A DNA stretch of 64,000 bases from contig WFOA01000010.1 of the NCBI GenBank assembly GCA_015488325.1, positions 15,945 through 79,944 of the forward strand, given 5' to 3'. A program made the translations under genes and the position numbers. Below are positions 1 to 64,000 of this stretch, in pieces (position 1 is the first letter of the stretch; every line of letters starts with the position of its first letter). The stretch is from Acidimicrobiia bacterium. GTDB taxonomy: Bacteria > Actinomycetota > Acidimicrobiia > Spongiisociales > ZC4RG35. The notes below the pieces were generated by a model, which saw only the letters and a program-made list of their open reading frames with translations, did not search any database and had not been told where the DNA came from.

Positions 1-1413
1 CACCTCGGCGGTCCGGTCGTCGACCCACGCGAACAGCGCCTCGTCTCCCCGTCCCAGACCGTCGACGACGAACACGCAGGCCGACCAGCCTTCGGCGTAG
101 CGGGCCAGGTCGTCGGGGGTCGGGTCGCCGCTCGGGTAGCCGATGGCGGTGACGCCGAGCATCAGTTCGGTGACCGCTGGTTTCCGGGAGATGACCGGTT
201 CCGTCTCCACCCGTCCGGCGGCGTCCCGATGGGCCTGGTAGAAGTCGAGCTCCTTCGTCGAAGGGCCGATGCTCTGGACGAAGCCGGACAGCCCGGCCGC
301 CAAAGCGACGGCTGCCATCGTCGCCAGGATCCCGTAGACGACACGCCGCTTCGTCGCCGCCGAACGGACCCGGTCTGCGGCCAGGCCGCCGAGCCGGTCG
401 AAGGCCACCGCCAGTCCCCCGAGGAGGACCGGGGCGACGGGGACGACGAGGCGGACCGACTCGGTGACCCTGATCGGCCAGGCCAGCAGGAGGAGGAGGT
501 ACACGGCGGTGCCCGAGACGACATCCCATCGGAAGGGTCGGGAACGACCGAGCAGACCCCACGCCATCGCCGCCAGGGTGGCGGCGGCGAGGGCCGGGCC
601 GAGGGGTGTCGCCAACACCCGGTAGGGCCAGACCAGTCGGGGGACGCCGTACCGTCCGAAGGTGACGATCCCCGACCCTATCTGGCGGGCGACGGAGGCG
701 ACGGGGCCGGCGGTCGCCGCGTTGGCGTCGTAGATGCTCTCGGCGATCTCGACGTAGCTCGGGTCGGCGACCGGCCCGGTGGCGAAATGGGCTGCGGCGG
801 CGCCGAGGATCAGGACCAGCGCCACGATGGCGACCCGGAGCCGGCGGCGGAGGCGGAGCAGCCACAGGATCCCGAAGAAGGGTGCGACGGCGATGCGGAC
901 GGCGACGGCCGCACCGGTGATGGCCGCCGCCCACATCCCCCGGCGGTCGTCCGCCAACAACACGAGGGCGACGAAGGCGAGCACGACCGGTTCGGGGTTG
1001 ATACCCCGGAGGAACCCGAGTCCGGCCTGACCGAGAGCGAAGGCTGCCGTCACGCCCAGGGAGGCCCAGGCCGTCGCCCGGAGACGGACCACCCGGTAGG
1101 TGAGGGCCAGGGCCGCCACCGCCACCCCCACCGTGAGGACCTCGATGGCCACCGTCGCCGCCGCCGGGTCGCCTCCGGTCGCCCACAGGACCGGGACGAG
1201 GAGGATCGGCAGACCGGGGCTGTACCGGGACCGGGCGACGTCGCCTTCGGAGAAGGCGATGGCGTCCCGCAGGTAGTAGGTGCCGTTGCCGAGCTCCAGG
1301 TCGGGGCCGACCCGGGCCAGTTGGAGGAGGGCGAAGCCGACGAGGACGACGACCAGCCAGAACCGTTCGTCGAATCGGATGATGCGGCGTGCCGGCTCCG
1401 CCTCAGTCGTCAC
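1..1413 (-). CDS. Integral membrane protein, partial (runs off the window start); possible GT-C-type glycosyltransferase (DUF2029/PMT-like)
   Basis: The ORF track does not list it because its stop lies left of position 1. Reverse-strand translation from the GTG at 1413 gives a continuous, very hydrophobic multi-TM reading frame (e.g. ...RFWLVVVLVGFALLQLARVGPDLELGNGTYYLRD...IAFSEGDVARSRYSPGLPILLVPVLWATGGDPAAATVAIE...). The overlapping plus-strand ORF 229..1494 is D/E/G/R-rich antisense junk. The GTG start overlaps the stop of the upstream FAD-oxidoreductase gene, suggesting translational coupling. Confidence 0.5.
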   Translation of the reverse strand, partial: MTTEAEPARRIIRFDERFWLVVVLVGFALLQLARVGPDLELGNGTYYLRDAIAFSEGDVARSRYSPGLPILLVPVLWATGGDPAAATVAIEVLTVGVAVAALALTYRVVRLRATAWASLGVTAAFALGQAGLGFLRGINPEPVVLAFVALVLLADDRRGMWAAAITGAAVAVRIAVAPFFGILWLLRLRRRLRVAIVALVLILGAAAAHFATGPVADPSYVEIAESIYDANAATAGPVASVARQIGSGIVTFGRYGVPRLVWPYRVLATPLGPALAAATLAAMAWGLLGRSRPFRWDVVSGTAVYLLLLLAWPIRVTESVRLVVPVAPVLLGGLAVAFDRLGGLAADRVRSAATKRRVVYGILATMAAVALAAGLSGFVQSIGPSTKELDFYQAHRDAAGRVETEPVISRKPAVTELMLGVTAIGYPSGDPTPDDLARYAEGWSACVFVVDGLGRGDEALFAWVDDRTAEV

Positions 1414-2890
1414 GCACGGTCACCTTCCGAGGCACCATGCGGCCACCCGTGTCGTCGGCGGAGACCTCCTCCAGGTATTCGGCGTCCTGGTTGACCCGCC
1501 ACTGGTCCCATTCCTGACCCGCCAGGTTCCGGGCGGCCATGAGTCCGGTCATCATGGCATGGTCCTGGTTGTTGTATTTGTGCATGCCGTTGCGGCCGCA
1601 GAGCTGGAGGTTGTCGAACTCGGCGTCGAGGTAGCTGCGGATCACCGCCACGTTGGCGGCGTATTCCTCGTCGTAGACGGGGTACGCCTTGTGCACCCGG
1701 ATCACCGTGCCGTCGATCACCTTGTCCGAGTCGATGAGCCCGATGGAGGCGAGCTCGCGGGATCCCCGCTCCAGCAGCTCCTCGTCGGTGGCGTCCCACA
1801 GGTCGTCGCCTTCGTTGCAGAAGTACTCCAACCCGAGGGCGGTGTGCCGCTGATCGGGCACCATCTCCGGCGACCAGTTCTTGAAGTTCTGGACCCTGCC
1901 CACCCGGACGGACGGGTCGTGGATGTAGATCCAGTTGTCCGGGAACACGTCCGGGTCGTCGAGGACGAGGACGACGGTGAGGAAGTCCCGATAGCGAAGG
2001 GCCCGGGCGGCGTCGAGGACCTCCGACGGCGGTTTCGGGCGGAGACCTTCGACGAGGGCACGGATCGGCATCGACGACACCATGGCGTCGACGGCGACCC
2101 GGCGCGACTCCGTCGCCGTCTCCACTTCGAGGGCCACCACCCGCCCACCGTCGTGGTGGATCTCCGCGACGCGGGTTCCCAACTGGACCGACACGCCTCG
2201 GGCGGCGAGGTCTTCGGCGACCCGTTCCCACATCATCCCGGGGCCGAGGCGGGGGTATTCGAACTCTTCGATGAGGGTCTTGACGATCTCTCCCCGTTGA
2301 CCGAACAGCGCTTGTTTCACCGCTCGGAACAGGGAGAGCCCTTTGATGCGCTGCGCCGCCCAGTCGGCCGAGATCTCCGAACAGGGCATCCCCCACACCT
2401 TCTCGGTGTAGGTCTTGAAGAAGATCTCGTAGAGCCGGCGACCGAAATGGGCGACGACCCAGTCCTCGAAGGAGACGATGTTTCGTTTCGGACGAAGCGT
2501 CGACGCCAGGTAGGAGAATCCACATCGGGCGGCTTCGACGACCCCGAGCTTGCGGAGGGCGTCTTTGGCGTCGAGGGGGTAGCGGAAAAACCGGCCCCGG
2601 TAGTAGATCCGGGACATCCGCTGGCGGACCAGGAAGTCCTCGTCGGGCAGGAACCGATGCCACAGTTCACGGATCTCGTCGCTCTTGGTGAAGAAACGGT
2701 GTCCACCGATGTCGAAGCGGTACCCGCCGTAGCGTTCGGTTCGTGACAGCCCTCCGACGAGGCTCGGATGAGCCTCGAACACCGTCGGTCGCAGCCCCAG
2801 CCGGTCCAGCTCCCAGGCGGCGGTGAGCCCCGCCGGCCCGGCGCCGACCACCCCGATCGTCCCTGAAGATCCGTCGCCCATCGCTCCCAT
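1403..2890 (-). CDS. FAD-dependent oxidoreductase (HemY/amine-oxidase-like Rossmann flavoprotein)
   Basis: 495 aa. N-terminal dinucleotide-binding motif IGVVGAGPAGLTAAWEL; GGHRFFTKS motif; protein-like composition throughout. Same-strand operon with the membrane protein downstream. Confidence 0.8.
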   Translation of the reverse strand: MGAMGDGSSGTIGVVGAGPAGLTAAWELDRLGLRPTVFEAHPSLVGGLSRTERYGGYRFDIGGHRFFTKSDEIRELWHRFLPDEDFLVRQRMSRIYYRGRFFRYPLDAKDALRKLGVVEAARCGFSYLASTLRPKRNIVSFEDWVVAHFGRRLYEIFFKTYTEKVWGMPCSEISADWAAQRIKGLSLFRAVKQALFGQRGEIVKTLIEEFEYPRLGPGMMWERVAEDLAARGVSVQLGTRVAEIHHDGGRVVALEVETATESRRVAVDAMVSSMPIRALVEGLRPKPPSEVLDAARALRYRDFLTVVLVLDDPDVFPDNWIYIHDPSVRVGRVQNFKNWSPEMVPDQRHTALGLEYFCNEGDDLWDATDEELLERGSRELASIGLIDSDKVIDGTVIRVHKAYPVYDEEYAANVAVIRSYLDAEFDNLQLCGRNGMHKYNNQDHAMMTGLMAARNLAGQEWDQWRVNQDAEYLEEVSADDTGGRMVPRKVTVRDD

Positions 2891-2986
2891 CCCCTGTCGG
2901 ACGCCTCACGTTAGCCCAGATCGGAGAGAGCTCTATGGGTCGATCGACCTATGCGCCGGTGATGCTCCCCCGGGCTGCGTTCCGGC

Positions 2987-5200
2987 TCACGGGGCGAGGT
3001 AGGAGTGGAGGGCGTCCCCCACGGTCTCGGAGACGACCCCCGGACCTCCGAGGATGAAGATGCGGCGAGGGGCGAGCCGACCCAGCTCGGTGGCCGTCGC
3101 CCCCGGGATGGCGTCGGGACGGGTGAGGAGCACGGGACGTCCTCCGAGGCCTCCGGGGGGTCCGCCGGCGAGGGCGTCGGGATAGTCGAGACCGGTGGCG
3201 ACCAGGACTTCCTCGGCGGTGGCGAAGCTCCCCTGGGAGACCGCCGCCGCCGTGGCGTACCGGTCGGCGCCGGCCCTCCGCACGACGGTGTAGTCGGCCG
3301 CCAGGCTCGCCTCGACGTCCGAGGAGATCACCCCGGTTCCCCCGAGGAGCACCACCGTGGACACCCCCAGATCCGCCAGGGCCTGGCGGGTCACCGTCGG
3401 GACCTGATCGGTACGGGTGAGAAGCAGCGGCCCCGGGATCGAGCCGGCGGCGGGGGCACCGGCGAGGGCGTCCGGGTAGTTCTCCCCGGTGGCCAGGTAG
3501 GCGGTGGAGGCACCCGAAGGCCACTGGCCGGAGGCCACCGCCGCCGCCGTGGCGTACCGGTCGGGCCCGGCCCACCGCACCACCGCCGGGTTGGAAGGGA
3601 GCCCCGCCAACGCCGCCGCCACCGCGTCGGAGATCACCCCGGTCCCGCCGACGATCACCACGGTCTTCGGGGCGAGGCGAACCAGCTCCGCCAGGGTGGC
3701 CGACGGGACGGCGTCGGTGCGTACCAGCAGCACCGGGGCGGAGGCCGCCGCCGCCGCCGGTCCGGCGGCGAGGGCGTCGGGATAGTTGAGACCGGTGGCG
3801 ACGAACACGGTGGCGGCGCCGTCGGGGAAGAAATACGAGGAGACGGCCGCCGCCGTCCCGTACCGGTCGGCGGCCCACAGGCGGATGACGCTGAACGCCT
3901 CGCCGACGAAGACGTCGCCTTCGGCGTTGGTGTCGTCGCCCACCAGGTTCGACGCGAAGGAGTCGAAGGCGACGAACCGTCCGTCGTCGGAGACGGAAGC
4001 CGCCAGAGAGTCGCTGTTGGAGGGGGTGCCGTCGGAGGCCACCGACACCAGTTCGGCCCGGTTCGTCTGACGGTCGTAGACGAACACGTCCCGCCGGCCG
4101 TTGGTGTCGTCGGCCACCAGGTTCGAGGCGTAGGAGTCGAAGGCGACGAACCGTCCGTCGGCCGAGATCGAGGCGTCCTGGGAGGCACCGTCGGCCTCGG
4201 TGCCGTCGAAACCGACCGAGACCCGTTCGACGGTGTCGGTCTGGCGGTCGTAGACGAACACGTCCTTCGTCCCGTTGGTGTCCCCCGCCACCAGGTTCGT
4301 CGCCGACGACTCGAAGGCCACGTACCGGCCGTCGGCCGAGATCGAGGCGAAGAAGGAGTCGGCGTCCCCCTCGGTACCGTCGGAGGCGACCGAGACCCGT
4401 TCGACGGTGTCGGCCTGACGGTCGTAGACGAACACGTCGCGGGCTCCGTTGGTGTCCCCGGCCACCAGGTTCGAGGCCCACGAGTCGAACGCCACGAACC
4501 GTCCGTCGTCGGAGAGGACGGGAAGCACCGACGAGGCGTTGCCCTGCGTCCCTCCCGACGCCACCGACACCCGTTCGATGGTGTCGGTCTGACGGTCGTA
4601 GACGAACACGTCGGTGTTGGCGTTGGTGTCTCCCGGCACCAGGTTCGTCGCCGACGATTCGAAGGCCACGTACCGGCCGTCCCCGGAGATGGAGGGGAAA
4701 CGGGCCGGCCCGTTGCTCTCCGCACCGTCCCAGGCGATCGACACCCGTTCGACGGTGTCGGTCTGACGGTCGTAGACGAACACGTCCGAGATGCCGTTGG
4801 TGTCCCCCGCCACCAGGTTCGTCGCCGACGACTCGAAGGCCACGTACCGGCCGTCTGTCGACAGCGACGGATGGAGGGAACTGGCATCGCCCTGGGTGCC
4901 GTCCGAAGCCACCGACACCCGCTCCACCGCACCGGTCCAGCGGTCGTAGACGAAGATGTCGGCGGTGGCGTTGGTGTCCCCCGCCACCAGGTTCGTCGCC
5001 CACGACTCGAAGGCCACGTACCGGCCGTCCCCCGAGATGGACGCGAACAGCGAGTATCCGTCACCTTCGGTCCCGTCGCCCGCCACCGACACCCGGTCGG
5101 TCACTACCCGGGCGGCCGAGACAGGCCGCACGCCGACGACGCCGGCGACCAGGGCCACGACGCCGATCCCGGCGATCCACCGTCTCGTCTTCGAGGTCAC
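2987..5200 (-). CDS. Cell-surface protein: signal peptide/TM, about 7 PD40 (TolB-like beta-propeller) repeats, then 3 C-terminal CWB2 (cell wall binding repeat 2) domains
   Basis: Repeated ~58-aa units of the type SxSxDGRYVAFESxATNLVxGDTNGxxDVFVYDRQTDTVERVSV. C-terminal triple repeat with RxAGxDRYxTAAAVS ... ATGxNYPDALAG ... PVLLxR ... VxxLGGTGVIS, which is typical CWB2/PF04122. Proposed start is the GTG at 5200, preceded by GGAGGG plus a 5-nt spacer, giving VTSKTRRWIAGIGVVALVAGVVGV signal/TM. The track start at 5248 is an in-frame GTG extension. The two other overlapping same-strand ORFs (2949..5003, 3655..5064) are compositionally junk. Confidence 0.8.
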   Translation of the reverse strand: MTSKTRRWIAGIGVVALVAGVVGVRPVSAARVVTDRVSVAGDGTEGDGYSLFASISGDGRYVAFESWATNLVAGDTNATADIFVYDRWTGAVERVSVASDGTQGDASSLHPSLSTDGRYVAFESSATNLVAGDTNGISDVFVYDRQTDTVERVSIAWDGAESNGPARFPSISGDGRYVAFESSATNLVPGDTNANTDVFVYDRQTDTIERVSVASGGTQGNASSVLPVLSDDGRFVAFDSWASNLVAGDTNGARDVFVYDRQADTVERVSVASDGTEGDADSFFASISADGRYVAFESSATNLVAGDTNGTKDVFVYDRQTDTVERVSVGFDGTEADGASQDASISADGRFVAFDSYASNLVADDTNGRRDVFVYDRQTNRAELVSVASDGTPSNSDSLAASVSDDGRFVAFDSFASNLVGDDTNAEGDVFVGEAFSVIRLWAADRYGTAAAVSSYFFPDGAATVFVATGLNYPDALAAGPAAAAASAPVLLVRTDAVPSATLAELVRLAPKTVVIVGGTGVISDAVAAALAGLPSNPAVVRWAGPDRYATAAAVASGQWPSGASTAYLATGENYPDALAGAPAAGSIPGPLLLTRTDQVPTVTRQALADLGVSTVVLLGGTGVISSDVEASLAADYTVVRRAGADRYATAAAVSQGSFATAEEVLVATGLDYPDALAGGPPGGLGGRPVLLTRPDAIPGATATELGRLAPRRIFILGGPGVVSETVGDALHSYLAP
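3880..5060. repeat. Intragenic tandem DNA repeats (about 170-175 bp period, about 6-7 copies) corresponding to the PD40 repeats
   Basis: Recurring near-identical segment ggtctgacggtcgtagacgaacacgtc at about 4070, 4250, 4425, 4597, 4767 and 4940. Confidence 0.7.
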
Positions 5201-5287
5201 CGAAACCCTCCACTCGTCCCCGTCGACACCTGTCGGACAGCGATGCACTCTAGCTTCCGCGCCTCCCCGGTCGAGGCCCAGTTCGGG

Positions 5288-6130
5288 TCAGAGTCGGCGG
5301 CCCCAGACCGCCAGGTCGAGGGAGGTGAGTTCCGACAGGTTACGGACCGACGCGTCGAGGCGGGCCGTCACCGACCCGGGAAGCGGCTGGTCCCGGGATT
5401 CCGCCCGCAGCCGTTCGGCCATCGGATCCCGGCGGAGCAGGAGGGGACGTACGAGCTTGCGGATCGCCCGGGGGGTGACCGGTTCGAGGCGCCGCAGCAG
5501 GCGGCTGTCGTACAGGCGCCTCATGAGGGGCGTGTAGTCGGGTTTGTCGGCGGTGACGTTCACGGCGACCCGGGGGTGGGGACTCGGCGGCAGATCCAGG
5601 AACGCCAGCACCTCGCTCCAGGCCGGATGCTCGCCGTCGACCAGATGTTCCATCTGGACGACCAGGAGCGCCTCGGTCCCGAACCGTTCGAGGAAGGGAG
5701 CCAGGGCCAGGTCGTAGAGGCTGCGGCGAACGTAGGGGTTGTCGGGTTCGGAGACGGCCTGGAGGAACGGTCGACGTTCCCTCCCATGATGCACTTCGTG
5801 CCGATAGTGGCTCCGCAGCCGGGTCTCCGGCTCCCGAAGCACACAGATGAGCCGCACCGACGGGCACATCTCGGCGATCCGAGCGGCGACCTCGGAGGCC
5901 ACCTGGGGGTCCGAGTACGCCACCGAAGCCTCCCCGGCGAGACCGTCGGTCGGGAACAGCGACCGGTAGCGCCGGTGGGCCCGGGAACCTGGCCCGTTGC
6001 CGGTGAGGAAGAACTCGGGTTCTTTCTCCCTGCACAGGATCGAACCCGACGCCTGCTGGAGCCACCGGAACAGGGCGGTGGTTCCCGATTTCATGGTGCC
6101 GACGATGATGAACTCGGGGTCGCGGCTCAT
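5288..6130 (-). CDS. Sulfotransferase family protein (PAPS-dependent)
   Basis: 5'-PSB-like P-loop FIIVGTMKSGTTALFRWL close to the N-terminus when starting at the ATG at 6130 (the track start at 6157 is TTG). About 280 aa, a typical size. Confidence 0.75.
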   Translation of the reverse strand: MSRDPEFIIVGTMKSGTTALFRWLQQASGSILCREKEPEFFLTGNGPGSRAHRRYRSLFPTDGLAGEASVAYSDPQVASEVAARIAEMCPSVRLICVLREPETRLRSHYRHEVHHGRERRPFLQAVSEPDNPYVRRSLYDLALAPFLERFGTEALLVVQMEHLVDGEHPAWSEVLAFLDLPPSPHPRVAVNVTADKPDYTPLMRRLYDSRLLRRLEPVTPRAIRKLVRPLLLRRDPMAERLRAESRDQPLPGSVTARLDASVRNLSELTSLDLAVWGRRL

Positions 6131-6203
6131 CTCAGGCTGACGGCTCCGAGGACCCAAACCGTAGACGGACCGCCTCCCCCGGAACTCCGGGCGTCGGGAA
6201 ATC

Positions 6204-6227
6204 CGGCCCCGTCGTTCGACGGGGCCG
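6204..6227. promoter_or_regulatory. 24-bp perfect palindrome CGGCCCCGTCG-TT-CGACGGGGCCG in the divergent region between the sulfotransferase and ABC-transporter genes
   Basis: Read directly from the sequence. It shares the CCCCGTCG core with the 24390 palindrome. Confidence 0.45.
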
Positions 6228-6435
6228 TACGGTCGGCGGCGAACTCGGTCGGCGCGGGGGCGGGGCGGAAGGGATGTCGAGACACCTCCGTCGCGGTCTC
6301 GGTACGAGCCTAGCGGTCGCCCGATGGTGAACGTCGACGGACCCGGGACCGGACGAGTCCGGCCTCTGCGAACACCGTCCCCCTTTCCAGCATGAAGCCC
6401 CCGGGTAGCATGGGCGGTCGGTCAGACCAGCGGGA

Positions 6436-8226
6436 GTGATCATCGCCAGTCCAGGGCTTCGCCGAAGCCTCTCCGTCCTCCTCGAACCGGGACGCCGCGC
6501 CCGGTGGGGGTGGCTGGTGGTGCTCGCCGCCGTCAACGCCGCCGTCGAAGCCCTCGGCGCCCTCCTCATCTTCTTCGCCGTCAACCGGGTCACCCAGAGT
6601 CCGTCGACGACCCCCCTCGACGCCTGGTTCCCGCCCGGTTCAGACCGGGCCACCATGATGGTCGTGGCTGCGGTGATCGGCGGCTTCTTCCTCGCCCGTG
6701 CCGTCTTCACCGTCGGCCGCACGTGGTTCGAGCACCAGGTGATCCAACACACCGCCGCCCGCACCGCCGACCGCCTGTTCCGCCGCTACCTGGCCACTCC
6801 CTACCGTGTCCATCTGCGTCGAAGCTCGCCCGAGCTGATCCGCAACGCCATCACGTCGGTCGACGAAGTGGCGATGCGGTTCCTCACCCCCCTGGTGAGT
6901 GTCAGCGGCGAGGCCGTCATCGTCGTCGTGATGGTGGCGGTCCTCGCCGTCACGGCACCGGTGGTCACCGTCGTCGCCGCAGGAGCGATCGGCGTCGTCG
7001 GTTTCGCCCTCCTCCGGTTCGTGCGGGGACGCCTCCGGCAGGTGGGACGGCTGTCCGAGCGTTCCCAGCAGCGGTCCTTCGCCGCCATCCAACACGGACT
7101 CGGGGACCTGCGGAACATCAAGGTCTACGGCCGGGAACGGTTCTTCGCCGCCATCTTTCAGACCGAACGTCTCGGGTTCGCCCGGGCCCGCTACGAGATG
7201 GCCACCCTGTCGGTGGTGCCCCGGGTGGGGATCGAGACCCTCGTGTTCCTGATGGTGGTGGGGTTCCTCGCCGTCGCCTCCGCCGACGCCGCCGCCGAAT
7301 CCCTGTCGGTCCTGGGGCTCTTCGCCTACGCGGCCCTGCGGATCATGCCGGGCGTCAACCGGATCATCCACGGCCTCAACCGGATCCGGTTCGCCACCGC
7401 GGCCGTCGACAACGTGGTCGCCGACCTGAGCGGACCCGAACCGTCGCTTCCTCCCCTTCGCAACCGGGAGGCACCCCTCGAATGGTCGGCCGTCGTCTTC
7501 GAAGACGTCTCCTTCCGCTACGACGACGACGGACCGGAGGTGCTCTCGGGGATCGACCTGACCCTCCGCAAGGGGTCGTCGACGGGGCTGGTCGGTCCTA
7601 CCGGTGCCGGGAAGTCGACCCTCCTCGACCTGATCCTCGGTCTGTTGGAGCCGACCGGCGGGACGATCACCCTCGATGGACGTCCCCTCACCGACGTCCT
7701 CGACCGGTGGCAGGCGATGATCGGTCTCGTCTCCCAGGACATCTTCCTCCTCGACGACACCATCCGCCGAAACGTCGCCTTCGGGATCCCCGACGACGAG
7801 ATCGACGACGACAAGGTATGGAGGGCCCTCCGCCTCGCCCAGCTCGCCGACTTCGTGGAGCAGACCGACCGGGGTCTCGACACCCCGGTGGGCGAACGCG
7901 GGGTGTCGCTGTCGGGGGGACAGCGTCAGCGGGTGGCGATCGCCCGGGCCCTCTACCACGACCCCGAGATCCTCGTCTTCGACGAGGCCACCTCTTCGCT
8001 CGACCCCGTCACCGAACGGGACCTCCTCGACGCCATCGACCAGCTCGGACGAGACCGGACCGTCGTCATGGTCGCCCACCGGCTCTCCACCGTCGAACGC
8101 TGCGACCGGATCGTCGTCGTCGACGGTGGCCGGATCGTCGCCGAAGGGGACTTCGGGGAGCTGACCCGGGACAGCGCCCTGTTCCGCCGCCTCTCCGCCC
8201 CTACGAGGCTGCCCGAACCGACCTGA
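6436..8226 (+). CDS. ABC transporter, fused permease/ATP-binding protein (MsbA/PglK-like exporter)
   Basis: N-terminal 6-TM domain, then Walker A GPTGAGKST, signature LSGGQRQRVAIARAL and Walker B ILVFDEATSSLD. GTG start. Confidence 0.85.
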   Translation: MIIASPGLRRSLSVLLEPGRRARWGWLVVLAAVNAAVEALGALLIFFAVNRVTQSPSTTPLDAWFPPGSDRATMMVVAAVIGGFFLARAVFTVGRTWFEHQVIQHTAARTADRLFRRYLATPYRVHLRRSSPELIRNAITSVDEVAMRFLTPLVSVSGEAVIVVVMVAVLAVTAPVVTVVAAGAIGVVGFALLRFVRGRLRQVGRLSERSQQRSFAAIQHGLGDLRNIKVYGRERFFAAIFQTERLGFARARYEMATLSVVPRVGIETLVFLMVVGFLAVASADAAAESLSVLGLFAYAALRIMPGVNRIIHGLNRIRFATAAVDNVVADLSGPEPSLPPLRNREAPLEWSAVVFEDVSFRYDDDGPEVLSGIDLTLRKGSSTGLVGPTGAGKSTLLDLILGLLEPTGGTITLDGRPLTDVLDRWQAMIGLVSQDIFLLDDTIRRNVAFGIPDDEIDDDKVWRALRLAQLADFVEQTDRGLDTPVGERGVSLSGGQRQRVAIARALYHDPEILVFDEATSSLDPVTERDLLDAIDQLGRDRTVVMVAHRLSTVERCDRIVVVDGGRIVAEGDFGELTRDSALFRRLSAPTRLPEPT

Positions 8227-8237
8227 TCCGAACTGCC

Positions 8238-9140
8238 TCAGGCCGACGGCCCCGGCAGCGGCGGCGGGAACCTGAGGTGGCGGAGGTCGCTCCCCGCCAC
8301 CGCCAACCGGAGGTAGGCACCGAGCCGTTCACGTCCGCCATGCCATCCGATCCCCCGGAGGATCTGGATGGCTCGGAGCGAAGCCGGAGAGAACCAGATG
8401 CGGTAGTAGGTGGCCCGGCCCGACATCTGGCGGAGGGAACGGGCACCCGAGTCGTAGACGGCGCTGGTGGCCACCCCCTGGGTGTGTACGCACACGGCAC
8501 CGGGGACGCTGACCCGTCGATAGCCGAGGGCGGCCAGGCGCCGGCTCAGATCGATGTCCTCTCCATACAGGAAGAAGGCGGGATTGAATCCGCCGACTTC
8601 CCGCAGCAGGTCGGTGGGTCCCAGGAGGCACGCACCCACCAGCCAGGCGACGTCGTGGGGCTCCTCCGACGCCGGATAGGTGACGTCCGCCAGGCCGACC
8701 AGCCTCCGAAGCCGCTGCCACTCCTCCGACCATCCGGGGAACCGGTAGCGGGCGCTGGGTGCCGGGGTGCCGTCTTCCCCGACGATGCGGGGACCGACCA
8801 GACCGATCGTCGGATCCGACGAGAGGGTGTCGATGAGCAGACGGATCGAGTCGGTGTCGATGACGGCGTCGTCGTTCATGATCAGCGCCCAGGTGCCCCG
8901 GGCTTCGACGAGGCCTCGGTTCACGGCCCTGCCGAAACCGACGTTGTCGTCGTTGACGAGCACCCTGCCCCGCCGGAGGACCCTGCGGGCTTCGGAGACG
9001 GTGTCGTCGGAGGAGGCGTTGTCGACGACCAGCAGCTCGGCGTCGAAGGGCTCGAGCGCGGCCTCCATCGCCTCCAGGTTGGCGGCGATGTCCCGACCCG
9101 AGTTGTAGGTTACGGTGATGAAGGTCAGCTCTGTGGCCAT
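8238..9140 (-). CDS. Glycosyltransferase family 2
   Basis: Real start MATELTFITVTYNSGRDIA... (ATG at 9140). DxD-type motifs VVDNASSDDT and MNDDAV. The upstream in-frame extension to 9539 is R/P-rich junk. Confidence 0.8.
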   Translation of the reverse strand: MATELTFITVTYNSGRDIAANLEAMEAALEPFDAELLVVDNASSDDTVSEARRVLRRGRVLVNDDNVGFGRAVNRGLVEARGTWALIMNDDAVIDTDSIRLLIDTLSSDPTIGLVGPRIVGEDGTPAPSARYRFPGWSEEWQRLRRLVGLADVTYPASEEPHDVAWLVGACLLGPTDLLREVGGFNPAFFLYGEDIDLSRRLAALGYRRVSVPGAVCVHTQGVATSAVYDSGARSLRQMSGRATYYRIWFSPASLRAIQILRGIGWHGGRERLGAYLRLAVAGSDLRHLRFPPPLPGPSA

Positions 9141-9216
9141 GCCGAGCCCGTTCCGTTCCGCGACTCCGTCCCAACACGGTAGCCCACCGGAGACCCCCCC
9201 TTCCGTCGGCGAGGAA

Positions 9217-10404
9217 GCGGCGGTGAGTTCGACATCACGGCCGCGGGTGCTGTTCTTGGGGAACGTGTTCCCCGTCCCTGCCGACGACGGCACCAAGATC
9301 CGGATCCGGAATCTGGTCGAGGCGGTGGCGACGGTCGCCGACGTCGACGTGTTCACCCTGTACGGCCCCGACGATCCCCTCGGCACCGCGGCCGACCTCG
9401 GGGTGGCGCGCCTCGGCGGCGTCTCCCGCAACCGGGCGTGGAGACCTCGCTCCCCGCTCCGATGGCCGGTGTCGCCCCTGCCGCGACCGTGGGCCTCCCG
9501 GGACGTGTCGGCCGCCCGGGAGGCCCTGTCGGCCTTCACCCGAGGTTCCTACGACCTCGTCTGGTACTGCCGGGTCGAGACGTTCCTCACCTTTGGTCCG
9601 GTCCCGGCGTCCCGCCGCCTGCTCGACGTCGACGTCCTGGAGGAGGAGCGGATCGCCACCTCCGTCGAAGCGGGGAAGGGTTCACCGCTGCGGACCTTCG
9701 CCGCCTTCGTCGACCGGGCACGGTGGCGAAGGCTCGAGAGGCGGGTCGTCGACGCCGTGGACGTCGCCTTCGTCTGCAGCGACGCCGACCGGCGCCACCT
9801 GGGAGGCGACGGCGTGGTGGTCGTCCCCAACGGCTACGAGGAGACCCGGTCGCTGCCGGCCGTCACGCCGGAGCACCCAACCGTCGGGTTCGTCGGCTCC
9901 TTCGCCTACGGGCCGAACGTCGACGCCGCCCGGGTCCTCGTGGAAGAGGTGATGCCGCGGGTCCGGGCACGGGTGCCCCAGGCACGCCTCCTCCTCGTCG
10001 GCAAACACGGCGACGAGCTGTTCGGCGTCGACCGCCCCGACTGGGTGGAGGCCACCGGCTACGTCGACGAGGTGGAACCCTGGCTGGCCCACATCGACGT
10101 GATGGCGGTGCCGATCAGGTATGGGGGCGGCACCCGGATCAAGATCCTCGAAGCCCTCTGCCACCGGATCCCGTTGGCCGCATACCGGTACGCGGTGGCC
10201 GGGATCGACGTGGCCGACGGGGTCCATGCCCGCCTCGTCGAGGACGCCGAGGGACTCGCCGCGGCCGTGGTGGCGCTGCTGGAAGACGCCGACTCGGCGG
10301 CCCGGCTGGCGGAGGCCGGGCGACGACTCTTCGAGGAGCGCTACCGCTGGGCTGCCATCCGCACACAGGTCGCCGGCCTCGTCGCCGACCTCGTTCAGAG
10401 GTAG
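9217..10404 (+). CDS. Glycosyltransferase family 4 (GT-B fold)
   Basis: C-terminal GT4 motif region ...GYVDEVEPWLAHIDVMAVPIRYGGGTRIKILEAL. The start is uncertain (GTG at 9217 proposed; the track ATG at 9115 would overlap the divergent GT2 start). Confidence 0.7.
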   Translation, partial: AAVSSTSRPRVLFLGNVFPVPADDGTKIRIRNLVEAVATVADVDVFTLYGPDDPLGTAADLGVARLGGVSRNRAWRPRSPLRWPVSPLPRPWASRDVSAAREALSAFTRGSYDLVWYCRVETFLTFGPVPASRRLLDVDVLEEERIATSVEAGKGSPLRTFAAFVDRARWRRLERRVVDAVDVAFVCSDADRRHLGGDGVVVVPNGYEETRSLPAVTPEHPTVGFVGSFAYGPNVDAARVLVEEVMPRVRARVPQARLLLVGKHGDELFGVDRPDWVEATGYVDEVEPWLAHIDVMAVPIRYGGGTRIKILEALCHRIPLAAYRYAVAGIDVADGVHARLVEDAEGLAAAVVALLEDADSAARLAEAGRRLFEERYRWAAIRTQVAGLVADLVQR

Positions 10405-11324
10405 AGCACCCGGTACCGCACCGAACCGACGAGACGTCCCAGGCGCAGCCCCGCCCCTTTGATCCATTCCCGTCGGCGGCGGGAGGAGACGACGAGGGGG
10501 AGACGAGCGACGAGCGACACGTAGGCCCGGAGCGTCGACAGCACCCCCGGATGGGGCATGTACTCGGCGCCGTAGACCCGGCGGGCGAGAGCCTGCTCGA
10601 CGCCCCACCGTACCCGTTGCCGCCACAGGGACCAGGCGTCGTCCCGGATCCGGTACCAGATCTCGGCGTCGGGGACCGACACGTACGCGAGGCCTCCTCG
10701 CTGCAGCCGCCACGACAGGTCGAGTTCGGAGAGGTGGGACGGATAGTCCTCTCGGAACCCTCCCAGGGCCCTCCACAGGTCGGCCCGCATGGCGAAGTTG
10801 GCGCTGGAGGCGTGGGATGCGGCCGCGGGCGACCGTCCCCAGGGCTGTGTGTCACGGTCGGGATGGTCGGAGGGATGCATGGGACCCGCGCCCGCAGGCG
10901 CCGACGCCAGGGCCTCGACGAACGCAGAGATCCACCTGGTCGACACCCGGTCGTCGGCGTCGCAGAAACAGAGGATGTCTGCGTCGGTGGACTTGGCGCC
11001 GATGTTGCGGGCAGCCGGGGATCCGACCGGTTCGGGAACGGAGATCACCTGGAGGGCGGGGAGGCGCTCTCGGAAGCCCTCGGCGACGGCGCGGGTACCG
11101 TCGGTCGACCCGTCGTCGACCACCACCACCTCCCAGGGACCTTCGTAGTCTTGGGCTTCGAGGGCTTCGAGCTGCTCGGCGAGATGACGGGCCGCGTTCC
11201 GGGCCGGGATCACGACGGCGACCCTCGGGTTGGGACCCGGCGGGCGGCTCACCTCCGAGAGATCCGGCACATCCCAGGGGGCGAGGTCGTCGAGGCCCAT
11301 ACGGTGAGGATACCGAGGGTCCAT
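10395..11324 (-). CDS. Glycosyltransferase family 2 (paralog of 12876..13739)
   Basis: PRVAVVIPARNAARHLAEQLEALEAQ ... VVVVDDGSTDGT ... CDADD motifs. ATG at 11324 has GGGGA 5 nt upstream; an alternative ATG lies at 11300. The C-terminus RYRVLYL matches the paralog's RYRVLVL. Confidence 0.8.
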   Translation of the reverse strand: MDPRYPHRMGLDDLAPWDVPDLSEVSRPPGPNPRVAVVIPARNAARHLAEQLEALEAQDYEGPWEVVVVDDGSTDGTRAVAEGFRERLPALQVISVPEPVGSPAARNIGAKSTDADILCFCDADDRVSTRWISAFVEALASAPAGAGPMHPSDHPDRDTQPWGRSPAAASHASSANFAMRADLWRALGGFREDYPSHLSELDLSWRLQRGGLAYVSVPDAEIWYRIRDDAWSLWRQRVRWGVEQALARRVYGAEYMPHPGVLSTLRAYVSLVARLPLVVSSRRRREWIKGAGLRLGRLVGSVRYRVLYL

Positions 11325-11433
11325 GCGGGTCCCCGACCGCGGGCTAGCCTGCCCCGCAGTCGTGACCGAGGGTGGAGTGGCGGACAGGGCGGAGATCCCC
11401 AGAGGAGACGAGGAGGGGCTGAAAGCCGGCGCG

Positions 11434-12897
11434 ATGGCGGGCGGTCGCTGGTCGGCGACCTCCAGCATCGGCCGTCAACTCGTCACCACCCTCGCCACCG
11501 TCGTCCTGGCTCGGCTCCTCGCCCCCGCCGACTACGGGATCGCGGTGGCCGTCACCGTCATCCTCGGCGTCTTCGAGCTGATGTCACAGTTCGGAATCGG
11601 CCAGTCCCTGGTCCGTCACCGTCGACTCGACCCCTCGACCACGTCGACGACGTTCTGGGCCTCGCTGATCATCGCCGGGGTGGTCTCGACCAGCGTCGTG
11701 GTGTTCGCCGACCCGCTGGGGAGCCTCATCGGCCAGGAGGCTCTGGGGCCGTTCCTCCGGCTGGCGGCGGTCGGGTTGGCGGTCTCGATGGCGGCTTCGG
11801 TGCCTGCAGGTCTGCTCACCCGGCAGATGGAATGGTCGAAGCTGACGATGATCCAGCTCGCCGGGTCGATCGTCCAGTTCTCGGTGGCGGTGGGGTTGGC
11901 GGCGACGACGGCGCTCGGGGCGTGGGTCCTCATCATCGGACGGGTGGCCGGGTCGGCCTTCCAGTTCGTCGGCCTCTTCTGGGCGGCACGGTGGACCCCG
12001 ACCTGGGAGTTCTCCCCGGCGGTGCTCCGCCGGGACCTCTCCTTCAACCTGGGGTTCTGGAGCACCTACGTCACCTCGTATGTGGCGAAGAACCTGGACT
12101 ACTGGGTGGTGGGCCGGCTGTTGGGGGCTGCCGTGCTGGGCGTCTATTACATCGCCTACGTGCTGCCGGTGCTCGTCCGCCAGCGCATCACCCGGGTCCT
12201 GGAGGGTGTCTTGTATCCGGTCATGGCACGGGTCGCCGACGACCGCCGCCGTCTCGAAGCCGTGTACGTCGAAGCCCTCGGGTTCTCCACCTTCGTCACC
12301 CTCCCGGCGGTGCTGGGCCTGGTCGCCGTCGCCGACCTCGTCGTCCCCCTGTTCTTCGGTACCCAATGGTCCGGGGCGGTGGCACCGATGCGGATCCTGG
12401 CGCTGGCGACCGCCTTCGACGCCCTCCTCCCCGTCGGCACCGCCCTGTTCCTGGCCCTCGGCCTCCCCGGCCGCAACGCCGTCATCACCACCTCCCGGGT
12501 GGTGACGATGGTCGTCGTCTTGGCCGTGGTGGCCGGGTCCCGGGACCTCACCTCGATCGCGTGGGCGGTCGCCGCCGGGTCGGTGACGGCCGTCGTCGTG
12601 GCGTTCCGCCTCGTCGTCCGCCGGGCCGGCGTGTCGCCCCGCTCCTTCGCATCCGCGGTGCTCGCCCCGAGCGTCACCTCGGCGGCGATGCTCGGTGTCG
12701 TCGTCGCGACCCGCCAGTTCACCTTCGTCGGCGGCCTGGGCGACCTCCCCCAACTCGTCGTCGCCGTCGTCGTAGGGATCGTCGCCTACACGGTGCTCGG
12801 GATGGGACTGTTCCGCCGCCGATACCGGAAGTATTTCGCCGACCTCGCAACCCTGGTCGGCTTCGACCGGATCCGTCAGAGGACCAGCACCCGATAG
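11434..12897 (+). CDS. wzx: Wzx-type polysaccharide flippase (MOP/MATE-like polysaccharide biosynthesis protein)
   Basis: About 12 predicted TM segments; N-terminus MAGGRWSATSSIGRQLVTTLATVVLARLLAPADYGIAVAVTVILGVFELMSQFGIGQSLV typical of O-antigen/EPS flippases. The track start at 11323 would overlap the divergent GT2 start codon. Confidence 0.8.
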   Translation: MAGGRWSATSSIGRQLVTTLATVVLARLLAPADYGIAVAVTVILGVFELMSQFGIGQSLVRHRRLDPSTTSTTFWASLIIAGVVSTSVVVFADPLGSLIGQEALGPFLRLAAVGLAVSMAASVPAGLLTRQMEWSKLTMIQLAGSIVQFSVAVGLAATTALGAWVLIIGRVAGSAFQFVGLFWAARWTPTWEFSPAVLRRDLSFNLGFWSTYVTSYVAKNLDYWVVGRLLGAAVLGVYYIAYVLPVLVRQRITRVLEGVLYPVMARVADDRRRLEAVYVEALGFSTFVTLPAVLGLVAVADLVVPLFFGTQWSGAVAPMRILALATAFDALLPVGTALFLALGLPGRNAVITTSRVVTMVVVLAVVAGSRDLTSIAWAVAAGSVTAVVVAFRLVVRRAGVSPRSFASAVLAPSVTSAAMLGVVVATRQFTFVGGLGDLPQLVVAVVVGIVAYTVLGMGLFRRRYRKYFADLATLVGFDRIRQRTSTR

Positions 12898-13739
12898 CGG
12901 AACGCCCCTTCCAGGCGCCCCAGACGGAAGCCGAGCATCCAGGCGAAGCGGAAACGACCCGACCGGGAAGCGAGGAGGGGCAGGCCGGCGAACAGGCGTG
13001 CCCACCCCTTCAGGCCGGAGGTGAGCCGCAGCGGCGGCATCCCCTGGGGCTCGTAGCGGAGGTGCAGAGCGACGTCCGCCACCGCGTAGGCCCGGGCCTG
13101 GCGGAGGACCCCTCGGGTGTCGTGGCGGAGGCGGTAGTGGACCACGGCGTCGGCGGCGAAATGGAGTTCGTGACCGGCGAGCTGCATCCGCCAGCAGAAG
13201 TCGGTGTCGGGGAGAGAGGGAAGCGACTCGTCGAACCCTCCGACCGCCTGGGCCGCCTTCCGGTTCACCCCGAGGTTGGCTCCGGCCGCGTGGGGGAGGA
13301 AGCCGTATTTGTTCTGGGGACGGTCCGGTTGAGGGTTCGTACGGGTGGCCAGCACCCAGGGAGGGTTGAGTTCGGTGAGGTCGAGGGGTCCGGTGACGAG
13401 GGAGTGGGTGTCGAGGGCCCGGCTCATGGCGCCGACCCACCCGCGGCCGACGACGTCGTCGGCGTCGCAGAAGGCGATCTTGTCCGACGCCGCCTCGGCA
13501 AGACCCACGTTCCGGGCATGGGGTTCCCCTGCCCGCCGGAAGGCGTCGACGATCCGCAAGGGCAGCCGGGAGGCGAAGGCCTGGGCGACGTCCCGGGTCC
13601 GGTCGGTACTGCGGTTGTCCACCACCACCACCTCGAAGGACCCGGGATCGACCTGGCGGGTCAGGGCTTCGAGCTGGTCCGCCAACGTCGCCTCGGCGTT
13701 GAAGGCGGGGATGACGACGCTGAGCTCGGGTACCTCCAT
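12876..13739 (-). CDS. Glycosyltransferase family 2
   Basis: MEVPELSVVIPAFNAEATLADQLEAL ... VVVVDNRSTDRT ... CDADD; 287 aa; last gene of the long minus-strand operon. Confidence 0.8.
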   Translation of the reverse strand: MEVPELSVVIPAFNAEATLADQLEALTRQVDPGSFEVVVVDNRSTDRTRDVAQAFASRLPLRIVDAFRRAGEPHARNVGLAEAASDKIAFCDADDVVGRGWVGAMSRALDTHSLVTGPLDLTELNPPWVLATRTNPQPDRPQNKYGFLPHAAGANLGVNRKAAQAVGGFDESLPSLPDTDFCWRMQLAGHELHFAADAVVHYRLRHDTRGVLRQARAYAVADVALHLRYEPQGMPPLRLTSGLKGWARLFAGLPLLASRSGRFRFAWMLGFRLGRLEGAFRYRVLVL

Positions 13740-13754
13740 CTTCGTGTCCCGGCC

Positions 13755-14906
13755 TCAGCCGCCCCTCGGGTCGGGGCCGGCAGAGACGACCCTTCGGGCG
13801 ATGTCTCGCCACAGGTCCACGGCGAGGCTCTCGGGAAGGGAGACGTCGGCGGTCTGGAGGACGGCTCCGCGGGGCACCGGCCGTTCGACGACGGCGTCGC
13901 GAATCAGCCCGATGGGGACGTGCTCGGGATGGTCGACGATGCGGACCGCCCGGCCCCGGAGATCGAAGGATCCGATCCCCCGGTCGAGACGGTCGCCGGG
14001 ATGCAGGTCCCGTTTCGCCACGGCCGCCAGGGACAGCTCGGGGCGAGCCGAGTTGTCGAGGAGCACCCCGCCCCCTTCCGTCACCCGTCGGATCGTCTTG
14101 AGGATCTCCAGATGCACGAAGATGTTGGGTCGGACGAGGGTGTAGTAGGGCCCGTCGCCCATCTTGTAGTACCGCAGGGCCGGGGCCTGGTCGGGGTCGT
14201 GGGTGGCGACGATGAACACGCCGTGGCTGAGATGGGGTGAGACGACGAAGTCGGTCACCGGCCGCCCCACCTTCTCCGCCAGCGACGCCAGGCGGGCGGC
14301 GCCGTCGGACAGGTCGTCGACCGCCGCCCCTTCCATGCCGTCGGGCCCGATGGTGGCACCGAAACGGTTCCCGACGAGGACCTGTTCGGCTTCGACCTTG
14401 GTGCCGTCGGTGAAGGCGGTCACCATCGGGAGGCTGATGCCCTGACGCTCGGCCCAATACTCCATCTCGTCGGGGGTGGGATCCCGGTTGAGGAACCCTT
14501 TCATGTTCCCGTAGGCGACGGGCCGAAAGCCCATCGCCACTGCCTCTTCGTGCAGCTCGGCGAGACAGCCCGGCTGGTCGCCGGCGGCTTCGGTCACGAC
14601 CCCTCGGCCGACGAAAGCCGAGCCGGTGGTGATGTGGAACTCGGTGTTCATGGTGACGACCGGGACGCCGCGGTCGACGGCCGCGGCCACCACGTCGGTC
14701 GCCCAGATGGGATCACCCGAGCATTCGACGACGACGTCGGCGTGGTCGACGAGCTCGTCGATCGAACGGGTGACCAGGTCGTCGTCGAAGACGTCCACCG
14801 TCCGACGTCGGGTGAGCACCTTGACGATACGGGCCGTGTCCCTCCGCCGGACTTCGGTGGCGAAGTTCCGGGCGATGAAGCCGGTTCCGACCAGACCCAG
14901 GTTCAT
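13755..14906 (-). CDS. NAD(P)-binding oxidoreductase with C-terminal SAF domain (COG4091-like predicted dehydrogenase)
   Basis: Start [15 protein letters not shown] (Rossmann GxGxxA). ATG at 14906 overlaps the rmlA stop (ATGA). The upstream in-frame extension is Arg-rich junk. Confidence 0.6.
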
Positions 14907-15808
14907 CGGATCGGCCTCGACCGGGGTGCCCAGCCGCTGAAGGGCTGGTCCAACAGCTCGAGCAGGTACTGGCCGTACTGGGAGGAACGCATGGCACCGG
15001 CGAGCCGGCGGACCTGTTCGGCGTCGATGTAGCCCATCCGCCAGGCGATCTCCTCGGGGGCTGCGATCTGCAGACCCTGGCGGCGTTGGATCGTGGCGAT
15101 GAAGTTGGAGGCTTCGAGCAGGGCGTCGTGGGTTCCCGTGTCCATCCAGGTGGTTCCCCGGCCCAAGAGCTGCACCGACAGTCGGCCCTGTTCCAGATAC
15201 ACCCTGTTGAGGTCGGTGATCTCGAGTTCGCCCCGGGCCGACGGTTTCAGGCCTTTGGCGATGGAGGAGACGTCGCCGTCGTAGAAGTAGAGCCCGGTGA
15301 CGGCGAAGTTCGAACGGGGCCGTTCCGGTTTCTCCTCGATGGACAGCACCGTGCCCTTCTCGTCGAACTCGATCACCCCGTACCGCCGGGGGTCTCGCAC
15401 GTAGTAGGCGAACACGAGGGCCCCTTCGGTGAGGGCGGCGGCCTCCTGCACCCGGTCGGTGATGCCGTAGCCGAAGAAGATGTTGTCGCCGAGGATCAAA
15501 GCGACGGGGTCGCCGTCGACGAACCGTTCCCCGACGATGAAGGCGTCCGCCAGGCCCCGCGGTTCGGGCTGAAAGGCGTACGAGAAGCTGAGTCCCCACT
15601 GACTGCCGTCTCCGAGGACGTTGTGGAAGCTGGGGGCGTCGCCGGGGTTGGTGATGACGAGGATGTCGCGGATCCCGGCCAGCATCAGCACCGAGAGCGG
15701 GTAGTAGATCATCGGCTTGTCGAACACCGGTAGGAGCTGTTTGGAGACCCCCCGGGTGACGGGGGCCAGCCGGGTCCCCGAGCCGGCAGCGAGGATGATC
15801 CCTTTCAT
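14903..15808 (-). CDS. rmlA: Glucose-1-phosphate thymidylyltransferase
   Basis: [52 protein letters not shown] ... is near-canonical RmlA/RfbA. The ATG at 15808 overlaps the upstream gene's stop by 4 nt. Confidence 0.9.
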
Positions 15809-16842
15809 CCCTCCGGCTCCAGGTCGATGAGAGCTCCGTCGAGCTCCACTTCGGCGAGACGGCGGCGCCATTCGGTGAGCAGCCGGTACCACTCGAGGGT
15901 GATGGTGTCGGGGGTCCGGTCGGTGAGACCCGCCGAGAGGGCCTCCACCACCTCCTGGACCCCGTCGATGGCGGTGAGTTCCGCCTTGTACCCCCGGGAT
16001 TCGATCTTGTCGAAGCACACCCGGTAGGACCGGTGGTCGGGGTCTCCGTACCATTCGATCTCGACGTCGTCGCCCACCGTTTCGGCGACGAGCCGGCCGA
16101 GGGGCCCGATCTGGTACACGTTCGCCTCCGAGCCCACGTTGAAGATCTCCCCGCTCACGTCCGAATGGGGAGCTTCGATGGCCCAGATGAGGGCGCGGCT
16201 GGTGTCGGCGACGTGGACCATCGGGCGCCACTGGCTTCCGTCCCGCATCAGCGGGAGACGACGATGTTTCCACGCCCCGTACGTCATCCCGTTGATGGCC
16301 AGGTCGAAACGCATCCGCGGGGAGTAGCCGTACACCGTCGCCTGGCGGAGCACCACCACACCGAAGGTGTCGCAGGCCAGGGGCAGCACCCCCGCCTCGG
16401 CCCGCTCGTTGGCCTGGGCGTAGATGGTGAGGGGGTTGGTGGGATGGGTCTCGTCGGCCACCACGTCGGGGTCTTGGAACCCGTACACCGAACAGGAGCT
16501 CGGCAGCACGTATCGTTCCACCCCGGCTTCACGGGCCAGACGGGCGCATCGCACCCTCGCCTCGTAGTTGATCTGCCAGGTGGCTTCGGGGAAGAGGGCG
16601 CCGCTGGGGTCGTTGGAGATGGCGGCCAGGTCGATCACGTACCGGACCCCGGAGAAATGGTCGGGACGCAGGCGTCGGGTGTCTTCGGTGATCTTCTCCA
16701 CCCGGTCGTCGTCGGCGAGGCGGTCCCGCCCGAAGAAGAACCGGTCGATGACCCGTACCCGGTATCCCCGTTCGACCAGCATCGGGACCAGGGTGGTGCC
16801 GATGTATCCGCCGCCGCCGGTCACCATCACCAGATCACTCAT
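15805..16842 (-). CDS. NAD-dependent epimerase/dehydratase (SDR family; candidate dTDP-sugar dehydratase/reductase)
   Basis: [15 protein letters not shown] Rossmann motif, YxxxK region, 345 aa. ATGA-type overlaps on both sides (rmlC upstream, rmlA downstream). Confidence 0.85.
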
Positions 16843-17411
16843 GGGGTCTCCTCGTCGTAGGTGAAGTACACGGGCAGGTCGGCGAAGCGGGGCTGTCTCC
16901 GGTCTTTCTCGGAGACGATGGCCTCGTCGGGGGCCACCGGCCAGTCGATCCCGAGGTCGGGGTCGTCCCAGGCCACCCCCCGGTCCACGTCGGGTGACCA
17001 GTGACTCGTGACCTTGTACAGGACTTCGGTGTTGGGTTGGAGGGTGCAGAACCCGTGGGCGAAGCCCACCGGCACGTAGACCTGGTTCCAGGCCTCCGCC
17101 GACAGTTCGACGGCGACGTGCCGCCCGAAGGTGGGTGAACCTCTGCGGAGGTCGACGAGGACGTCGAAGACGGCTCCGGCGGTGACCCGCACCAGCTTGG
17201 ACGTGGCCGCCGGGGGGACCTGGAAGTGGAGACCGCGTACCACTCCGACGTCCACCGAGAGGGAGTGGTTGTCTTGAACGAAGTCATCGTGGATGCCCAG
17301 CTCGGCGAGGGTTCGGCGGTTGTACACCTCGGAGAAGAAGCCCCGTTCGTCTCGGTGACGGTCCGGTACGAACAGCCACGCCCCCGGCAGCTCGAGCTCG
17401 ATCGCTTCCAC
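16839..17411 (-). CDS. rmlC: dTDP-4-dehydrorhamnose 3,5-epimerase
   Basis: Cupin RmlC motifs ...FVPDRHRDERGFFSEVY ... RGLHFQ. Proposed GTG start at 17411 has GGAGG 4 nt upstream; the track start at 17429 is also GTG. Confidence 0.85.
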   Translation of the reverse strand: MEAIELELPGAWLFVPDRHRDERGFFSEVYNRRTLAELGIHDDFVQDNHSLSVDVGVVRGLHFQVPPAATSKLVRVTAGAVFDVLVDLRRGSPTFGRHVAVELSAEAWNQVYVPVGFAHGFCTLQPNTEVLYKVTSHWSPDVDRGVAWDDPDLGIDWPVAPDEAIVSEKDRRQPRFADLPVYFTYDEETP

Positions 17412-17500
17412 CTGGCCTCCCCTCCACACCCACGGTCATGTTACCCGCCGGCACCGGGCCGACAAGGTGCGTCTCGAACCCCGCCGGAGCGTTTCCCAGG

Positions 17501-18679
17501 TCACCGCCCCAGCACCTCGTGGTAGAGACGCTCCAACTCGGCGGCCACTCGGTCCGGGCGAAATCCCTGCTCCACCACCCGTTTGGCGGCGGCACCGAGG
17601 CGGGCCCGCAGCTCGGCGTCTTCCGCCAGCTCGACGATCGCCGCCGCCAGCGCCTCAGGGTCCTGGGGTGGGACCGTGAGACCGCTTTCGCGGTCGGTGA
17701 CGACGTCGCTCATCGGGGGAACACCGGTGACGACGACCGCGCATTCGGCGGCCATCGCCTGCAGCATCGCCACCCCGATCCCTTCGAACAGGGAAGGGAA
17801 GGCGAAGACGTCGGCGGCCGCCAACAGGTCGACGACGTCACGGCGGTGCCCGAGGAACCGCATTCGGTCGCCGAGACCGGACGCGGCGAGCCGTCTCCGG
17901 AGGTCGTCGCTGAGACTGCCCGGCGTGCCGGCGACCAGGGCCCGAGCGGTGGGGATCCGGTCCACCACGAGCCGCATCGCTTCGATCAGGTAGCGCTGAC
18001 CCTTCTGGGGGGCTTCCCGGCCGATGTTCACCACGAGGAAGGTGTCCTCTGCCCAACCCATCTCCCCGAGGATCCGCTTCCGGGCGGCCTCACGGCCGCC
18101 GACGGGGACGAGATCGGCCGGGTCGACCGCCCGGGGGATGACGGCGATCCGTTCGTCGGCGATACGAGCGGTGTCTCTCCACGACCGAGCCACCTCCCCG
18201 GAGATGGCATGGAAACGGGTGACCAGCCGCATGGTGGTGGTGTCCACCACCTGGTAGGCCCGCAGCTTCCACCAGGCCAACGGGTTGTCGAGGGATTTCA
18301 CCTTCTCGTTGGCGATGTTCACCAGGGTCTCCACCACAGGAACGCGGAGGCGACGCCCGGCGAACCGGGCCGCCAAGGCGGCGTCGGCGAGGGAGCAGTG
18401 GACGAGGTCCGGCTCCAGATCGCGAAGTACACGGATGAGGTCACGGGCCCGGGTCCAGGGCCCGGGACGGGCGACACCCTTCGGGTACAGGTGGACGACC
18501 GGCACGGTCGAAGGCACTTCGTCCCTTCGCGACGGATCGACTTCGTAGAGGCAGACGAGGCTGTGGCGCAGCTCGGGGTCGGTGAACGACCGGAGGTTGG
18601 TGACGAGTTGCTGTTCGGCCCCCCCGGTCGCCGCGATCGAGTTGATGACGTGGACGACATGCGCCCGTCTGCGCGTCAT
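17501..18679 (-). CDS. Glycosyltransferase family 4
   Basis: Real start MTRRRAHVVHVINSIAATGGAEQQ (ATG at 18679). C-terminal EGIGVAMLQAMAAECAVVVTGVPPMSDVV GT4 motif. The upstream extension to 19072 is junk that overlaps the deacetylase gene. Confidence 0.8.
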   Translation of the reverse strand: MTRRRAHVVHVINSIAATGGAEQQLVTNLRSFTDPELRHSLVCLYEVDPSRRDEVPSTVPVVHLYPKGVARPGPWTRARDLIRVLRDLEPDLVHCSLADAALAARFAGRRLRVPVVETLVNIANEKVKSLDNPLAWWKLRAYQVVDTTTMRLVTRFHAISGEVARSWRDTARIADERIAVIPRAVDPADLVPVGGREAARKRILGEMGWAEDTFLVVNIGREAPQKGQRYLIEAMRLVVDRIPTARALVAGTPGSLSDDLRRRLAASGLGDRMRFLGHRRDVVDLLAAADVFAFPSLFEGIGVAMLQAMAAECAVVVTGVPPMSDVVTDRESGLTVPPQDPEALAAAIVELAEDAELRARLGAAAKRVVEQGFRPDRVAAELERLYHEVLGR

Positions 18680-18846
18680 GGTTCGGTGCGCTCCCGGCTC
18701 GGTGTCCTCCTCCGCCTCGACGAACCCGGCGTCTGCGGGCACCGAACCGTTCGCGTCGCTCCCCCGTCCGGCATGGGTTCCCCTCTCGAACGTCCACCGC
18801 GCATTATCGGACGCCGACGGGTTCAGGACCAAGTTCCCCACCTCGG

Positions 18847-19629
18847 TCACGGGCCCCGGTACCCCGACACCAATGACCGCACCCGATCTTCCAGGCTGAG
18901 GCCGCCACGCACCCGGGGCCCGAAGAACACCCGGCCGTCGGCCGCCTGCACGGGGATGCGGGGGATGCGGTGGCGGTCGGTTCCGGGCCCGACCGGGCCG
19001 GGACGTCCCAGCACGGCCGTCTCGTATCGCCGCCGGACCACCCCGTCGGCCCCCTCCGACCAGTAGCCCCACGGGTAGGCGAAATGGCGGGGCCGGATCC
19101 CCAGGCGCCGCTCGATGAGCTCGTCGGAGGCGGCGAGCTCGGATTCGACCTGGTCGGGCGCCAAGGAGCGTAGGTCGACGTGTCGATGGGTGTGAGCGCC
19201 GATCGTGACGAGGCCCGACGCCACCATCTCCTCCACCTGTTCCCAGCGCAACGGGCGGCCGTCGGGGTAGAGGGGCGTTCCCGTCTCGACGGGTTCGGTG
19301 GTGAGGAACAGGGTGAAGGGCATCTGCAAGTCGCGCAGCAGCGGGAACGCGTGCTCGTAGACATCGACGTAGCCGTCGTCGAAGGTGATCGCGACCTCCA
19401 GGGTCTCGCCATGACCGCCATCGACGGCCTGTTCGAAGGGGAGCACCCGGGCGTGCTCCGCCAACCAGGCGACATGGGCGCGAAACACCTCGGGGGTGAC
19501 GTCCATCTGGCGGGCGGATCCGCCCCCCACCTGGTGGTAGATGAGGATGCGGGGCCCGGCGACAGGCGAGAGGAGTGGGTCGGCCACGACCGCGGCCATC
19601 TTGAGGAGTCGCCGGATGAGGTGCGCCAT
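18847..19629 (-). CDS. Polysaccharide deacetylase (NodB-homology, CE4)
   Basis: TFDDGY motif and His-containing motifs (IGAHTHRHVDL). Start ATG at 19629 lies immediately after the Wzc-like stop. Confidence 0.8.
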   Translation of the reverse strand: MAHLIRRLLKMAAVVADPLLSPVAGPRILIYHQVGGGSARQMDVTPEVFRAHVAWLAEHARVLPFEQAVDGGHGETLEVAITFDDGYVDVYEHAFPLLRDLQMPFTLFLTTEPVETGTPLYPDGRPLRWEQVEEMVASGLVTIGAHTHRHVDLRSLAPDQVESELAASDELIERRLGIRPRHFAYPWGYWSEGADGVVRRRYETAVLGRPGPVGPGTDRHRIPRIPVQAADGRVFFGPRVRGGLSLEDRVRSLVSGYRGP

Positions 19630-19633
19630 GGCC

Positions 19634-22429
19634 TCAGCGATGGGACATCGGGGGGCCGAGGGCGAGGAGCTCCTCGTCGGTGAGGACCGGCTGCGCCAGG
19701 AGCCCGAGACGCTGGACCGGCGCCAGGTTGGGGCGGATCCCCTCGGACCAGTCGGGGTCCCAGCCGAGGGGCTGCTCGTTGGCGGACCGCCACGGGTAGT
19801 AGATGCGGGCTCCGTCGATCGTCCCCTCGTAGAGCCAGCCGAGACTGATCTCGAAGTACCGGACCTCTTCGATCTGCTCTTGGAGGGCGGCGGCCGTCTC
19901 GGCCTGGTTCCGTTTCGCCGCCGCCCGTTGCTTGCGGTCCAGACGCTCGATCACGGCCTTCACGTAGTCGCCCGCCAGGTGGTCGAGGGCGTCACGGTCG
20001 AACCGGGGGGCGTAGACGAACACGTTGACGGCGCCCCGCTGGCTGGCCAGATGCCAGATCACCGGCGCCCGTTCGGTCGTGGCCACGTGGATCCGGAAGA
20101 AGTTGGCGACGAGCCACTCGTCGATGGTGGGGGCCTGCCCCCCTCCGACGGCCCCGATGATCCGGGTGATGTGACGTTCCAACTCGGCGGCGGCTTTGGT
20201 GCCGAGCTCGGCCCGCAACCCGGCGAGCAGGTAGGACCCCACCGTCCGGTATCCCCGAGCCTCGTCGAGGGGAAGGAAGTCCGGGATCTGGGAGAAACCG
20301 TGTTCGGTGGCGGCGACCGGCGAGGACATGAGGAGGTTCTCGACCCGGGAGACGAGGAAGTTGGCGACGGCCGGGTAGGCACGCTCCGGCTCGGCCTCCG
20401 CCAGACGCTCGACCAGCTCCAAGGCGACGGATTCGTCGACCGCGGCCGTTCCCGTCGGCGGCGGGATCGGCCCCCCGGCCGGAGGCTCGACGGTCGGTTC
20501 GACGACCTGGCCGTCACCGGTCTCGGCGTCGGCGTCCGCCGGGACCGCCGTGGCCTCCACGGTGGGCTCCGGCTCGGGTGTCGGCTCCGCCACCTCCCCT
20601 GGCGGGGCCTCGGTGTCGGTCACCGCTTCGACCAGGGTCCCCAGGTCGGCCTGGGCGGGCTCGAACGTGGAGATCCGGCGGGGACGGGGCGCCGGTGCAC
20701 GGGCGGGTTCGGCGGCCGGTTCCCGGGGGGCGACCGCCGGAGCGACCGGCCGACCCCGTCCGAGACCGGCCGCGGGCATGACGCCCCGCCGGTCCACGAA
20801 CACCGCTCCGAGGAACTTGGCTCCCCGATCTTCGAGATCCGCCACCCGGTCGGCGAGCTCGGTGCGAGAGACCCGACCCGGGACGAGGGTGACGACGGCG
20901 TAGTCGACCCGTTGCACCAGCTCCTGAGCGGTCGCCACGGTGAGGTCGTTGGCGGCGAACAGCACCAGGTCGAACCGGGCCGAAGCCACCCGGATGAGGT
21001 CGGCGAGGAGGGGGCGGGCCAGCAGCTCGGAGGGGTCTTCGGTGGGTGAGCCGGCCTGCACGGAGATGAGGTTGGGTCGGACCGGCCGGGCCTGCGCCAG
21101 TATCCGGGCGAGGGCGGCGTCGTCGCCTTCGGGGATCTCGAGCAGCGTGGCGAAGTCGACGTCGCCCCGGTACTCCACCATGTTGGTGTCGTGGGTGAAG
21201 TCGGCGTCCACCAACAGGACCGAACGCCCTGCCCGGGCGAACGCCACCGCCAGGTCGGCGGCGAGGGCGTGGACGTCCTCGGGTTGCGTGCCGAGGCCCG
21301 TGACCGCCACCGCCGCCCCCAAGCCTCCGATCCGACCCTGCAGCCCGGCACGGAGCCCCTGGACGGCACGTTTTCTCCGCCCCCCTTCTTCCGCGTCGTA
21401 CCAGATGCTCCGCCGTGACGGTTTGCGGATCGGTACGGCCGCGAGGAGGGGAAGCGGAGCCAGGTCGGCCCCGGTCCAGACCGGCTTGAACAGGCGGTCG
21501 ACGACCAGCAAGCCCGCCACAGCGAGGACGAGGCCGACCAGCAGGCCGATGGCTCCGGCCGCTCCCCGTGAGACGGGGTCCGGTGTCTGGTCCACGACGT
21601 CGATGACCTCGGACACGACCGGGCCCGACAGCGCCGCCTGACGGAGGAACAGCTCCTGGAACGAAGCCTCCAACTCTTCGTATTCCCGTTCGAGGGCCCG
21701 GCGCAGGGTCTGCTCCGCGCTGAACTCGGAGACCGTCGGCGGCGGGCCGAGCCGGTCGAGCTGGGCGTTGACGGTGGCGATCGCCAGGGTCGTACGGTCG
21801 AGATCCGCCTGAACTTCGTCTTCGGCTCGGTCGCTGCCGACCAGCAGCTCCTTTTGGTATTCGAGGGCGTCGGCCCGCAGCGACTCGAGGAGCGCCTGCA
21901 GTTCGGCCCGCTCCTCCTCGTCGGGGTCGACGGCGACAGGCGAGCCGATGGCCTCGATCCGGGCCCGCACGTCCGCCATCCGGGCGGAGATCTGTTCGAG
22001 TTGGGTCTGGATCTGCTCCAGGACGTTGGGGGGCTGGCCTTCGAGATACCGGGACCGCAGCTCGCCGGCCCGGGCCTGCGCCTCCTCGGTGCTCGACCCT
22101 TCGGCGACGAAGACGAGGGCGCCTCGATCGACGTCGCTGAAGATCTCCCAGGAGGGGTTGGCCTCGAGCAGGTCGGCGTTCACTTCGAGGGCGAAGGCGA
22201 GGGCCTCTTCGAGACGGGCCTGGGCGAAGTCTCGGGACACACCCGACGGGTTGTCTTCGCTCTCGACGCTGGCGACGACGGTGACCGGGGCCTCCGCCCG
22301 GATCACCGGGGTCAGGGAGGCGTTCCTCCAGGCGGCGCCGAACACGCCGGCGGCGAAGCCGAGCACGGCGAACACCACCACCCAGGGCCAGCGGGCCCGG
22401 AGGACACGAAGGGTGCGGGTCAGGTCCAA
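19634..22429 (-). CDS. Wzc/Wzz-like polysaccharide co-polymerase (PCP2a topology) with degenerate P-loop ATPase domain and a large unassigned C-terminal domain
   Basis: TM1 MDLTRTLRVLRARWPWVVVFAVLGFAAGVF, long coiled-coil-rich periplasmic segment, TM2 AAGAIGLLVGLVLAVAGLLVVD. The cytoplasmic BY-kinase-like domain has its Walker A replaced (VAVTGLGTQPEDV, no GKS) while Walker A' VLLVDADF and Walker B-like FDLVLFAAND are retained. There is no C-terminal Tyr cluster. Instead a Pro/Glu-rich linker is followed by a domain of about 340 aa that I could not assign. Likely TTG start. The other overlapping frame (20514..22643) is Arg-rich junk. Confidence 0.7.
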   Translation of the reverse strand: MDLTRTLRVLRARWPWVVVFAVLGFAAGVFGAAWRNASLTPVIRAEAPVTVVASVESEDNPSGVSRDFAQARLEEALAFALEVNADLLEANPSWEIFSDVDRGALVFVAEGSSTEEAQARAGELRSRYLEGQPPNVLEQIQTQLEQISARMADVRARIEAIGSPVAVDPDEEERAELQALLESLRADALEYQKELLVGSDRAEDEVQADLDRTTLAIATVNAQLDRLGPPPTVSEFSAEQTLRRALEREYEELEASFQELFLRQAALSGPVVSEVIDVVDQTPDPVSRGAAGAIGLLVGLVLAVAGLLVVDRLFKPVWTGADLAPLPLLAAVPIRKPSRRSIWYDAEEGGRRKRAVQGLRAGLQGRIGGLGAAVAVTGLGTQPEDVHALAADLAVAFARAGRSVLLVDADFTHDTNMVEYRGDVDFATLLEIPEGDDAALARILAQARPVRPNLISVQAGSPTEDPSELLARPLLADLIRVASARFDLVLFAANDLTVATAQELVQRVDYAVVTLVPGRVSRTELADRVADLEDRGAKFLGAVFVDRRGVMPAAGLGRGRPVAPAVAPREPAAEPARAPAPRPRRISTFEPAQADLGTLVEAVTDTEAPPGEVAEPTPEPEPTVEATAVPADADAETGDGQVVEPTVEPPAGGPIPPPTGTAAVDESVALELVERLAEAEPERAYPAVANFLVSRVENLLMSSPVAATEHGFSQIPDFLPLDEARGYRTVGSYLLAGLRAELGTKAAAELERHITRIIGAVGGGQAPTIDEWLVANFFRIHVATTERAPVIWHLASQRGAVNVFVYAPRFDRDALDHLAGDYVKAVIERLDRKQRAAAKRNQAETAAALQEQIEEVRYFEISLGWLYEGTIDGARIYYPWRSANEQPLGWDPDWSEGIRPNLAPVQRLGLLAQPVLTDEELLALGPPMSHR

Positions 22430-24360
22430 ACCGTCGAAACCTCGGGTTCTGGGGTGAGGACGATCGTCTCGTCGCCGCCCCCAGTATGCCGCGCCAGCGC
22501 CCGCAACATGTCGACGACGTCCTCCAACGCCCCTTTGCGGGCGGCCCGCTCCAGCATCTCGACCCCGTCGGAGAGGGTGGTGACCCCCGGCCGAGGCGGA
22601 TGGGCGATCGAGATCTTCGGGTGCTCCGACGGCTCGAGGGCACCTTCGGCGAGGACCTCCACCATCTTCTCGCCCGGCCGGACCCCGCTGACGACGACTT
22701 CGATGTCGCGGCCGGGGACGAGTCCGGCGAGGCGGATCAGACGCCGAGCCAGGTCGGCGATCCGGATCGGCTCGCCCATGTCCAGCACGAACACCTCGCC
22801 GCCTTCGGCGAGGGCGGCGGCCTGGAGGACGAGCTGGACCGCCTCGTCGACCGTCATGAAGTACCGGGTCATGCTGGGGTCGGTGAGCGTGACCGGCCCG
22901 CCCTTCTTGATCTGCTCGACGAAGGTGGGCACGACACTGCCGCGGCTGCCGAGGACGTTCCCGAACCGCACGGCGGTGTAGGTGCAGCCGTCGGCACGCA
23001 GGTCGGCGGCCTGGACGAGCATCTCGGCGACCCGCTTGGTGGCGCCCATCACCGAGACGGGATCCACCGCCTTGTCGGTGGAGATCAACACGAACCGCTC
23101 CGCCCCGACCTGGGTGGCGATGTCGATCATGTTCCGGGTGCCGATCACGTTGGTCAGCACCGCCTCGTCCGGGAACCCTTCGAGGATCGGTACGTGTTTC
23201 AGCGCCGCCGCATGAAAGATGACCTGAGGCCGGTACGGGGTGACACGTCGCGCCAACATGTCGGCGTCCCGCACGTCGGCGAGGATCGGCGTGATCTCGG
23301 CGTCGGGTCCGCAGCCCAGCACCGTCTCGTGGAGGTGGGTCTCGTCGTTGTCGAGCGCCAGCACCGTCTCCGGACCGAACCGGAGGACCTGACGGACGAT
23401 CTCGGAACCGATCGAGCCTCCGGCCCCGGTGACGAGGACCCTTCTGCCCCGCAAGAGGCCCGCCACCGCGGCCAGGTCCGTCGAGACGGTGGCTCGAGGC
23501 AGCAGGTCGGTGAGTTCGATGTCTCGGACATCGACCGCGCCGGCGGAACCTTCCATCACCCGATGGGCGACGGGGAGGATCCGCAGCCGCACGTCGACGT
23601 CGGTGCAGAGGTCGACGACCCTCCTGCTGAGGTAGTCGTCGTCGGCCACGACGATCACCTGCTCGGCTCCGTACCGCTCGATCACGTCGTGCAGTTCGTC
23701 GAGGTCCCCCAAGATGGGCAGTCCGGCCAGACGGCGGACACTGTCGGCGCCTCCGGTCGAGACGAACCCGATGATGTCGATCTCACCGCCGTTGCTCGTC
23801 ACCTCACGGACGAAATCCGCCGCCGCCCGGCAGGTGCCGACGACGAGGGTGGGGAGCGGCCGCCCACCGGTGATGGTCCGTTTGAACGAGAACAGCCGCG
23901 ACCGGAACCGCACCAGGCCCATCCCGGCGAGGGCGAGCAGCGGGCCCATGATCGCCACCGACAGCGGGATCGGCACCAGGCCGTCGGAGGTGACGTCCAC
24001 CCAGAGCACCCAGCCGGTGACGGCCATGCCGACGACGACGTTGGAGGCGATCACCTGTTTCGCCTCGGAGATCGAGGCGAACTCCCAGACGTGCCCGTAG
24101 GCGCCGAAGACGACGTTGGCCGCGAGGTGCAGCAACAACAGCAGGGGCATCGTCCGGGTGAGGCCCGTCCACCAGGTGAGGGGGTCGGTGATCCCGGTGT
24201 CGAGCATCCGCAGCCCCAGGGCGATCGTATAGGCGCCGACGACGATGGCCAGGTCGACCACGGCGAAGGCGATGTCCGCCCGCACCCTGGAAGCGGCCGC
24301 GGCCAGCGGCCTCCACCATCGTCCAGCCCTTGTCCCCAAAACAGATCCGGTGTCTGCCAC
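22420..24360 (-). CDS. Membrane-anchored nucleotide-sugar 4,6-dehydratase/epimerase (CapD/WbpM/PglF family)
   Basis: N-terminal 4 TM segments, then VLVTGAGGSIGSEI Rossmann motif and a CapD-like C-terminus. Proposed GTG start at 24360 is preceded by GGGAGG plus 5 nt; the track start at 24417 would make the 17-bp palindrome coding. Confidence 0.85.
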   Translation of the reverse strand: MADTGSVLGTRAGRWWRPLAAAASRVRADIAFAVVDLAIVVGAYTIALGLRMLDTGITDPLTWWTGLTRTMPLLLLLHLAANVVFGAYGHVWEFASISEAKQVIASNVVVGMAVTGWVLWVDVTSDGLVPIPLSVAIMGPLLALAGMGLVRFRSRLFSFKRTITGGRPLPTLVVGTCRAAADFVREVTSNGGEIDIIGFVSTGGADSVRRLAGLPILGDLDELHDVIERYGAEQVIVVADDDYLSRRVVDLCTDVDVRLRILPVAHRVMEGSAGAVDVRDIELTDLLPRATVSTDLAAVAGLLRGRRVLVTGAGGSIGSEIVRQVLRFGPETVLALDNDETHLHETVLGCGPDAEITPILADVRDADMLARRVTPYRPQVIFHAAALKHVPILEGFPDEAVLTNVIGTRNMIDIATQVGAERFVLISTDKAVDPVSVMGATKRVAEMLVQAADLRADGCTYTAVRFGNVLGSRGSVVPTFVEQIKKGGPVTLTDPSMTRYFMTVDEAVQLVLQAAALAEGGEVFVLDMGEPIRIADLARRLIRLAGLVPGRDIEVVVSGVRPGEKMVEVLAEGALEPSEHPKISIAHPPRPGVTTLSDGVEMLERAARKGALEDVVDMLRALARHTGGGDETIVLTPEPEVSTVWT

Positions 24361-24389
24361 CAGAACCTCCCAGCTCTCGCATCCCCACT

Positions 24390-24406
24390 TGACCCCGTCG
24401 GGGTCA
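24390..24406. promoter_or_regulatory. 17-bp perfect palindrome TGACCCCG-T-CGGGGTCA in the divergent promoter region between the capD-like operon and the epimerase operon
   Basis: Read directly from the sequence. It lies outside coding if the capD-like gene starts at the RBS-supported GTG at 24360. Confidence 0.5.
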
Positions 24407-24613
24407 GTCGGATACATCCTACCCGCGGACCGACATCATCAAATGGGCCGTCCGGCCCATTCCTGGGTCCCGGGACTCATTGTCGACCGCGACCGGAAAG
24501 TCCCACTTCCCGCCGCCCGATGCACCGTCTAGCCTGGCCCGGGGCGGCGCCGCATCGGCGCCAGTTCGCCACCACATCACGACTCGGTGCGAGCCAGGGA
24601 GGTTCGAAGAGCT

Positions 24614-25498
24614 ATGAAAGTGCTCGTCACGGGGGCAGCCGGTTTCTTGGGGAGAACGGTCGCCACCTATCTGAAGGAGCAAGGACATCACGTCGTCGGG
24701 TTCGACCTGAAAGACCCGGGAATCGACGGTCTCACGATGCAGATCGGTGACCTCACCGACCTCGATCAGGTCTCGGCTGCGGTCGAAGGCCACGACGCGG
24801 TGTGTCACATCGGAGCGATCGGCGACGTCTACCTGGCCGGGGAGGATCCCGGCCTGGCGGCGGCGGTCAACGTGTTGGGGACCGCCAACGTCGCCGAAGC
24901 GGCGGTGCGTCACGGCGCCCGGGTGGTCTACGCCTCCACGTGGGAGGTCTACGGTGAACCCCGATACCAGCCGATCGACGAAGACCATCCCTGCGCCCCC
25001 GACCACCCGTACAACATCACGAAGCTGGCGGGCGAGTCGCTGCTGCTGTCGGCTGCACGTCTCCGTGGGCTCGAGACGGTCGCCCTCCGTCTCGGCACCG
25101 CCTACGGGCCGGGTCTGCGCCCGAACTCGGTGTTTCGGATCTTCATCGACCGGGCACGCCGAGGCGAGCCGATCACCATTCAGGGTGACGGCTCCCAGGG
25201 GCGGCAGTTCACCCACAGCCGCGACATCGCCCGGGCCTTCGACCTGGCGCTCCGGTCCGACGTCTCCGGGGTCGCCCTGAACACGGTGGCGACACGGACC
25301 GTGACGATTCGTGAGCTGGCGGAGAAGGTGGTCGAACGGTTCCCCACCGAGCTCACCTTCGGACCGCCCCGTCCCGGCGACGTCCCTCCGGCGACCGTCT
25401 CGGCGGCCCGGATCGCCGACGTCCTCGGATGGGAGGCGCAGATCCCCTTCGAGGACGGGCTCGCCGACCTGATCGACCATGAGCTCGCCGGAGACTGA
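24614..25498 (+). CDS. NAD-dependent epimerase/dehydratase (UDP-sugar 4-epimerase-like SDR)
   Basis: MKVLVTGAAGFLGRTV start; YxxxK; 295 aa. Divergent from the capD-like gene. Confidence 0.85.
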   Translation: MKVLVTGAAGFLGRTVATYLKEQGHHVVGFDLKDPGIDGLTMQIGDLTDLDQVSAAVEGHDAVCHIGAIGDVYLAGEDPGLAAAVNVLGTANVAEAAVRHGARVVYASTWEVYGEPRYQPIDEDHPCAPDHPYNITKLAGESLLLSAARLRGLETVALRLGTAYGPGLRPNSVFRIFIDRARRGEPITIQGDGSQGRQFTHSRDIARAFDLALRSDVSGVALNTVATRTVTIRELAEKVVERFPTELTFGPPRPGDVPPATVSAARIADVLGWEAQIPFEDGLADLIDHELAGD

Positions 25499-26585
25499 CG
25501 GGCGGATCCTCGTTCTCGTCTACGGGCTCGGCCTCGGCGGCGCCGAGAAGCTCCTCGCCACCTCGGCTCCGCTGTGGGCCGAGTCGTCGTTCACCTACCG
25601 GGTCGCCTACGTGCTCCCCTGGAAGGACCAGCTCGTCGACACCATCCGGAGGTCGGGAGTCGAGGTGGACTGTCTCGGAGGGAGAGCCTCCGACCCCCGG
25701 GTCGCCTTCCGACTGCGACGCCTCATCCGGTCCTGGAGACCCGATCTGGTCCATGCCCACCTTCCGATCGCCGGGACCATCGCCCGGGTCGTCTCCCCCG
25801 TCCCCGTCGTGTACACCGAGCACAACCTCGCCGGCTCCTACCGGCCTCTGGTCCGCCTCGGCAACCGGGTGACCTACCGGGCGAACGCGGCGGTGATCGC
25901 CGTGTCGGACGCCGTGGCATGCTCCCTCGAGGGCTACCCGGGCCCGACCCCTCGGGTCGTGCCCAACGGCGTGCTCTGCGAGGTCGGCGCCGACGAGGCG
26001 GAGGCGGCGAGACACGAACTCGACCTCGACCCTGACGCCAGACTCGTCGTACACGTGGGCAACCTCCGCCCCCACAAGGGACACCGGAACCTGGTCGAGG
26101 CAGCGGCGGTGCTGGAACAGGCCGGATCGAAGGCGATCCTGGTCTCCATCGGTGGGGAGAAACACCCCGGCGACCTCGAACGCCTCCGAGCCGAAGTCGC
26201 CGCCCGGGGTCTCGAGCACCGGCTCAGATTCCTCGGCCGTCGCGAAGACGCCCGGGCGTTCATCGCCGCCGCCGACGTGTTCGTCAGCCCCGCCGACGTG
26301 GAGGGGCTCCCCGTGGCGATCCTCGAAGCCCTCGCCCTGGGCCGCCCGGTGGCGGCGACGGCGGTGGGGGGTGTCCCCAGCGTCGTCGTCGACGGTGAAA
26401 CCGGAATCCTGGTACCGCCGGGCGACCCGGAAGCCCTCGCCGAGGCCGTCGAACGCCTCCTCGCCGACGCCGAATGGGCGGCGCGGCTGGGCAAGGCGGG
26501 ACAGGCCCTCGTGGAGACCGAGTACGGCCTCGAGAAGATGGTGGACGCCTACGAACGGGTGTACCGAGAGATCCTCGGGACATGA
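25479..26585 (+). CDS. Glycosyltransferase family 4
   Basis: GT4 C-terminal motif EGLPVAILEALALGRPVAATAVGGVPSVVVDGETG. Confidence 0.8.
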   Translation: MSSPETDGRILVLVYGLGLGGAEKLLATSAPLWAESSFTYRVAYVLPWKDQLVDTIRRSGVEVDCLGGRASDPRVAFRLRRLIRSWRPDLVHAHLPIAGTIARVVSPVPVVYTEHNLAGSYRPLVRLGNRVTYRANAAVIAVSDAVACSLEGYPGPTPRVVPNGVLCEVGADEAEAARHELDLDPDARLVVHVGNLRPHKGHRNLVEAAAVLEQAGSKAILVSIGGEKHPGDLERLRAEVAARGLEHRLRFLGRREDARAFIAAADVFVSPADVEGLPVAILEALALGRPVAATAVGGVPSVVVDGETGILVPPGDPEALAEAVERLLADAEWAARLGKAGQALVETEYGLEKMVDAYERVYREILGT

Positions 26586-27526
26586 CCGGCCCGAGCATCC
26601 GCCTCGCCCGACCCGACGATCTCCCCCAGATCCTCGACGTCCTGCGGGCCGCCCTGGGCGAGACGCCCCTGTTGCGACGCACCCCGGAGCTGTGGCGTTG
26701 GAAACACGTCGAGAACCCCTTCGGGCCGTCTCTGGTCCTCGTCGCCGAAGCCGACGGCCGGGTCGTCGGGGTACGGGCCTTCATGCGTTGGGAGTTGGAG
26801 ACGCCCGACGGTGACACCCTCCGGTGCGTCAGGGCGGTCGACACCGCCACCCATCCCGACTATCTGCGACGGGGGATCTTCCGGCGTCTGACCGAGTCGG
26901 CGATCGAATACGCCCGGGACGAAGGGGTGGATCTGGTCTTCAACACCCCCAACGCCAAGTCGGGGGCGGGATACCTGAAGATGGGGTGGCGGACCGTCGC
27001 CCGACTCGGGGTGATCGTCCGATGGCGGACGGGTCGGGTCGCACCCCTCGATTCCGATACCGTGCCCCGCCTCGACGACCATGTGGCGGCGGTCGACCCG
27101 CTGGATCCGCTGCCCCCGGCCAGACGGGGACACGGTCTCAGGACTCCCCGCCGCGACGCCTACCTCCACTGGAGGTTCTCACAGCATCCGACGGCACGCT
27201 ACGGAGCCGTCCGGTTCGGATCCGGGACCGCCGTGGTGCGACCCAACGTCCGTGCAGGACGCCGGGAGCTGGTGGTGTCGGACGTCCTCGGTGACGCCAC
27301 CGCGGGGCTGTTCCGGGAGGTGGCGAAGAGGAACCGCTCCCGCTACGTGGCCACCTGGTTCTCCCCGGCGGCACCGGAACGGCGCATAGCCCGACGTGCC
27401 CTGTACGCTCCGGTTCCGGGACTGCGGACCCTCACCCTCGTGGCCCGACCGCTACGGTCCCTCCCCGTGGACGTCTTCGATCTGGGGAACTGGGATCTGG
27501 CGGTGAGCGACCTGGAGTTGCTGTGA
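26582..27526 (+). CDS. GNAT-family acetyltransferase with C-terminal extension
   Basis: Start ATG at 26582 overlaps the upstream stop (ATGA). Acetyl-CoA binding region VVGVRAFMRWELE ... RRGIFRRLTESAIEYARDEGVDLVFNTPN. The in-frame N-terminal extension to 26474 is junk. Confidence 0.7.
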   Translation: MTGPSIRLARPDDLPQILDVLRAALGETPLLRRTPELWRWKHVENPFGPSLVLVAEADGRVVGVRAFMRWELETPDGDTLRCVRAVDTATHPDYLRRGIFRRLTESAIEYARDEGVDLVFNTPNAKSGAGYLKMGWRTVARLGVIVRWRTGRVAPLDSDTVPRLDDHVAAVDPLDPLPPARRGHGLRTPRRDAYLHWRFSQHPTARYGAVRFGSGTAVVRPNVRAGRRELVVSDVLGDATAGLFREVAKRNRSRYVATWFSPAAPERRIARRALYAPVPGLRTLTLVARPLRSLPVDVFDLGNWDLAVSDLELL

Positions 27527-28869
27527 GACAGCAGATCGTCCTCGGGATCGGCGCCGGGTTGACGGCACTGGTCGCGTTCGTCCTCGCCGCCGGCGCCGTC
27601 CCCCTCCACCTCGTGGTGCTGGCGGTGGCCGGCCTCTCCGTCACCTACCTGGTGGGTCGGGCGATGGCGACGGACTTCGACCGGTCCTGGCTCCCCGGTC
27701 TCCTGGTGGCCGGACTGGCCGCGAAGCTGGTCGGGGCCTGGGTCCGGTACTTCGTCCTCATCGAGGTGTACGGCGGTGTGGGTGACGCCCTCGGATACCA
27801 CAGCCGAGGCCTCCGCCTCGCCGAGATGTTCCGGGCGTTCACGGTCCCCACCTTCGAGGACGCCGGTTTCGGGTCGACCGGCACCCGGTTCGTCTCCTGG
27901 TTCACGGGTCTCGTCTACACGCCGTACCAGCCCGAGCCCCTCGGCGGTTTCTGGCTGTTCTCGCTGATCGCGTTCGCCGGCACGGTTCTCTTCTACGCGG
28001 CGGTGCGACGCAGCCTGCCACCGTCGACGTGGCGGCGGTTCCTCATCATGCTGATGTTCTGGCCGACGCTGCTGTACTGGCCGTCGTCGGTGGGCAAGGA
28101 AGCCCTGATCCTGGGCTTCGGAGGGGTGGTGACCTACGGGGCGGCGCGGCTGTTCGAGCGGTACCGCCTGAGCTGGCTGCTCGTCATCGGCGCGGCGATG
28201 GCCGTCATAGGCATCATCCGGGTCCACGTCGCCGGCCTGTTCGCCGGAGCGATCGTCGTCGGCATGCTCGTCTCCGCCGCACCTCGCGGTGCAGGCCCGA
28301 AGAGTCGCCGCCTCCTCCTCATGGCGGCCGGGTTCGCGGCGCTCATCCCCCTGGCCGCCCTGGTCTCGAGGGAGTTCGGCATCGACCCCAGCGGCCCCCT
28401 CGACCCCTCCGCCCTCGAGCCGGTCCTGTCCGAGGTGGCCCGCACCACCGGCCAGGGAGGCTCGGCGGTGCAGGGCGGGGTGATCCGCTCCATCGCCGAC
28501 GTCCCGGCCGGTGTCCTCAAGGTGTTGTTCCGTCCCCTCCCCTACGAGGCGTCCAACATCCAGATGCTGGCGGCCAGCGTCGAGGGCGTGGCGTTGCTCC
28601 TGTTGATCCTCTCCCGCACCCCGTGGATGATCGGGAACCTGCGTCGGCTGCGCCGCTTCCCGTATCTGATCTTCGCCGCCACGTTCTCGGCCGGTTTCGT
28701 GGTGGCCTGGAGCGCGATCCTCAACCTGGGGATCATCGCCCGCCAGCGGGCCCTCGTCATCCCCTTCGTCCTGACCCTCGTCGCCGGCCTCGGCTGGCCC
28801 CTGGCCGCCGGCGAGGAGCCGGCTTCCGCTGCCGAACCCGACCGGGACGCCGCCCTCAACCCCACTTGA
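27523..28869 (+). CDS. Polytopic membrane protein, candidate Wzy-type glycan polymerase
   Basis: 448 aa, at least 10 hydrophobic TM segments and one large extracytoplasmic loop. Placed in the operon after GT4 and GNAT and next to wzx-pathway genes; no specific motif recognised. Confidence 0.5.
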   Translation: MRQQIVLGIGAGLTALVAFVLAAGAVPLHLVVLAVAGLSVTYLVGRAMATDFDRSWLPGLLVAGLAAKLVGAWVRYFVLIEVYGGVGDALGYHSRGLRLAEMFRAFTVPTFEDAGFGSTGTRFVSWFTGLVYTPYQPEPLGGFWLFSLIAFAGTVLFYAAVRRSLPPSTWRRFLIMLMFWPTLLYWPSSVGKEALILGFGGVVTYGAARLFERYRLSWLLVIGAAMAVIGIIRVHVAGLFAGAIVVGMLVSAAPRGAGPKSRRLLLMAAGFAALIPLAALVSREFGIDPSGPLDPSALEPVLSEVARTTGQGGSAVQGGVIRSIADVPAGVLKVLFRPLPYEASNIQMLAASVEGVALLLLILSRTPWMIGNLRRLRRFPYLIFAATFSAGFVVAWSAILNLGIIARQRALVIPFVLTLVAGLGWPLAAGEEPASAAEPDRDAALNPT

Positions 28870-29794
28870 GCGCGGCCCCCACGGCGCCGACCACCGCCAG
28901 CACCCCGGTGACCGCCGCCGCGCCCACCCCGGCCCACCACCAGGCGGCGACGACCGCGCCACATAGGAGCGCCTGCGCCCCGGCGGCCACGAACACGACC
29001 GTCGGCACGCTCCACCCCCGGTCGGCCAGCCGGTCGTAGAGATGGGACCGGTCCCCTTGGAACAGGGGCATCCCCGCCCTCCGCCGTCGCAGCACCGTCG
29101 AGACGAGGTCGACGAGGAACACGCCGAGCAACGAGCCGCCGGCGACCATCCCGACCACGTCTTCGCCTCCCAGCCGGACACCGGAGGCCACGAGCATCAG
29201 GCCGACCAGGTAGCTGCCGTTGTCCCCGAGGAACACCCGCGCCGGATGCCAGTTGAAGACACCGAACCCGACCAAGGCGGCACCGAGGGCGACTTCGGCA
29301 CCGAGATCCGCTCCCGACGTCGACCCGACCAGCCCCATCGCCACCAGCGTCACCAGGGCCACCGACGCGACCAACCCGTCGAGGCCGTCGAAGAGGTTCA
29401 CGGCGTTGATCCCCACCACCACGCCGGCGGCGACGAGGGCACCGCCGACGGGTCCGACCCCGAGAGCCCAGGCCACGAGCACCCCGGCGACGGCTTCGAC
29501 GGCGAGCCTGAGCACCGGGGGCAGGCCTCTGCGGTCGTCGACCAGCCCCAACGCGACCACCAGCCCTGCCGCGACCATCAGCCTCGGGGAGGGACGTCCG
29601 GTGAGTATCGACGAGACGACGAGGGCGCCGTACAGCCCCACCCCTCCGAGGGGCACCGCCGGGACCGTGTGGACTTTCAGGGCCTCCCCGGGTCGGTCGA
29701 CGATCCCCAGTCGGGGGCCGAGCGCCGGTGCGATCGCCGACCACCCGGCGGAGACGACTGCGGCGGCGAGCCCTCCGGCGATCAGGCCGACCAC
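28856..29794 (-). CDS. Polyprenyl-phosphate N-acetylhexosamine-1-phosphate transferase (WecA/MraY family, GT4 phosphoglycosyl transferase)
   Basis: Conserved INAVNLFDGLDGL and VFLGDNGSYLVG motifs. Proposed GTG start at 29794 has GGAGGT 7 nt upstream; the long Arg-rich extension to 30619 is junk overlapping the next gene. Confidence 0.8.
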   Translation of the reverse strand: MVGLIAGGLAAAVVSAGWSAIAPALGPRLGIVDRPGEALKVHTVPAVPLGGVGLYGALVVSSILTGRPSPRLMVAAGLVVALGLVDDRRGLPPVLRLAVEAVAGVLVAWALGVGPVGGALVAAGVVVGINAVNLFDGLDGLVASVALVTLVAMGLVGSTSGADLGAEVALGAALVGFGVFNWHPARVFLGDNGSYLVGLMLVASGVRLGGEDVVGMVAGGSLLGVFLVDLVSTVLRRRRAGMPLFQGDRSHLYDRLADRGWSVPTVVFVAAGAQALLCGAVVAAWWWAGVGAAAVTGVLAVVGAVGAALKWG

Positions 29795-31554
29795 ACCAGC
29801 ACCTCCGAGGTCTCGCCGCGGTGGACTTCGATCGTCCCCACCGGTTCGAACCCCATCTTCCGGTAGGCGGCGATCGCCGCCGAGTTGTCGGCGCCCACGA
29901 CCACCTTCACCTTCCCCACGCGGCTCATCGCGGTGAGGAGCTCCCGTCCCAGAACGGTGCCGATCCCTCGACCGCGCCGATCCGCCACCACCGCCATCGA
30001 CACCAGTTCGGCGTCGACGCCGACGTCGCCGCCTTCGTAACGGAAGGTCTCCCAGGCCCGCCGCAGCATCGTCGGGCGCAGCAACCGAGGTGCGGCCGCC
30101 ACGACCGCCCGGATCCCGAAGCGACGGACGAAGGAACGGTAGAAGGCGCCGATGTCGGCGACGCCGGCGACGAACCCGACCGGCCCGCACTCGTCCTCGG
30201 CGACGAGCACGACGGCGTCTTCGTGTTCCACGAGCGCACGGTAGAGGAGTGTCATGAACCGGCGTCCCAGACGGGGCAGGAAACCGGTGGAGATCGCTTG
30301 CGCGTGCAGGACGGCCAGGAAACGGGTGTCCCCTTCGTCGGCCCGCCGGACCCGGACCTCGCCGGAAGGTCCGTCGCCGAGGGCGGCCGCCAGCCGGTCC
30401 AGGCCTTTGGTGAGGGCGAGCTCCCGATAGGTGGAGAGGACGATCTCGACGACCCTGTCCTCGTCGAAGAGCCGTCTGGCCCGTTCGCGCCCGGCCCGGC
30501 CCATCCGAGAGGCCAGCTCCGGGTCGTCCCCGATGGTCCGGATCGCCCGGGCCAGGGACCGGGCGTCGGAGACGGGGACGAGGAGGCCGTTCTCGCCGTC
30601 GGCGACGACCTCCCGGCATCCCCGGATGTCGGTGGCGACGATGGGCAGGCCCATGGCGGCAGCCTCCATCGCCGCCCGGGGGAAGCCTTCACGGTGCGAC
30701 GGGAGCACGAACACGTCCATCGTCGGGTAGAGGGCATCGACGTCGGTGCGCATCCCCAGGAACCGGACGCCGTTCGCCTTCGCCCGTTCGATCATCGCGT
30801 CGCCGAGGTCGTCCGCCTTTTCGGGGTCCCGGGGCCCGATGCAGACCACCACGTACCGGTCGTCGAGGAGTCGGGCGGCCTCGAAGAGCTCCGGGTAGCC
30901 CTTCTCCGCCACCATCCGCCCCACCATGCCCACCACCACCGCGTCCGACGGGATGCCGAGCTCGGCACGCATCCGATCCCGATGGGACCGGTCGTACCGG
31001 GCGGGATCGAACCGGGCGAGGTCGACACCGTTGCCGAGATGCCGTGTCCGAGCCCGGGGTGCGAGACGCAGCCTGTGGGCCAGTTCGAGATCCTCCGCGC
31101 TCTGATAGAGCTCGGCGTCGGAGAACCGGGAGGCGACGAACTCCAGGGCGTAGACGACCAGGCGTTTCAGCGGTGGATCGTCGGGGGCCGCGTAGAAGCC
31201 GTGCACCGTGTTGACGACGACGGGCACGCCGGCCACACGGCCGAGGATCCGACCGTAGACGCCGGGTTTGGGGTTGTGGGTGTGCAGCACGTCCGGTCGG
31301 AGCCGCCTCAGCACCCTCCAGAGCTGGGCGGCTGCCCGCAGGTCGGCGCCGAGGCTCATCCCACGTGTCGACGCCGACAGTGCCACATGTTCGATGCCTG
31401 CCGCCTCCAGCTCGGCCACCCAGGGGCCGGGAGAGGAGATCCCCACCGACCGGATGTCCCTCTGGAGGGGTGCGAGGAGCTGGGGGAACACCAGGTAGCG
31501 GAGGGACAGGTCCACCGTCGTCAGGTGGGCGATCACCGGGCGCCGATCAGCCAT
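29782..31554 (-). CDS. Bifunctional glycosyltransferase family 4 / GNAT acetyltransferase fusion
   Basis: N-terminal about 380 aa GT4 (EGFPRAAMEAAAMGLPIVATDIRGCREVV). C-terminal about 200 aa GNAT-like (FLAVLHAQAIS ... GRGIGTVLGRELLTAMSRVGKVKVVVGADNSAAIAAYRKMGF). Confidence 0.8.
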   Translation of the reverse strand: MADRRPVIAHLTTVDLSLRYLVFPQLLAPLQRDIRSVGISSPGPWVAELEAAGIEHVALSASTRGMSLGADLRAAAQLWRVLRRLRPDVLHTHNPKPGVYGRILGRVAGVPVVVNTVHGFYAAPDDPPLKRLVVYALEFVASRFSDAELYQSAEDLELAHRLRLAPRARTRHLGNGVDLARFDPARYDRSHRDRMRAELGIPSDAVVVGMVGRMVAEKGYPELFEAARLLDDRYVVVCIGPRDPEKADDLGDAMIERAKANGVRFLGMRTDVDALYPTMDVFVLPSHREGFPRAAMEAAAMGLPIVATDIRGCREVVADGENGLLVPVSDARSLARAIRTIGDDPELASRMGRAGRERARRLFDEDRVVEIVLSTYRELALTKGLDRLAAALGDGPSGEVRVRRADEGDTRFLAVLHAQAISTGFLPRLGRRFMTLLYRALVEHEDAVVLVAEDECGPVGFVAGVADIGAFYRSFVRRFGIRAVVAAAPRLLRPTMLRRAWETFRYEGGDVGVDAELVSMAVVADRRGRGIGTVLGRELLTAMSRVGKVKVVVGADNSAAIAAYRKMGFEPVGTIEVHRGETSEVLVWSA

Positions 31555-33658
31555 CGATCGTGCTCCTCAGGACCTGCTCGTACCGGTCGATGCTCGCACC
31601 CATCGTGTACCTGCGGGCCAGCTCCCGGGCGGCGGCACCCATCCGGCGGCGACGCTCGGGATCCGCGGCGAGGTTCTTCAGGGCGGCGGCGGCACCTTCG
31701 ACGTCCCCGGGCCGGACCAGGATCCCCGTCGTACCGTCGGTCACCACTTCGGGGGTGCCTCCCACCCGGGTCGCCACCACCGGACGTCCCGCCGCCGCGG
31801 CCTCCAGCACGACGCCGGGGAGCCCTTCGGTGCGGGAGGTGGACAACAGCACGTCCGCCCATCCGAACAGCTCTTCCATCTCCGCCGCCGAACCGAGGAC
31901 CTCGATCCGGGGACCCGCCGCCGCCTCGACTTCGGTGCGCAACGGGCCGTCACCGGCGATCTTCGCCCACACGTCGGCGTCGGCCGCGGCGAGGTTGATC
32001 GCCTGCACCGCCGTCAGCGGGTCCTTCTCCGTGGACAGGGCGCCGGCCACCAGCACCCGCAGCTCGGGGTGCGGGAGGGGCGGGTCCAGCTCGAACCAGT
32101 GGTCGGGCACGCCGGTGGGCGCGACCGTGACCCGGTCGGGGGCCACACCCATCGAGTCGATGAGCTGGCTGCGGGTGGCCTCCGACACGGCGGTGATCCG
32201 GTCGCAACGTCCGAGGAGGTACCGCTGGATCCGAGCGTGCCACGGGCCCCGCACCCAGTACCGGGGTTCACCGATCGACGAGTAGACGACGCGGGGACGC
32301 CCGGGCATGAACCTGGTGGCGGCGACGACGGTCCGCAGGGTGGCTCCTCCGTTGGCCAGGACGACGTCGGGCCGGCGCCGCCGGAGGAGCCTGCGCAACA
32401 GCCGTGGCAGCGCCACGTCGGAGACGTCGGCTCCCCCGACGGCGTCGTCCACCTGGACCCGGGGGTCGGATCCGCCGGCTCTGAGGGCCACCAGGCTCGC
32501 CTTCCATCCCCGTGCCCGCAGGCCCTCGACGAGACGTTCACCGAACACTTCGGCGCCGCGTCGCCGATCGGAGCTGACCAGCACCATCACCGACCCGAAC
32601 CGGTCCCCCTTCGAGGCGACGACCCGCCGACGCCAGCGCGGGTAGGCGCGGGGGGCCCGCAGCGCCAGCACCGCCCGGTCGAGCCGTCGGTCGGCGTGGA
32701 GGGTGACCGCCAGGTTGAGGAGATGGGGCCTCTTCCCGTCGAACCGCACCAGGTCGGTGCGGGGGAGCAACTCCCGGGCGACCCGGAGGGGGAGACCGCC
32801 GGTGGAGGTCTCCGCCAACACCTCCCCGGGTACGGCGGCTCCCAGGGCGGAGGCGACGCTCCAGGCCAGATGCCCGAACCCGGCCAGGCCGTGGTCGTGG
32901 GCGAAGCGGACCGCCGTCTCCCAGTCGAGGCCGTGCCGGGCGACTTCGACGAGGTCACGGAACAGCACCAGCCGGAACCGATGATCCAAGAGGGCGTGGG
33001 TACACAGGAACGCCGCCACGACCTCGTCGGGCAGCAGCCACCCGAGGTGGGTCTGGTCCGGCTCGGGGGGACGTGCCCGCTCCCACGCCTGCTCGGTCGC
33101 TCCGGCGGCGCGGCCGCGGAGTTGACGGTACGAGAAGAGGTCCCAGTGCAGGTCGACGTTGAAGACCACCCCGGAGGGGTCGCGGAACGGGATGTCCCGT
33201 TTGTCGGCTCTCGGTCGCTTCGGTGGAATCCCCAGACATTCGGGGTCGGAGGCGACGATCTCAAGGGTGCGACCGAGTTCGGCGGACGGGACGACCAGAT
33301 CGAGGTCGGTGAAGATCCGCTGGCCCGGGGTCGGGTAGAGCCGGTCCGCCAGCGCGGGCCCCTTCACCACCGCCGCTCGGATGCCGGCGGCGGCGAGGCG
33401 TTCCATGAGGCGACGGAGGCTGCGGCGCATCACGATGCCCAGGGCGACCGCCCGGGTCTGCACGGTGGACAGCTCGTGGCGATCGACGACGTCGCCGGGG
33501 GTGAGCAGGCCGACCAGACCGTGGCTACAGGCGAGTTCGAAGACGGCGCCGTCGACCGACCCGGCCGGGCGTTCCCATCCTGCCGCCACCGCCGCCAGCA
33601 CCCGTTCGGCGGGATCGGCCGCGAACAGCCATCCTTCGTTCGGTTCGGTGCCCCTCAC
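31547..33658 (-). CDS. Fusion protein: N-terminal uncharacterised nucleotidyltransferase-like domain (NTP_transf_5-like) + C-terminal glycosyltransferase family 4
   Basis: N-terminal region with FTDLDLVVP-type motif. C-terminal GT4 motif EGLPGVVLEAAAAGRPVVATRVGGTPEVVTDGTTG. First gene of a 3-gene minus-strand operon; stops overlap downstream starts. Confidence 0.75.
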   Translation of the reverse strand: MRGTEPNEGWLFAADPAERVLAAVAAGWERPAGSVDGAVFELACSHGLVGLLTPGDVVDRHELSTVQTRAVALGIVMRRSLRRLMERLAAAGIRAAVVKGPALADRLYPTPGQRIFTDLDLVVPSAELGRTLEIVASDPECLGIPPKRPRADKRDIPFRDPSGVVFNVDLHWDLFSYRQLRGRAAGATEQAWERARPPEPDQTHLGWLLPDEVVAAFLCTHALLDHRFRLVLFRDLVEVARHGLDWETAVRFAHDHGLAGFGHLAWSVASALGAAVPGEVLAETSTGGLPLRVARELLPRTDLVRFDGKRPHLLNLAVTLHADRRLDRAVLALRAPRAYPRWRRRVVASKGDRFGSVMVLVSSDRRRGAEVFGERLVEGLRARGWKASLVALRAGGSDPRVQVDDAVGGADVSDVALPRLLRRLLRRRRPDVVLANGGATLRTVVAATRFMPGRPRVVYSSIGEPRYWVRGPWHARIQRYLLGRCDRITAVSEATRSQLIDSMGVAPDRVTVAPTGVPDHWFELDPPLPHPELRVLVAGALSTEKDPLTAVQAINLAAADADVWAKIAGDGPLRTEVEAAAGPRIEVLGSAAEMEELFGWADVLLSTSRTEGLPGVVLEAAAAGRPVVATRVGGTPEVVTDGTTGILVRPGDVEGAAAALKNLAADPERRRRMGAAARELARRYTMGASIDRYEQVLRSTIDG

Positions 33659-33812
33659 CCCGGCCTTCCCTCGTCTCGATGCCTGCCGGGGCGAACGATG
33701 GCGTCACCCGCCCCGGTGCCTCCTTAGAGTACCGGCGGGCAGCCGGCCCGAAAGGGGGTACCGGGCGGCCGCCGCCCAGACGACCAGCGGACGACCAGGA
33801 GGATCCCAGCCC

Positions 33813-34409
33813 GTGACGACCCTCACCGCCGCCGACGGGACGGTGTTGGAGGCCCGATGGGACGGCCCCGCAGACGCCGGGATGGCGGTTGTGTTCTGCC
33901 ATCCCCATCCCGGTTACGGGGGGACCATGACCGCCCCCCTCATGAACGGTGTCACCGACGGGCTCACGGCGAGGGGTTTCGCCGTCCTCCGCTTCAACTT
34001 CCGTGGTGTCGGCGAGTCGGGCGGGCACCACGACGACGGCGAAGGAGAGGTCGCCGACGTCGCCGCGGCGGTCGCCGCCGCCGAGGCCCGCCACCCCCGG
34101 GTCTCGGTGTGCGGCTGGTCCTTCGGGGCGGCGATGGCCCTGGGTTGGATGGCCCGGTCCCGACGGGCTCTCCCCTTCGTCGGGATCGCCCCGCCCCCTC
34201 AGCTCTGCCCTCCGCCCGACGAGGTACCGCCCGGTCCGAAGCTCATCGTCGTCGGCGACCGTGAACAGGTGATCGACCTCGACGCCCTCCGCGCCTACGC
34301 CGCCGCCATCGGGGCGACGGTCGAGACGCTCGTCGGCTCGGACCATTTCTTCGTGTTCCGCCACACCCAGGTGGCGGAGATGGTGGCCGGTTTCCTCAGC
34401 GCGGAGTGA
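33813..34409 (+). CDS. Alpha/beta hydrolase (COG2945-like)
   Basis: GTG start with AGGAGG 10 nt upstream. HPHPGYGG motif and nucleophile elbow GWSFG. The track's long N-terminal extension is Arg/Ser-rich junk. Confidence 0.7.
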   Translation: MTTLTAADGTVLEARWDGPADAGMAVVFCHPHPGYGGTMTAPLMNGVTDGLTARGFAVLRFNFRGVGESGGHHDDGEGEVADVAAAVAAAEARHPRVSVCGWSFGAAMALGWMARSRRALPFVGIAPPPQLCPPPDEVPPGPKLIVVGDREQVIDLDALRAYAAAIGATVETLVGSDHFFVFRHTQVAEMVAGFLSAE

Positions 34410-34599
34410 ATCCGCGGTTTCGAGCCTCGGCGAGCTCGTCCGGTCCGAAGGACGCCAACAGGTTCCGCCCGAGCAGGTCGTCGGCTTCCACCCTGGCCTC
34501 GAGCAGCTCGTACTGTCGGGGATCGTCGGTGTCATAGACCACCATGTCGTCGCGGGTTCCCACGTAGCGGTGGTGCTCGAACCTCCGCAGCCGGGGCAT
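34396..34599 (-). CDS. Small hypothetical protein (67 aa)
   Basis: MPRLRRFEHHRYVGTRDDMVVYDTDDPRQYELLEARVEADDLLGRNLLASFGPDELAEARNRGFTPR. Its ATG overlaps the zinc-ribbon stop codon (GTGATG). The rest of the long ORF in this frame is Arg-rich junk. Weak support. Confidence 0.35.
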   Translation of the reverse strand: MPRLRRFEHHRYVGTRDDMVVYDTDDPRQYELLEARVEADDLLGRNLLASFGPDELAEARNRGFTPR

Positions 34600-34901
34600 C
34601 ACTCCTCCCCTCCCCGACCGGTCGGCACCTCGGCTCCGCAGTTCGGGCAGGTGGCGACGGCGATGTCGCCGACGATGAAACGGAACTCGCATTCGGGACA
34701 CTGCACCCGGGGCGATGGCGGTTCGGGCCGCGGAGGAGGCGGAGGCGACGTGTATCCCGGGGGTGCCCCGGCCGCCTGGCCCGGTCCGGGCCGAGCTCCG
34801 GCGGCCCTCACCGCGTTCACCGACCCGCAGGCCGGACAGGAGAACTTCCCGGGACCGGGCACCTCGAACTGCGTGTGGCATGCTCCGCACCGTACGATCA
34901 T
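34599..34901 (-). CDS. Double zinc-ribbon protein
   Basis: Two CxxC...CxxC pairs (CGACHTQF...CPACG and CPECEF...CPNCG) separated by a Pro-rich linker. Confidence 0.6.
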   Translation of the reverse strand: MIVRCGACHTQFEVPGPGKFSCPACGSVNAVRAAGARPGPGQAAGAPPGYTSPPPPPRPEPPSPRVQCPECEFRFIVGDIAVATCPNCGAEVPTGRGGEE

Positions 34902-35338
34902 CCTTCACCTCCCACCGGCTCGCCGACCGCCCCGATCGCCGCCAGATACTCGGCCTCCAGGGCCAGCACGGCGACGACGTCGTCCCGAGGGTAGGAGACG
35001 CCGTGACGGAGGGCGATCTGGTCCATGATGTACTCGACGGCCGCCGGGGCGCCGCCGGCCGTGACCTCCACCGGGGTGCGTCGACGCCTCTGGGCGAGCC
35101 CCTGGAGGTAGTAGACCTCCCATTCGATGATCCGGCGGATGTCGGAACGTCTGAGACGTGCCGCCAGCTCGGAGTCGAGCCGCTCGTGGATGAAGGCGAC
35201 GGCGTCTTCCACGACGTACACGGGTTCGATCGGACCCGAACTGCGACGTTTGGCCTCCTGGTAGACGAGGGCGGCGACGATGAAGAAGAAGATCGCCGCC
35301 AACAGACCGGCGAGGGCGACGGTGGTGACCCCGGACAT
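34898..35338 (-). CDS. Hypothetical membrane-anchored protein (single N-terminal TM)
   Basis: MSGVTTVALAGLLAAIFFFIVAALVYQEAKRR, then a soluble domain of about 110 aa. Its stop overlaps the start of the zinc-ribbon gene (ATGA). Confidence 0.55.
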   Translation of the reverse strand: MSGVTTVALAGLLAAIFFFIVAALVYQEAKRRSSGPIEPVYVVEDAVAFIHERLDSELAARLRRSDIRRIIEWEVYYLQGLAQRRRRTPVEVTAGGAPAAVEYIMDQIALRHGVSYPRDDVVAVLALEAEYLAAIGAVGEPVGGEG

Positions 35339-35370
35339 GGTCTGAACTGTAGATGTCTTCCGGCCGGATC

Positions 35371-36480
35371 TCAGAGCCCGATCCGGTCGGCCAGGAGCCG
35401 CCGATGGTGGGCGGGGTCCCCGAACATGAGCTGGGTGCTCTTGGCCCGGCGAAAGTACAGGTGGGCGTCGTGTTCCCAGGTGAAGCCGATGCCGCCGTGG
35501 ACCTGGATGTTCTCACCGGCGCAGAACAGGGCCGCTTCGGAACAGTACGACTTGGCGAGGGGGGCGAGCTCGTCGAGTTCGTCGTCGCCTGCCGCCAGGG
35601 CGACGGCGGCCGCGGAGGCGGCGGCGCGGGCCGACTCGGCCTGGACCAGCATGTCGGCGCAGGTGTGCTTCACCGCCTGGAAGGACCCGATCGGCCGCCC
35701 GAACTGGTGTCGTTCTTTGGCGTAGGACACCGCCATGTCGAGGCAGCGTTCGGCGAGGCCGACCTGTTCGGCGGCGAGGGCCACCGACCCGACCTTCACC
35801 GCCCGTTCCAACAGGTCCTCACCGGCCGCCGGGAGCCGGGCGTCGTCGGGGACCTCCACCCCGTCGAAGCGGACATCGGCGAGGGCCCGGGTGAGGTCGA
35901 GGGCGTCGAGACGGCGGCGTTCGGCCGCCGCAGCCGGGACGACGAACCACGAGACCCCGTCGCCGGTCCGGGCCGCCACCAGGTAGTCGTCCGCCACGTG
36001 CCCGTGGGCGACGTAGCGCTTCGTCCCGGTGATGACCCATCCGTCGTCGGCGGCGACGGCTTCGGTGGCGACACCTGCGGGTTCCCACTCCCCCGTCGTC
36101 TCGGTGACGGCGGGAACGACGATCCGTGTCCCGTCGGCGATGCCGGGGAGCAGGGATTCCTTGTGGGCGTCGGAACCGCCGGTGAGCAGAAGGTCGGCGG
36201 CGAGTACCGCCGAGAACAGGTAGGGGGTCGGGTCGAGGGCACGACCCATCTCTTCGATCAGCACCGCCGCTTCGAGGTGTCCGAACCCCGCCCCTCCGTA
36301 CTCCTCGGGGATCAGCATCGCCTGCCATCCCATGGCAGCCATCTCGTCCCAGTGGGCGCGGTCGAACCCTTCGGGGAGGTCGATGACCCGCCGCAGCTCC
36401 GCGGAGGGGAGGCGTTCGGAGAACCAGCGCCGGGCGACGCGCGCCAGTTCCTGTTGTTCCTCGCCGAAGGCGACTCCCAT
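35371..36480 (-). CDS. Acyl-CoA dehydrogenase
   Basis: Real start MGVAFGEEQQELARVARRWF (ATG at 36480, GGAAGGAG upstream). ACAD C-terminal motifs QVHGGIGFTWE. Confidence 0.85.
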   Translation of the reverse strand: MGVAFGEEQQELARVARRWFSERLPSAELRRVIDLPEGFDRAHWDEMAAMGWQAMLIPEEYGGAGFGHLEAAVLIEEMGRALDPTPYLFSAVLAADLLLTGGSDAHKESLLPGIADGTRIVVPAVTETTGEWEPAGVATEAVAADDGWVITGTKRYVAHGHVADDYLVAARTGDGVSWFVVPAAAAERRRLDALDLTRALADVRFDGVEVPDDARLPAAGEDLLERAVKVGSVALAAEQVGLAERCLDMAVSYAKERHQFGRPIGSFQAVKHTCADMLVQAESARAAASAAAVALAAGDDELDELAPLAKSYCSEAALFCAGENIQVHGGIGFTWEHDAHLYFRRAKSTQLMFGDPAHHRRLLADRIGL

Positions 36481-36530
36481 GTCGGCTCCTTCCCCGGGGC
36501 CAGCACAGGTTAGCGGTCGTTCACCGCCCT

Positions 36531-38321
36531 TCAGAACGCCTCGACGGCCAGCTCCATGATCCGTCCGTCCTCGGATTCGGCTGCACGCCGGCGGGCGGCG
36601 ACCTGGGGTGCCACCGACCGCACGAAGAACCGGGCCGACTCCACCTTGCCGGCGTAGAAGGGGTCGTCGGCGACCTTGGGGGCGGCGACTTCGGCGTGGC
36701 GCAGGAGCAGCCACGCCACCACGACCTCGGCGAGGCTGAACAGAAGCGGAGTCGCGTGGAGGCCCGTCAGGTAGATCTCGGCCGGTTCGGTCTGGGATGC
36801 GACGAGGTGGCCGACCATCGCGCCCACATGGGCCTGGGCGTCGTCGAGCATCCGCCCCAACAGCTCCCGCTCGGCCGACACCGGGTCGTCGGCGCCTCCG
36901 GCCTTGACGAACTCGGCGATCTCGGCGGCGAGGGCGGCCACGGCCTGGCCCTGATCCCGTGCGATCTTGCGGAAGAACAGGTCGAGACCCTGGATGCCGG
37001 TCGTGCCTTCGTAGATGCTGTCGATCTTCGCGTCCCGGATGTACTGTTCCAGCGGGTAGTCCTTCAGGTATCCGGAACCTCCGAGGGTCTGAAGGGACAG
37101 GGAGAGCAGCTCGTACCCCTTCTCCGACGAGTACCCCTTGACCAGGGGCAGCAGCAGATCGTTGCGCCGCCGCCAGGTGTCGTCGTCGGGATGGAGGTGG
37201 ACCTGATCCTGCACCCAGGCCGTGTAGGCGACGAGGGCGCGCAGCCCTTCGGCCCAGGCCTTTTGGATCATCAGCATCCGCCGGACGTCGGGGTGGGCGA
37301 TGATCGGGACCCGCGGGGACGTCTTGTCGGCGGCCCTGGTGAGATCCGGACCTTGGATCCGCTCCTTGGCGTATTCGAGGGCGTTGAGGTAGCCGGTCGA
37401 CAGGGTCGCCATCGACTTGGCGCCGATCATCATCCGGGCGTGCTCGATGACCCGGAACATCTGGCGGATCCCGTCGTGAACACCCCCGACGAGGTATCCG
37501 ACTGCGGGACGGTCCATCCCGAGGGTCAGCTCGCAGGTCGCCGACCCGTTGATGCCCATCTTCTTCTCCAGGTTGGTGGCGACGATCCCGTTGCGTTCGC
37601 CGAGGGTTCCGTCGGGGTTCACCAGGAACTTGGGGACGATGAACAGGGAGAGCCCCTTCGTTCCGGGTCTCGCACCTTCGGGTCGGGCGAGGACCAGGTG
37701 GATGATGTTCTCGGCGCCGTCGTGTTCGCCTCCGGTGATGAACCGCTTCACCCCTTCGAGGTGGTACACGTCGCCGTCGACGTGGGTCGCCTTGGTCGTT
37801 CCGGCGCCGACGTCGGAGCCGGCGTCGGGTTCGGTGAGGACCATCGTCGCGGCCCAGCCCCGCTCGACCATCGTCCGGGCGAGGTCACGCTGGGCCGGCG
37901 TGCCCTCCTCCCACAGCACCCGGGCGAACAGTGGACCCGACGCGTAGAAGGTGATGGCCGGGTTCGCTCCGAGCAGGAACTCCTGGGTCGCCCAGAAGAT
38001 GGTGGGGGGCACCACCATGCCGCCGAGCTCTTCGGGGATCCCGAGCCGGTCCCAACCGGTTTCCCGCAGCAGCGCCAGGGCTCCCTTCACCTCGTCGGGG
38101 AGGTGGATCTCGCCGTCGGTCAGCTCGAGGGGGGTACGGTCGGCGAGGGCGAACGACCGGGCCCATTCCTCGCGGGCGAAACGTTCGACCTCCCGGAGGA
38201 TGTCGCGGGCCGTGTCGAGGTCGAGGTCGGAGAACGCGTCGAGGTGCTCTTGGATGCCCAGCACCTCGAACAGGTTGAATTCCAGGTCCCGCAGGTTCGA
38301 CCGGTAGTGGGTCATGGCCAT
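36531..38321 (-). CDS. Large acyl-CoA dehydrogenase (FadE-like, about 600 aa)
   Basis: MAMTHYRSNLRDLEFNLFEVLG N-terminus and ACAD middle/C-terminal domains (YEGTTGIQGLDLFFRKI). Confidence 0.85.
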   Translation of the reverse strand: MAMTHYRSNLRDLEFNLFEVLGIQEHLDAFSDLDLDTARDILREVERFAREEWARSFALADRTPLELTDGEIHLPDEVKGALALLRETGWDRLGIPEELGGMVVPPTIFWATQEFLLGANPAITFYASGPLFARVLWEEGTPAQRDLARTMVERGWAATMVLTEPDAGSDVGAGTTKATHVDGDVYHLEGVKRFITGGEHDGAENIIHLVLARPEGARPGTKGLSLFIVPKFLVNPDGTLGERNGIVATNLEKKMGINGSATCELTLGMDRPAVGYLVGGVHDGIRQMFRVIEHARMMIGAKSMATLSTGYLNALEYAKERIQGPDLTRAADKTSPRVPIIAHPDVRRMLMIQKAWAEGLRALVAYTAWVQDQVHLHPDDDTWRRRNDLLLPLVKGYSSEKGYELLSLSLQTLGGSGYLKDYPLEQYIRDAKIDSIYEGTTGIQGLDLFFRKIARDQGQAVAALAAEIAEFVKAGGADDPVSAERELLGRMLDDAQAHVGAMVGHLVASQTEPAEIYLTGLHATPLLFSLAEVVVAWLLLRHAEVAAPKVADDPFYAGKVESARFFVRSVAPQVAARRRAAESEDGRIMELAVEAF

Positions 38322-38349
38322 CCCTTCTCTTTTCAGCACCCAGTCTAAT

Positions 38350-38365
38350 TTGAGTAATAGCTCAA
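38350..38365. promoter_or_regulatory. Candidate TetR operator: inverted repeat TTGAG-taatag-CTCAA in an AT-rich fadE/tetR divergent intergenic region
   Basis: Perfect 5-bp arms with a 6-bp spacer inside the only AT-rich stretch (38341..38380) of this intergenic region. Confidence 0.45.
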
Positions 38366-38403
38366 GAACATTCGACCTCCGGGAACCTGGTACGGTCGCC
38401 ACC

Positions 38404-38949
38404 ATGAGGAACCGCGCCGGTATCGAGACCCGGGAGCGAATCCTGGAAGCGACCCGCACGCTCCTCTCCGAGCGAGGTCTGGAGGGCACCACCGTCAAGG
38501 CGATCTGCGAGGTCGCCGGGATCCTGGCCGGGAGCTTCTACAACCTGTTCGACTCGAAGGAGCAGGTGGTGCTGTCCGTCGTCGCCGAGGCGATCGCGGC
38601 CGTCGACCCCGACGGCCCGGGCCCCGAGAGCGTGGCCGAACTCGTCGAGGCGTACGTCCGGTTCGTCACCGAGGAACAGACCCTGGCGAGGGTGTACCTG
38701 GCCGTGGCGGTGAGCAAAGGCCTCCAAGACCCCGAGATGGCCCGACGGGTGCTCCGACACCACGAGCAGCGGGTCGAACGGTTCCGACGTGCCCTGGCCG
38801 CCGAAGGACTCGGCGAACCGGAGGCCTCCCTGCGGGCGGAGGCCGTCGCCGCCACGTTGGAGGGGTATGCCCTCCATGCCCTGTTGGACCCCGGCTTCGA
38901 TCTGGCCGCCCACGCCCTCAGGTTGGTGAACGAGACGGTGGGAGCATGA
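38404..38949 (+). CDS. TetR-family transcriptional regulator
   Basis: HTH RERILEATRTLLSERGLEGTTVKAICEVAGILAGSFYNLFDSKEQ. Divergent from the fadE-like gene. Confidence 0.8.
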   Translation: MRNRAGIETRERILEATRTLLSERGLEGTTVKAICEVAGILAGSFYNLFDSKEQVVLSVVAEAIAAVDPDGPGPESVAELVEAYVRFVTEEQTLARVYLAVAVSKGLQDPEMARRVLRHHEQRVERFRRALAAEGLGEPEASLRAEAVAATLEGYALHALLDPGFDLAAHALRLVNETVGA

Positions 38950-39557
38950 AGGTGGAGACGCTGCGGGACGACGACACCCTCGTCGTTCGACGGGTACCGT
39001 CGATCGGCCCCTTCGACAACAACGCCTACGTCGTCGGTACCCCCGGCGGGGCAGCAGCGGTGATCGACGCCGCTGCCGAACCGGAGCTGATCATCGAGGC
39101 CTGCGCCGGCCTGACACCGCAGATGATCGTCACCACCCACGGCCACCTCGACCACATCGGCGCCCTCGACGCCGTCCAAGAGGCCTTCGACATCCCGTTC
39201 CTCCTCCACCCGGCCGACACCGAGATCGCCCAACGCTCCCCCGACGCCCCCCTCGGCGACGGCCAGGAGATCGTCCTCGGCGACGTCGCCCTCCACGTCG
39301 TCCACACCCCGGGACACACCCCGGGTTCGGTCTGCTTCGTCGTCGAGCCCTTCCTGTTCTCCGGCGACACCCTCTTCCCGGGCGGTCCCGGCGCGACCCG
39401 GTGGGAGTACTCGAGCTTCGGCCAGATCATGGATTCGCTGGAACGGCGTCTGTTCACCCTCCCCGATCCCACCTTGGTCTACCCGGGCCACGGCGATCCG
39501 ACGACCATCGGCGCCGAACGTCCCCATCTGGACGAGTGGCGGGCGCGAGGTTGGTGA
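38946..39557 (+). CDS. MBL-fold metallo-hydrolase (glyoxalase II-like)
   Basis: HxHxDH motif TTHGHLDHIGAL; 203 aa; ATGA overlap with the tetR stop. Confidence 0.85.
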   Translation: MKVETLRDDDTLVVRRVPSIGPFDNNAYVVGTPGGAAAVIDAAAEPELIIEACAGLTPQMIVTTHGHLDHIGALDAVQEAFDIPFLLHPADTEIAQRSPDAPLGDGQEIVLGDVALHVVHTPGHTPGSVCFVVEPFLFSGDTLFPGGPGATRWEYSSFGQIMDSLERRLFTLPDPTLVYPGHGDPTTIGAERPHLDEWRARGW

Positions 39558-39582
39558 CCCCGAGGCGATAGGCTCGGGCGTC

Positions 39583-40506
39583 ATGGACTACGCCCTCATG
39601 ACCGAGCCGCAGATCGGCGGCACCTACGAACAGCTCCTCGAACTCGCCCGCTGGGCCGAGGCGGCCGGGATGGTCGCCTTCGCCCGTTCCGACCATCTCT
39701 ACTCGTCCCGGGAGCCTCGCCCCGACGCCACCGAGGCCTTCACCACCCTCGCCGGCCTCGCCCGGGAGACCGACCGGATCCGGCTCTGCGTGTTGGTGAC
39801 ACCGATCACGTTCCGTCACCCGGCGATCATCGCCAAGGCGGCCGCCACCATCGACCAGATGTCGGAGGGCCGCCTCGACCTGGGGATCGGAACCGGGTGG
39901 ATGGAGCTGGAACACGAGGCGTTCGGACTGACGTTCCCCCCGGAACGAGAGCGGTTCGAACGGCTGGAGGAGGCGATCCGCTACGTCCGCTCTGCCTTCG
40001 GAGACGACCACGCCCGCTTCGACGGACGCCACTATCACCTCGACGCCGAGGTGCGCCCCCGACCGTCGGGGACCCGCATCGTCGTGGGAGGCTCCGGTCC
40101 CCGCCGCACCCCCACCCTGGCCGGACGTTTCGCCGACGAGTACAACCATTTCCTCGCCCCACCGGAGACCATCGCCCCCAAGGTGGCGACGATGCGCCGG
40201 GCGGCAGAAGAGGCAGGTCGCGACCCCGAGGGGATCTGCGTGTCTGTGATGGGTCCCGTCGTGGCCGGCACCGACGAGGCGGACTACGCCGAGAGGCTGG
40301 CCCGGAGGGCGGCGAGCCGTGACCTGTCCCCGGCCGAATACGAGGAACGGCTGGTCGCGGCGGGCGTCCCGGTGGGCCCACCCGACCGACTGGCCGAGGC
40401 CGTCGGGGGTCTCGAAGCCGTCGGTGTCTCCAAGCTCTACCTGCAATGGGTCGACCTCGACGACCGCGAAGGCCTCGAAGCCACCTACCGGGCCCTCACC
40501 GGGTGA
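39583..40506 (+). CDS. LLM-class (luciferase-like) F420/flavin-dependent oxidoreductase
   Basis: TIM-barrel LLM signatures (RLDLGIGTGW, TRIVVGGSGPRRT). Confidence 0.8.
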   Translation: MDYALMTEPQIGGTYEQLLELARWAEAAGMVAFARSDHLYSSREPRPDATEAFTTLAGLARETDRIRLCVLVTPITFRHPAIIAKAAATIDQMSEGRLDLGIGTGWMELEHEAFGLTFPPERERFERLEEAIRYVRSAFGDDHARFDGRHYHLDAEVRPRPSGTRIVVGGSGPRRTPTLAGRFADEYNHFLAPPETIAPKVATMRRAAEEAGRDPEGICVSVMGPVVAGTDEADYAERLARRAASRDLSPAEYEERLVAAGVPVGPPDRLAEAVGGLEAVGVSKLYLQWVDLDDREGLEATYRALTG

Positions 40507-40548
40507 CGGCGAACCGAGACCGACGACGCCGTCGACACCCCCAAACCC

Positions 40549-41040
40549 TCAGCCGGTGCCGGGACGTTCCGCCACCTCGGCCACCACCGCCCCCGAGACC
40601 CGCAGGAGGTCGGCGACGGAGAGGGGGAACACCGTGTCCGGCGTCCCCGCCGCCACCCACACCGGATCGTGGCGGGCCAGCAGCGGGTCGGCGAACACCC
40701 GGAGCGGCTCCGGGAAGCCGAAGGGGGCCGTCCCGCCCGCGGCGAACCCCGTCGCCTCCCGCACCTCCTCCAAGGTGGCTCTCCGCACCTCGGTCCCCCC
40801 GGCGGCGACCGCCAGACGCTCGGGATCGAGCCTCCTGTCGCCGGGGACCAGCGCCACGACCGGCTCATCGTCGACCATGAACACGAGGGACTTCACGATC
40901 GCCGCCACCTCGCATCCGACCGCCCGAGCCGCCTGCTCCGCGGTCTTCGTCCCCTCCGGGAAGCGGTGGACCTCCATGGCCAGCCCGAGCTCCGAGGCGA
41001 CGTGTTGGAGACGACGGGTGGCGGCGGGGAACTCGGTCAC
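40549..41040 (-). CDS. YbaK/ProX-type aminoacyl-tRNA deacylase domain protein
   Basis: The C-terminal 163 aa of the track ORF (VTEFPAATRRLQHVASELGLAMEVHRF...KSLVFMVDDEPVVALVPGDRRLD...) is protein-like; GTG start. The upstream part of the same ORF is antisense junk over the lipoprotein gene. Confidence 0.65.
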   Translation of the reverse strand: MTEFPAATRRLQHVASELGLAMEVHRFPEGTKTAEQAARAVGCEVAAIVKSLVFMVDDEPVVALVPGDRRLDPERLAVAAGGTEVRRATLEEVREATGFAAGGTAPFGFPEPLRVFADPLLARHDPVWVAAGTPDTVFPLSVADLLRVSGAVVAEVAERPGTG

Positions 41041-41109
41041 GGCCCCCGAGACTAATGATTGCTCCGGAAACGGCCGATACTGGAGGGGATCCACGAGAGG
41101 GGAACGACC

Positions 41110-42201
41110 GTGAAGACCCGCCTGCGCATCCTGGCAGCCGTGTTCGCCCTGACCGCGGCAGCGTGCGGCGGTGGCACACCCGCCGCCACCGACCCGGCCG
41201 CCCCGGCCGACGACACCACCTCCCCACCTGCGTCGGGGCCCCAGATCGCGCCGGCGTCGTTCCAGTACCACTACGACGACGTCGTCGAATACGCGTTGAC
41301 CCTCGACCAGACCCTGACGATGCGCGCCGACGGCGACGCCTCGGGTTTCGGCGACGGCCGGTACGAGCTGCCCGTCGAGATGGAAGCCGATGTGCGGGCG
41401 GACCTGACGCTGCGCTACGAGACGAGTCCCGGTCCCGACCCGGGCACCACCACCGTCCGCCTCACCTCCGAGGTGACGAACCTGGTCGTCGAAGGGACGA
41501 TCAACGGCGAGCCGGCGGCCGACACCGACATGGCCCAGCTCGGGCCGACCACCCTGCCACCGGTGGACGTCACCGTCATCGTGGACGAACGGGGCAACGT
41601 GGTGGAGATCGAGAGCTCCGGCGAAGATCTCGGAGCCCTCTTCGGCGGGCTCGGGAGCCTCGAGAACCTCGGCACCTCCCGGCTCGGCCGCCCCGTCGGC
41701 CCGGCCTTCCCCGAAGAGCCGGTGGGGGTGGGCGACACCTGGACGGAGACCACCGAGACGGAAGGCCCCGAAGGGCCCATCGTCACCCGGGCCACCCACA
41801 CCGTCGTCGGCACCGACGTCGTCGCCGGGCGGGACGTGCTCGTCGTCGAGAGCGTCTACGAGACCGACGGGTTCTCGTTCGACTTCACCGACTTCCTCCG
41901 AGGGTTCCTCGAAGGCTTCAGCGACGCCGCCGGCGAGGCCGGGGCACCCGACGAGGGGGAGCTCCAAGACATGCTCGAACAGCTCGTGTTCCGCATCGAC
42001 GTGGCGCCGACGACCAGCACCGTGACCTCCTGGTTCGATCCCGAACGGGGCCTCGTCGTCGAGGCCGACGGCAACGACGACACCGGAATGGCGATGCAGT
42101 TCCAGGGCCCCAACGAGGAGACGGGGGCGATGGAACGCCTCGACGTGGACATGTCGATCACCCAGTCGGTCTCCTACCGCCTCCTCGGCCCGGGCGCCTG
42201 A
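41110..42201 (+). CDS. Putative secreted lipoprotein, function unknown
   Basis: GTG start with GAGAGGGGA upstream. Signal peptide VKTRLRILAAVFALTAAACGGG (lipobox-like LTAAAC), then an acidic, Thr/Gly-rich domain of about 340 aa. Confidence 0.6.
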   Translation: MKTRLRILAAVFALTAAACGGGTPAATDPAAPADDTTSPPASGPQIAPASFQYHYDDVVEYALTLDQTLTMRADGDASGFGDGRYELPVEMEADVRADLTLRYETSPGPDPGTTTVRLTSEVTNLVVEGTINGEPAADTDMAQLGPTTLPPVDVTVIVDERGNVVEIESSGEDLGALFGGLGSLENLGTSRLGRPVGPAFPEEPVGVGDTWTETTETEGPEGPIVTRATHTVVGTDVVAGRDVLVVESVYETDGFSFDFTDFLRGFLEGFSDAAGEAGAPDEGELQDMLEQLVFRIDVAPTTSTVTSWFDPERGLVVEADGNDDTGMAMQFQGPNEETGAMERLDVDMSITQSVSYRLLGPGA

Positions 42202-42202
42202 G

Positions 42203-42229
42203 CGCGTCGACCTCGCAAGGGTCGACGCG
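42203..42229 (+). terminator. GC-rich hairpin immediately after the lipoprotein stop (stem cgcgtcgac / gtcgacgcg, 9-nt loop)
   Basis: 9-bp perfect stem seen in the sequence. No clear U-tract (followed by gcgcctgcattt), so the intrinsic-terminator call is tentative. Confidence 0.4.
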
Positions 42230-42238
42230 GCGCCTGCA

Positions 42239-42264
42239 TTTCCACTATCACGACCGTGGAATTT
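42239..42264. promoter_or_regulatory. Inverted repeat TTTCCAC-N10-GTGGAAT upstream of sufC(1)-sufS-sufU
   Basis: 6-bp perfect core arms TTCCAC/GTGGAA with partial flanking matches, located 12-37 nt upstream of the sufC GTG. Confidence 0.4.
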
Positions 42265-42275
42265 AGGCTGGGGCC

Positions 42276-43037
42276 GTGCGCACCGAGACCCCCCTCCTCC
42301 AGATCGAGAACCTCCACGCCGGGGTCGATGACGTCGAGATCCTCAAGGGCGTCGATCTCACGGTCGAACGCGGCCGCATCCACGTGCTGATGGGTCCCAA
42401 CGGCTCCGGCAAGTCCACCCTCGCCAACGTCCTCATGGGTCACCCCTCCTACGAGGTGACCGAAGGTCGCATCCTCTTCGACGGCGACGACGTCACCGAG
42501 ATGGCCCCGGACGAACGGGCACGGCGCGGCATGTTCCTCGCCTTCCAATACCCCGAAGCCATCCCCGGGGTCTCGGTGATCCAGTTCCTGCGCCAAGCCC
42601 TCTCCAACCGCCACGGCATCGACTACACGGTGCTGGAGCTGCGGCTCAAGGTGATGGACGCGATGAGAGAGCTGGGGATGGACTCCAGCTTCGCCGACCG
42701 CTACCTCAACGAGGGATTCAGCGGCGGTGAGCGGAAACGCAACGAGGTCCTGCAGATGGCGATCCTCGAGCCGACCCTCGCCATCTTGGACGAGACCGAC
42801 TCCGGTCTCGACATCGACGCCCTCAAGACCGTCGCCGAGGGGATCGACAAGCTCCGCCACCCGGACCGTGGTTTCCTCATCATCACCCACTACCAGCGGC
42901 TGTTGGACTACGTCACCCCCGACGACGTCCACGTCTTCATGGACGGCCGGGTCGTCGAGACCGGCGGCCCCGAGCTGGCGAAGCGACTCGAAGAGGAAGG
43001 GTACGAGGCCTTCCGCCGAACCGAGGTCCCCTCATGA
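42276..43037 (+). CDS. sufC: Fe-S cluster assembly ATPase SufC (copy 1)
   Basis: [10 protein letters not shown] Walker A, FLAFQYP, LNEGFSGGERKRNEVLQM signature, [17 protein letters not shown] start. Confidence 0.9.
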   Translation: MRTETPLLQIENLHAGVDDVEILKGVDLTVERGRIHVLMGPNGSGKSTLANVLMGHPSYEVTEGRILFDGDDVTEMAPDERARRGMFLAFQYPEAIPGVSVIQFLRQALSNRHGIDYTVLELRLKVMDAMRELGMDSSFADRYLNEGFSGGERKRNEVLQMAILEPTLAILDETDSGLDIDALKTVAEGIDKLRHPDRGFLIITHYQRLLDYVTPDDVHVFMDGRVVETGGPELAKRLEEEGYEAFRRTEVPS

Positions 43038-44263
43038 GCGGTCTCGAGCACCTCCGGGCAGATTTCCCGGTGCTCCAACGGGAGATCGGGGGCAAGCCGG
43101 TGCATTTCCTCGACTCCGCCGCCAGCTCCCAGAAGCCGACGAGCGTCCTGGAAGCGATGGACGACTTCTACCGGTGCTGTTACGCCAACGTCCACCGGGG
43201 GGCGTACGCCCTGTCGGTGGAGTCGACCGAACGGTACGAGGCGGCCCGGAGCAGGGTCGCCTCGTTCATCAACGCCTCCGATCCGACCCAGGTGGCCTTC
43301 GCCCGAGGTGCCACCAGTGCGCTGAACCTCATCGCCCACGGCTGGGGTGGCGAACACCTCCGCCCCGGTGATCGGGTGCTGCTCACCGAGATGGAACACC
43401 ACGCCAACCTGGTGCCTTGGCAGATGGTCGCCGCCCGTACGGGAGCCCGCCTCGATTTCGTCCCCCTCACCGACGACTACCGGCTCGACCTGGAGGCGTT
43501 GGAGCAGAAGCTGGACGACGACGTGGCCGTCGTCGGCGTGACCGGGATGTCGAACGTCCTCGGCACCATCCCCCCGATCCCCCGGATCGCCGAGGCGGCC
43601 CGGACCGTCGGTGCTCTCCTGGTCGTGGACGGAGCCCAGCTCGTACCCCACCAACCCGTCGACGTCCAGACCCTCGGAGCCGACTTCCTCGTCTTCTCGG
43701 CCCACAAGATGCTGGGTCCGACCGGCATCGGGGCCCTGTGGGGTCGCCCCGAACGTCTCGAGGAGATGGAACCCTACGAAGGGGGCGGGGAGATGATCGC
43801 CGACGTCCAGCTCCACACCTCGACCTGGGCGGCGATCCCCCACCGTTTCGAGGCGGGGACACCGCCGATCGCCGAAGCCGTTGGTTTCGCCGCCGCGGTC
43901 GACTACCTCGACAAGGTGGGGATGGACCAGGTCGCCGCCCACGACGCCGACCTCACCGCCTACGCCCTCCAGCTCCTCGCCGAGATCCCCCACGTCACCG
44001 TGTACGGACCCGCCGACGTCGACGCCCGGGGAGGGGTGATCTCCTTCACGATGGCGGACGTCCACCCCCACGACCTGGCCACGATCCTCGACCAGCAGGG
44101 CGTGTCGGTGCGGGCGGGACATCACTGTGCCAAGCCCCTGATGCGCCGTCTCTGCGTGCCCGCCACCGCCCGGGCCTCCTTCTACGTGTACAACACCCGG
44201 ACCGACGTGGACGCCCTGGTCGAGGCCCTGGGGGTCGCATCTCGGATCTTCGGGGTCGGGTGA
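43034..44263 (+). CDS. sufS: Cysteine desulfurase SufS
   Basis: Class II aminotransferase V: PLP lysine region SAHKMLGPTGIGAL and catalytic Cys loop RAGHHCAKPLM; ATGA overlap with sufC. Confidence 0.9.
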   Translation: MSGLEHLRADFPVLQREIGGKPVHFLDSAASSQKPTSVLEAMDDFYRCCYANVHRGAYALSVESTERYEAARSRVASFINASDPTQVAFARGATSALNLIAHGWGGEHLRPGDRVLLTEMEHHANLVPWQMVAARTGARLDFVPLTDDYRLDLEALEQKLDDDVAVVGVTGMSNVLGTIPPIPRIAEAARTVGALLVVDGAQLVPHQPVDVQTLGADFLVFSAHKMLGPTGIGALWGRPERLEEMEPYEGGGEMIADVQLHTSTWAAIPHRFEAGTPPIAEAVGFAAAVDYLDKVGMDQVAAHDADLTAYALQLLAEIPHVTVYGPADVDARGGVISFTMADVHPHDLATILDQQGVSVRAGHHCAKPLMRRLCVPATARASFYVYNTRTDVDALVEALGVASRIFGVG

Positions 44264-44274
44264 GGGAGGCGGAG

Positions 44275-44730
44275 ATGTCACTCGAAGAGCTGTATCGAGA
44301 GGTCATCCTCGACCACTACCGCAACCCGCGTCATCGCAAACCCCTCGACCGGGCCGACGCCCACGCCGAAGGCGTCAACCCGCTGTGCGGCGACGAGGTG
44401 ACGGTCGAACTCGCCGTCACCGACGGGAGGATCAGCGACGTCGCCGCCATCGGCCAGGGATGTTCGATCAGCCAGTCCTCGGCTTCGATGATGACCGACG
44501 CGATCCTCGGCAAGACCGTCGAAGAGGTGCGGGACCTCATCCAACGGTTCAAGGCCATGATGGACATCGACCACGAAGCCGACCTGGGTCTCGACCCGGA
44601 TCGTCCGGGGGCGGTGTTGGGGGACCTGGAAGCCCTCCAGGGCGTGCGCCGCTACCCGGTCCGGATCAAGTGCGCCAACCTCCCCTGGACCACCCTCGCC
44701 CAGGCTCTCGACCAGCTCTCCGCCTCTTAG
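44275..44730 (+). CDS. sufU: SUF-system NifU/IscU-like scaffold SufU
   Basis: MSLEELYREVILDHYRNPRHRKPL...NPLCGDEVTV...GQGCSISQSSASMM. GAGGGAGG upstream of the ATG. Confidence 0.85.
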   Translation: MSLEELYREVILDHYRNPRHRKPLDRADAHAEGVNPLCGDEVTVELAVTDGRISDVAAIGQGCSISQSSASMMTDAILGKTVEEVRDLIQRFKAMMDIDHEADLGLDPDRPGAVLGDLEALQGVRRYPVRIKCANLPWTTLAQALDQLSAS

Positions 44731-44816
44731 GCTCTTCTTGACCTCCTGCTGATGCGCCCCTGAGTCGCATCCCGGCACGATGTCCACAGAACCGAGGGAT
44801 CAGTAGGAGGTCTCAC

Positions 44817-45692
44817 ATGGAACGAAAGATCTGGACCACGGCGGCGGCGCTCACCGTCGTTCTCGCCGTGACCGGCGTCGCCTGGGCAGGGCTGCCCCGC
44901 GCCGCCGAGACGAGCACCACCGTGACCGTGGAGAACGAGCTGGTGGCCCCGGCAGCCGACGCCGGCACCGTCACCCTCCGGAAAGTCGCCGCCGGCCTCG
45001 AGGTCGTGTCGGTGAGCCCGGCCGACGGCTGGGAGTACACCGTGAAACGTGCCGCCGGCCGGGAGGTCGAAGTCGACTTCCGAGCGATGGACGGGACGGT
45101 CGAGTTCGAGGCCGAGATCGACAACGGCCAGGTTCGCATCAAGGTGAAGGTCCGCGTGGACGCCGGTGCCTCCTCCACGACGACCGTCGATTCCACGTCC
45201 TCGACGGTGGACAGCACCTCCACCTCGGTGGCCGCCGGCCCCTCCACCACCGAGGCGGTGACGTCGACCACCATCGACGACAGCCCGTCCACCACGGTCG
45301 ACGATACGTCGCCGACCACCATCGACGACGACCGCACCACCTCGACCACGGTGTACGACGACGACGATGACGACGACCACACCACCTCGACCACGGTGTA
45401 CGACGACGATGACGACGACCGCACCACCTCGACCACGGTGGCGCAGGGCGATCCGGCCGACTTCGGCACCAAGGTCTACGACGTCGACGGCATCGGCACC
45501 GTCACCGTGGAACGGGACGCCGACGGCCTGACCCTCATCGCCGTCGTCTCCAACCCCGACTGGACGATCAACGTCGAGAAGGCCGGTCCGAAAGAGATCG
45601 AGATCGAGTTCAGGAACGGAGAGCTCGAGGTCAAGTTCGAAGCCGAGCTCGAGTACGGGGAGCTCCGGATCAAGATCGAGCGGGGTTCCTGA
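44817..45692 (+). CDS. Secreted protein with two PepSY-like beta domains separated by a Ser/Thr/Asp-rich low-complexity linker
   Basis: GGAGG 7 nt upstream. Signal peptide MERKIWTTAAALTVVLAVTGVAWA. N-terminal and C-terminal domains of about 80 aa each share the pattern ...VEVDFRAMDGTVEFEAEIDNGQVRIKVKV / ...EIEIEFRNGELEVKFEAELEYGELRIKIE. The PepSY assignment is by pattern only. Confidence 0.6.
   Translation: MERKIWTTAAALTVVLAVTGVAWAGLPRAAETSTTVTVENELVAPAADAGTVTLRKVAAGLEVVSVSPADGWEYTVKRAAGREVEVDFRAMDGTVEFEAEIDNGQVRIKVKVRVDAGASSTTTVDSTSSTVDSTSTSVAAGPSTTEAVTSTTIDDSPSTTVDDTSPTTIDDDRTTSTTVYDDDDDDDHTTSTTVYDDDDDDRTTSTTVAQGDPADFGTKVYDVDGIGTVTVERDADGLTLIAVVSNPDWTINVEKAGPKEIEIEFRNGELEVKFEAELEYGELRIKIERGS
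45334..45441 (+). repeat. Intragenic tandem repeat (about 42-45 bp unit, about 2.4 copies) encoding RTTSTTVYDDDDDDD-type peptide
   Basis: accacctcgaccacggtgtacgacgacgacgatgacgacgacc repeated nearly exactly. Confidence 0.7.
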
Positions 45693-45696
45693 CCGG

Positions 45697-46974
45697 TCAA
45701 TCCTTCCCGAACACCACCCGGAGAACCGCCCCGCCCTCGGGGCGGTTCTCCGCGTCGAGGTGGCCGCCCGTCCGCGCGGCGGTACGGGCCACGATGTCGA
45801 GTCCGAGACCCGTCGACCCGGCCCCGCTCTCCCCCCGGCGCAGGGGATCGACCCCGTCGGGGAACCCGGGTCCCTCATCGGCGACTTCCAGGACGGCACC
45901 ACCGGCGCCTCTATCGACCTTCACCGTGAACCCGGTCCCCGGAGGGGTGTGGGCGAAGACGTTGCCGACGAGGGCGTCGACGGCGGCTGCGACGTCGCCC
46001 GGAGGGAGCGGCACCGGCGTGGGATCGTCGGTGATCTTCACCTCCAGGGCGCGGTCCTGGTCTTCGGCGGCGACCGCCCAGAAGGCGATCCGGTCTCGGA
46101 CCACCGTCCCCAGATCGCAGGAGGCGGGCCGGTCGTCGGGCCTGGACCGGGCCTCTTCGATGAGCAGGTCGACTTGGCGCTGGAGGCGATCGAGCTGGGC
46201 GAGGAGGGACTCCCGCTCGGGGGATGCTTCGAGCCGCTCGACGCGCAAGCGGAGGGCGGTGAGGGGGGTGCGAAGTCGATGGGAGAGGTCGGCGACCGAT
46301 TCCCGCTCGGCGGCGAGGAGGTCGTCCAACCGCCGTGCGAGCCAGTTGAACGACCGGGCGACCTCCTCGATCTCGACCGGACCTTCCAGGGGAACCCGAA
46401 CCTGCAGATCGCCGGCTCCGAGACGGCGGGCGGCCGTCGCCAGGCGAGTGACGGGACGAACGAGGGACGTTCCCAGTCGGTCGGCCACCAGGACGGCAGC
46501 GACGATCATCCCCAACCCGAGCAGCGCCAAGAACACCCAGGCGGTGGCCACACCCGACCGCAACTGGTCGTCGGTGACGAAGGCCGTGACCACGATCGGG
46601 CCTTCCCGGGTCACCACCGGGAGCGCCACCTGCCAGCCCCCGTCGACCTCGTCGGCCACCGCACGTTGCTCATCGGCGGCGAGGCGGGTCACCGCGCTGG
46701 GCAGGGCGGACCCGATCAACCCTCCGTCGGGGAGGATGACGCTCACTCCGGGAGGTAGGGGCCCGAGGAGGTCGGCGAGGACGTCGACGTCGAGGCGGTC
46801 CACCTGGGCGAGGGCGAGGGCGACGAGGCTCCCCACCTCCTGAATGTCCCGTTCAGCGGCGACCCGGGCTCGGGTCTCCGCCTGGTGGCGGACCAACAGG
46901 GCCAGGGGCACGGTGAAGGCGATGACGACCAGGGACGTCACGGCGGCGGAGACGAGGACGAATCGGCGTCTCAC
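45697..46974 (-). CDS. Two-component sensor histidine kinase (HAMP-HisKA-HATPase)
   Basis: Two TM segments, HAMP, H-box ESVADLSHRLRTPLTAL and G-boxes GTGLGLDIV. GTG start overlaps the response-regulator stop (GTGA). Confidence 0.85.
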   Translation of the reverse strand: MRRRFVLVSAAVTSLVVIAFTVPLALLVRHQAETRARVAAERDIQEVGSLVALALAQVDRLDVDVLADLLGPLPPGVSVILPDGGLIGSALPSAVTRLAADEQRAVADEVDGGWQVALPVVTREGPIVVTAFVTDDQLRSGVATAWVFLALLGLGMIVAAVLVADRLGTSLVRPVTRLATAARRLGAGDLQVRVPLEGPVEIEEVARSFNWLARRLDDLLAAERESVADLSHRLRTPLTALRLRVERLEASPERESLLAQLDRLQRQVDLLIEEARSRPDDRPASCDLGTVVRDRIAFWAVAAEDQDRALEVKITDDPTPVPLPPGDVAAAVDALVGNVFAHTPPGTGFTVKVDRGAGGAVLEVADEGPGFPDGVDPLRRGESGAGSTGLGLDIVARTAARTGGHLDAENRPEGGAVLRVVFGKD

Positions 46975-47654
46975 GATTCGGGTTCGACCAGCTTCACCCC
47001 CACACCGTGAACGGTCCGCAGGTAGCGGGGCTGCTGCGCAGACTCGCCCAGTTTCTTGCGAAGCCACGACAGGTGCACGTCGACGGACCGCTCACTGCCG
47101 CCGTACGGCTCCCGCCAGACTTCGGCCATCAGCTCCCGCTTCGACACCACTTCGCCTGCACGTTCCGCCAGCACCCGCAACAGGTCGAACTCCTTGGGAC
47201 TGAGGTCCAGGGGTTCACCGTCGAGGGAGGCTTCCCGGGAGGACGGGTCCACCACCAGGCCGCCGATGACGATGGGTCCGTCCCGCCGACCCGACTCGGC
47301 CCGGCGAAGCACCGCCCGCACCCTCGCCTCGAGCTGGGCCACCGAGAAGGGCTTCACGAGGTAGTCGTCGGCGCCGGCGTCGAGGGTACGGACCACCGAC
47401 TCGTCCCCTTCCCGGGCGGTGATGACCACGACGGGCACCTGCGACACCGCTCGGATCATCCGGAGCAGCTCCGAGCCGTCGAGGTCGGGCAGGCCCAGGT
47501 CGAGGATCACCAGATCGGGCGACGATCCGACGACCTGGCGGAGACCCTCCATGGCGGTGGCCGCCGATTCGACGTCGTGACCCTGGCGGGCCAGCGTCTC
47601 GGCGACCAGGTGCCTGATCTCGAAGTCGTCCTCGACGACGATCACACGGGACAT
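46971..47654 (-). CDS. OmpR-family response regulator
   Basis: Receiver domain MSRVIVVEDD...DLVILDLGLPDLDG plus winged-helix output (trans_reg_C) ...VDVHLSWLRKKL. Confidence 0.85.
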   Translation of the reverse strand: MSRVIVVEDDFEIRHLVAETLARQGHDVESAATAMEGLRQVVGSSPDLVILDLGLPDLDGSELLRMIRAVSQVPVVVITAREGDESVVRTLDAGADDYLVKPFSVAQLEARVRAVLRRAESGRRDGPIVIGGLVVDPSSREASLDGEPLDLSPKEFDLLRVLAERAGEVVSKRELMAEVWREPYGGSERSVDVHLSWLRKKLGESAQQPRYLRTVHGVGVKLVEPES

Positions 47655-47694
47655 CGGCCCCGAGCATATCGGCCGTGCCACCCCGGAGATCGGA

Positions 47695-47723
47695 CCTTGA
47701 CGAAACCTTGACTACCCCTTGAC
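47695..47723. promoter_or_regulatory. Three direct repeats CCTTGAC spaced 11 bp apart in the intergenic region between the response regulator and the PepSY-like gene
   Basis: ccttgacgaaa-ccttgactacc-ccttgacttcc. Helical-turn periodicity is typical of OmpR/PhoB-family binding sites. The last TTGACT could also serve as a -35 element. Confidence 0.5.
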
Positions 47724-47757
47724 TTCCGAGTGCGCGGATCTCGGGGAGAATGACGGT

Positions 47758-48405
47758 ATGCGCCGGCTCGTACTCGTCGTCGCCTGGATGGGCGCCACCG
47801 TGATCGTCACCGCCACCGCCTGGGCGGTGGTCTCCGCGGTGGAGGACCGGGTCAGCGACCGGCCCCTCACCCCCCTCATCGCCACCACCTTGGCGGTCGA
47901 CGAGACCACGACCACCACCTTGCCTCCGGTGACGGACCCGTCGGCCGAGACCCCGCCGCCGGCGACCGGCGACGAACCGACCACGACCACGGTCGGAGCC
48001 GAGACCGACGACACGGTGGCCTCGACGGGAAACACCGGAGGGGGCACCGTCCCCACCACCGCCGCCCCGACCACCACCACGACCTTGGTGACCACCACGA
48101 CGACCGTCCCGACCACCACCACGACCGTCGCGACCACCACGACCACCTCGACGGAGCCCTCCGGCGAGTGGCAGACGAAGACGATCGTGACGCCGGGAGG
48201 CAGCCTCACCATCAAGCACCGCCCCGACGAAGTCGTCTTGACGTCGACGACTCCGGCCGCCGGCTTCGTGGTCGAGATCAAAAACGCCGGTCCACCCGAA
48301 GTGGATGTCGAGTTCGAGACGAACGACGACACCGTCAAGATCGACGTGCGGGTCCGCTACGAGAACGGCGTCCTCATCGAAGACATCGAAGAGGAGCGAA
48401 GCTGA
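47758..48405 (+). CDS. Membrane-anchored/secreted protein with Thr/Pro-rich linker and C-terminal PepSY-like domain (paralog of the 44817..45692 domains)
   Basis: MRRLVLVVAWMGATVIVTATAWAVVSAV anchor, poly-Thr linker, then a domain GEWQTKTIVTPGGSLTIKHRPDEVVLTSTTPAAGFVVEIKNAGPPEVDVEFETNDDTVKIDVRVRYENGVL matching the pattern of the other protein. Confidence 0.6.
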   Translation: MRRLVLVVAWMGATVIVTATAWAVVSAVEDRVSDRPLTPLIATTLAVDETTTTTLPPVTDPSAETPPPATGDEPTTTTVGAETDDTVASTGNTGGGTVPTTAAPTTTTTLVTTTTTVPTTTTTVATTTTTSTEPSGEWQTKTIVTPGGSLTIKHRPDEVVLTSTTPAAGFVVEIKNAGPPEVDVEFETNDDTVKIDVRVRYENGVLIEDIEEERS

Positions 48406-48408
48406 ACC

Positions 48409-49800
48409 TCAGAGGATGCCACCCTCGGTCATCTTCTTGATGTCGAGGGCGGCGTCGACCTCTTCGGCGCTCATCAGCCCCTTCTCGAGGACCACCTCCC
48501 GCACGGTCCGCCCGCTGGCGAATGCCTCTTTCGCCACGGCGGCTCCGGCGTCGTAGCCGATGTGGGGGTTGAGGGCCGTTACCACGATGACGTTTTTCTC
48601 GACGAGTTCACGGGCCCGTTCTTCGTTCGCCTCGATCCCGGTGACACACTTCTCGGCCAGCACCCGCGACGCGTTGCCGAGGATCGTGATCGCCTGCAAC
48701 AGGTTGTGGGCGATCAACGGCATCATCACGTTGAGCTCGAAGTTGCCGTTGGCTCCCCCCCAGGTGATGGCGGCGTCGTTGCCCATCACCTGCGCCGCCA
48801 CCATCATCACCGCCTCGGGGATGACCGGGTTCACCTTGGCGGGCATGATCGACGAGCCGGGTTGGAGTGCCGGAAGCCGGATCTCGCCGATCCCGGTGAC
48901 CGGACCGCTCGACAGCCAGCGGAGGTCGTTGGCGATCTTGAACAGTGACGTGGCGACGGTCTTGAGGGTGCCGGCCGCCTGCACCGTGGCGTCCTTCGCC
49001 GCCTGCGCCTCGAAGTGGTTCGTGGCTTCCCGGAACGGGATCCCGGTCCGCTCGGAGATGACGTCGATCACCTTCGCGGCGAAGCCTTCCGGACAGTTGA
49101 TCCCGGTCCCTACGGCGGTTCCCCCGAGGGGGAGCTCCTCGAGTTCGGGGAGGACCTTCTCGACCCGTTCGATCCCCTTGCGGACCTGGGTGGCGTAGCC
49201 GGAGAACTCCTGGCCGAGGGTGACCGGCGTGGCGTCCATGAGGTGGGTCCGTCCCGACTTCACGACCCGTTCGAACTCCCGGGACTTCTCCTCCAAGGCG
49301 AGGGCCAGCGCCGACAGTCCCGGGATCAGCACTTCCCGCACCTCGGCGGCGGCGGCGACGTGGATCGCCGTGGGGATCACGTCGTTCGACGACTGACCGA
49401 AGTTGACGTGGTCGTTGGGATGTACGAGTTTGGACCCCAGGGCTCCACCCAGGACCTGCGAAGCGCGGTTGGCGATCACCTCGTTGGCGTTGGTGTTCGT
49501 CGACGTCCCCGATCCGGTCTGGAAGATGTCGACCGGGAAGTGCTCGTCGAAGTCGCCCCTCGCCACTTCGGCGGCGGCCTGCTCGATCGCCTTCGCCTTC
49601 TCGGCGTCGACGTACCCTTCGGGTCCTGCGACGGCGGCCACCGCCCCTTTGATGACGCCGAGGGCCCAGATGAACCGACGGGGGAAACGGATCCCCGAGA
49701 TCGGGAAGTTCTCGATCGCCCGTTGCGTCGAAGCTCCGTAGAGGGCGTCGGCCGGGACCCGGACCTCGCCCATCGAGTCTCTCTCGGTGCGGTACTCCAC
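48409..49800 (-). CDS. fumC: Class II fumarate hydratase
   Basis: [11 protein letters not shown] signature, [40 protein letters not shown]. These align better with FumC than with aspartase. GTG start with GAAGGAG 7 nt upstream. Confidence 0.9.
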
Positions 49801-49873
49801 GATGGTGCTCCTTCGTCGACAGCTCCAGCGTACGCCCCGGCCGCCCCGGCCGCGACCGCTGAAAGTCCATCCG

Positions 49874-50674
49874 TCAGAAGTCGAAGGGAGTGTCGGTGAA
49901 GAAGTCCGACGGCCGGCGTTCCGACGGGGTGGGTTCGGGCTGGAGACCGAGACGCTCCCGCAGGCCTTCGTATCCTTCTGCCTCCAGCTCGTCGGCCAGC
50001 TCGGGTCCTCCCGAACACACGATCCTGCCGTCCATCATCACGTGGATCCGGTCGGCCCGCAGGTAGCGGAGGATGCGGGAGTAGTGGGTGATGAGCAGCA
50101 CCCCGAGGTCGGGGCCTCGCATCTCCTCCACGGCGGCCGCCACCTCCCGGACGGCGTCGATGTCGAGTCCGGAGTCGATCTCGTCGAGCAGCGCCGCCTT
50201 CGGACGGAGTACGGCCATCTGGAGGATCTCGGAACGCTTCTTCTCCCCGCCGGAGAGGTCGTCGTTGACCGACCGGTCCAAGAATTCGGTGGCGCCGAGG
50301 CGTTCGGCGAGCTCCCGGGCCCGGGTCAGTGTCGCCTCCGGGTCGGCTCCCCACTCTTCCGCCGCCTCTCGGAGCAGCTCGGACAGTTTCACCCCGGGGA
50401 TCTCCACGGGATACTGGAAGGCCTGCAGGAGCCCCAACCGGGCCCGCTCGTCCACCTCGAGGCCCAACACCTCCGTCCCGTCGAGGAGGGCGGATCCCGA
50501 GACCTCGTAGCCGTCTTTTCCGGTGAGCACATGACAGAGGGTCGACTTGCCCGAACCGTTCGGGCCCATCACGGCGTGGACCTCGCCGAAACCGATGTCG
50601 AGGTCCACGCCACGCAGGATCTCGACGGAACCAACCGAGGCGTGGAGGTCGCGGATCTGGAGGGCGAGGCTCAT
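49874..50674 (-). CDS. sufC: Fe-S cluster assembly ATPase SufC (copy 2) with about 25-aa C-terminal tail
   Basis: [15 protein letters not shown]...[10 protein letters not shown]...LQAFQYP...[17 protein letters not shown] at 50674 overlaps the Rieske gene stop (ATGA). The upstream extension is Arg-rich junk. Confidence 0.9.
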
Positions 50675-50985
50675 GACGGCTCCACGGACAGGTAGACGTC
50701 GCCGTCTTCCACCTTCACCCGGTAGGTGGGCACCGGCCGGGTCGCCGGAAGGGTGAGGGGTTTGCCCGTCTTGAGGTCGAAGACGGCGCCATGGCGGGGA
50801 CATTCGATCTCGTGGTCCACGACCTCTCCTTCGGCGAGGGACGCCTCGGCGTGACTGCATCGATCACCGAGGGCGTAGACGTCGTCTCCGACCCGGACGA
50901 GGGCGATCCGGTGCCCGGGAAGGTCGACCCGCACCGGGGCGCCCGGGACCAGATCGTCCATCGACGTCACCTTCACCCAGCTCAT
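50671..50985 (-). CDS. Rieske [2Fe-2S] domain protein (suf-operon associated ferredoxin-like)
   Basis: CxH...CxxH boxes DRCSHAEASL and ECPRHGAVF; 104 aa; sits between sufD and sufC, as in actinobacterial suf operons. Confidence 0.85.
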   Translation of the reverse strand: MSWVKVTSMDDLVPGAPVRVDLPGHRIALVRVGDDVYALGDRCSHAEASLAEGEVVDHEIECPRHGAVFDLKTGKPLTLPATRPVPTYRVKVEDGDVYLSVEPS

Positions 50986-52247
50986 CCCAACCTCCCTGCG
51001 GCCTGAGCGGCACCGAACCGTTCGTCCACTTCCCGCCGGAGCGGATCGGCCATGGCGTCCGACGGGAGGCGTTCGATGACCTCTTCGAAGAACCCGTGCA
51101 CCAGGAGGCGTTCGGCCCGGTCACGGGAGAGACCCCGGCTCATCAGGTAGTACAGATGTTCGGCGTCGAGGGGCCCGACGCTGGAGCCGTGCCCGCAGAC
51201 CACGTCGTCACAGAGGATCTCGAGGTTGGGGACCGAATGGGCCTTCGCCCCGTCGGAGAGGACCAGGTTGCGGTTGGTCTCGAACGCCGATGTGCGGGCG
51301 GCGGTGGGAGCGATCCGCAACAGACCGGTGAACACCGACTGGGCGTGATCTTCCACCGCGCCTTTGAGGAGGACGTCGGAGCTGGTGGAGCGGCCCACGT
51401 GGTCGATCACCATCCGGTAGTCGAGGACCTGGGTGCCTTCACCGAAGTACAACCCGACGACCTCGGCGGAGCTACCGTCGCCTTCGAGGCGCACCCCGAG
51501 GTCGAGCCGGGCCGTCGACCCCCCGAGGCCCGCCTCCCCGACCCGCAGGGTGGCGTCCCGGGCGAGTCGAGCCCGCTCGTGGGCGACGAGGACGGTGGCG
51601 TCGCCGAGGAGCTGGACGGTGGTGAACCGCAGCCGGGCCCCCTGGGCGACGTCGAGTCCGAGCAGCGGAGCGACGACGGCGTCGACGCCGTCGGGGCTGC
51701 GGTAGACGACCACCACGTTCGCCTCGGCGTTCTCACCGACCTCCACCGTCACTTCCGGGAACGAGATCGTGCCGCCGGCGGTGGCTTGGAGTTCGACCAC
51801 CACCGGACGGACCTCGACCGCACCGGCCGGGACGCCGACGAACACCCCGTCGCCGCCGAAGGCGAACCCGGCGGCGGCGAACTTGTCCACCGAGGGGTCG
51901 ACGAGGGATGGGACCGCTCCCCGCTCCCACCGTTCCGCCCCCCGGCCGATTCGCACGGTGTCCCCACCGTCCACCGACACCGTGTACCCGTCCACGACCA
52001 CGACCCGGCCGGCAGCGTCGCCGATCGCCGACACGAAGGGGCCGGGCTTCAGCGGTTGTCCGGGTTCTTCGGGGAGGGCGAGGGTGTCGAAGTCGACGTC
52101 GAGGTCGACGTATCTCCAGGCCTCGTCGGTGTCGGACGGAGGGGGGATCTCGCGGTAGAGGTCGAAGGCTTCGAGTCGCCGCCGAGCGAGGGGCTCGGGG
52201 GCGTCGCGATTCAGGACCTCGACGGTCGTGGCGTTCAGGGCGAGCAC
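50982..52247 (-). CDS. sufD: Fe-S cluster assembly protein SufD
   Basis: SufBD-family beta-helix C-terminal region (...NLEILCDDVVCGHGSSVGPLDAEHLYYLMSRGL...). GTG start; ATGA overlap with the Rieske gene. Confidence 0.85.
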   Translation of the reverse strand: MLALNATTVEVLNRDAPEPLARRRLEAFDLYREIPPPSDTDEAWRYVDLDVDFDTLALPEEPGQPLKPGPFVSAIGDAAGRVVVVDGYTVSVDGGDTVRIGRGAERWERGAVPSLVDPSVDKFAAAGFAFGGDGVFVGVPAGAVEVRPVVVELQATAGGTISFPEVTVEVGENAEANVVVVYRSPDGVDAVVAPLLGLDVAQGARLRFTTVQLLGDATVLVAHERARLARDATLRVGEAGLGGSTARLDLGVRLEGDGSSAEVVGLYFGEGTQVLDYRMVIDHVGRSTSSDVLLKGAVEDHAQSVFTGLLRIAPTAARTSAFETNRNLVLSDGAKAHSVPNLEILCDDVVCGHGSSVGPLDAEHLYYLMSRGLSRDRAERLLVHGFFEEVIERLPSDAMADPLRREVDERFGAAQAAGRLG

Positions 52248-52287
52248 GGTCTCTCCGCAGGCAGGGACGGCCCGAATCGTATTCTCA

Positions 52288-52977
52288 CTACCGCCGTATT
52301 GGAAATTCGTCGAGCAGCGACCGCGCCCGCTCGAACACGGCGTCGAGCATGGCCTCGGTGAGACGCCCTGTGAAGGTGTTCTGCTGGGACGGATGGTAGG
52401 AGGCGAGGAGGGTGGCGGCCCCCACCCGGACCTCGACCCCGTGGCCGAAGCGGGGACGGGGACGGGGGACCTCCCGCCCCAGGTCGCTCAACACCCGCAG
52501 CACCCCCCGGAAGGCGACACCGCCCAGGGCGACGACCACGGAAGGGTCGAGGAGTTCGAGTTCTTCGGCGAGGAACGGGCGACATGCCGCCTCCTCGGCC
52601 CCGACCAGGCGGTTCTGGGGCGGCGCGCAGCGGGCCACGGCGGTGATCCAGCAGTCGGTGAGCACGAGACCGTCGTCACGGCCGACCGACTCCGGCCGGT
52701 CGGCGAACCCGGCCCGGTGCAGCGCCCGGTACAGCCAGTCGCCGGACCGGTCTCCGGTGAACATGCGCCCCGTACGGTTGGCGCCGTGGGCGGCGGGGGC
52801 GAGGCCCACCACCACCATCCGGGCATCCGGGTCTCCGAATCCGGGTACGGGGCGCCCCCAATAGGTCTCGTCCCGGTAAGCCGCCCGTTTGGTCCGAGCG
52901 ACCTCCTCCCGCCACTGCACCAGACGGGGACATCGCCGGCACTCGACGATCTCGGCTTGGAGGTCGGCGAGCCTCAC
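52288..52977 (-). CDS. Uracil-DNA glycosylase, family 4-like (4Fe-4S UDG)
   Basis: ECRRCPRL...GDPDARMVVVGLAPAAHGANRTGRMFTGDRSGDWL...YHPSQQN motifs. Proposed GTG start at 52977 overlaps the upstream gene stop (GTGA). The track's long N-terminal extension is Arg/Pro-rich junk. Stop coordinate taken from the track (my own reading places it 1 nt lower). Confidence 0.7.
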   Translation of the reverse strand: MRLADLQAEIVECRRCPRLVQWREEVARTKRAAYRDETYWGRPVPGFGDPDARMVVVGLAPAAHGANRTGRMFTGDRSGDWLYRALHRAGFADRPESVGRDDGLVLTDCWITAVARCAPPQNRLVGAEEAACRPFLAEELELLDPSVVVALGGVAFRGVLRVLSDLGREVPRPRPRFGHGVEVRVGAATLLASYHPSQQNTFTGRLTEAMLDAVFERARSLLDEFPIRR

Positions 52978-54500
52978 TCCCGACCCGCCGGATCCAGGGC
53001 CTCCACCGTCACGTTCGACAGTGCGTTCCACAGCATCCATCCGAACCCGAACCCTTCGGCGGCGTCGATCTGTGCTCGGACCTGTTGGGGGTCGTAGCCG
53101 AAATCCTGGAGCCAGGGACGGATGACCGTCCCCGAGTCGAGCCGCTCCACGCCGTCGGCGAGGGCCCGGGAGACCACCTCGGCCGGGTAGTCGTTGGGGT
53201 TGTCGAACCCGAACCACCCGCGGCCGTAGTGGCTCGGGTACAGCATCGGGGAGATCACGTCGACGACTTCGGCGACGGCCGGCCAGAGCTGGCCGATCCC
53301 GCCGTCGTCCAGGGCGGTAGTGGTGAACCCGAACACGTCGGCGGCCACCGCGCATCCGAGGGGATGGAGCTGGTCCCGGGCGCGGCCGAGGAACCCGACG
53401 ATGGTCCGTACACGGGTCTGGGGGTCGGATCCCTCGTCGAACACGGTCGACGGCCCGAAGCCGTCCGGATAACGCACGTAGTCGAACTGGATCTCGTCGA
53501 CGCCCCGGGTACAGGCCTCCCGGGCGATCTGGAGTGCGTAGTCCTGGGCGGCGGGATCGGTGGGGTCGAGGAACCACTGCCCGCCCTTGCGGTACGGGGC
53601 CCCCCGGGCCGTGTCCCACACCGCCATCTCCGGGGCACGGCGGGCGGCGATGGGATCCTGGAAGGTGACGATCCTGGCCACCACGTAGAGGCCGGCGGCG
53701 TCGGCCTGGCGAACCACCTCGTCCAGCGAGTACGGCTCCGCGACGATGGTCCCGAGCCGCAGCGCCGTGGCGACGTTCGAGTCGTACCAGATGAGGCCGT
53801 CGTCGTCTTTCAGGTCGATCATCAGAGCGTTGAGCTCGGTCGTCTCCGCCATGCGGAGGTATTCCTGGCGGCGGGATTCGTCGGCGAGGACCTCACCGCC
53901 GATGTGCACGGCCTTCACCACCCGGGGGACCACTTCGATCTGGCGGAACCCGGGGCCTCCGTCCCAGTCGAAGGCGGTGTTCTCCCATGCCGGGCGCCAG
54001 ACGTCCACCGGCCCCGCCTCCGCTCGCCGCAGCAGGAACCGTCCTGTCTCGTCGGTGACCGTCGAAGCACCACCAGCCGTGATCCGTACCGCCCCCACCG
54101 GCCGGCCTTCGGGGTCACGTACCTCGCCCCGGAGCATCCGGGCCTGGACCCGGAAACGCACCGGCCCGTCGGGACGTCGAGGGATCGACATGGTCCGGGG
54201 CAGGTACCCGGGGGCGTCGAAGGTGAGCTGGGTCCCCGGCGGTCGCCACGCGAGCAGCACGGTTCCCTCCGGGTCGGTCACCCCCAGGGAGTCGCCGTCG
54301 GCCAGGACCTCGACACCGACCACCGGGACTCCCTCCTCGTCTACGACCAGCACGGCGACGTCGGCGCTGCCGGCCGCCACCCGCCATCCGGCGAGTGCCG
54401 CCCACAGGAGGGTGACGAAGAGGAGCAGCCGGAGCTGTCTGGGTCGGGACACCGACGTGGAGGATACCGACCGCCCGGGGGTGCGCACCCCGGCGACCAT
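52974..54500 (-). CDS. Secreted TIM-barrel-like protein, putative glycoside-hydrolase-like (GHL/DUF4015-like)
   Basis: Signal peptide after MVAGVRTPGRSVSSTSVSRPRQLRLLLFVTLLWAALAGWRVAAG, N-terminal beta-rich region, then KAVHIGG...NALMIDLKDDDGLIWYDS...WFLDPTDP...FDYVRYP. The functional assignment is tentative. Start is ATG 54500 or 54515. Confidence 0.55.
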   Translation of the reverse strand: MVAGVRTPGRSVSSTSVSRPRQLRLLLFVTLLWAALAGWRVAAGSADVAVLVVDEEGVPVVGVEVLADGDSLGVTDPEGTVLLAWRPPGTQLTFDAPGYLPRTMSIPRRPDGPVRFRVQARMLRGEVRDPEGRPVGAVRITAGGASTVTDETGRFLLRRAEAGPVDVWRPAWENTAFDWDGGPGFRQIEVVPRVVKAVHIGGEVLADESRRQEYLRMAETTELNALMIDLKDDDGLIWYDSNVATALRLGTIVAEPYSLDEVVRQADAAGLYVVARIVTFQDPIAARRAPEMAVWDTARGAPYRKGGQWFLDPTDPAAQDYALQIAREACTRGVDEIQFDYVRYPDGFGPSTVFDEGSDPQTRVRTIVGFLGRARDQLHPLGCAVAADVFGFTTTALDDGGIGQLWPAVAEVVDVISPMLYPSHYGRGWFGFDNPNDYPAEVVSRALADGVERLDSGTVIRPWLQDFGYDPQQVRAQIDAAEGFGFGWMLWNALSNVTVEALDPAGRE

Positions 54501-54571
54501 CCCAGGATTTTCCATTGTGGTTGTCCGTGGGTGGTGATAGCGTTGCCTTCCAAGGGGACAGAGGTGATGAG

Positions 54572-55504
54572 GTGGCAGAGCACCGCGGGTCCGGTGCATC
54601 GGTGGCGGATGCCGTAGGCCTCTACCTCGACGAGGTGGCGGATCACTATCTGCTCACCGCCGAGGACGAGGTTCGGCTGGCCAGGGCGATCGAACAGGGA
54701 CGACGCGCCCAGAGCCGTCTCGACGGTGACACCGAACTCGATCCCGCCGAACGGGCTCGTCTGGAACAGCTCGTAGAAGAAGGCCACGACGCCAAACTCA
54801 CCTTCATCCGGTGCAACCTGCGGCTCGTCATCTCGATCGCCAAGCGGTACACGGGCCGCGGCCTCGACCTCCTCGACCTCATCCAGGAGGGCAACCTCGG
54901 GTTGATCCGGGCGGTGGAGAAGTTCGACTGGCGGAAAGGCTTCAAGTTCTCCACGTACGCCACCTGGTGGATCCGTCAGGCCATCACCCGGGGACTGGGG
55001 AACAACGCCCGGACGATCCGCCTCCCGGTGCACATGGTCGACGTCGTCCGCACCGTCCACGACACCCACCAGCAGCTCGCCGAAGAGTTCCACCGGGCAC
55101 CGACGGTGGACGAGATCGCCGCCGTCTCCGGGCTCGACCCCGACCGTGTCGAAGCAGCCCTGTCGGCCCCCACCGACACCGTCTCCCTCGACCGGCCCGT
55201 CGGTGACGACGGCGACGCCGAACTCCACGAATTCATCTGCGACGACGACACCCCCGACCCCTTCACCACCGCCGTCGAACGGATGCGGGACGCCGAGATC
55301 CAACGGGCGCTCTCGATGCTCAGCCGGGAAGAGCGGGTCGTCCTCACCCTCCGGTTCGGGCTCGACGGCCGCGACTCGTGGACGCTGTCGGCGGTGGGCA
55401 AGCTGTTGGGCATGACCCGGGAACGGGTCCGCCAGATCGAGAGTCGGGCCCTCGCCAAGCTCCGCCATCCCTCGGCCGCCGTCCAACTGGAGTCGCTCCT
55501 GTAA
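54572..55504 (+). CDS. RNA polymerase sigma-70 family factor (group 1/2-like, SigB-type)
   Basis: Regions 1.2 through 4: DAVGLYLDEVADHYLLTAEDEVRLARAIE, FSTYATWWIRQAITR, LSREERVVLTLRFGLDGRDSWTLSAVGKLLGMTRERVRQIESRALAKLRHP. Start uncertain (GTG 54572 with AGAGGTGA upstream; ATG 54515 would collide with the divergent gene start). Confidence 0.8.
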   Translation: MAEHRGSGASVADAVGLYLDEVADHYLLTAEDEVRLARAIEQGRRAQSRLDGDTELDPAERARLEQLVEEGHDAKLTFIRCNLRLVISIAKRYTGRGLDLLDLIQEGNLGLIRAVEKFDWRKGFKFSTYATWWIRQAITRGLGNNARTIRLPVHMVDVVRTVHDTHQQLAEEFHRAPTVDEIAAVSGLDPDRVEAALSAPTDTVSLDRPVGDDGDAELHEFICDDDTPDPFTTAVERMRDAEIQRALSMLSREERVVLTLRFGLDGRDSWTLSAVGKLLGMTRERVRQIESRALAKLRHPSAAVQLESLL

Positions 55505-55563
55505 CGGCCCTTCGGGGTCGAGACCCTGGCCATCGGCGAACCCTGCTGTAGCCTGACCCTCCG

Positions 55564-55836
55564 ATGGAAGCCATCAGCAGCGAAATCGTCGACGCGTTCA
55601 TCCGGATCGCCGTCGCCGGCGGCATCGGAGGCCTCTTCGGAGGGTTCATCGGAGGTCGGGGGAAGAACCTGATCGGCTCGATCCTGTTGGGAATCATCGG
55701 CGGGATCTCGGCTTCGGCGATCCTCCGGATCGCCGGGGTGCCCGCCATCATGAACGCCGGCGAAGGATTCGGACTGGTCTACGGCTTCGTCGGTGGTTTC
55801 ATCCTGGCGTTCGTCGTGGGAGCCTCCAATCGCTGA
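55564..55836 (+). CDS. GlsB/YeaQ/YmgE-family small membrane protein (transglycosylase-associated family)
   Basis: 90 aa, Gly-zipper rich (AGGIGGLFGGFIGGRGKNLIGSILLGIIGGI). Confidence 0.55.
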   Translation: MEAISSEIVDAFIRIAVAGGIGGLFGGFIGGRGKNLIGSILLGIIGGISASAILRIAGVPAIMNAGEGFGLVYGFVGGFILAFVVGASNR

Positions 55837-55900
55837 CCTGCCCCGCTCCGGAGTCACCAAGCTCGACATCGCCCGGGACTGGCTGCCCCGGTACACGGGT

Positions 55901-56623
55901 ATGCCGGTCGAGGATTTCGGCGACTACATCCTGCTGACGAACTTCGGCTACTACGTGGAGCGGTTCGCCGAGCGTTTCGACTGCCCGATCACCGGCACCG
56001 ACCGCCCCATGCAGGCGGCCACCAACGACGACGGCCTCACCATCGTCAACTTCGGGATCGGCACCGCCAACGCCGCCACGATCATGGACCTGCTCACCGC
56101 CCGCCGGCCCGCCGGGGTCCTGTTCCTCGGCAAATGCGGCGGGCTCAAGCATTCGACCGAGATCGGGCATTTCATCCTCCCGATCGCCGCCATCCGGGGA
56201 GAGGGCACCTCCAACGACTACTTCCCGCCCGAAGTCCCCGCCCTCCCCTCCTTCAAGCTCCACAAGTTCGTCTCCGACCGCATCGTCGCCCGGGGCCTCG
56301 AATACCGCACCGGCGTGGTCTACACGACCAACCGCCGGGTGTGGGAACACGATCAGGAGTTCCTGGCCCGGCTCCGCCGGCTCACCGCGATCGGCATCGA
56401 CATGGAGACCGCCACCCTGTTCATCGTCGGGCACGCCAACCGGATCAGCCGCGGGGCGCTGCTGTTGGTCTCCGACGTGCCCTTTCATCCCCAGGGGATC
56501 AAGACCGAGGAGAGTGACGCGCGGGTCACCGCCCAATGGTCGGACACCCACCTCGACATCGGTATCGAGGCGATGAGCCAGATCGCCCGGGAAGGCGAGC
56601 CGATCAAACACTTCACCTTCTGA
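55901..56623 (+). CDS. Nucleoside phosphorylase family-1 protein (AMP-nucleosidase-like catalytic domain)
   Basis: ...VLFLGKCGGLKHSTEIGHFILP...IGIDMETATLFIVGHANRISRGALLLVSD... Start uncertain (ATG 55901; the track start at 55793 overlaps the previous gene). Confidence 0.55.
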   Translation: MPVEDFGDYILLTNFGYYVERFAERFDCPITGTDRPMQAATNDDGLTIVNFGIGTANAATIMDLLTARRPAGVLFLGKCGGLKHSTEIGHFILPIAAIRGEGTSNDYFPPEVPALPSFKLHKFVSDRIVARGLEYRTGVVYTTNRRVWEHDQEFLARLRRLTAIGIDMETATLFIVGHANRISRGALLLVSDVPFHPQGIKTEESDARVTAQWSDTHLDIGIEAMSQIAREGEPIKHFTF

Positions 56624-56645
56624 GCGGCCCGGTAGAGTCCCCGGG

Positions 56646-56903
56646 GTGTTCGGGTTCCTGTTCTCGCTGGTCGTCGCCGCCTTCGCCGGGTGGCTGGGAG
56701 CCCGTCTGGCGGGCCGTGACGAACCCCTCGGGTGCCTGTCGTCCATCGTGTTGGGGTTCATCGGATCCCTCTTCGGGTCGTGGCTGGCCCGCACCCTCGA
56801 CCTGCCCCTCCTCTGGACGGTCCGGGGCTTCCCGGTGATCTGGGCGGTGGTGGGCGCGGCCCTGTTCGTCGCCCTGCTCAACCTCGTCGGCGGGCGACGC
56901 TGA
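56646..56903 (+). CDS. GlsB/YeaQ/YmgE-family small membrane protein (paralog)
   Basis: 85 aa, two hydrophobic helices with GxxxG repeats; GTG start. Confidence 0.5.
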   Translation: MFGFLFSLVVAAFAGWLGARLAGRDEPLGCLSSIVLGFIGSLFGSWLARTLDLPLLWTVRGFPVIWAVVGAALFVALLNLVGGRR

Positions 56904-56927
56904 ACCCGAAGGCGGTCGGTTCCGACC

Positions 56928-58340
56928 TCAGCCGACGGCGCCGGCCTCCGCCATGTTCAGCTCGATGAGCCGGTTCATCTCGACCGCGTACTCCATCGGG
57001 AGCTCCTTCACGATCGGTTCGATGAACCCGGCCACGATCATCGAGGTCGCCTGGTCTTCGGTGAGGCCGCGACTCATCAGGTAGAAGAGCTGCTCCTCCC
57101 CGACCTTCGAGACGGTCGCCTCGTGGCCGATCTCGGCGTCGTTCTCTTCGATCTCCATGTAGGGGTAGGTGTCCGACCGGCTCTTCTCGTCGAGGATCAG
57201 GGCGTCGCAGCGGACGAAGCTGCGCGAATCCTCGGCGTCCGGCTCGACCCGGACCAGACCCCGGTACCCGGCCCGACCTCCGTCCTTCGAGATCGACTTG
57301 GAGACGATCGTCGACGTGGTGTGGGGGGCGGCATGCACCATCTTCGCCCCGGTGTCCTGGTGTTGGCCTTTCCCGGCGAAGGCGATCGACAGCACTTCGC
57401 CGTGGGCCCCGGGCTCCATGAGCCACACGGCCGGGTATTTCATCGTCAGGCGGGAACCGAGGTTGCCGTCGACCCACTCCATGGTGGCGTCGGCGTAGGC
57501 CATCGCCCGTTTCGTCACGAGGTTGAACACGTTCGACGACCAGTTCTGGATGGTCGAGTAGCGGCAGCGTCCGCCCCGCTTGACGACGATCTCGACGACG
57601 GCGGCGTGGAGAGAGTCGGTCGAGTAGATCGGAGCCGAACACCCTTCGACGTAGTGCACGTAGGCGCCCTCGTCCACGATGATGAGGGTCCGTTCGAACT
57701 GACCCATGTTCTCCGAGTTGATCCGGAAGTAGGCCTGGAGGGGCTGTTCGACGTGGACCCCGGGGGGCACGTAGATGAAGGACCCTCCCGACCAGACCGC
57801 CGAGTTGAGGGCGGCGAACTTGTTGTCGTTGGGCGGGATCACCGTCCCGAAGTACTGGCGAACCAGCTCTTCGTACTCCCGCAGGGCGGTGTCCATGTCG
57901 GTGAACAGCACCCCTTGGGCTTCGAGCTCCTCCCGGTTGCGGTGGTACACCACCTCGGATTCGTATTGGGCGGTCACCCCGGCCAGATATTTCCGTTCCG
58001 CCTCCGGGATCCCGAGCTTCTCGTAGGTCTCTTTGATCTCCTCGGGCACCATGTCCCAGGACTTGGCCTGACCCTCGGTGGGTTTGATGTAGTAGTAGAT
58101 GTCGTCGAAGTCGATGGTGTCGAGGAGCCCACCGCCGCCCCAGGTGGGCATCGGCTTGCGAAGGAAACGCTGATAGGCGCGCAGACGGAAGTCGAGCATC
58201 CAGGCGGGCTCGCCCTTCATGTCCGACATCTGGCGGATGATGTCCTCGGACAGCCCCTTCTGGGGCTTGAAGACGTACTCCTCCTCGGAGTCCTTCCAGC
58301 CCAGCTTGTAGGCACCCAGGTCGATGTCAACGGTTGCCAT
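56928..58340 (-). CDS. sufB: Fe-S cluster assembly protein SufB
   Basis: Highly conserved SufB sequence (…[50 protein letters not shown]...). ATG with GAGGAG 7 nt upstream. Confidence 0.9.
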
Positions 58341-58411
58341 GCGGCGTCTCCTCGAGGGTCTCGACGAAGCGAATTTCTACTACGCAGATAGTGTATAGGA
58401 CTCGGGCGGGT
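58341..58411 (-). promoter_or_regulatory. Relatively AT-rich gltB-sufB intergenic region, likely sufB promoter/regulatory region
   Basis: gaatttctactacgcagatagtgtataggactcg stands out against the about 70% GC background; no specific operator identified. Confidence 0.3.
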
Positions 58412-62830
<4,419 letters not shown>

Positions 62831-62913
62831 GGGTGGGCACTCCCCGGTCGGCGGAACGGCGATCTTACCTGGTGACGACGGTGCCCAAACCCGCCGGGTA
62901 CCCTGAACAGCCC

Positions 62914-63357
62914 ATGCCCGTCATCGTCGTCGGAGCCGACACCCCCGCCGGGGAGGCCGTCATCGGCGCCCTCCTCGCCCCCGGACGTGAGGTCCGGGCG
63001 TTCGTATCCGACCCCGGCGCGGCCCTCCGACTGAAGAAGGCCGGGGTGAAGGTGGCCCTCGGCGACGTCTCCGACGCCTCCCACCTCGCCGGTGCCGCCC
63101 TCAACTGTTTCAGCGTCGTGTTCATCGAGGCCGCCGCCACCGACGGCCGGGACCGGGCCTTCGCCGCGGACCGGGCCGCCGTGTTCGAAGCCTGGGCGGA
63201 GGCCGCATCCGACGCTTCGGTGCGGAGGGTGATCTGGGTTTCCAGCGTCGAACCCCCCGCAGGTGCCGCCCCCGAGTCGGCTCGGGTGGATCCGGGTCTC
63301 GCCCTCGACGAGCTGGCACGGCGGGTCGCCGAGCTCGACGACGCCGTCGAGCTCTGA
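62914..63357 (+). CDS. Small NAD(P)-binding Rossmann-like protein (NmrA/SDR-like, possibly truncated)
   Basis: MPVIVVGADTPAGEAVIGALLAPGREVRAFV; Ala-rich; only 147 aa; weak support. Confidence 0.4.
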   Translation: MPVIVVGADTPAGEAVIGALLAPGREVRAFVSDPGAALRLKKAGVKVALGDVSDASHLAGAALNCFSVVFIEAAATDGRDRAFAADRAAVFEAWAEAASDASVRRVIWVSSVEPPAGAAPESARVDPGLALDELARRVAELDDAVEL

Positions 63358-63389
63358 ACCGGGCGACCGGACCCCGCCGAGGGTTGACC

Positions 63390-63995
63390 TCAGTCGAGGG
63401 GGATCGTCGCCAGCCAGGCGAGCCGGGCGGCGAGGGCGGCCCGCTCGTAGGCCGGGGCGAGATAGGGGTAGGGGTCCACCGCCTCGCCCCGGTAGCGAAG
63501 CTCGAAGTGGGTGTGCGGAGACGAATCCTCGGTGTTCCCCGAATCCCCGACGTAGGCGATCACGTCGCCTGCCCGGACGAAGGCGCCCACTTCGATCCCC
63601 GGGGCGTATGTGTATCGGTAGTCGGCGGCCCCGTCGTCGGTGCCGGGGGTGTCGTTGTTGAGGTGCAGATACCAGGTCTCCCACCCGCCGGCGTGGGTGA
63701 CGACCAGATACCTCCCGGCGTTCCCCGACGTCCGGATCCTCGTCACCACGCCGTCGGCGGCCGCGTAGACCGGTGTCATCTTCGGGGCGAACAGGTCGTT
63801 GCCTTGGTGACGATGGTTGTGCCGGGGGTCACCGAAGGTGGACCGGAAACGGGTCACCGCCTGATCTTGGGGGAAGACGAGGACCAGCTCCGGGATCTCC
63901 ACCCCGGTGTCGGGCACCGCCGTGCCGGCGACGGCCGGTGTCGCCGGCAGGATCCCGGCCAGGGCGAGGACGATGACGATGATGCGGCGCGGCAC
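63390..63995 (-). CDS. M23-family (LytM-type) metallopeptidase, secreted
   Basis: Signal peptide MPRRIIVIVLALAGILPATPAVAG; HxxxD (HQGNDL) and HxH (HTHFE) zinc motifs. Confidence 0.8.
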   Translation of the reverse strand: MPRRIIVIVLALAGILPATPAVAGTAVPDTGVEIPELVLVFPQDQAVTRFRSTFGDPRHNHRHQGNDLFAPKMTPVYAAADGVVTRIRTSGNAGRYLVVTHAGGWETWYLHLNNDTPGTDDGAADYRYTYAPGIEVGAFVRAGDVIAYVGDSGNTEDSSPHTHFELRYRGEAVDPYPYLAPAYERAALAARLAWLATIPLD

Positions 63996-64000
63996 GACCA

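What the first reader, a model, noticed from the sequence alone, without database searches (positions are those of the whole stretch)
29782..33658. Two unusual fusion enzymes: GT4-GNAT and nucleotidyltransferase-like-GT4
29782..31554 encodes a GT4 glycosyltransferase fused to a C-terminal GNAT acetyltransferase. 31547..33658 encodes an N-terminal domain of about 330 aa resembling the uncharacterised nucleotidyltransferase family (TDLDLVVP motif) fused to a GT4 domain. Both lie in one operon with the WecA-like initiating enzyme. The fusions suggest channelled sugar transfer plus N-acetylation or nucleotidylation steps that are uncommon in characterised pathways.
Basis: partly seen in the sequence, partly recalled or inferred. 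Interest (0 to 1): 0.5.

Follow-up and report, generated by a model that had tools for sequence, protein, structure and literature searches.

The report
Conserved fused glycan-assembly enzyme pair
Two overlapping genes of an uncultured Acidimicrobiia bacterium each join a sugar-adding enzyme to a second catalytic domain (an acetyltransferase in one, a barely studied nucleotidyltransferase in the other); both fusions are real, common in that bacterial class and part of a surface-polysaccharide locus, but their chemistry is untested.

Summary
Both ORFs exist as described. 29782..31554(-) encodes GT4 + GNAT (590 aa). 31547..33658(-) encodes PF14907 nucleotidyltransferase + GT4 (703 aa). Their ends overlap each other and a WecA-like gene (28856..29794), so they form one operon. 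Neither fusion is a sequencing artefact: at least 120 protein clusters of each architecture exist, almost all from Acidimicrobiia MAGs, and catalytic motifs are invariant in all four domains. The N-terminal domain models confidently as a Pol-beta-type nucleotidyltransferase, closest to MenT1 and ANT(2''). It is not a sugar-1-phosphate nucleotidyltransferase. The first GT4 resembles PglA over its full length. The pair lies in a conserved cluster with a CapD-type dehydratase, a reductase, another GT4, a GNAT and a Wzy-like membrane protein, inside a 25-kb Wzx/Wzy-type polysaccharide locus. In 21-23 of 25 related loci a PqqD chaperone and an HprK-like kinase sit just upstream. That set resembles the one that phosphoglycosylates the lasso peptide pseudomycoidin. 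This window and its closest relative lack those genes, yet the nucleotidyltransferase domain stays under purifying selection (dN/dS 0.21). Most likely this is a four-domain module of lipid-linked glycan assembly with an unknown phosphate-linked step. It is a new variant of known kinds, of moderate interest.

The parts
31547..33658 (-). Gene for the NTase(PF14907)-GT4 fusion protein, 703 aa. GTG start at 33658, preceded by the GA-rich stretch GAGGGAAGG.
   Evidence: ORF. Pfam. GC3 0.88. 100% identical 703-aa protein is in public collections. Upstream sequence.
32609..33658 (-). N-terminal nucleotidyltransferase domain, residues 1-350, Pol-beta fold followed by a helical domain.
33299..33307 (-). 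Codons for D118-L-D120, the metal-binding DxD of the nucleotidyltransferase. Other invariant residues: K99, G100, D169, H171.
   Evidence: Invariant in 39 aligned homologues. Positions. The equivalent DxD is essential in PsmN (PMC6993621).
31547..32596 (-). GT4 domain 'GT4b', residues 355-703, with RRGAEV at 366-371 and the EX7E motif E611-E619.
   Evidence: Pfam. Invariant residues. Motifs. Best solved relatives by sequence are BshA (2jjm, 5d00) and MshA, matching mainly the C-terminal half.
29782..31554 (-). Gene for the GT4-GNAT fusion protein, 590 aa. Its ATG start lies within the end of the upstream gene.
   Evidence: ORF. Pfam. GC3 0.88. Homologues at 60-81% identity.
30406..31554 (-). 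GT4 domain 'GT4a', residues 1-383, PglA-like, with EX7E motif E289-E297.
   Evidence: PDB sequence search: PglA 8dqd, E 9.3e-37, over residues 11-378. Motif.
29782..30363 (-). C-terminal GNAT acetyltransferase domain, residues ~398-590, with acetyl-CoA motif R527-G-R-G-I-G532.
   Evidence: Pfam. AF2 pLDDT 92.4. Foldseek returns only generic GNATs at TM ~0.6. Motif.
28856..29794 (-). WecA/MraY-family polyprenyl-phosphate HexNAc-1-P transferase, 312 aa, about 9 hydrophobic segments. Last gene of the operon.
   Evidence: PF00953 86.2 bits. TIGR02380 wecA E 2.3e-20, below cutoff. NLFDGLDGL motif. Hydropathy.
27523..28869 (+). Conserved 448-aa polytopic membrane protein (8 strongly hydrophobic stretches by a simple scan, two of them long enough for two spans; roughly 9-10 TM) with no Pfam family. 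Candidate Wzy-type polymerase or ligase (inferred).
   Evidence: No Pfam hit at E<=0.1. Hydropathy. Syntenic in about 20 related loci.
26474..27526 (+). Second GNAT (Acetyltransf_9). The true start is probably near 26585.
   Evidence: Pfam. Syntenic in relatives, with alignments beginning at residues 36-42.
25479..26585 (+). Third GT4 glycosyltransferase, 368 aa.
   Evidence: Pfam. Synteny.
24587..25498 (+). Short-chain NAD-dependent epimerase/reductase, 303 aa.
   Evidence: Pfam. 64-90% identity in relatives.
22420..24417 (-). Membrane-anchored Polysacc_synt_2 (CapD/WbpM/PglF-type) UDP-HexNAc 4,6-dehydratase, 665 aa.
   Evidence: PF02719 353 bits. Four N-terminal hydrophobic segments. Synteny.
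33659..33818 (.). Divergent intergenic region between the operon and an alpha/beta-hydrolase gene (33819..34409 +). In most relatives this position holds 1-2 kb carrying a GerE regulator and small secreted proteins, with PqqD and the HprK-like kinase immediately beyond.

Best explanation
The two genes encode a four-domain enzyme module (NTase-GT4b and GT4a-GNAT) that works with the co-transcribed WecA-like transferase in a Wzx/Wzy-type, lipid-carrier-based surface-glycan pathway of an Acidimicrobiia bacterium.

Proposed order (inferred):
1. The CapD-type dehydratase and the 303-aa reductase make a 6-deoxy-HexNAc nucleotide sugar.
2. The WecA-like enzyme puts it on polyprenyl phosphate.
3. The PglA-like GT4a adds the second sugar.
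4. GT4b and the 368-aa GT4 extend the unit.
5. The GNAT domain acylates an amino group of the growing unit.
6. The N-terminal domain is a catalytically competent PsmN-type Pol-beta nucleotidyltransferase. It uses an NTP or NDP-linked donor to make or activate a phosphate-linked bond on the substrate that GT4b handles, and this is why the two are fused.

Shown: gene structure, domain identities, folds, conserved catalytic residues, conservation of the fusions and of the gene cluster, and purifying selection. Inferred: every substrate, the order of steps, and the chemistry of the NTase and GNAT domains.
For: Domains and motifs.

Operon structure by overlapping stop and start codons.

GT4a matches the Und-PP-diNAcBac GalNAc-transferase PglA along its whole length (E 9e-37).

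Cluster conservation: NTase-GT4b | GT4a(+/-GNAT) | WecA | 448-aa membrane protein | GNAT | GT4 | reductase | CapD dehydratase recurs in about 20 Acidimicrobiia loci at 35-90% identity.

Wider locus in the window: Polysacc_synt_3 flippase, GT2s, GT4s, RmlC and a polysaccharide deacetylase lie between 9 and 22 kb.

Functional coupling of the domains:
- NTase is fused to GT4b in 30 of 34 assessable loci and separate in 3.
- GT4a is fused to GNAT in 17 of 22 assessable loci.
- GT4b-GT4a-GNAT triple fusions exist (P0126, P0127).

The NTase domain is at least as well conserved as the GT4b domain. K99, G100, D118, D120, D169 and H171 are invariant. The fold is confirmed. dN/dS is 0.21, against 0.27 for GT4b, between the window and L003.

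Distant stand-alone PF14907 genes also lie beside GT4, Wzy_C, Bac_transf and GHMP-kinase genes. Some are fused to Wzy_C or a polysaccharide deacetylase.
Against: - No substrate has been identified and no enzymology exists for any member.
- There is no aminotransferase gene in the conserved cluster to supply a free sugar amine for the GNAT. Five relatives lack the GNAT domain altogether.
- The only experimental datum for an uncharacterised nucleotidyltransferase of this kind (PsmN) concerns a peptide, not a polysaccharide.
- In 21-23 of 25 relatives the gene is coupled to a PqqD peptide chaperone and an HprK-like kinase. That points to a peptide or protein partner, which this explanation does not use.
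- Known Pol-beta NTases usually act on hydroxyl groups rather than phosphates (own knowledge).
Confidence: 0.5

Rival explanations
1. Peptide or protein phosphoglycosylation. The module is the glycosylating arm of a PqqD/HprK-kinase/PF14907 cassette. The kinase phosphorylates a Ser/Thr of a peptide or secreted protein presented by PqqD. The NTase domain couples a sugar to that phosphate, as PsmN is required to do for pseudomycoidin. The fused GT4 and GT4-GNAT then extend and acetylate the glycan. In the window lineage the kinase and chaperone would be encoded elsewhere.
For: - PqqD is present in 23 and an HprK-like kinase in 21 of the 25 related loci with at least 3 kb of upstream sequence. 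They were identified with NCBIfam TIGR04352 and PqqD models.
- L001 carries a lasso-type set (Transglut_core3, PqqD, Asn_synthase, kinase, two precursor-like ORFs, ABC transporter) directly upstream of NTase-GT4. This mirrors the psm cluster gene content.
- Small proteins with a twin-arginine-like signal lie between PqqD and NTase-GT4 in 11 loci.
- A distant PF14907 gene sits in a PF14907-PqqD-Transglut_core3-HprK-like-ABC-GerE cassette.
- Lasso clusters with NTase, HPr kinase and glycosyltransferase genes are reported (PMC7533575).
Against: - The 64-kb window contains no PqqD, HprK-like, lasso or Tat-type genes. tblastn found nothing. Profile HMMs built from 25 and 29 homologues gave a best E of 0.23.
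- The closest relative L003, and also L031, lack them as well.
- The rest of the conserved cluster (WecA, PglA-like GT4, Wzy-like protein, CapD) is typical of lipid-linked glycan assembly.
- Homology of the window domain to PsmN itself could not be tested.
Confidence: 0.2
2. GlmU-like donor synthesis with channelling. The GNAT acetylates an amino-sugar phosphate. The NTase converts a sugar-1-phosphate plus NTP into the NDP-sugar. The fused GT4 consumes that NDP-sugar directly.
For: - It is chemically coherent with the domain set of NTase + GT4 + GT4 + GNAT.
- Distant PF14907 genes lie next to GHMP sugar kinases and GT4 or Bac_transf genes (L045, L047). That is the layout of kinase -> nucleotidyltransferase -> transferase salvage routes.
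- The authors of the PsmN study keep open that PsmN 'produces a substrate used by' a host glycosyltransferase.
Against: - The domain has the Pol-beta fold of ANT/MenT/LnuA enzymes, not the RmlA/GlmU fold.
- No PF00483 match appears.
- No sugar kinase lies in the conserved Acidimicrobiia cluster.
- GNAT and NTase sit on different polypeptides, each attached to a different GT4.
- A Pol-beta NTase making NDP-sugars has no precedent that I know of (own knowledge).
Confidence: 0.15
3. The N-terminal domain is no longer an enzyme in this lineage. It serves as a scaffold, nucleotide sensor or membrane/partner-docking module for GT4b. It would be a relic of the lost PqqD/kinase cassette.
For: The partner genes are missing next to the gene in the window and in L003. 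About 180 residues of the domain form a helical region with no assigned function.
Against: All residues invariant across the family are retained, including K99, G100, D118, D120, D169 and H171. dN/dS of 0.21 between the window and L003 is as low as for the GT4 domain.
Confidence: 0.08
4. Artefact or misassignment. Each 'fusion' is really two genes joined by an assembly or sequencing error, or the NTase is a MenT/AbiEii-type toxin of a defence system that happens to lie beside a GT4.
For: The closest solved folds are toxins (MenT1, TglT, MenT4). There are weak Pfam 'GT4-conflict' matches (32.3 and 26.6 bits against a cutoff of 26).
Against: - The same fused architectures occur in at least 120 clusters each, from independent assemblies, and in 30 of 34 and 17 of 22 loci.
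- The coding signal is continuous across the junctions.
- PADLOC gives no hits.
- There is no antitoxin-like neighbour.
Confidence: 0.02

Closest known systems
PglA, the GT4 N,N'-diacetylbacillosaminyl-PP-undecaprenol alpha-1,3-GalNAc transferase (PDB 8dqd)
   Same: The GT4a domain aligns over its whole length (residues 11-378, E 9.3e-37). Like PglA, it is encoded next to the enzyme that primes the lipid carrier and near a Polysacc_synt_2 dehydratase.
   Different: The similarity is well below orthologue level: NCBIfam scores fall far below every equivalog cutoff. It carries a C-terminal GNAT domain that PglA lacks. No PglE-type aminotransferase is in the cluster. Donor and acceptor are unknown.
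PsmN, the 'uncharacterised NTP transferase' required for hexose addition to the phosphoserine of the lasso peptide pseudomycoidin (PMC6993621)
   Different: Here the domain is fused to a GT4 and sits in a WecA/Wzy-type glycan locus. The window has no kinase, PqqD, cyclase or precursor genes. Direct sequence comparison with PsmN was not possible.
PqqD + HprK-related kinase A cassette ('HPr-rel-A system', NCBIfam TIGR04352/TIGR04353)
   Same: Relatives carry a PqqD chaperone and a kinase whose best NCBIfam match is HprK_rel_A, next to the PF14907 gene. A distant PF14907 locus shows PF14907-PqqD-Transglut_core3-kinase-ABC-GerE.
   Different: Scores are far below the NCBIfam cutoffs (65.5 bits against 200). 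The window lacks the cassette. The cassette itself has no known function.
ANT(2'')-Ia, LnuA and MenT1/TglT minimal Pol-beta nucleotidyltransferases
   Different: Sequence identity is only 10-19%. The window domain has an extra helical domain of about 180 residues, is not a stand-alone resistance or toxin protein, and has no PADLOC match.
Bifunctional enzymes that join an acetyltransferase to a sugar-nucleotide or glycan step: GlmU, and Neisseria PglB (own knowledge, not tested here)
   Same: The logic of fusing N-acetylation to an adjacent step of amino-sugar or glycan assembly is shared.
   Different: Those acetyltransferase domains are left-handed beta-helix domains, not GNAT. Their partner domains are a GT-A-like uridylyltransferase or a phosphoglycosyltransferase, not a GT4.
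WbpM/WbpV(WbpK)/WbpL-type initiation with QuiNAc or FucNAc (own knowledge)
   Same: The window has the same trio: a membrane-anchored Polysacc_synt_2 dehydratase, a ~300-aa SDR reductase and a WecA-family transferase.
   Different: The assignment rests on domain families only. Sugar identity was not tested.

Membership tests
GT4 (GT-B) glycosyltransferases, both proteins | Pfam Glycos_transf_1 plus the N-terminal Glyco_transf_4-type domain, above gathering score | tested here: met
   128.7 and 92.3 bits against a cutoff of 26.4. N-terminal domains score 53-70 bits against cutoffs of 28.5-29.7.
GT4 (GT-B) glycosyltransferases, both proteins | EX7E motif in the C-terminal domain | tested here: met
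   E289-E297 in GT4a and E611-E619 in GT4b. E611 and E619 are invariant in 39 homologues.
GT4 (GT-B) glycosyltransferases, both proteins | Retaining transfer from an NDP-sugar | not testable with these tools
   Needs enzymology.
GNAT acetyltransferases | Pfam GNAT models above gathering score | tested here: met
   Acetyltransf_7 37.7 against 27, Acetyltransf_1 34.1 against 20.7, FR47 29.2 against 22.1.
GNAT acetyltransferases | GNAT fold and acetyl-CoA motif Q/R-x-x-G-x-G/A | tested here: met
   AF2 pLDDT 92.4. Foldseek probability 1.00 to many GNATs. R527GRGIG, with R and G invariant.
GNAT acetyltransferases | Identity of the acceptor (sugar amine, peptide N-terminus or other) | tested here: inconclusive
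   The best structural matches are functionally mixed: puromycin NAT, PaiA, Naa60, RimI and SpeG, at TM ~0.6.
PF14907 NTP_transf_5 (uncharacterised nucleotidyltransferase) | Pfam model above gathering score | tested here: met
   87.3 bits against 31.2, profile positions 40-246 of 249.
PF14907 NTP_transf_5 (uncharacterised nucleotidyltransferase) | Pol-beta nucleotidyltransferase fold with G-[GS], DxD and a third carboxylate | tested here: met
PsmN-type lasso-peptide tailoring enzyme | Encoded within a lasso cluster (B1/PqqD, B2, cyclase, precursor) together with an HprK-type kinase | tested here: not met
   None of these genes is in the window. Some or all of these genes are present in relatives L001, L025, L034, L035 and L039 (PqqD and an Asn_synthase-type gene in all five; the full lasso-type set with kinase only in L001).
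PsmN-type lasso-peptide tailoring enzyme | Sequence homology to PsmN itself | not tested
The link rests on the authors' description and the shared ANT(2'') similarity.
PqqD/HprK-related-kinase/PF14907 cassette | PqqD and HprK-like kinase genes adjacent to the PF14907 gene | tested here: not met
   Absent from the 64-kb window (best HMM E 0.23). PqqD is present in 23 and the kinase in 21 of 25 related loci.
Sugar-1-phosphate nucleotidyltransferases (GlmU/RmlA type, PF00483) | PF00483/GT-A-like fold | tested here: not met
   No such Pfam or NCBIfam hit. The fold is Pol-beta type.
MenT/AbiEii-type nucleotidyltransferase toxins and defence systems | Match to defence-system models and a cognate antitoxin gene | tested here: not met
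   PADLOC gives 0 families for the three operon proteins and two neighbours. The domain is fused in frame to a GT4.
WecA/MraY polyprenyl-phosphate HexNAc-1-P transferases (downstream gene) | PF00953 above gathering score, polytopic membrane protein | tested here: met
   86.2 bits against 27. About 9 hydrophobic segments. The NCBIfam wecA score of 73 is below the 326 cutoff, so it is not assigned as an orthologue.

The most novel reading that the evidence does not exclude
The PF14907-GT4 protein is the coupling enzyme of an undescribed Acidimicrobiia system. That system would attach a glycan, built on a lipid carrier by the WecA/GT4/Wzy-like genes, through a phosphodiester to a kinase-phosphorylated, PqqD-presented peptide or secreted protein. 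It would be a hybrid of RiPP-type phosphoglycosylation and Wzy-type polysaccharide assembly. The window would represent a lineage in which the glycan arm persists without the adjacent kinase and chaperone.
Probability: 0.12. Interest if true: 0.75.

Novelty: new variant of a known kind. Interest (0 to 1): 0.4.

Why it matters
PF14907 is a large family with no known reaction: 3,814 representatives at 50% identity match this domain at E<=1e-3. Its only experimental foothold is the in vivo requirement of PsmN for hexose addition to a phosphorylated lasso peptide.

A clade in which the domain is permanently fused to a GT4 gives a concrete handle for finding its chemistry. That clade is flanked by a PglA-like GT4-GNAT and a WecA-type initiator. 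In most members it is also coupled to a PqqD chaperone and an HprK-like kinase. The fusion partner says which step comes next, and the cluster says which substrates to try.

It would also give a first look at envelope-glycan biosynthesis in Acidimicrobiia, which here are known only from metagenome-assembled genomes. If the chemistry proves to be ordinary glycan decoration, the result is simply a well-annotated polysaccharide locus.

Tried and rejected
- NCBIfam on the N-terminal domain: no family.
- Foldseek against AFDB50 to find annotated relatives: the library was not available.
- Literature: PF14907 appears in only two held texts, both the same phosphonate-inventory study (a bioRxiv preprint and its PMC version), as a passing mention. 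'NTP_transf_5', 'HprK-related kinase' and GT4/GNAT bifunctional queries returned nothing.
- Defence-system reading (MenT-like fold, weak 'GT4-conflict' Pfam hits): rejected, because PADLOC is empty and the context is polysaccharide synthesis.
- Artefactual fusion or chance ORF: rejected.
- Search of the window for PqqD, HprK-like, lasso, GerE-type and Tat-type small-protein genes seen in relatives: nothing by tblastn or by profile HMMs of PqqD and the kinase.
- Mycothiol or bacillithiol-like reading (GT4 + GNAT + deacetylase): considered because MshA and BshA appear among the hits. Set aside because PglA matches GT4a far better and over its full length, all NCBIfam scores are far below cutoffs, and the context is a WecA/Wzx/Wzy locus.
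- GNAT substrate from structure: the Foldseek hits are too generic to say.

Full report
**Observation.** The window is about 70% GC, so long ORFs appear in several frames. The region alone holds antisense ORFs of 756 and 552 aa. Their GC at codon positions 1/2/3 is 0.76/0.48/0.88 and 0.77/0.53/0.88. The antisense ORFs show the shadow pattern, with GC1 above GC3. GC3 remains high in every 30-codon block across both domain junctions.

Pfam gives these architectures:
- 29782..31554(-), 590 aa: a complete GT4 (Glyco_trans_4_4 at 41-176; Glycos_transf_1 at 192-358, 128.7 bits) followed by a GNAT (Acetyltransf_7 and Acetyltransf_1, 458-571, above cutoffs).
- 31547..33658(-), 703 aa: NTP_transf_5 (PF14907) at 61-271 (87.3 bits against a cutoff of 31.2) followed by a complete GT4 (368-679).

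The two genes overlap by 8 nt (ATGGCTGA). The stop of GT4-GNAT lies 13 nt inside the next gene, 28856..29794(-). That gene is a WecA/MraY-family transferase (PF00953, 86.2 bits).

**The fusions are real and conserved.**
- NTase-GT4: the protein search returned at least 120 clusters of about 700 aa with the same Pfam architecture, at 42-72% identity. All named ones come from Acidimicrobiia MAGs.
- GT4-GNAT: at least 120 clusters of about 590 aa at 60-81% identity.
- A scan of one genome per species found 41 loci, almost all Acidimicrobiia MAGs. The closest (L003) is 72% identical.
- NTase and GT4b lie in one ORF in 30 of 34 assessable loci. In three loci the NTase is a stand-alone gene (358 and 415 aa in L033 and L034). 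One locus shows a frame change.
- GT4a carries the GNAT in 17 of 22 assessable loci and lacks it in five.
- P0126 and P0127 are GT4b-GT4a-GNAT triple fusions without the NTase.

This shuffling of the same four domains is classic evidence that they act together.

**Catalytic competence.** In an alignment of 39 homologues the N-terminal domain is at least as conserved as the GT4. Invariant residues in the N-terminal domain include K99, G100, D118, D120, D169, H171, H221, D225, H226 and R227. Invariant residues in GT4b include RRGAEV 366-371, E611 and E619. GT4a has EX7E at E289-E297, and the GNAT has the acetyl-CoA motif R527GRGIG.

**Folds.**
- The N-terminal domain has no PDB relative by sequence.
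- Its AF2 model is confident (pLDDT 92.7).
- It is therefore not the RmlA/GlmU type that makes NDP-sugars.
- The GNAT model (pLDDT 92.4) matches only generic GNATs, so the acceptor cannot be read from the structure.
- GT4a matches PglA, which acts on an undecaprenyl-PP-linked sugar, over its whole length (E 9.3e-37).
- GT4b matches BshA and MshA mainly in the donor-binding half.

**Genomic context in the window.** The operon ends a polysaccharide region of about 25 kb.
- Between 9 and 22 kb lie GT4, GT2, a Polysacc_synt_3 flippase, GT2, an epimerase, RmlC, GT4, a polysaccharide deacetylase and a 931-aa protein.
- These are followed by a membrane-anchored Polysacc_synt_2 dehydratase, a 303-aa reductase, a GT4, an Acetyltransf_9 GNAT and a 448-aa polytopic membrane protein without any Pfam family.
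- The block from the dehydratase to NTase-GT4 is syntenic in about 20 related loci.
- There is no aminotransferase in it.
- PADLOC finds nothing.

**The lead from relatives.** In relatives, the DNA upstream of NTase-GT4 carries a divergent PqqD-family chaperone and a P-loop protein whose best NCBIfam match is HprK-related kinase A, below cutoff.
- Of 25 loci with at least 3 kb upstream, 23 have PqqD, 21 have the kinase and 3 have an Asn_synthase-type gene. Only L003 and L031 have none of them.
- L001 has a complete lasso-type set: Transglut_core3, PqqD, Asn_synthase, kinase, two precursor-like ORFs and an ABC transporter.
- The 1-2 kb between PqqD and NTase-GT4 holds a GerE-type regulator in 22 loci. 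In 11 loci it also holds a protein of about 165 aa with a twin-arginine-signal-like conserved N-terminus and a variable Cys-rich C-terminus.

This gene set parallels the psm cluster. There an HprK-type kinase phosphorylates the C-terminal serine of a lasso peptide. PsmN, an 'uncharacterised NTP transferase' modelled on ANT(2''), is required for hexose addition to that phosphate, and its DxD is essential (PMC6993621; review PMC8498205; PMC7533575).

**What the window lacks.** The window has none of these partner genes. In their place is a 160-bp intergenic region and an alpha/beta-hydrolase gene. Two conserved unknown ORFs follow (34396..35338). In L010, L017 and L030 these lie beyond the kinase. 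tblastn and profile HMMs of PqqD and the kinase find nothing anywhere in the 64 kb. The same holds for the closest relative, L003. The NTase domain is nevertheless maintained: dN/dS between the window and L003 is 0.21, against 0.27 for GT4b.

**Wider family.**
- The domain matches 3,814 representatives at E<=1e-3, but only 35 at E<=1e-30.
- That tight clade is mostly about 700 aa. The rest of PF14907 is 330-430 aa and stand-alone.
- Other fusions exist with a polysaccharide deacetylase, Wzy_C and VanZ.
- Five sampled distant members fall into two context types.
  - Three lie beside GT4, Wzy_C, Bac_transf or GHMP-kinase genes (L044, L045, L047).
  - Two lie beside PqqD: L046 with Transglut_core3, an HprK-like protein, an ABC transporter and GerE, and the P0288 locus with PqqD next to a Wzt-type ABC transporter.
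- PF14907 is thus recurrently tied both to glycan genes and to a PqqD/kinase cassette. The Acidimicrobiia cluster unites the two, and the fusion hard-wires a PF14907-GT4 adjacency that is seen elsewhere.

**Interpretation.** The best-supported reading (confidence 0.5) is a four-domain module of lipid-carrier-based glycan assembly. In it, the PsmN-type NTase domain makes or activates a phosphate-linked bond for the step carried out by its fused GT4. All substrates are inferred. The rivals:
- Peptide or protein phosphoglycosylation (0.2). This is favoured by the relatives and disfavoured by the window's own gene content.
- GlmU-like donor synthesis (0.15). It is chemically neat but the fold is wrong.
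- A non-catalytic relic domain (0.08). This is contradicted by conservation.
- An artefact or toxin (0.02).

**Novelty.** The proteins are already in public collections, unnamed or with generic names. Each domain belongs to a known family. I found no description of the PF14907-GT4 or GT4-GNAT architectures or of this cluster. I rate it a new variant of known kinds, of moderate interest. The interest comes mainly from the handle it offers on PF14907.

Noticed in passing
L001 4557-8913: A lasso-peptide-like gene set lies directly upstream of NTase-GT4 in a relative. It comprises Transglut_core3, PqqD, a 386-aa Asn_synthase, a 281-aa HprK-like kinase, an ABC-2 transporter and two precursor-like ORFs (57 and 46 aa) sharing MEYESPRIS.LGSIEELTLQ.DK.GDEPD.
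   Followed up: partly
L009, L036, L032, L002, L011 and six other loci, between PqqD and NTase-GT4: Small proteins of about 165-250 aa with no Pfam match. They share a highly conserved twin-arginine-signal-like N-terminus (GITRRDLLRRGAALGGAVVW.TPVVQTLGMGRAFAQ) and a variable Cys-rich C-terminus. The L002 and L020 versions have a long Ser/Thr-rich linker. They may be substrates of the kinase/NTase/GT set. They are absent from the window.
   Followed up: partly
22 related loci, immediately upstream of and divergent from NTase-GT4: A conserved protein of about 200 aa with a GerE/LuxR DNA-binding domain (58 bits) and a receiver-like N-terminus. It is missing in the window and in L003.
   Followed up: partly
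window 34396-34908 (-) and 34898-35338 (-): Two overlapping conserved ORFs (170 and 146 aa) with no Pfam, NCBIfam or PADLOC match. They are syntenic in L003, L010, L017 and L030. In the last three they lie beyond the HprK-like kinase, which marks the boundary of the apparent deletion in the window lineage.
   Followed up: partly
window 27523-28869 (+): A 448-aa protein with 8 strongly hydrophobic stretches by a simple scan (roughly 9-10 TM) and no Pfam hit even at E 0.1. It is conserved in about 20 related clusters and is a candidate Wzy-type polymerase or ligase.
   Followed up: partly
window 19634-22429 (-): A 931-aa ORF with a strong coding signal and only a sub-threshold CbiA/MinD-type match. 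It lies between the deacetylase and the CapD-type dehydratase and may be a chain-length regulator or BY-kinase-like protein.
   Followed up: no
P0126, P0127 (metagenome proteins, 959 and 946 aa): Triple fusion GT4b-GT4a-GNAT without the NTase domain. This shows that the domain boundaries of the module are fluid.
   Followed up: partly
P0290, P0305, P0346; loci L044-L047: Distant PF14907 proteins are fused to a polysaccharide deacetylase, to Wzy_C or to VanZ. Stand-alone members sit next to GT4, Bac_transf and GHMP-kinase genes, or in a PqqD/Transglut_core3/HprK-like/ABC/GerE cassette.
   Followed up: partly
window 58412-62830 (-): A 1472-aa ORF with a strong coding signature (GC3 0.88). It was not examined.
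   Followed up: no
window 35371-38498 (-) and 38314-38949 (+): Two acyl-CoA dehydrogenase genes and a TetR regulator flank the locus. Acyl-CoA dehydrogenase and AMP-binding genes also flank the cluster in L001. This may be coincidence or a link to an acyl donor for the GNATs.
   Followed up: no

Follow-up and report, generated by a model that had tools for sequence, protein, structure and literature searches.

A conserved, translationally coupled gene trio of Acidimicrobiia encoding a predicted membrane-anchored protein, a tandem zinc ribbon protein and a 67-residue protein

The window, a 64 000 nt stretch of DNA from an Acidimicrobiia bacterium, contains three small open reading frames on the minus strand, here designated A, B and C. 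ORF A (34898-35338, minus strand) encodes 146 amino acids and, from the frame itself, its homologues and an AF2 model, is predicted to be a bitopic membrane protein of an undescribed family. ORF B (34599-34901, minus strand) encodes 100 amino acids, in which Pfam and NCBIfam matches and the conserved Cys identify two MJ0042-type Cys4 zinc ribbons separated by a variable Pro-rich linker. ORF C (34396-34599, minus strand) encodes 67 amino acids, with a compact beta-beta-alpha-beta-alpha arrangement according to AF2 and its homologues. A 369 amino acid acyl-CoA dehydrogenase (ACAD; 35371..36480, minus strand) ends 32 nt upstream of A and is preceded by a second ACAD of 594 amino acids carrying an Acyl-CoA_dh_C domain (36531..38315, minus strand); both were assigned from their Pfam domains. 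On the other side a COG2945-like alpha/beta serine hydrolase with a GWSFG motif (33813..34409, plus strand) is convergent with C and overlaps its 3' end by 14 nt. The sequence-only reading had placed three minus-strand frames with overlapping stop and start codons between an alpha/beta hydrolase and an acyl-CoA dehydrogenase, and had described a transmembrane protein, a double zinc ribbon and a 67 amino acid protein; the coordinates, the overlaps, this anatomy and the flanking genes were all confirmed.

Chance open frames of such length are common at 70% GC, therefore the evidence that A, B and C are genes is comparative; the ORF list of the same region contains many spurious frames as long as these three. 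GC3 was 0.85, 0.78 and 0.84 for A, B and C respectively. Differences from a locus that is 85-90% identical (L007) were counted at codon positions 1/2/3 and amounted to 16/14/49 in A, 11/11/40 in B and 5/7/30 in C. Substitutions falling mainly at codon position 3 indicate that A, B and C are genuine genes, and all three are under purifying selection. Each of them also has homologues numbering in the hundreds. The predicted proteins are acidic to neutral, with pI values of 5.2, 6.6 and 5.3 respectively.

The stop codon of A and the start codon of B overlap in an ATGA (34898..34901, minus strand; A TGA 34900-34898, B ATG 34901-34899), while the B TGA (34601-34599) shares one base with the C ATG (34599-34597) in a TGATG (34597..34601, minus strand). 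A Shine-Dalgarno sequence for B (34902..34913, minus strand; GGGAGG at 34913-34908, 6 nt spacer) lies inside the codons for the C-terminal GGEG tail of A, and a GGAGG (34608-34604, minus strand) stands ahead of the TGATG overlap before the start of C. The 4 nt (-4) A/B overlap was kept in 65 of 76 related loci and a B/C overlap, of -4 or -1, in 51 of 68. A Shine-Dalgarno-like core was present 5' of B in all 76 loci and 5' of C in 54/68, and was absent from A in 70/78. A GGEE-type tail was limited to A proteins from genomes that contain B. The proposal that these uncharacterised small genes form one translationally coupled operon was upheld by the conserved overlaps and gene order. However, the unit is probably larger than the three genes originally proposed. 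In 73 of 80 loci A is preceded by an ACAD gene of the same orientation; ≤96 nt separate the two genes in 69 of these 73, and the ACAD gene runs into the start of A in seven; in most relatives the gene directly upstream of A is the long form (594 amino acid type). The 369 amino acid ACAD of the window, for which the best NCBIfam matches (PimD-small and IpdE2) were sub-threshold, is probably the first part of a transcript shared with the trio. No Rfam family and no tRNA was found when the entire window was scanned. Consensus scans of 33300-39500, which are ill-suited to high-GC actinobacteria, gave no promoter-like sites and terminator matches at chance level only.

Conservation was assessed over a sample of 80 species-level Acidimicrobiia genomes. 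A check of this kind had been suggested by the sequence-only reading and came out in its favour: a tblastn match to B directly followed A in 80/80 loci, and C followed B in about 67/80. One subclade (L008, L009, L011, L012, L038, L050 and L062) carries A-B with no C within 6 kb, and both zinc ribbons of B are kept in C-containing and C-less clades alike. Two further loci, L037 and L058, have no ACAD upstream, and C is located 2.2 kb off behind a methylmalonyl-CoA mutase gene. Distant Acidimicrobiales retain divergent A and C without B, and identity of A in the deeply divergent loci falls to about 25-35%. Every carrier in the sample is a member of the class Acidimicrobiia. A, B and C are real genes, and their coupling and neighbourhood are conserved; A, C and the hydrolase gene look like the ancestral set, to which one large clade added B in the position between A and C. 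By these comparisons the trio comprises undescribed families restricted to the class. The earlier statement that none of the proteins could be assigned to a known family stood for A and C and fell for B, which matches the MJ0042-type zinc ribbon at the domain level.

Residues 7-25 of A (35264..35320, minus strand) form the predicted transmembrane anchor, VALAGLLAAIFFFIVAALV, which is followed by QEAKRR. The mean Kyte-Doolittle value over these 19 residues is 2.93, against 1.81 for the next best window elsewhere in the protein, and this stretch remains hydrophobic in every homologue. On the positive-inside rule A is predicted to adopt an N-out, C-in topology, with a very short external N-terminus, the transmembrane helix and a cytoplasmic helical domain of ∼110 amino acids. 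The AF2 model (mean pLDDT 81.7) has helices at residues 3-33, 43-53, 56-61, 64-81, 98-112 and 118-134. A motif of invariant or nearly invariant columns, EWEVYYLQGLAQ..R..PVE.(V/T)AGG, occupies residues 72-96 (35051..35125, minus strand), and its second half corresponds to a low-confidence loop with a pLDDT of ∼60 (residues 81-100). This motif was found in every B-containing genome, and the A-like proteins encoded at Acidimicrobiales loci without B do not have it; it is a candidate docking site for B.

Relatives of A were found in 243 species-level genomes, and the 233 homologues assembled were without any Pfam domain. The best Pfam match of A itself had an E value of 0.62 and NCBIfam gave none; when 88 members were scanned singly, only scattered transmembrane-type matches and no family were recovered. 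An A profile gave no matches at E≤10 against PDB sequences. A contains no Cys, and no conserved Cys/His or cofactor motif was seen. A search of the PADLOC-DB models for anti-phage defence and toxin-antitoxin components with A, B, C and the hydrolase produced a single, transmembrane-driven match, of A to a membrane CARF model (E 0.014).

B contains the pattern CxxC-13-CxxC twice, with Cys at positions 5/8/22/25 and 68/71/85/88, and all eight Cys are invariant among 28 homologues. The first ribbon (CGAC...CPAC, residues 5-25) maps to 34827..34889 and the second (CPEC...CPNC, residues 68-88) to 34638..34700; between them the linker (residues 33-64, 34710..34805; all minus strand) varies in length and sequence, and Pro accounts for 19 of the 100 residues of the protein. 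Ribbon 1 scored above both curated cut-offs, with 32.9 bits for Pfam Zn_ribbon_4 (cut-off 30.3) and 27.4 bits for TIGR02098 (cut-off 20.9), and both ribbons have the conserved CxxC knuckles with a short beta-hairpin between them that characterize the MJ0042-type domain (PF13717 Zn_ribbon_4, PF13719 Zn_ribbon_5, TIGR02098). At the domain level B is, by these profile matches, a tandem MJ0042-type zinc ribbon, but it differs from that group in being a free-standing ribbon tandem on a Pro-rich tether, tightly coupled to a membrane-anchored partner. The MJ0042-type family has no defined function, and membership is therefore uninformative on the role of B. A literature search on Acidimicrobiia zinc ribbons and on MJ0042 gave nothing relevant; an off-topic match concerned N-terminal zinc ribbons of heliorhodopsins in archaea.

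B also passed the Pfam cut-off for the HypA/HybF nickel metallochaperone (PF01155; 30.2 versus 28.9 bits) by virtue of its CxxC...CxxC ribbon. However, the match covers only profile positions 70-98 of 112, which represent the zinc ribbon insert, and B is without the Ni-binding N-terminal domain. HypA identity was rejected on this lack of a full-length match and on the scores with the NCBIfam equivalogs (18.7 versus 112 and 15.5 versus 88.1). The FmdB-family zinc ribbon (TIGR02605) was likewise rejected, at 19.3 bits against a cut-off of 31.3.

C had been described as acidic, which is correct if mild (pI 5.25, 14 D+E versus 11 K+R). The AF2 model is confident (mean pLDDT 93.6), 158 homologues were collected, and only 184 cluster representatives were found at E≤1e-3 among 1.84 billion proteins; by these searches C is an undescribed, class-restricted family. 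Pfam and NCBIfam scans of the window protein, 101 family members and 88 distant relatives yielded only sub-threshold matches to GYD and Ada_Zn_binding, and a C profile gave three chance-level matches against PDB sequences, in which Ada was not listed. The GYD domain (PF08734) was matched weakly by 32 of the 101 members (best E 5.8e-4) and not by the C of the window, and the structure searches offered no match in its support. One C-like cluster, P0467, has a hydrophobic C-terminal tail of its own.

The resemblance of C to the N-terminal domain of Ada (PF02805; PDB 1eyf and 1u8b) took several forms. Ada was one of only two PDB matches of C in Foldseek (TM 0.48), among structural matches that were all weak and generic, and the order of secondary structure is shared in the aligned region. 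The end of C, F.PD.LAEARNRG(F/Y)(R/T)P, is similar to ASEALAAGFRP of Ada, and in some Acidimicrobiales relatives a CxxC comes next, just as in Ada; these relatives score below threshold on PF02805 (best E 0.0047), and only a few distant relatives keep the terminal CxxC. PF02805 was matched by 3/88 distant relatives, at best with 17.3 bits against a cut-off of 23, and not by the C of the window; hhalign of the C profile with E. coli N-Ada returned a probability of 1%. The C of the window has no Cys and hence neither a zinc site nor a methyl-acceptor Cys, and it is acidic, whereas the Ada N-terminal domain is a basic DNA binder. Membership of the Ada domain was rejected, as the Cys4 site (CxxxC...CxxC) is missing and all scores fall below significance. 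At best C may be a degenerate descendant of the Ada N-terminal fold, not a member.

The hydrolase of the window matched PDB entry 3trd with an E value of 2.5e-24 and also 2i3d and 2fuk (range to 4e-18), and so falls in the COG2945-type group with a GxSxG nucleophile motif (GWSFG); it differs from the subjects above in being a neighbour gene outside the trio. We know of no COG2945-type hydrolase described with A- or C-like partners. The gene had been treated as a mere flank, a view that the comparative data do not sustain, as its association with C is conserved throughout the class. It was convergent and adjacent in 45 of the 80 main-clade loci, and in all five Acidimicrobiales contexts (L087, L090, L092, L094 and L096) it lies on the same strand directly 3' of the C-like gene, with gaps of -4 to 80 nt; in L096 the two genes overlap by 4 nt. 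An N-terminal signature is common to the window and L087 hydrolases. ACAD is still adjacent after rearrangement in L090 and L092, the two Acidimicrobiales loci of the five in which it is within reach. A collinear block of ACAD, A-B-C, hydrolase, Lpd, E2 and LipB-LipA occurs in many genomes. The Lpd-E2-LipB/LipA block follows the trio in most relatives but is missing from the window and from Acidimicrobiales loci with A and C, so that its adjacency looks like inherited gene order, and a functional link to it was rejected.

From these data we infer complex formation, a membrane topology and a physiological role for the trio. The reading that we favour, with a probability of roughly 0.3, is that A, B and C may form a stoichiometric complex which is tethered to the membrane on its cytoplasmic side and serves the acyl-processing enzymes encoded next to the trio. 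The three proteins would be co-translated as the subunits of an Acidimicrobiia-specific module. Their genes would be expressed from the distal end of an ACAD operon, and the overlapping stop and start codons, together with the internal Shine-Dalgarno sequences, would yield each protein in near-equimolar amounts. A would be anchored by its N-terminal helix with its ∼110 amino acid helical domain towards the cytoplasm. Soluble B, with two Cys4 ribbons on a flexible Pro-rich tether, would most likely be a protein-protein bridge docking on the invariant motif at residues 72-96 of A, and the compact acidic alpha/beta protein C would join the A-B complex. The whole might then be a membrane-tethered adaptor or regulator, holding or controlling the COG2945-type serine hydrolase and one or more ACADs at the inner face. 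The confinement of the invariant loop motif of A to genomes that contain B was counted in favour of such an adaptor, as was the hydrophobic tail of P0467, which would put C in a membrane context. The role in acyl processing is proposed with low confidence, from the conserved neighbourhood alone. Several observations count against the adaptor: the neighbourhood comes from a single class, within which descent by itself can keep genes together as if they were functionally coupled; in the clade of the window the hydrolase and the trio are encoded on opposite strands; ACAD is within reach in just two of five Acidimicrobiales loci; there is a C-less subclade, and L037 and L058 are exceptions; and the Shine-Dalgarno-like core of A is commonly missing (70/78 loci). 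A more elaborate version, in which the adaptor recruits or gates the COG2945-type hydrolase and ACADs, C descends from a methyl-phosphotriester domain of Ada without its zinc and now serves as a protein subunit, and B is a later-acquired zinc ribbon bridge, is rather doubtful.

With a similar probability, the trio may instead be a self-contained housekeeping or envelope-associated complex, such as a structural or assembly factor tethered to the membrane, next to which the neighbours are simply inherited gene order. The confinement of all sampled carriers to one class agrees with this, as do the long collinear ACAD-to-LipA block, which implies strong synteny by descent, and the lack of an upstream ACAD in L037, L058 and three of the five Acidimicrobiales loci. 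However, the adjacency of C and the hydrolase outlasts a strand inversion and deep divergence while that of Lpd-E2-LipBA does not, and the 4 nt overlap of C-like and hydrolase genes in L096 and the ACAD/A overlap in seven loci are also at odds with neighbours that are merely inherited.

The sequence-only reading had pointed to anti-sigma and other regulatory systems, while noting that no sigma factor was adjacent. The latter point was borne out, since no gene within ±10 kb carries a Sigma70 domain, and none was found among the conserved neighbours. Regulation of this type, in which B and/or C would be retained at the membrane by A and set free by a signal to act on transcription, is unlikely. 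Zinc ribbons commonly bind nucleic acids, three weak indications link C with the domain at the N-terminus of Ada, which binds DNA, and ZAS anti-sigma factors with their ECF sigma partners likewise combine a small membrane protein with a Cys-rich zinc-binding element. In the trio, however, the zinc sites and the transmembrane helix are on separate proteins. A has virtually no extracytoplasmic part with which to sense, and its helix is N-terminal, the opposite of anti-sigma factors; the proteins are acidic to neutral, unusual in DNA binders, and the structural matches are all weak and generic. ZAS membership of A or B was rejected, as neither is a protein with HxxxCxxC and then a transmembrane segment (A has its helix at 7-25 and no Cys, B has no helix) and there is no cognate ECF sigma gene. 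The analyses do not support the anti-sigma analogy.

It is very improbable that B is a two-centre, rubredoxin-like iron protein and the trio a membrane-tethered electron relay reoxidising the upstream ACADs, for which AlkG, the two-domain rubredoxin of alkane hydroxylase systems, provides the analogy. B does have two Cys4 sites with CPxCG-type knuckles and a linker between them, shares an operon with ACADs, may be kept near the membrane by A and gave weak NCBIfam matches to rubredoxin-like models (E 0.12 and 0.99). However, rubredoxins have about 29 residues between knuckles, and the 13 residues of B fit a zinc ribbon (zinc itself being predicted from sequence). The significant matches were Zn_ribbon_4 and MJ0042, with rubredoxin outside the 25 best Pfam families; A and C offer no conserved Cys/His or cofactor motif; B has no counterpart in those Acidimicrobiales lineages in which A, C, the hydrolase and ACAD are retained; and the usual electron acceptor of ACADs is ETF.

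Finally, that the ORFs, B or C above all, are chance frames in GC-rich DNA, as the spurious ORFs nearby, the weak GC3 contrast of B and its omission from public gene calls on six near-identical contigs might suggest, is already refuted by the comparative data, namely conservation at the protein level, positions that never vary (Cys in B, charged residues in C), the codon position 3 bias, the confident fold of C and the calling of B in other records.

Soils, oceans, sponges and wastewater harbour abundant Acidimicrobiia, few of which have been cultured. Established knowledge is not overturned by the trio, the worth of which is as a well-delimited and testable unknown. Present in at least 243 species-level genomes and coupled to ACAD and serine hydrolase genes, the module may mark a lineage-specific membrane organisation of lipid/acyl-CoA metabolism, and the C family may show an Ada-type zinc domain losing its metal site and surviving as a small protein subunit. 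A and C merit family (DUF-level) definitions. Gene callers pass over B on this contig, where it is worth annotating, but call it in other records (P0241).

The three overlapping minus-strand ORFs of the sequence-only reading lay exactly where that reading had placed them: A (34898-35338, minus strand, 146 aa, TM-anchored), B (34599-34901, minus strand, 100 aa, a 300-nt ORF corresponding to 10441-10740 of locus L001) and C (34396-34599, minus strand, 67 aa). The stop of A overlaps the start of B in ATGA, and the stop of B that of C in TGATG; GGGAGG precedes the ATG of B at 6 nt and GGAGG that of C at 4 nt. The locus was identical to contig WFUX01000178.1, from an Acidimicrobiia metagenome-assembled genome (GCA_015484725.1). 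At the G+C content of the window (~70%) long chance open frames are plentiful, and many appeared in the ORF listing of the region, therefore the case for A, B and C as genes is comparative. Each had 158-233 database homologues, GC3 was 0.85, 0.78 and 0.84 respectively, and differences from the related locus L007 (85-90% identical) at codon positions 1/2/3 numbered 16/14/49 in A, 11/11/40 in B and 5/7/30 in C; that the three are chance ORFs is very unlikely. The public annotation of the source contig and of five near-identical contigs calls A and C and leaves B uncalled; a 100-aa protein identical to B (P0241) is recorded from other gene calls.

With each species represented by one genome, scanning yielded relatives of A in 243 genomes, nearly all labelled Acidimicrobiia or evident mis-binned equivalents; 80 loci were retrieved. 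Conservation in related genomes, the check proposed by the earlier reading, was evident: B followed A in 80/80 loci and C directly followed B in about 67. C was displaced 2.2 kb downstream in two loci, was absent within 6 kb in a subclade (L008, L009, L011, L012, L038, L050 and L062), and in four further loci the contig ended before its position. Between B and C, the displaced loci (L037 6620-8953, L058 6281-8875) carried a gene for the large subunit of methylmalonyl-CoA mutase and an ORF of 152 aa without family match, and C started at the stop of this ORF. The 4-nt A/B overlap was present in 65/76 loci and a B/C overlap (4 or 1 nt) in 51/68. The observation of a coupled trio is confirmed and extended. 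B and C formed a single 176-aa ORF in a contig of one long-read MAG (L019 6435-6965) and were separate in another contig from that MAG (L020); either a true fusion or an erroneous frameshift could account for the joined ORF.

An SD-like core was located upstream of B in 76/76 loci, of C in 54/68 and of A in only 8/78. No recognisable Shine-Dalgarno core preceded A in the remaining 70 of 78 related loci or in the window (35339-35370), whereas those of B and C were strong, and the start of A was often GTG; translation of A by re-initiation after the acyl-CoA dehydrogenase (ACAD) gene is a possibility.

A (pI 5.2) has a single strongly hydrophobic segment (residues 7-25) followed by QEAKRR, and by the positive-inside rule its domain would be cytoplasmic, with almost nothing outside. 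In the AF2 model (mean pLDDT 81.7) a long helix at the N-terminus is followed by a domain of five helices. The most conserved element, EWEVYYLQGLAQ..R..PVE.VAGG, has a second half modelled as a low-confidence loop. This invariant loop motif was restricted to B-carrying genomes, and the GGEE-type C-terminal tail, which encodes the SD of B, was found solely in genomes with B. B (pI 6.6) carries a pair of CxxC-13-CxxC ribbons connected by a Pro-rich linker whose length varies; its eight Cys are all invariant. It scored above the curated thresholds of the MJ0042-type models Zn_ribbon_4 (Pfam) and TIGR02098 (NCBIfam); the domain is known, its arrangement in B new. Its HypA match was confined to the ribbon portion of that profile; assignment as HypA, an FmdB-family protein or a canonical rubredoxin was ruled out by the Pfam/NCBIfam scans and Cys spacing. 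A and C each represent a previously undescribed family confined to the class.

The main-clade order was ACAD, A, B, C, a convergent alpha/beta hydrolase, Lpd, an E2 acyltransferase and a LipB-LipA fusion. The ACAD before A is either a 597-aa form with an Acyl-CoA_dh_C domain or a ~370-aa form; both precede A in the window. A same-strand ACAD lay upstream of A in 73/80 loci, with a gap of <=96 nt in 69 of them, and its stop overlapped the start of A in seven loci. The hydrolase belongs to an uncharacterised COG2945-like group (PDB relatives 3trd, 2i3d and 2fuk). The Lpd-E2-LipBA block, which most relatives carry after the trio (compare L044 7772-12336), was absent across the window (1-64000), its place being taken by a glycosyltransferase island whose first gene is a 703-aa NTP_transf_5 and GT4 fusion (31547-33658, minus strand). 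In many Acidimicrobiia LipB (octanoyl/lipoyl transferase) and LipA (radical-SAM lipoyl synthase) occupy one ORF of ~550-600 aa (LplA-B_cat, LIAS_N and Radical_SAM domains) downstream of Lpd and E2, as in L025 (10573-12231) and no fewer than 28 further related loci.

All five longer Acidimicrobiales contexts encoded a divergent A-like protein that retains the TM, both helices (DAV..I...L and DDVR.IL) and YL..IGAVG at the terminus; B was undetectable in any frame of these five. A same-strand alpha/beta hydrolase gene lay directly 3' of the C-like gene in all five (gaps -4 to 80 nt), and the hydrolases of L087, a related locus, and the window share an N-terminal signature. Comparison with the main clade therefore indicates that the A/C/hydrolase association outlasts deep divergence and strand inversion. 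The ACAD association (2/5 contexts) persists less strictly, and the Lpd-E2-LipBA adjacency does not persist. The 300-nt A-like/C-like spacer of one Acidimicrobiales contig (L092 4695-5001) holds an out-of-context RCPLCGS reading, which may be what is left of a B gene since lost.

Subunits produced in fixed proportion are typically marked by conserved stop/start overlaps and SD sequences inside the preceding gene, and because both are conserved here an A-B-C complex is suggested. A would anchor it in the membrane and offer a docking domain on the cytoplasmic side, B would be a flexible zinc-ribbon bridge with two heads, probably docked on the invariant loop of A, and C a small subunit. The conserved neighbourhood tentatively (probability about 0.3) suggests a complex that works at the membrane for the neighbouring acyl-CoA dehydrogenase(s) and serine hydrolase. 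The main rival, equally tentative, gives the complex a housekeeping role unrelated to these enzymes and explains the neighbourhood as gene order passed on by descent. Two other readings are less likely: a redox relay, the 13-residue knuckle spacing of B fitting a zinc ribbon, and the anti-sigma-type regulatory role raised by analogy in the sequence-only reading, against which stand the lack of any sigma factor in the vicinity and an architecture opposite to that of anti-sigma factors. The earlier interpretation is partly supported. There were no defence or toxin-antitoxin matches, and searches over the whole window found no RNA families or tRNA.

C (pI 5.3) was modelled confidently by AF2 (pLDDT 93.6) as beta-beta-alpha-beta-alpha, with R16, D17, D23, R36, D54, E58 and R62 invariant and D25, D26, R60 and N61 nearly so. 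Its profile matched only 184 of 1.84 billion representative proteins, and the sampled distant matches with a named source were labelled Acidimicrobiales. Three independent signals, each insignificant alone, pointed toward the Ada N-terminal metal-binding domain: 1u8b was one of only two Foldseek PDB matches (TM 0.48), three distant relatives gave sub-threshold PF02805 matches, and several relatives terminate in NRGYRPCxxC, matching GFRPCKRC of Ada. Unlike that domain, C in the window has no Cys, and hhalign of the C profile against it (E. coli sequence) gave a probability of 1%. The likeness is a lead to possible ancestry, not family membership. P0467, a metagenomic protein (cluster of 4), joins a C-like domain to a hydrophobic C-terminal tail resembling two TM segments; in that lineage C would be membrane-anchored by itself. 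In two different Acidimicrobiales lineages a convergent HhH-GPD DNA glycosylase gene, not found in the window, lies just beyond the C-like/hydrolase pair (L087 6055-6642, L088, L089 and L090 5036-5620), a curious adjacency beside the faint Ada-like features of C.

Follow-up and report, generated by a model that had tools for sequence, protein, structure and literature searches.

The canonical suf operon of actinobacteria has the order sufR-sufB-sufD-(Rieske)-sufC-sufS-sufU-sufT, as seen in Mycobacterium tuberculosis (Rv1460-1466), Dietzia lutea (L094) and Kitasatospora (L095). Known SufR regulators act on a single adjacent operon and are encoded by genes linked to suf. In the SufR regulons of cyanobacteria, Streptomyces and Mycobacterium, a palindrome lies over the suf promoter, and its A/T-tract flanks are read by an AT-hook (bioRxiv 10.64898/2025.12.26.696629). 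More than one sufC in a genome is known from Paenibacillus polymyxa, which has a duplicated partial suf cluster, sufC2D2B2 (PMC8038749).

The Acidimicrobiia locus described here lies in a 64-kb stretch of DNA (hereafter the window). Its protein types are those of the canonical actinobacterial operon, including sulfur transfer of the SufS/SufU type, and its SufB is 67% identical to those of Dietzia and Kitasatospora. As in the operon of Kitasatospora (Streptomycetaceae), a Rieske gene lies between sufD and sufC. Unlike the canonical operon, the window has three dispersed units, two SufC paralogues, and neither sufR nor sufT linked to suf; it contains no contiguous operon headed by sufR and ended by sufT such as those of Dietzia and Kitasatospora. 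In P. polymyxa the complete scaffold set, SufC, SufD and SufB, is present again as a second operon, whereas the window duplicates sufC alone within a single, split system. In the literature searched, no description of this split layout was found.

Gene content of the locus

The suf genes form three units over approximately 16 kb on both strands. A preliminary description had already placed them in three locations, and profile searches agreed for every gene, with NCBIfam cut-offs cleared and the Rieske gene identified by Pfam:

56928-58340, minus strand: sufB (TIGR01980, 729 bits, cut-off 346), 71 bp downstream of gltB
50982-52247, minus strand: sufD (TIGR01981, 242 bits, cut-off 222)
50671-50985, minus strand: gene for a Rieske [2Fe-2S] ferredoxin-like protein, flanked by sufD and sufC2 (Pfam PF00355, E = 8e-21)
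49874-50674, minus strand: sufC2, the second SufC ATPase, 266 aa (TIGR01978, 272 bits, cut-off 212.8)
48409-49800, minus strand: fumC, class II iron-independent fumarase (PF00206 and PF10415), 74 bp downstream of sufC2
42276-43037, plus strand: sufC1, SufC ATPase, 253 aa (TIGR01978, 340 bits, cut-off 212.8)
43034-44263, plus strand: sufS, cysteine desulfurase (TIGR01979, 567 bits, cut-off 475; PF00266, E = 8e-145)
44278-44730, plus strand: sufU, sulfur-transfer protein (TIGR01994, 156 bits, cut-off 92.5)
41110-42201: protein upstream of sufC1 with a lipobox-like N-terminus (LTAAAC), in line with the lipoprotein first proposed

The reading frames of the named genes were supported by GC3 frame analysis. 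The true start of sufC2 is probably the ATG at 50674 rather than 50860. On a near-identical contig, the gene call places the sufU start at approximately 44275. In most related loci fumC likewise follows sufC2. No terminator-like site was seen in the sufC2-fumC spacer, and fumC may be co-transcribed with sufC2.

SufB, SufD and both SufCs cleared the equivalog-level thresholds for the SUF scaffold type (NCBIfam), and the group II cysteine desulfurase SufS adjoins SufU, as is typical of Gram-positive-type sulfur mobilisation (TIGR01979 and TIGR01994). When aligned with their E. coli K-12 counterparts, SufB retains R226, N228, C254, Q285, W287, K303, C405 and E434, and SufD retains the histidine equivalent to H360. 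Among these, C254, Q285, W287, K303, C405 and E434 of SufB, together with H360 of SufD, belong to the SufB-SufD cluster site and sulfur tunnel. The window therefore shares the SufB/SufD functional residues and the SufC ATPase motifs with the E. coli SufBC2D complex (PDB 5AWF, 2ZU0). In the E. coli system a single kind of SufC is present twice and SufE is used, whereas the window encodes two non-identical SufCs and SufU.

Profile searches of the interval between sufB and sufD identified a UDG, a DUF4015 (GH-like) gene, a sigma-70 factor and a PNP_UDP_1 phosphorylase, as had been listed. Two YeaQ-family genes had also been named in this interval; one small protein is borderline YeaQ-like (Transgly_assoc, 24.6 bits against a cut-off of 25.3), and the other (55564-55836) had no Pfam match and no significant similarity to the first.

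The absence of sufR and sufT, also noted earlier, held among the window ORFs scanned. This search comprised Pfam scans of approximately 34 window ORFs and precomputed Pfam tables for 32-53 kb and 57-64 kb; approximately 12 larger ORFs of the polysaccharide cluster at 1-33 kb, outside the Pfam scans, were judged from their translations alone. In addition, and for SufR alone, a whole-window tblastn search with five SufR/COG2345 proteins returned no SufR.

The split layout across Acidimicrobiia

The split layout with both SufCs was found in 80/80 species-level Acidimicrobiia loci, where coverage allows, and several of these genomes are complete chromosomes. The layout common to the 80 loci is a sigma factor gene on the minus strand, DUF4015, (UDG) and sufD-Rieske-sufC2, followed by fumC and then by sufU-sufS-sufC1 on the opposite strand. 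The gltB-sufB pair lay upstream wherever that region was covered, and the Rieske gene was present in all 80. The split layout also occurred in further metagenome contigs. It is the conserved norm in Acidimicrobiia, and the canonical actinobacterial order, from which the preliminary description started, is therefore the wrong expectation for this organism.

Because the window is a metagenome-assembled contig, a collapsed duplication or a chimeric contig might in principle have produced both the apparent split and the second sufC, and an assembly artefact had been named as an outcome that would overturn the observation. The same locus, however, was assembled independently from different samples in at least six assemblies, including scaffolds of 102 kb, 82 kb and 71 kb, and the arrangement recurs in 80 other genomes, complete chromosomes among them. 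Moreover, the two sufC copies are merely 53% identical, and GC content is even across the region. Such an artefact of assembly or binning is ruled out for practical purposes. Recurrence in independent assemblies and in the 80 genomes equally argues against a recent break of the operon by insertions, which had been suggested for comparison with relatives. A shared order in relatives, with a sufR just outside the window, had been named as a second outcome that would overturn it; the order is indeed shared, but no SufR homologue was found in 1.29 Mb of sequence from the 80 genome loci, nor in other loci compared. Neither the window nor the 10 kb on each side of sufC2 in the 80 relatives yielded a regulator gene.

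Ilumatobacter-like Acidimicrobiia (L089 and L092) carry a second, SufR-linked SUF cluster, fdx-sufB-sufC-sufD-sufT, which is not present in the window. This cluster encodes proteins like those of E. coli and cyanobacteria, in the order sufBCD and with a divergent sufR. SufC of this cluster shares 58-59% identity with E. coli SufC and approximately 50% with either copy in the window, and the cluster's SufB shares 40% with that of the window. The site at L092 is of the CAAC-N6-cTTG type, and L089 has only a half-site resembling the operator described below.

An operator upstream of the suf units and its candidate regulator

A 26-28 bp palindrome with A/T-tract flanks, ATTTcCcCTA-N6-TAGtGcAAAT, lies directly upstream of each suf unit (degenerate form ATTT-(C/G)C(A/C)CTA-N6-TAG(T/G)(G/T)(C/G)-AAAT):

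42237-42264, plus strand: operator copy 1, CATTTCCACTATCACGACCGTGGAATTT, before sufC1 (PWM 19 bits)
52280-52307, minus strand: operator copy 2, AATTTCCAATACGGCGGTAGTGAGAATA, before sufD (PWM 28-30 bits, the best in the window)
58372-58399, minus strand: operator copy 3, CCTATACACTATCTGCGTAGTAGAAATT, between gltB and sufB (PWM 20 bits)

The candidate operator TTTCCAC-N10-GTGGAAT reported at first is present at 42241-42264 and proved to be one of these three conserved copies. After copy 1 comes a -10-like TAGGCT, six nt ahead of the GTG start codon of sufC1; this spacing suggests a leaderless or near-leaderless sufC1 transcript. Copy 2 has a -10-like TACGAT after it and overlaps the 3' end of the UDG coding sequence, with the TAG of its right half-site serving as the UDG stop codon. 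The promoter and leaderless calls come from inspection of -10-like hexamers alone; a simple sigma-70 consensus scan found no promoter.

At 8 bits or more (PWM), the 64 kb contain three sites in all, each directly upstream of a suf unit, and at a threshold of at least 15 bits, six strand-hits were observed in the window against 0.01 expected from Markov simulations. A site homologous to copy 1 precedes sufC1 in 41 related genome loci and 46 metagenome contigs, one homologous to copy 2 precedes sufD in 54-56 related loci, and sites homologous to copy 3 precede sufB in related loci and in the metagenome contigs L164 and L208. The 1.29 Mb of related loci contained 105 sites scoring at least 18 bits, of which automatic assignment placed 100 at sufD, sufC1 or sufB; the remaining five lie upstream of truncated sufB/sufD matches and were assigned by position. 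One conserved motif before every suf unit indicates that the units form one regulon and implies their joint expression. The system had been called fragmented, which does not apply to its function, as the operator motif is common to every suf unit.

An unbiased metagenome search with the operator motif, whose matches were high-GC contigs, found sites before sufC1SU (46), sufD (6), sufB (2) and a divergent sufT/sufA pair (4). Additionally, sites preceded the Fe-S genes nfu (1) and ferredoxin (2) and the iron-uptake genes for FTR1 (2) and an ABC substrate-binding protein of the iron-binding type (4), and one site precedes mrp and a COG2345 regulator gene, which are arranged divergently (contig L102). 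The occurrence of the operator before sufT/sufA, nfu, mrp, ferredoxin and iron-uptake genes suggests a regulon wider than suf. Known SufR regulons differ from this in two respects: the window would have an unlinked regulator with sites at three or more promoters, and the sites on related contigs also precede Fe-S carrier and iron-uptake genes.

The SufR-type architecture of a palindrome with an A/T tract on each side, overlapping a promoter, was found at three putative window promoters. Its geometry (A/T tract, 18-19 nt, A/T tract) is that of the Kitasatospora and Dietzia sufR promoters, the former reading AATTA-CGCAAC-AATCGT-GTTGTG-AAAAA, and the length of the operator equals that in the canonical actinobacterial operon. 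This likeness to the sites of SufR (COG2345) favours a SufR-family [4Fe-4S] regulator. The L102 COG2345 gene (931-1674) has 30% identity to M. tuberculosis SufR over most of its length (E = 5e-13), retains a GRPAK AT-hook and three Cys, and has an operator copy 21 nt upstream, as autoregulation would have it. L102 is an unassigned metagenome contig, not demonstrably from a split-suf genome. COG2345 genes are also present in Acidimicrobiia, among them Ilumatobacter BAN02115 and BAN04159 and further homologues.

The resemblance may nevertheless be superficial, the operator being bound by an Rrf2/IscR/RirA-like or other iron regulator. The core is CTA-N6-TAG in the window and (C)AAC-N6-GTT(G) in the canonical operon, and in its fuller form, C(A/C)CTA-N6-TAG(T/G)G, it does not match the published SufR cores CAAC-N6-GTTG and ACACT-N5-TGTGA; resemblance is partial only, with ACACTA at sufB and CGCAC at sufD for CGCAAC. 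No SufR was found near any suf unit in the window or the 80 relatives, and a regulon with an FTR1 permease and an ABC substrate-binding protein is typical of RirA- or Fur-like global regulators. A CCC(T/C)T element likewise occurs in the IscR type 2 sites of E. coli, whose suf genes are controlled by Fur, IscR and OxyR, and might speak for such a factor. Against it stand the A/T tracts around 18 nt (6+6+6), shared with Kitasatospora and Dietzia, their fit to the published AT-hook model, the operator before the L102 SufR-family gene with its AT-hook and Cys ligands, and the lack of an Rrf2 gene beside any site seen. A non-SufR regulator is possible but less likely, and an unlinked SufR-family repressor is, from these sequence features, the most likely candidate for the factor that binds the operator.

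The two SufC paralogues and the SUF scaffold

SufC1 and SufC2 are 51-53% identical. As the preliminary description held, the second sufC is intact, and both copies look functional: Walker A (GPNGSGKST), the Q-loop, the signature SGGE(K/R)KR, Walker B (LDE(T/I)DSGLD) and the H-loop (THY) are complete in each. Both match SufC structures strongly, SufC1 being more like the reference SufCs (313 bits to the T. thermophilus structure 2D2E). In addition to a variable linker, SufC2 carries a conserved motif near its C-terminus, (R/K)P(S/A)DFFT(D/E)TPFD, whose majority form recurs across an alignment of 120 homologues; in an aligned subset of 60 sequences, its T, P and F never vary, and its D, F, F, T and D are at least 90% conserved. 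Neither SufC1 nor the SufCs of E. coli and of the canonical actinobacterial type have this motif. In the AF2 model of SufC2, pLDDT is approximately 90 for the core and 37-51 for the tail.

The SufC phylogeny proposed earlier separated a C1 and a C2 clade with 100% bootstrap support each, and joined both to canonical actinobacterial SufC, apart from the E. coli-like type, at 98%. The sufC1 and sufC2 genes are ancient paralogues, both kept in all sampled relatives where the region was covered. A comparison of 44 genomes showed good conservation of the two proteins, with mean distances of 0.23 for SufC1 and 0.38 for SufC2, against 0.58 for SufD.

Two copies of this age could reflect two separate assemblies, SufC2 working with SufD and the Rieske protein and SufC1 with SufB (SufB2C2-like) or SufS-SufU, each ATPase having specialised in its own step or set of clients. 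Each SufC is linked to a different suf subset in all relatives, the paralogues are old and well separated (51-53% identity, fully supported clades), the conserved C-terminal motif is confined to SufC2, and SufB2C2 scaffolds exist in minimal SUF/SMS systems (PMC12584684, PMC12442378). However, only one SufB and one SufD were seen in the locus, C405 and E434 of SufB and H360 of SufD, which form part of a shared cluster site, are retained, and the common operator implies joint expression. SufD also co-varies equally with both copies (mirror-tree residual co-variation of 0.43 with SufC1 and 0.43 with SufC2), so that the mirror-tree analysis assigns no partners. Two assemblies seem rather unlikely.

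It is less likely still that the SufCs are interchangeable or partly redundant isoforms, either of which homodimerises on SufB-SufD, the duplicate having been left at the operon breakpoint. The complete catalytic motifs of both copies would allow this, and the order sufD-Rieske-sufC / sufC-sufS-sufU, set beside sufD-Rieske-sufC-sufS-sufU in Kitasatospora, fits a tandem duplication followed by a split. Yet redundant duplicates are rarely kept in every lineage over divergence this deep, whereas both copies occur in all sampled genomes with the region covered; SufC2 has gained and conserved a specific motif, and a sister grouping of C1 and C2 received a bootstrap of only 2%.

We favour, with a probability of roughly 60%, a single actinobacterial-type SUF machinery encoded in three operator-linked units under a SufR-type repressor, with both SufCs on one scaffold. 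The machinery consists of the scaffold proteins SufB and SufD, SufC ATPase, the Rieske protein and, to mobilise sulfur, SufS and SufU. SufC1 and SufC2 may both serve the single SufB-SufD scaffold as a heteromeric ATPase pair that replaces the SufC homodimer, and the conserved C-terminal peptide of SufC2 might act as a docking motif. An ancestral sufBD(Rieske)CSU operon would have been permanently divided in Acidimicrobiia into sufB, sufD-Rieske-sufC2 and sufC1-sufS-sufU, each with its own putative promoter overlapped by the common operator, to which a dimeric repressor encoded elsewhere would bind when the Fe-S supply is sufficient. Co-ordinate expression would be maintained in this way by regulation and not by linkage, and the SUF system of the window is an ordinary, complete one in the layout typical of its lineage.

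Layout of the suf genes and its conservation in Acidimicrobiia

The SUF system of the window (G+C ~70% throughout) is a complete, ordinary machinery in the layout that is standard for Acidimicrobiia, and every component is a member of a known family. Frame-specific GC3 analysis together with Pfam and NCBIfam scans confirmed all genes named in the preliminary description, except for the second of two reported YeaQ-family genes, which neither Pfam nor pairwise comparison supports. The suf genes form three units, namely sufB, sufD-Rieske-sufC2 and sufC1-sufS-sufU.

suf genes of the window (coordinates, strand, gene and family match)
42276-43037, plus, sufC1 (TIGR01978, 340 bits)
43034-44263, plus, sufS (TIGR01979, 567 bits)
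44278-44730, plus, sufU (TIGR01994, 156 bits)
49874-50674, minus, sufC2 (TIGR01978, 272 bits)
50671-50985, minus, Rieske protein (PF00355)
50982-52247, minus, sufD (TIGR01981, 242 bits)
56928-58340, minus, sufB (TIGR01980, 729 bits)

Genes for a small membrane protein with a borderline YeaQ match, a PNP_UDP_1 phosphorylase, a sigma-70 factor, a DUF4015 glycosyl-hydrolase-like protein and a UDG-family glycosylase lie between sufB and sufD. The sigma-70 family factor (54515-55504) is full-length (regions 1.2, 2, 3 and 4), is divergent to DUF4015-UDG-sufD and keeps its position in ~60 of 80 related loci. On the 3' side of sufC2 are fumC, a two-component system and two lineage-specific secreted proteins. 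fumC (48409-49800), encoding a class II iron-independent fumarase, starts 74 bp downstream of sufC2 across a spacer without a terminator-like site, and this position is kept in most of the 80 relatives; co-expression of an Fe-S-independent fumarase with an Fe-S stress regulon would be physiologically sensible. sufB is preceded by gltB (58341-62830), encoding a glutamate synthase large subunit of 1472 aa that may be of the ferredoxin-dependent type. The place after gltB is usually taken by gltD, which is not found nearby, and the gltB-sufB adjacency also occurs in the related loci L018, L028, L076, L077 and L080.

The sufC1-sufS-sufU unit is flanked by genes for two lineage-specific secreted proteins (41110-42201 and 44817-45692), one a lipoprotein with the lipobox LTAAAC and the other carrying Ser/Thr/Asp-rich repeats (TTSTTVYDDDDDD). 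For each, only two related loci gave a match (L007 and, weakly, L047 or L018); for the lipoprotein before sufC1 these were L007 and, weakly, L047. Additionally, positions 1-33700 hold a large gene cluster for the synthesis of a polysaccharide or cell-envelope glycan, with several GT2 and GT4 glycosyltransferases, a flippase-like membrane protein, dTDP-sugar epimerases, a sulfotransferase, a polysaccharide deacetylase and an ABC exporter. No RNA family was found in the window with Rfam.

The identical SufB protein and the identical SufC1 protein were each found on 13 recorded contigs; those with the exact SufB came from at least six different samples, and those with the exact SufC1 added a seventh. 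Independent scaffolds of 102, 82 and 71 kb have the same gene order as the window. A SufC2 scan of one genome per species yielded 80 loci, nearly all labelled Acidimicrobiia, onto which the window proteins were mapped. Essentially every locus in which the region is covered, including those with SufC2 identity as low as 60%, has the layout (gltB-sufB)...sigma(-)/DUF4015/(UDG)/sufD-Rieske-sufC2...fumC..., followed by sufU-sufS-sufC1 on the opposite strand. All relatives keep the three suf units, and the intervening genes vary somewhat, with an M42 peptidase and XseA in places. Because this layout is common to essentially all covered relatives, the split is ancient and typical of the lineage; an assembly artefact and a recent insertion were both rejected on the strength of the independent assemblies and the 80 relatives. 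Moreover, in two metagenome contigs (L149 and L161), whose sufC1 is only 60-62% identical and thus more divergent than in the 80 genome loci, sufD-Rieske-sufC is convergent with sufU-sufS-sufC1; therefore, the two-SufC design reaches lineages beyond those loci.

A shared operator and its wider distribution

When the sequences 5' of sufC1, sufD and sufB were aligned across the relatives, all three genes proved to have a strongly conserved palindrome immediately before the start codon. The consensus is ATTTCCCCTAy-N4-rTAGTGCAAAT at sufC1, AATTCGCACTAT-N4-ATAGGTGAAAT at sufD and ATTTACACTAC-N4-GTAGTAGAAAT at sufB. The candidate operator TTTCCAC-N10-GTGGAAT, singled out earlier from the window sequence, proved to be the sufC1 copy of this conserved site. 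At sufC1 and sufD, the palindrome is directly followed by a -10-like TACCAT or TACGAT; because this hexamer sits 6-7 nt ahead of the start codon at sufC1, a leaderless sufC1 mRNA is suggested. A sigma-70 consensus scan gave no promoter matches, and terminator-like sites were fewer than in shuffled sequences.

A position weight matrix (PWM) built from 89 sites returned three sites, and no others, at 8 bits or more in the 64-kb window, each before a suf unit.

Operator copies in the window (PWM score at least 8 bits)
42237-42264, before sufC1
52280-52307, before sufD
58372-58399, before sufB

Six strand-hits in the window reached at least 15 bits, compared with 0.01 expected from Markov simulations. 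In 1.29 Mb of related loci, 105 sites scored at least 18 bits, of which 100 were automatically assigned to one of the three suf units and the remaining five, upstream of truncated sufB or sufD matches, were assigned by position. The three suf units are thus held together by a common operator, not by operon linkage. The sufD copy extends over the 3' end of the UDG gene: its right half-site supplies the TAG stop codon of UDG, and its left half-site encodes the final residues, EFPIRR*.

Searching all metagenome contigs with ATTYNCMCTANNNNNNTAGKNSAAAT returned at least 120 contigs. About 45 of the 121 motif sites among the matches listed were on low-GC contigs (GC below ~0.55) with no adjacent Fe-S gene by tblastn; these were rejected as real operators and treated as chance matches.

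Genes adjoining operator copies in high-GC metagenome contigs
Before sufC1-sufS-sufU: at least 46 high-GC contigs
Before sufD: at least 6 high-GC contigs
Before sufB: at least 2 high-GC contigs
In a divergent sufT (DUF59)/sufA-like pair: at least 4 contigs (L103, L116, L137, L184)
Before a gene for an iron-binding-type ABC substrate-binding protein: at least 4 contigs (L171, L178, L179, L216)
Before a Fer4_15 ferredoxin gene: at least 2 contigs (L150, L202)
Before an FTR1 iron permease gene: at least 2 contigs (L130, L197)
Before an Nfu gene: at least 1 contig (L152)
In a divergent pair of mrp/apbC and an HTH_20/MetOD1 gene: at least 1 contig (L102)

Since the operator precedes Fe-S and iron genes in high-GC contigs, the motif marks an Fe-S and iron regulon, which suggests that its regulator acts on iron acquisition besides Fe-S assembly. 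In L171, the other side of the site carries a divergent N-terminal fragment that, by eye, is DtxR/IdeR-like.

A candidate regulator

The absence of sufR and sufT from the window, reported in the preliminary description, was borne out for the ORFs scanned. Pfam scans of candidate ORFs and tables of precomputed Pfam matches covering 32-53 kb and 57-64 kb contained no SufR-like or DUF59/SufT protein, and tblastn with five SufR/COG2345 queries gave no match in the window or in 86 loci; a hidden copy in or near the window was therefore rejected. The extra genes between sufC2, fumC and sufU of the relatives were likewise discarded as regulators, being those for the M42 peptidase and XseA.

In contig L102 (931-2943), a SufR-family COG2345 gene and a gene for an mrp/apbC Fe-S carrier ATPase diverge from one copy of the operator. 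The regulator (247 aa, HTH_20 and MetOD1) shows 30% identity to Mycobacterium tuberculosis SufR over most of its length (E = 5e-13) and keeps GRPAK(I)YR and three Cys at the cluster-ligand positions; an Asp apparently occupies the position of the M. tuberculosis cluster ligand E195. Because this SufR-family protein is the only regulator directly attached to the motif among the matches listed, the sequence data support, short of proof, a SufR-family repressor as the protein that would bind the three operators of the window. According to a recent preprint (10.64898/2025.12.26.696629), SufR reads its palindrome with a winged helix and the flanking A/T tracts with an AT-hook. In the canonical operons used for comparison, sufR-B-D-C-S-U-T of Dietzia lutea and sufR-B-D-Rieske-C-S-U-T of Kitasatospora, the sufR promoters read AATAATTC-CGAAAC-GAAAGT-GTTGCG-TAATAT and AATTA-CGCAAC-AATCGT-GTTGTG-AAAAA, respectively. 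They share with the window operator (ATTT-CCCCTA-N6-TAGTGC-AAAT) a geometry of A/T tract, 18-19 nt and A/T tract, but their cores are unlike that of the window, and an Rrf2/IscR-like factor acting at the operator is possible.

Two COG2345 proteins of Ilumatobacter coccineus, a member of the Acidimicrobiia, are listed in the supplement of 10.64898/2025.12.26.696629. Genes for homologues of the Ilumatobacter SufR adjoin, in divergent orientation, a different, E. coli-like suf cluster, fdx-sufB-sufC-sufD-sufT. This second, E. coli- or cyanobacteria-like cluster, carried by some Acidimicrobiia, is the one present with its divergent SufR gene in the Ilumatobacter-like metagenome contigs L089 (1-4639) and L092 (1-4663). 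The intergenic region of L092 contains a CAAC-N6-cTTG site, and that of L089 only a half-site resembling the operator.

Two SufC paralogues and their significance

As the preliminary description had noted, the two SufC copies are divergent and intact: they are 53% identical to each other, all ATPase motifs are kept in both, and each is 53-56% identical to SufC of Dietzia and Kitasatospora. A neighbour-joining tree, with these two as the only canonical actinobacterial sequences, placed SufC1 and SufC2 in separate clades, each with 100% bootstrap support, and joined both with canonical SufC at 98% against the E. coli-like type. Within this group, the order is a trichotomy (48%, 50% and 2%, the last for SufC1 and SufC2 as sisters). 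The separate clades and the trichotomy thus date the duplication to roughly the time at which the actinobacterial classes split. Of the two copies, SufC1 is the more similar to the reference SufCs (313 bits, compared with 255 bits for SufC2, against Thermus thermophilus SufC) and evolves more slowly (mean distance 0.23 versus 0.38).

SufC2 has a C-terminal extension (49874-49950) consisting of a variable linker and the motif (R/K)P(S/A)DFFT(D/E)TPFD, which recurs across an alignment of 120 homologues. Within an aligned subset of 60, the T, P and F never vary, and conservation of the D, F, F, T and D is at least 90%. The motif is absent from SufC1, from canonical actinobacterial and E. coli SufC, and from the second SufC of L149 and L161. 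In the AF2 monomer, the tail is predicted to be disordered (pLDDT 37-51 versus ~90 for the core). Predicted disorder is typical of docking peptides, and the tail may serve as one for a partner protein.

To our knowledge, descriptions of the SUF scaffold have always given it as SufBC2D, in which the two SufC subunits are identical and the genes form a single operon. The two paralogues may instead form two separate SufC complexes, or they may be redundant; we favour a single scaffold whose two ATPase subunits are specialised. In SufB and SufD, the residues of their shared cluster site are retained. A mirror-tree analysis, calculated as a partial correlation controlling for FumC and SufS, gave SufD the same residual correlation with SufC1 (0.43) and SufC2 (0.43), assigning a partner to neither. 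The most economical history is that sufC duplicated inside an ancestral sufBD(Rieske)CSU operon, which would then have separated between the two sufC copies, with sufB separating too, each piece keeping or acquiring the regulator's site.

As the most far-reaching reading, we propose, tentatively and with a probability of roughly 0.3, that in Acidimicrobiia and some other high-GC lineages represented among the metagenome contigs a heteromeric SufB-SufC1/SufC2-SufD scaffold of two ancient, specialised ATPase paralogues replaces the SufC homodimer, that the DFFTDTPFD tail of SufC2 docks a partner, and that the dispersed genes form one regulon under a SufR-family Fe-S sensor whose gene is unlinked and whose control would also cover the Fe-S carriers SufT, SufA, Nfu and Mrp, a ferredoxin and iron uptake. 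In full-text literature searches, neither the class-wide split and stable SufC pair of Acidimicrobiia, nor the SufC2 tail motif, nor the multi-promoter operator with its extended regulon turned up, and the NCBI annotation of both copies is 'Fe-S cluster assembly ATPase SufC'.

For annotation, a suf operon that looks 'broken', or from which sufR or sufT is 'missing', is the normal state of Acidimicrobiia MAGs and should not count as incompleteness or misassembly. In Actinomycetota, Fe-S assembly proceeds by SUF as the essential route, which in mycobacteria has been proposed as a drug target, and a class with a stable SufC duplicate would provide a natural test of distinct roles for the SufB-bound and SufD-bound ATPase. 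Likewise, a multi-promoter regulon in place of an operon would offer a ready regulon map for a SufR-type regulator, whose reach seems to go past suf and to include Fe-S carriers and iron uptake. Confirmation of the heteromeric scaffold or of the global SufR-type regulon would raise the interest of the system; if the proposal is true, SufR would be a global iron/Fe-S regulator, not a single-operon repressor.
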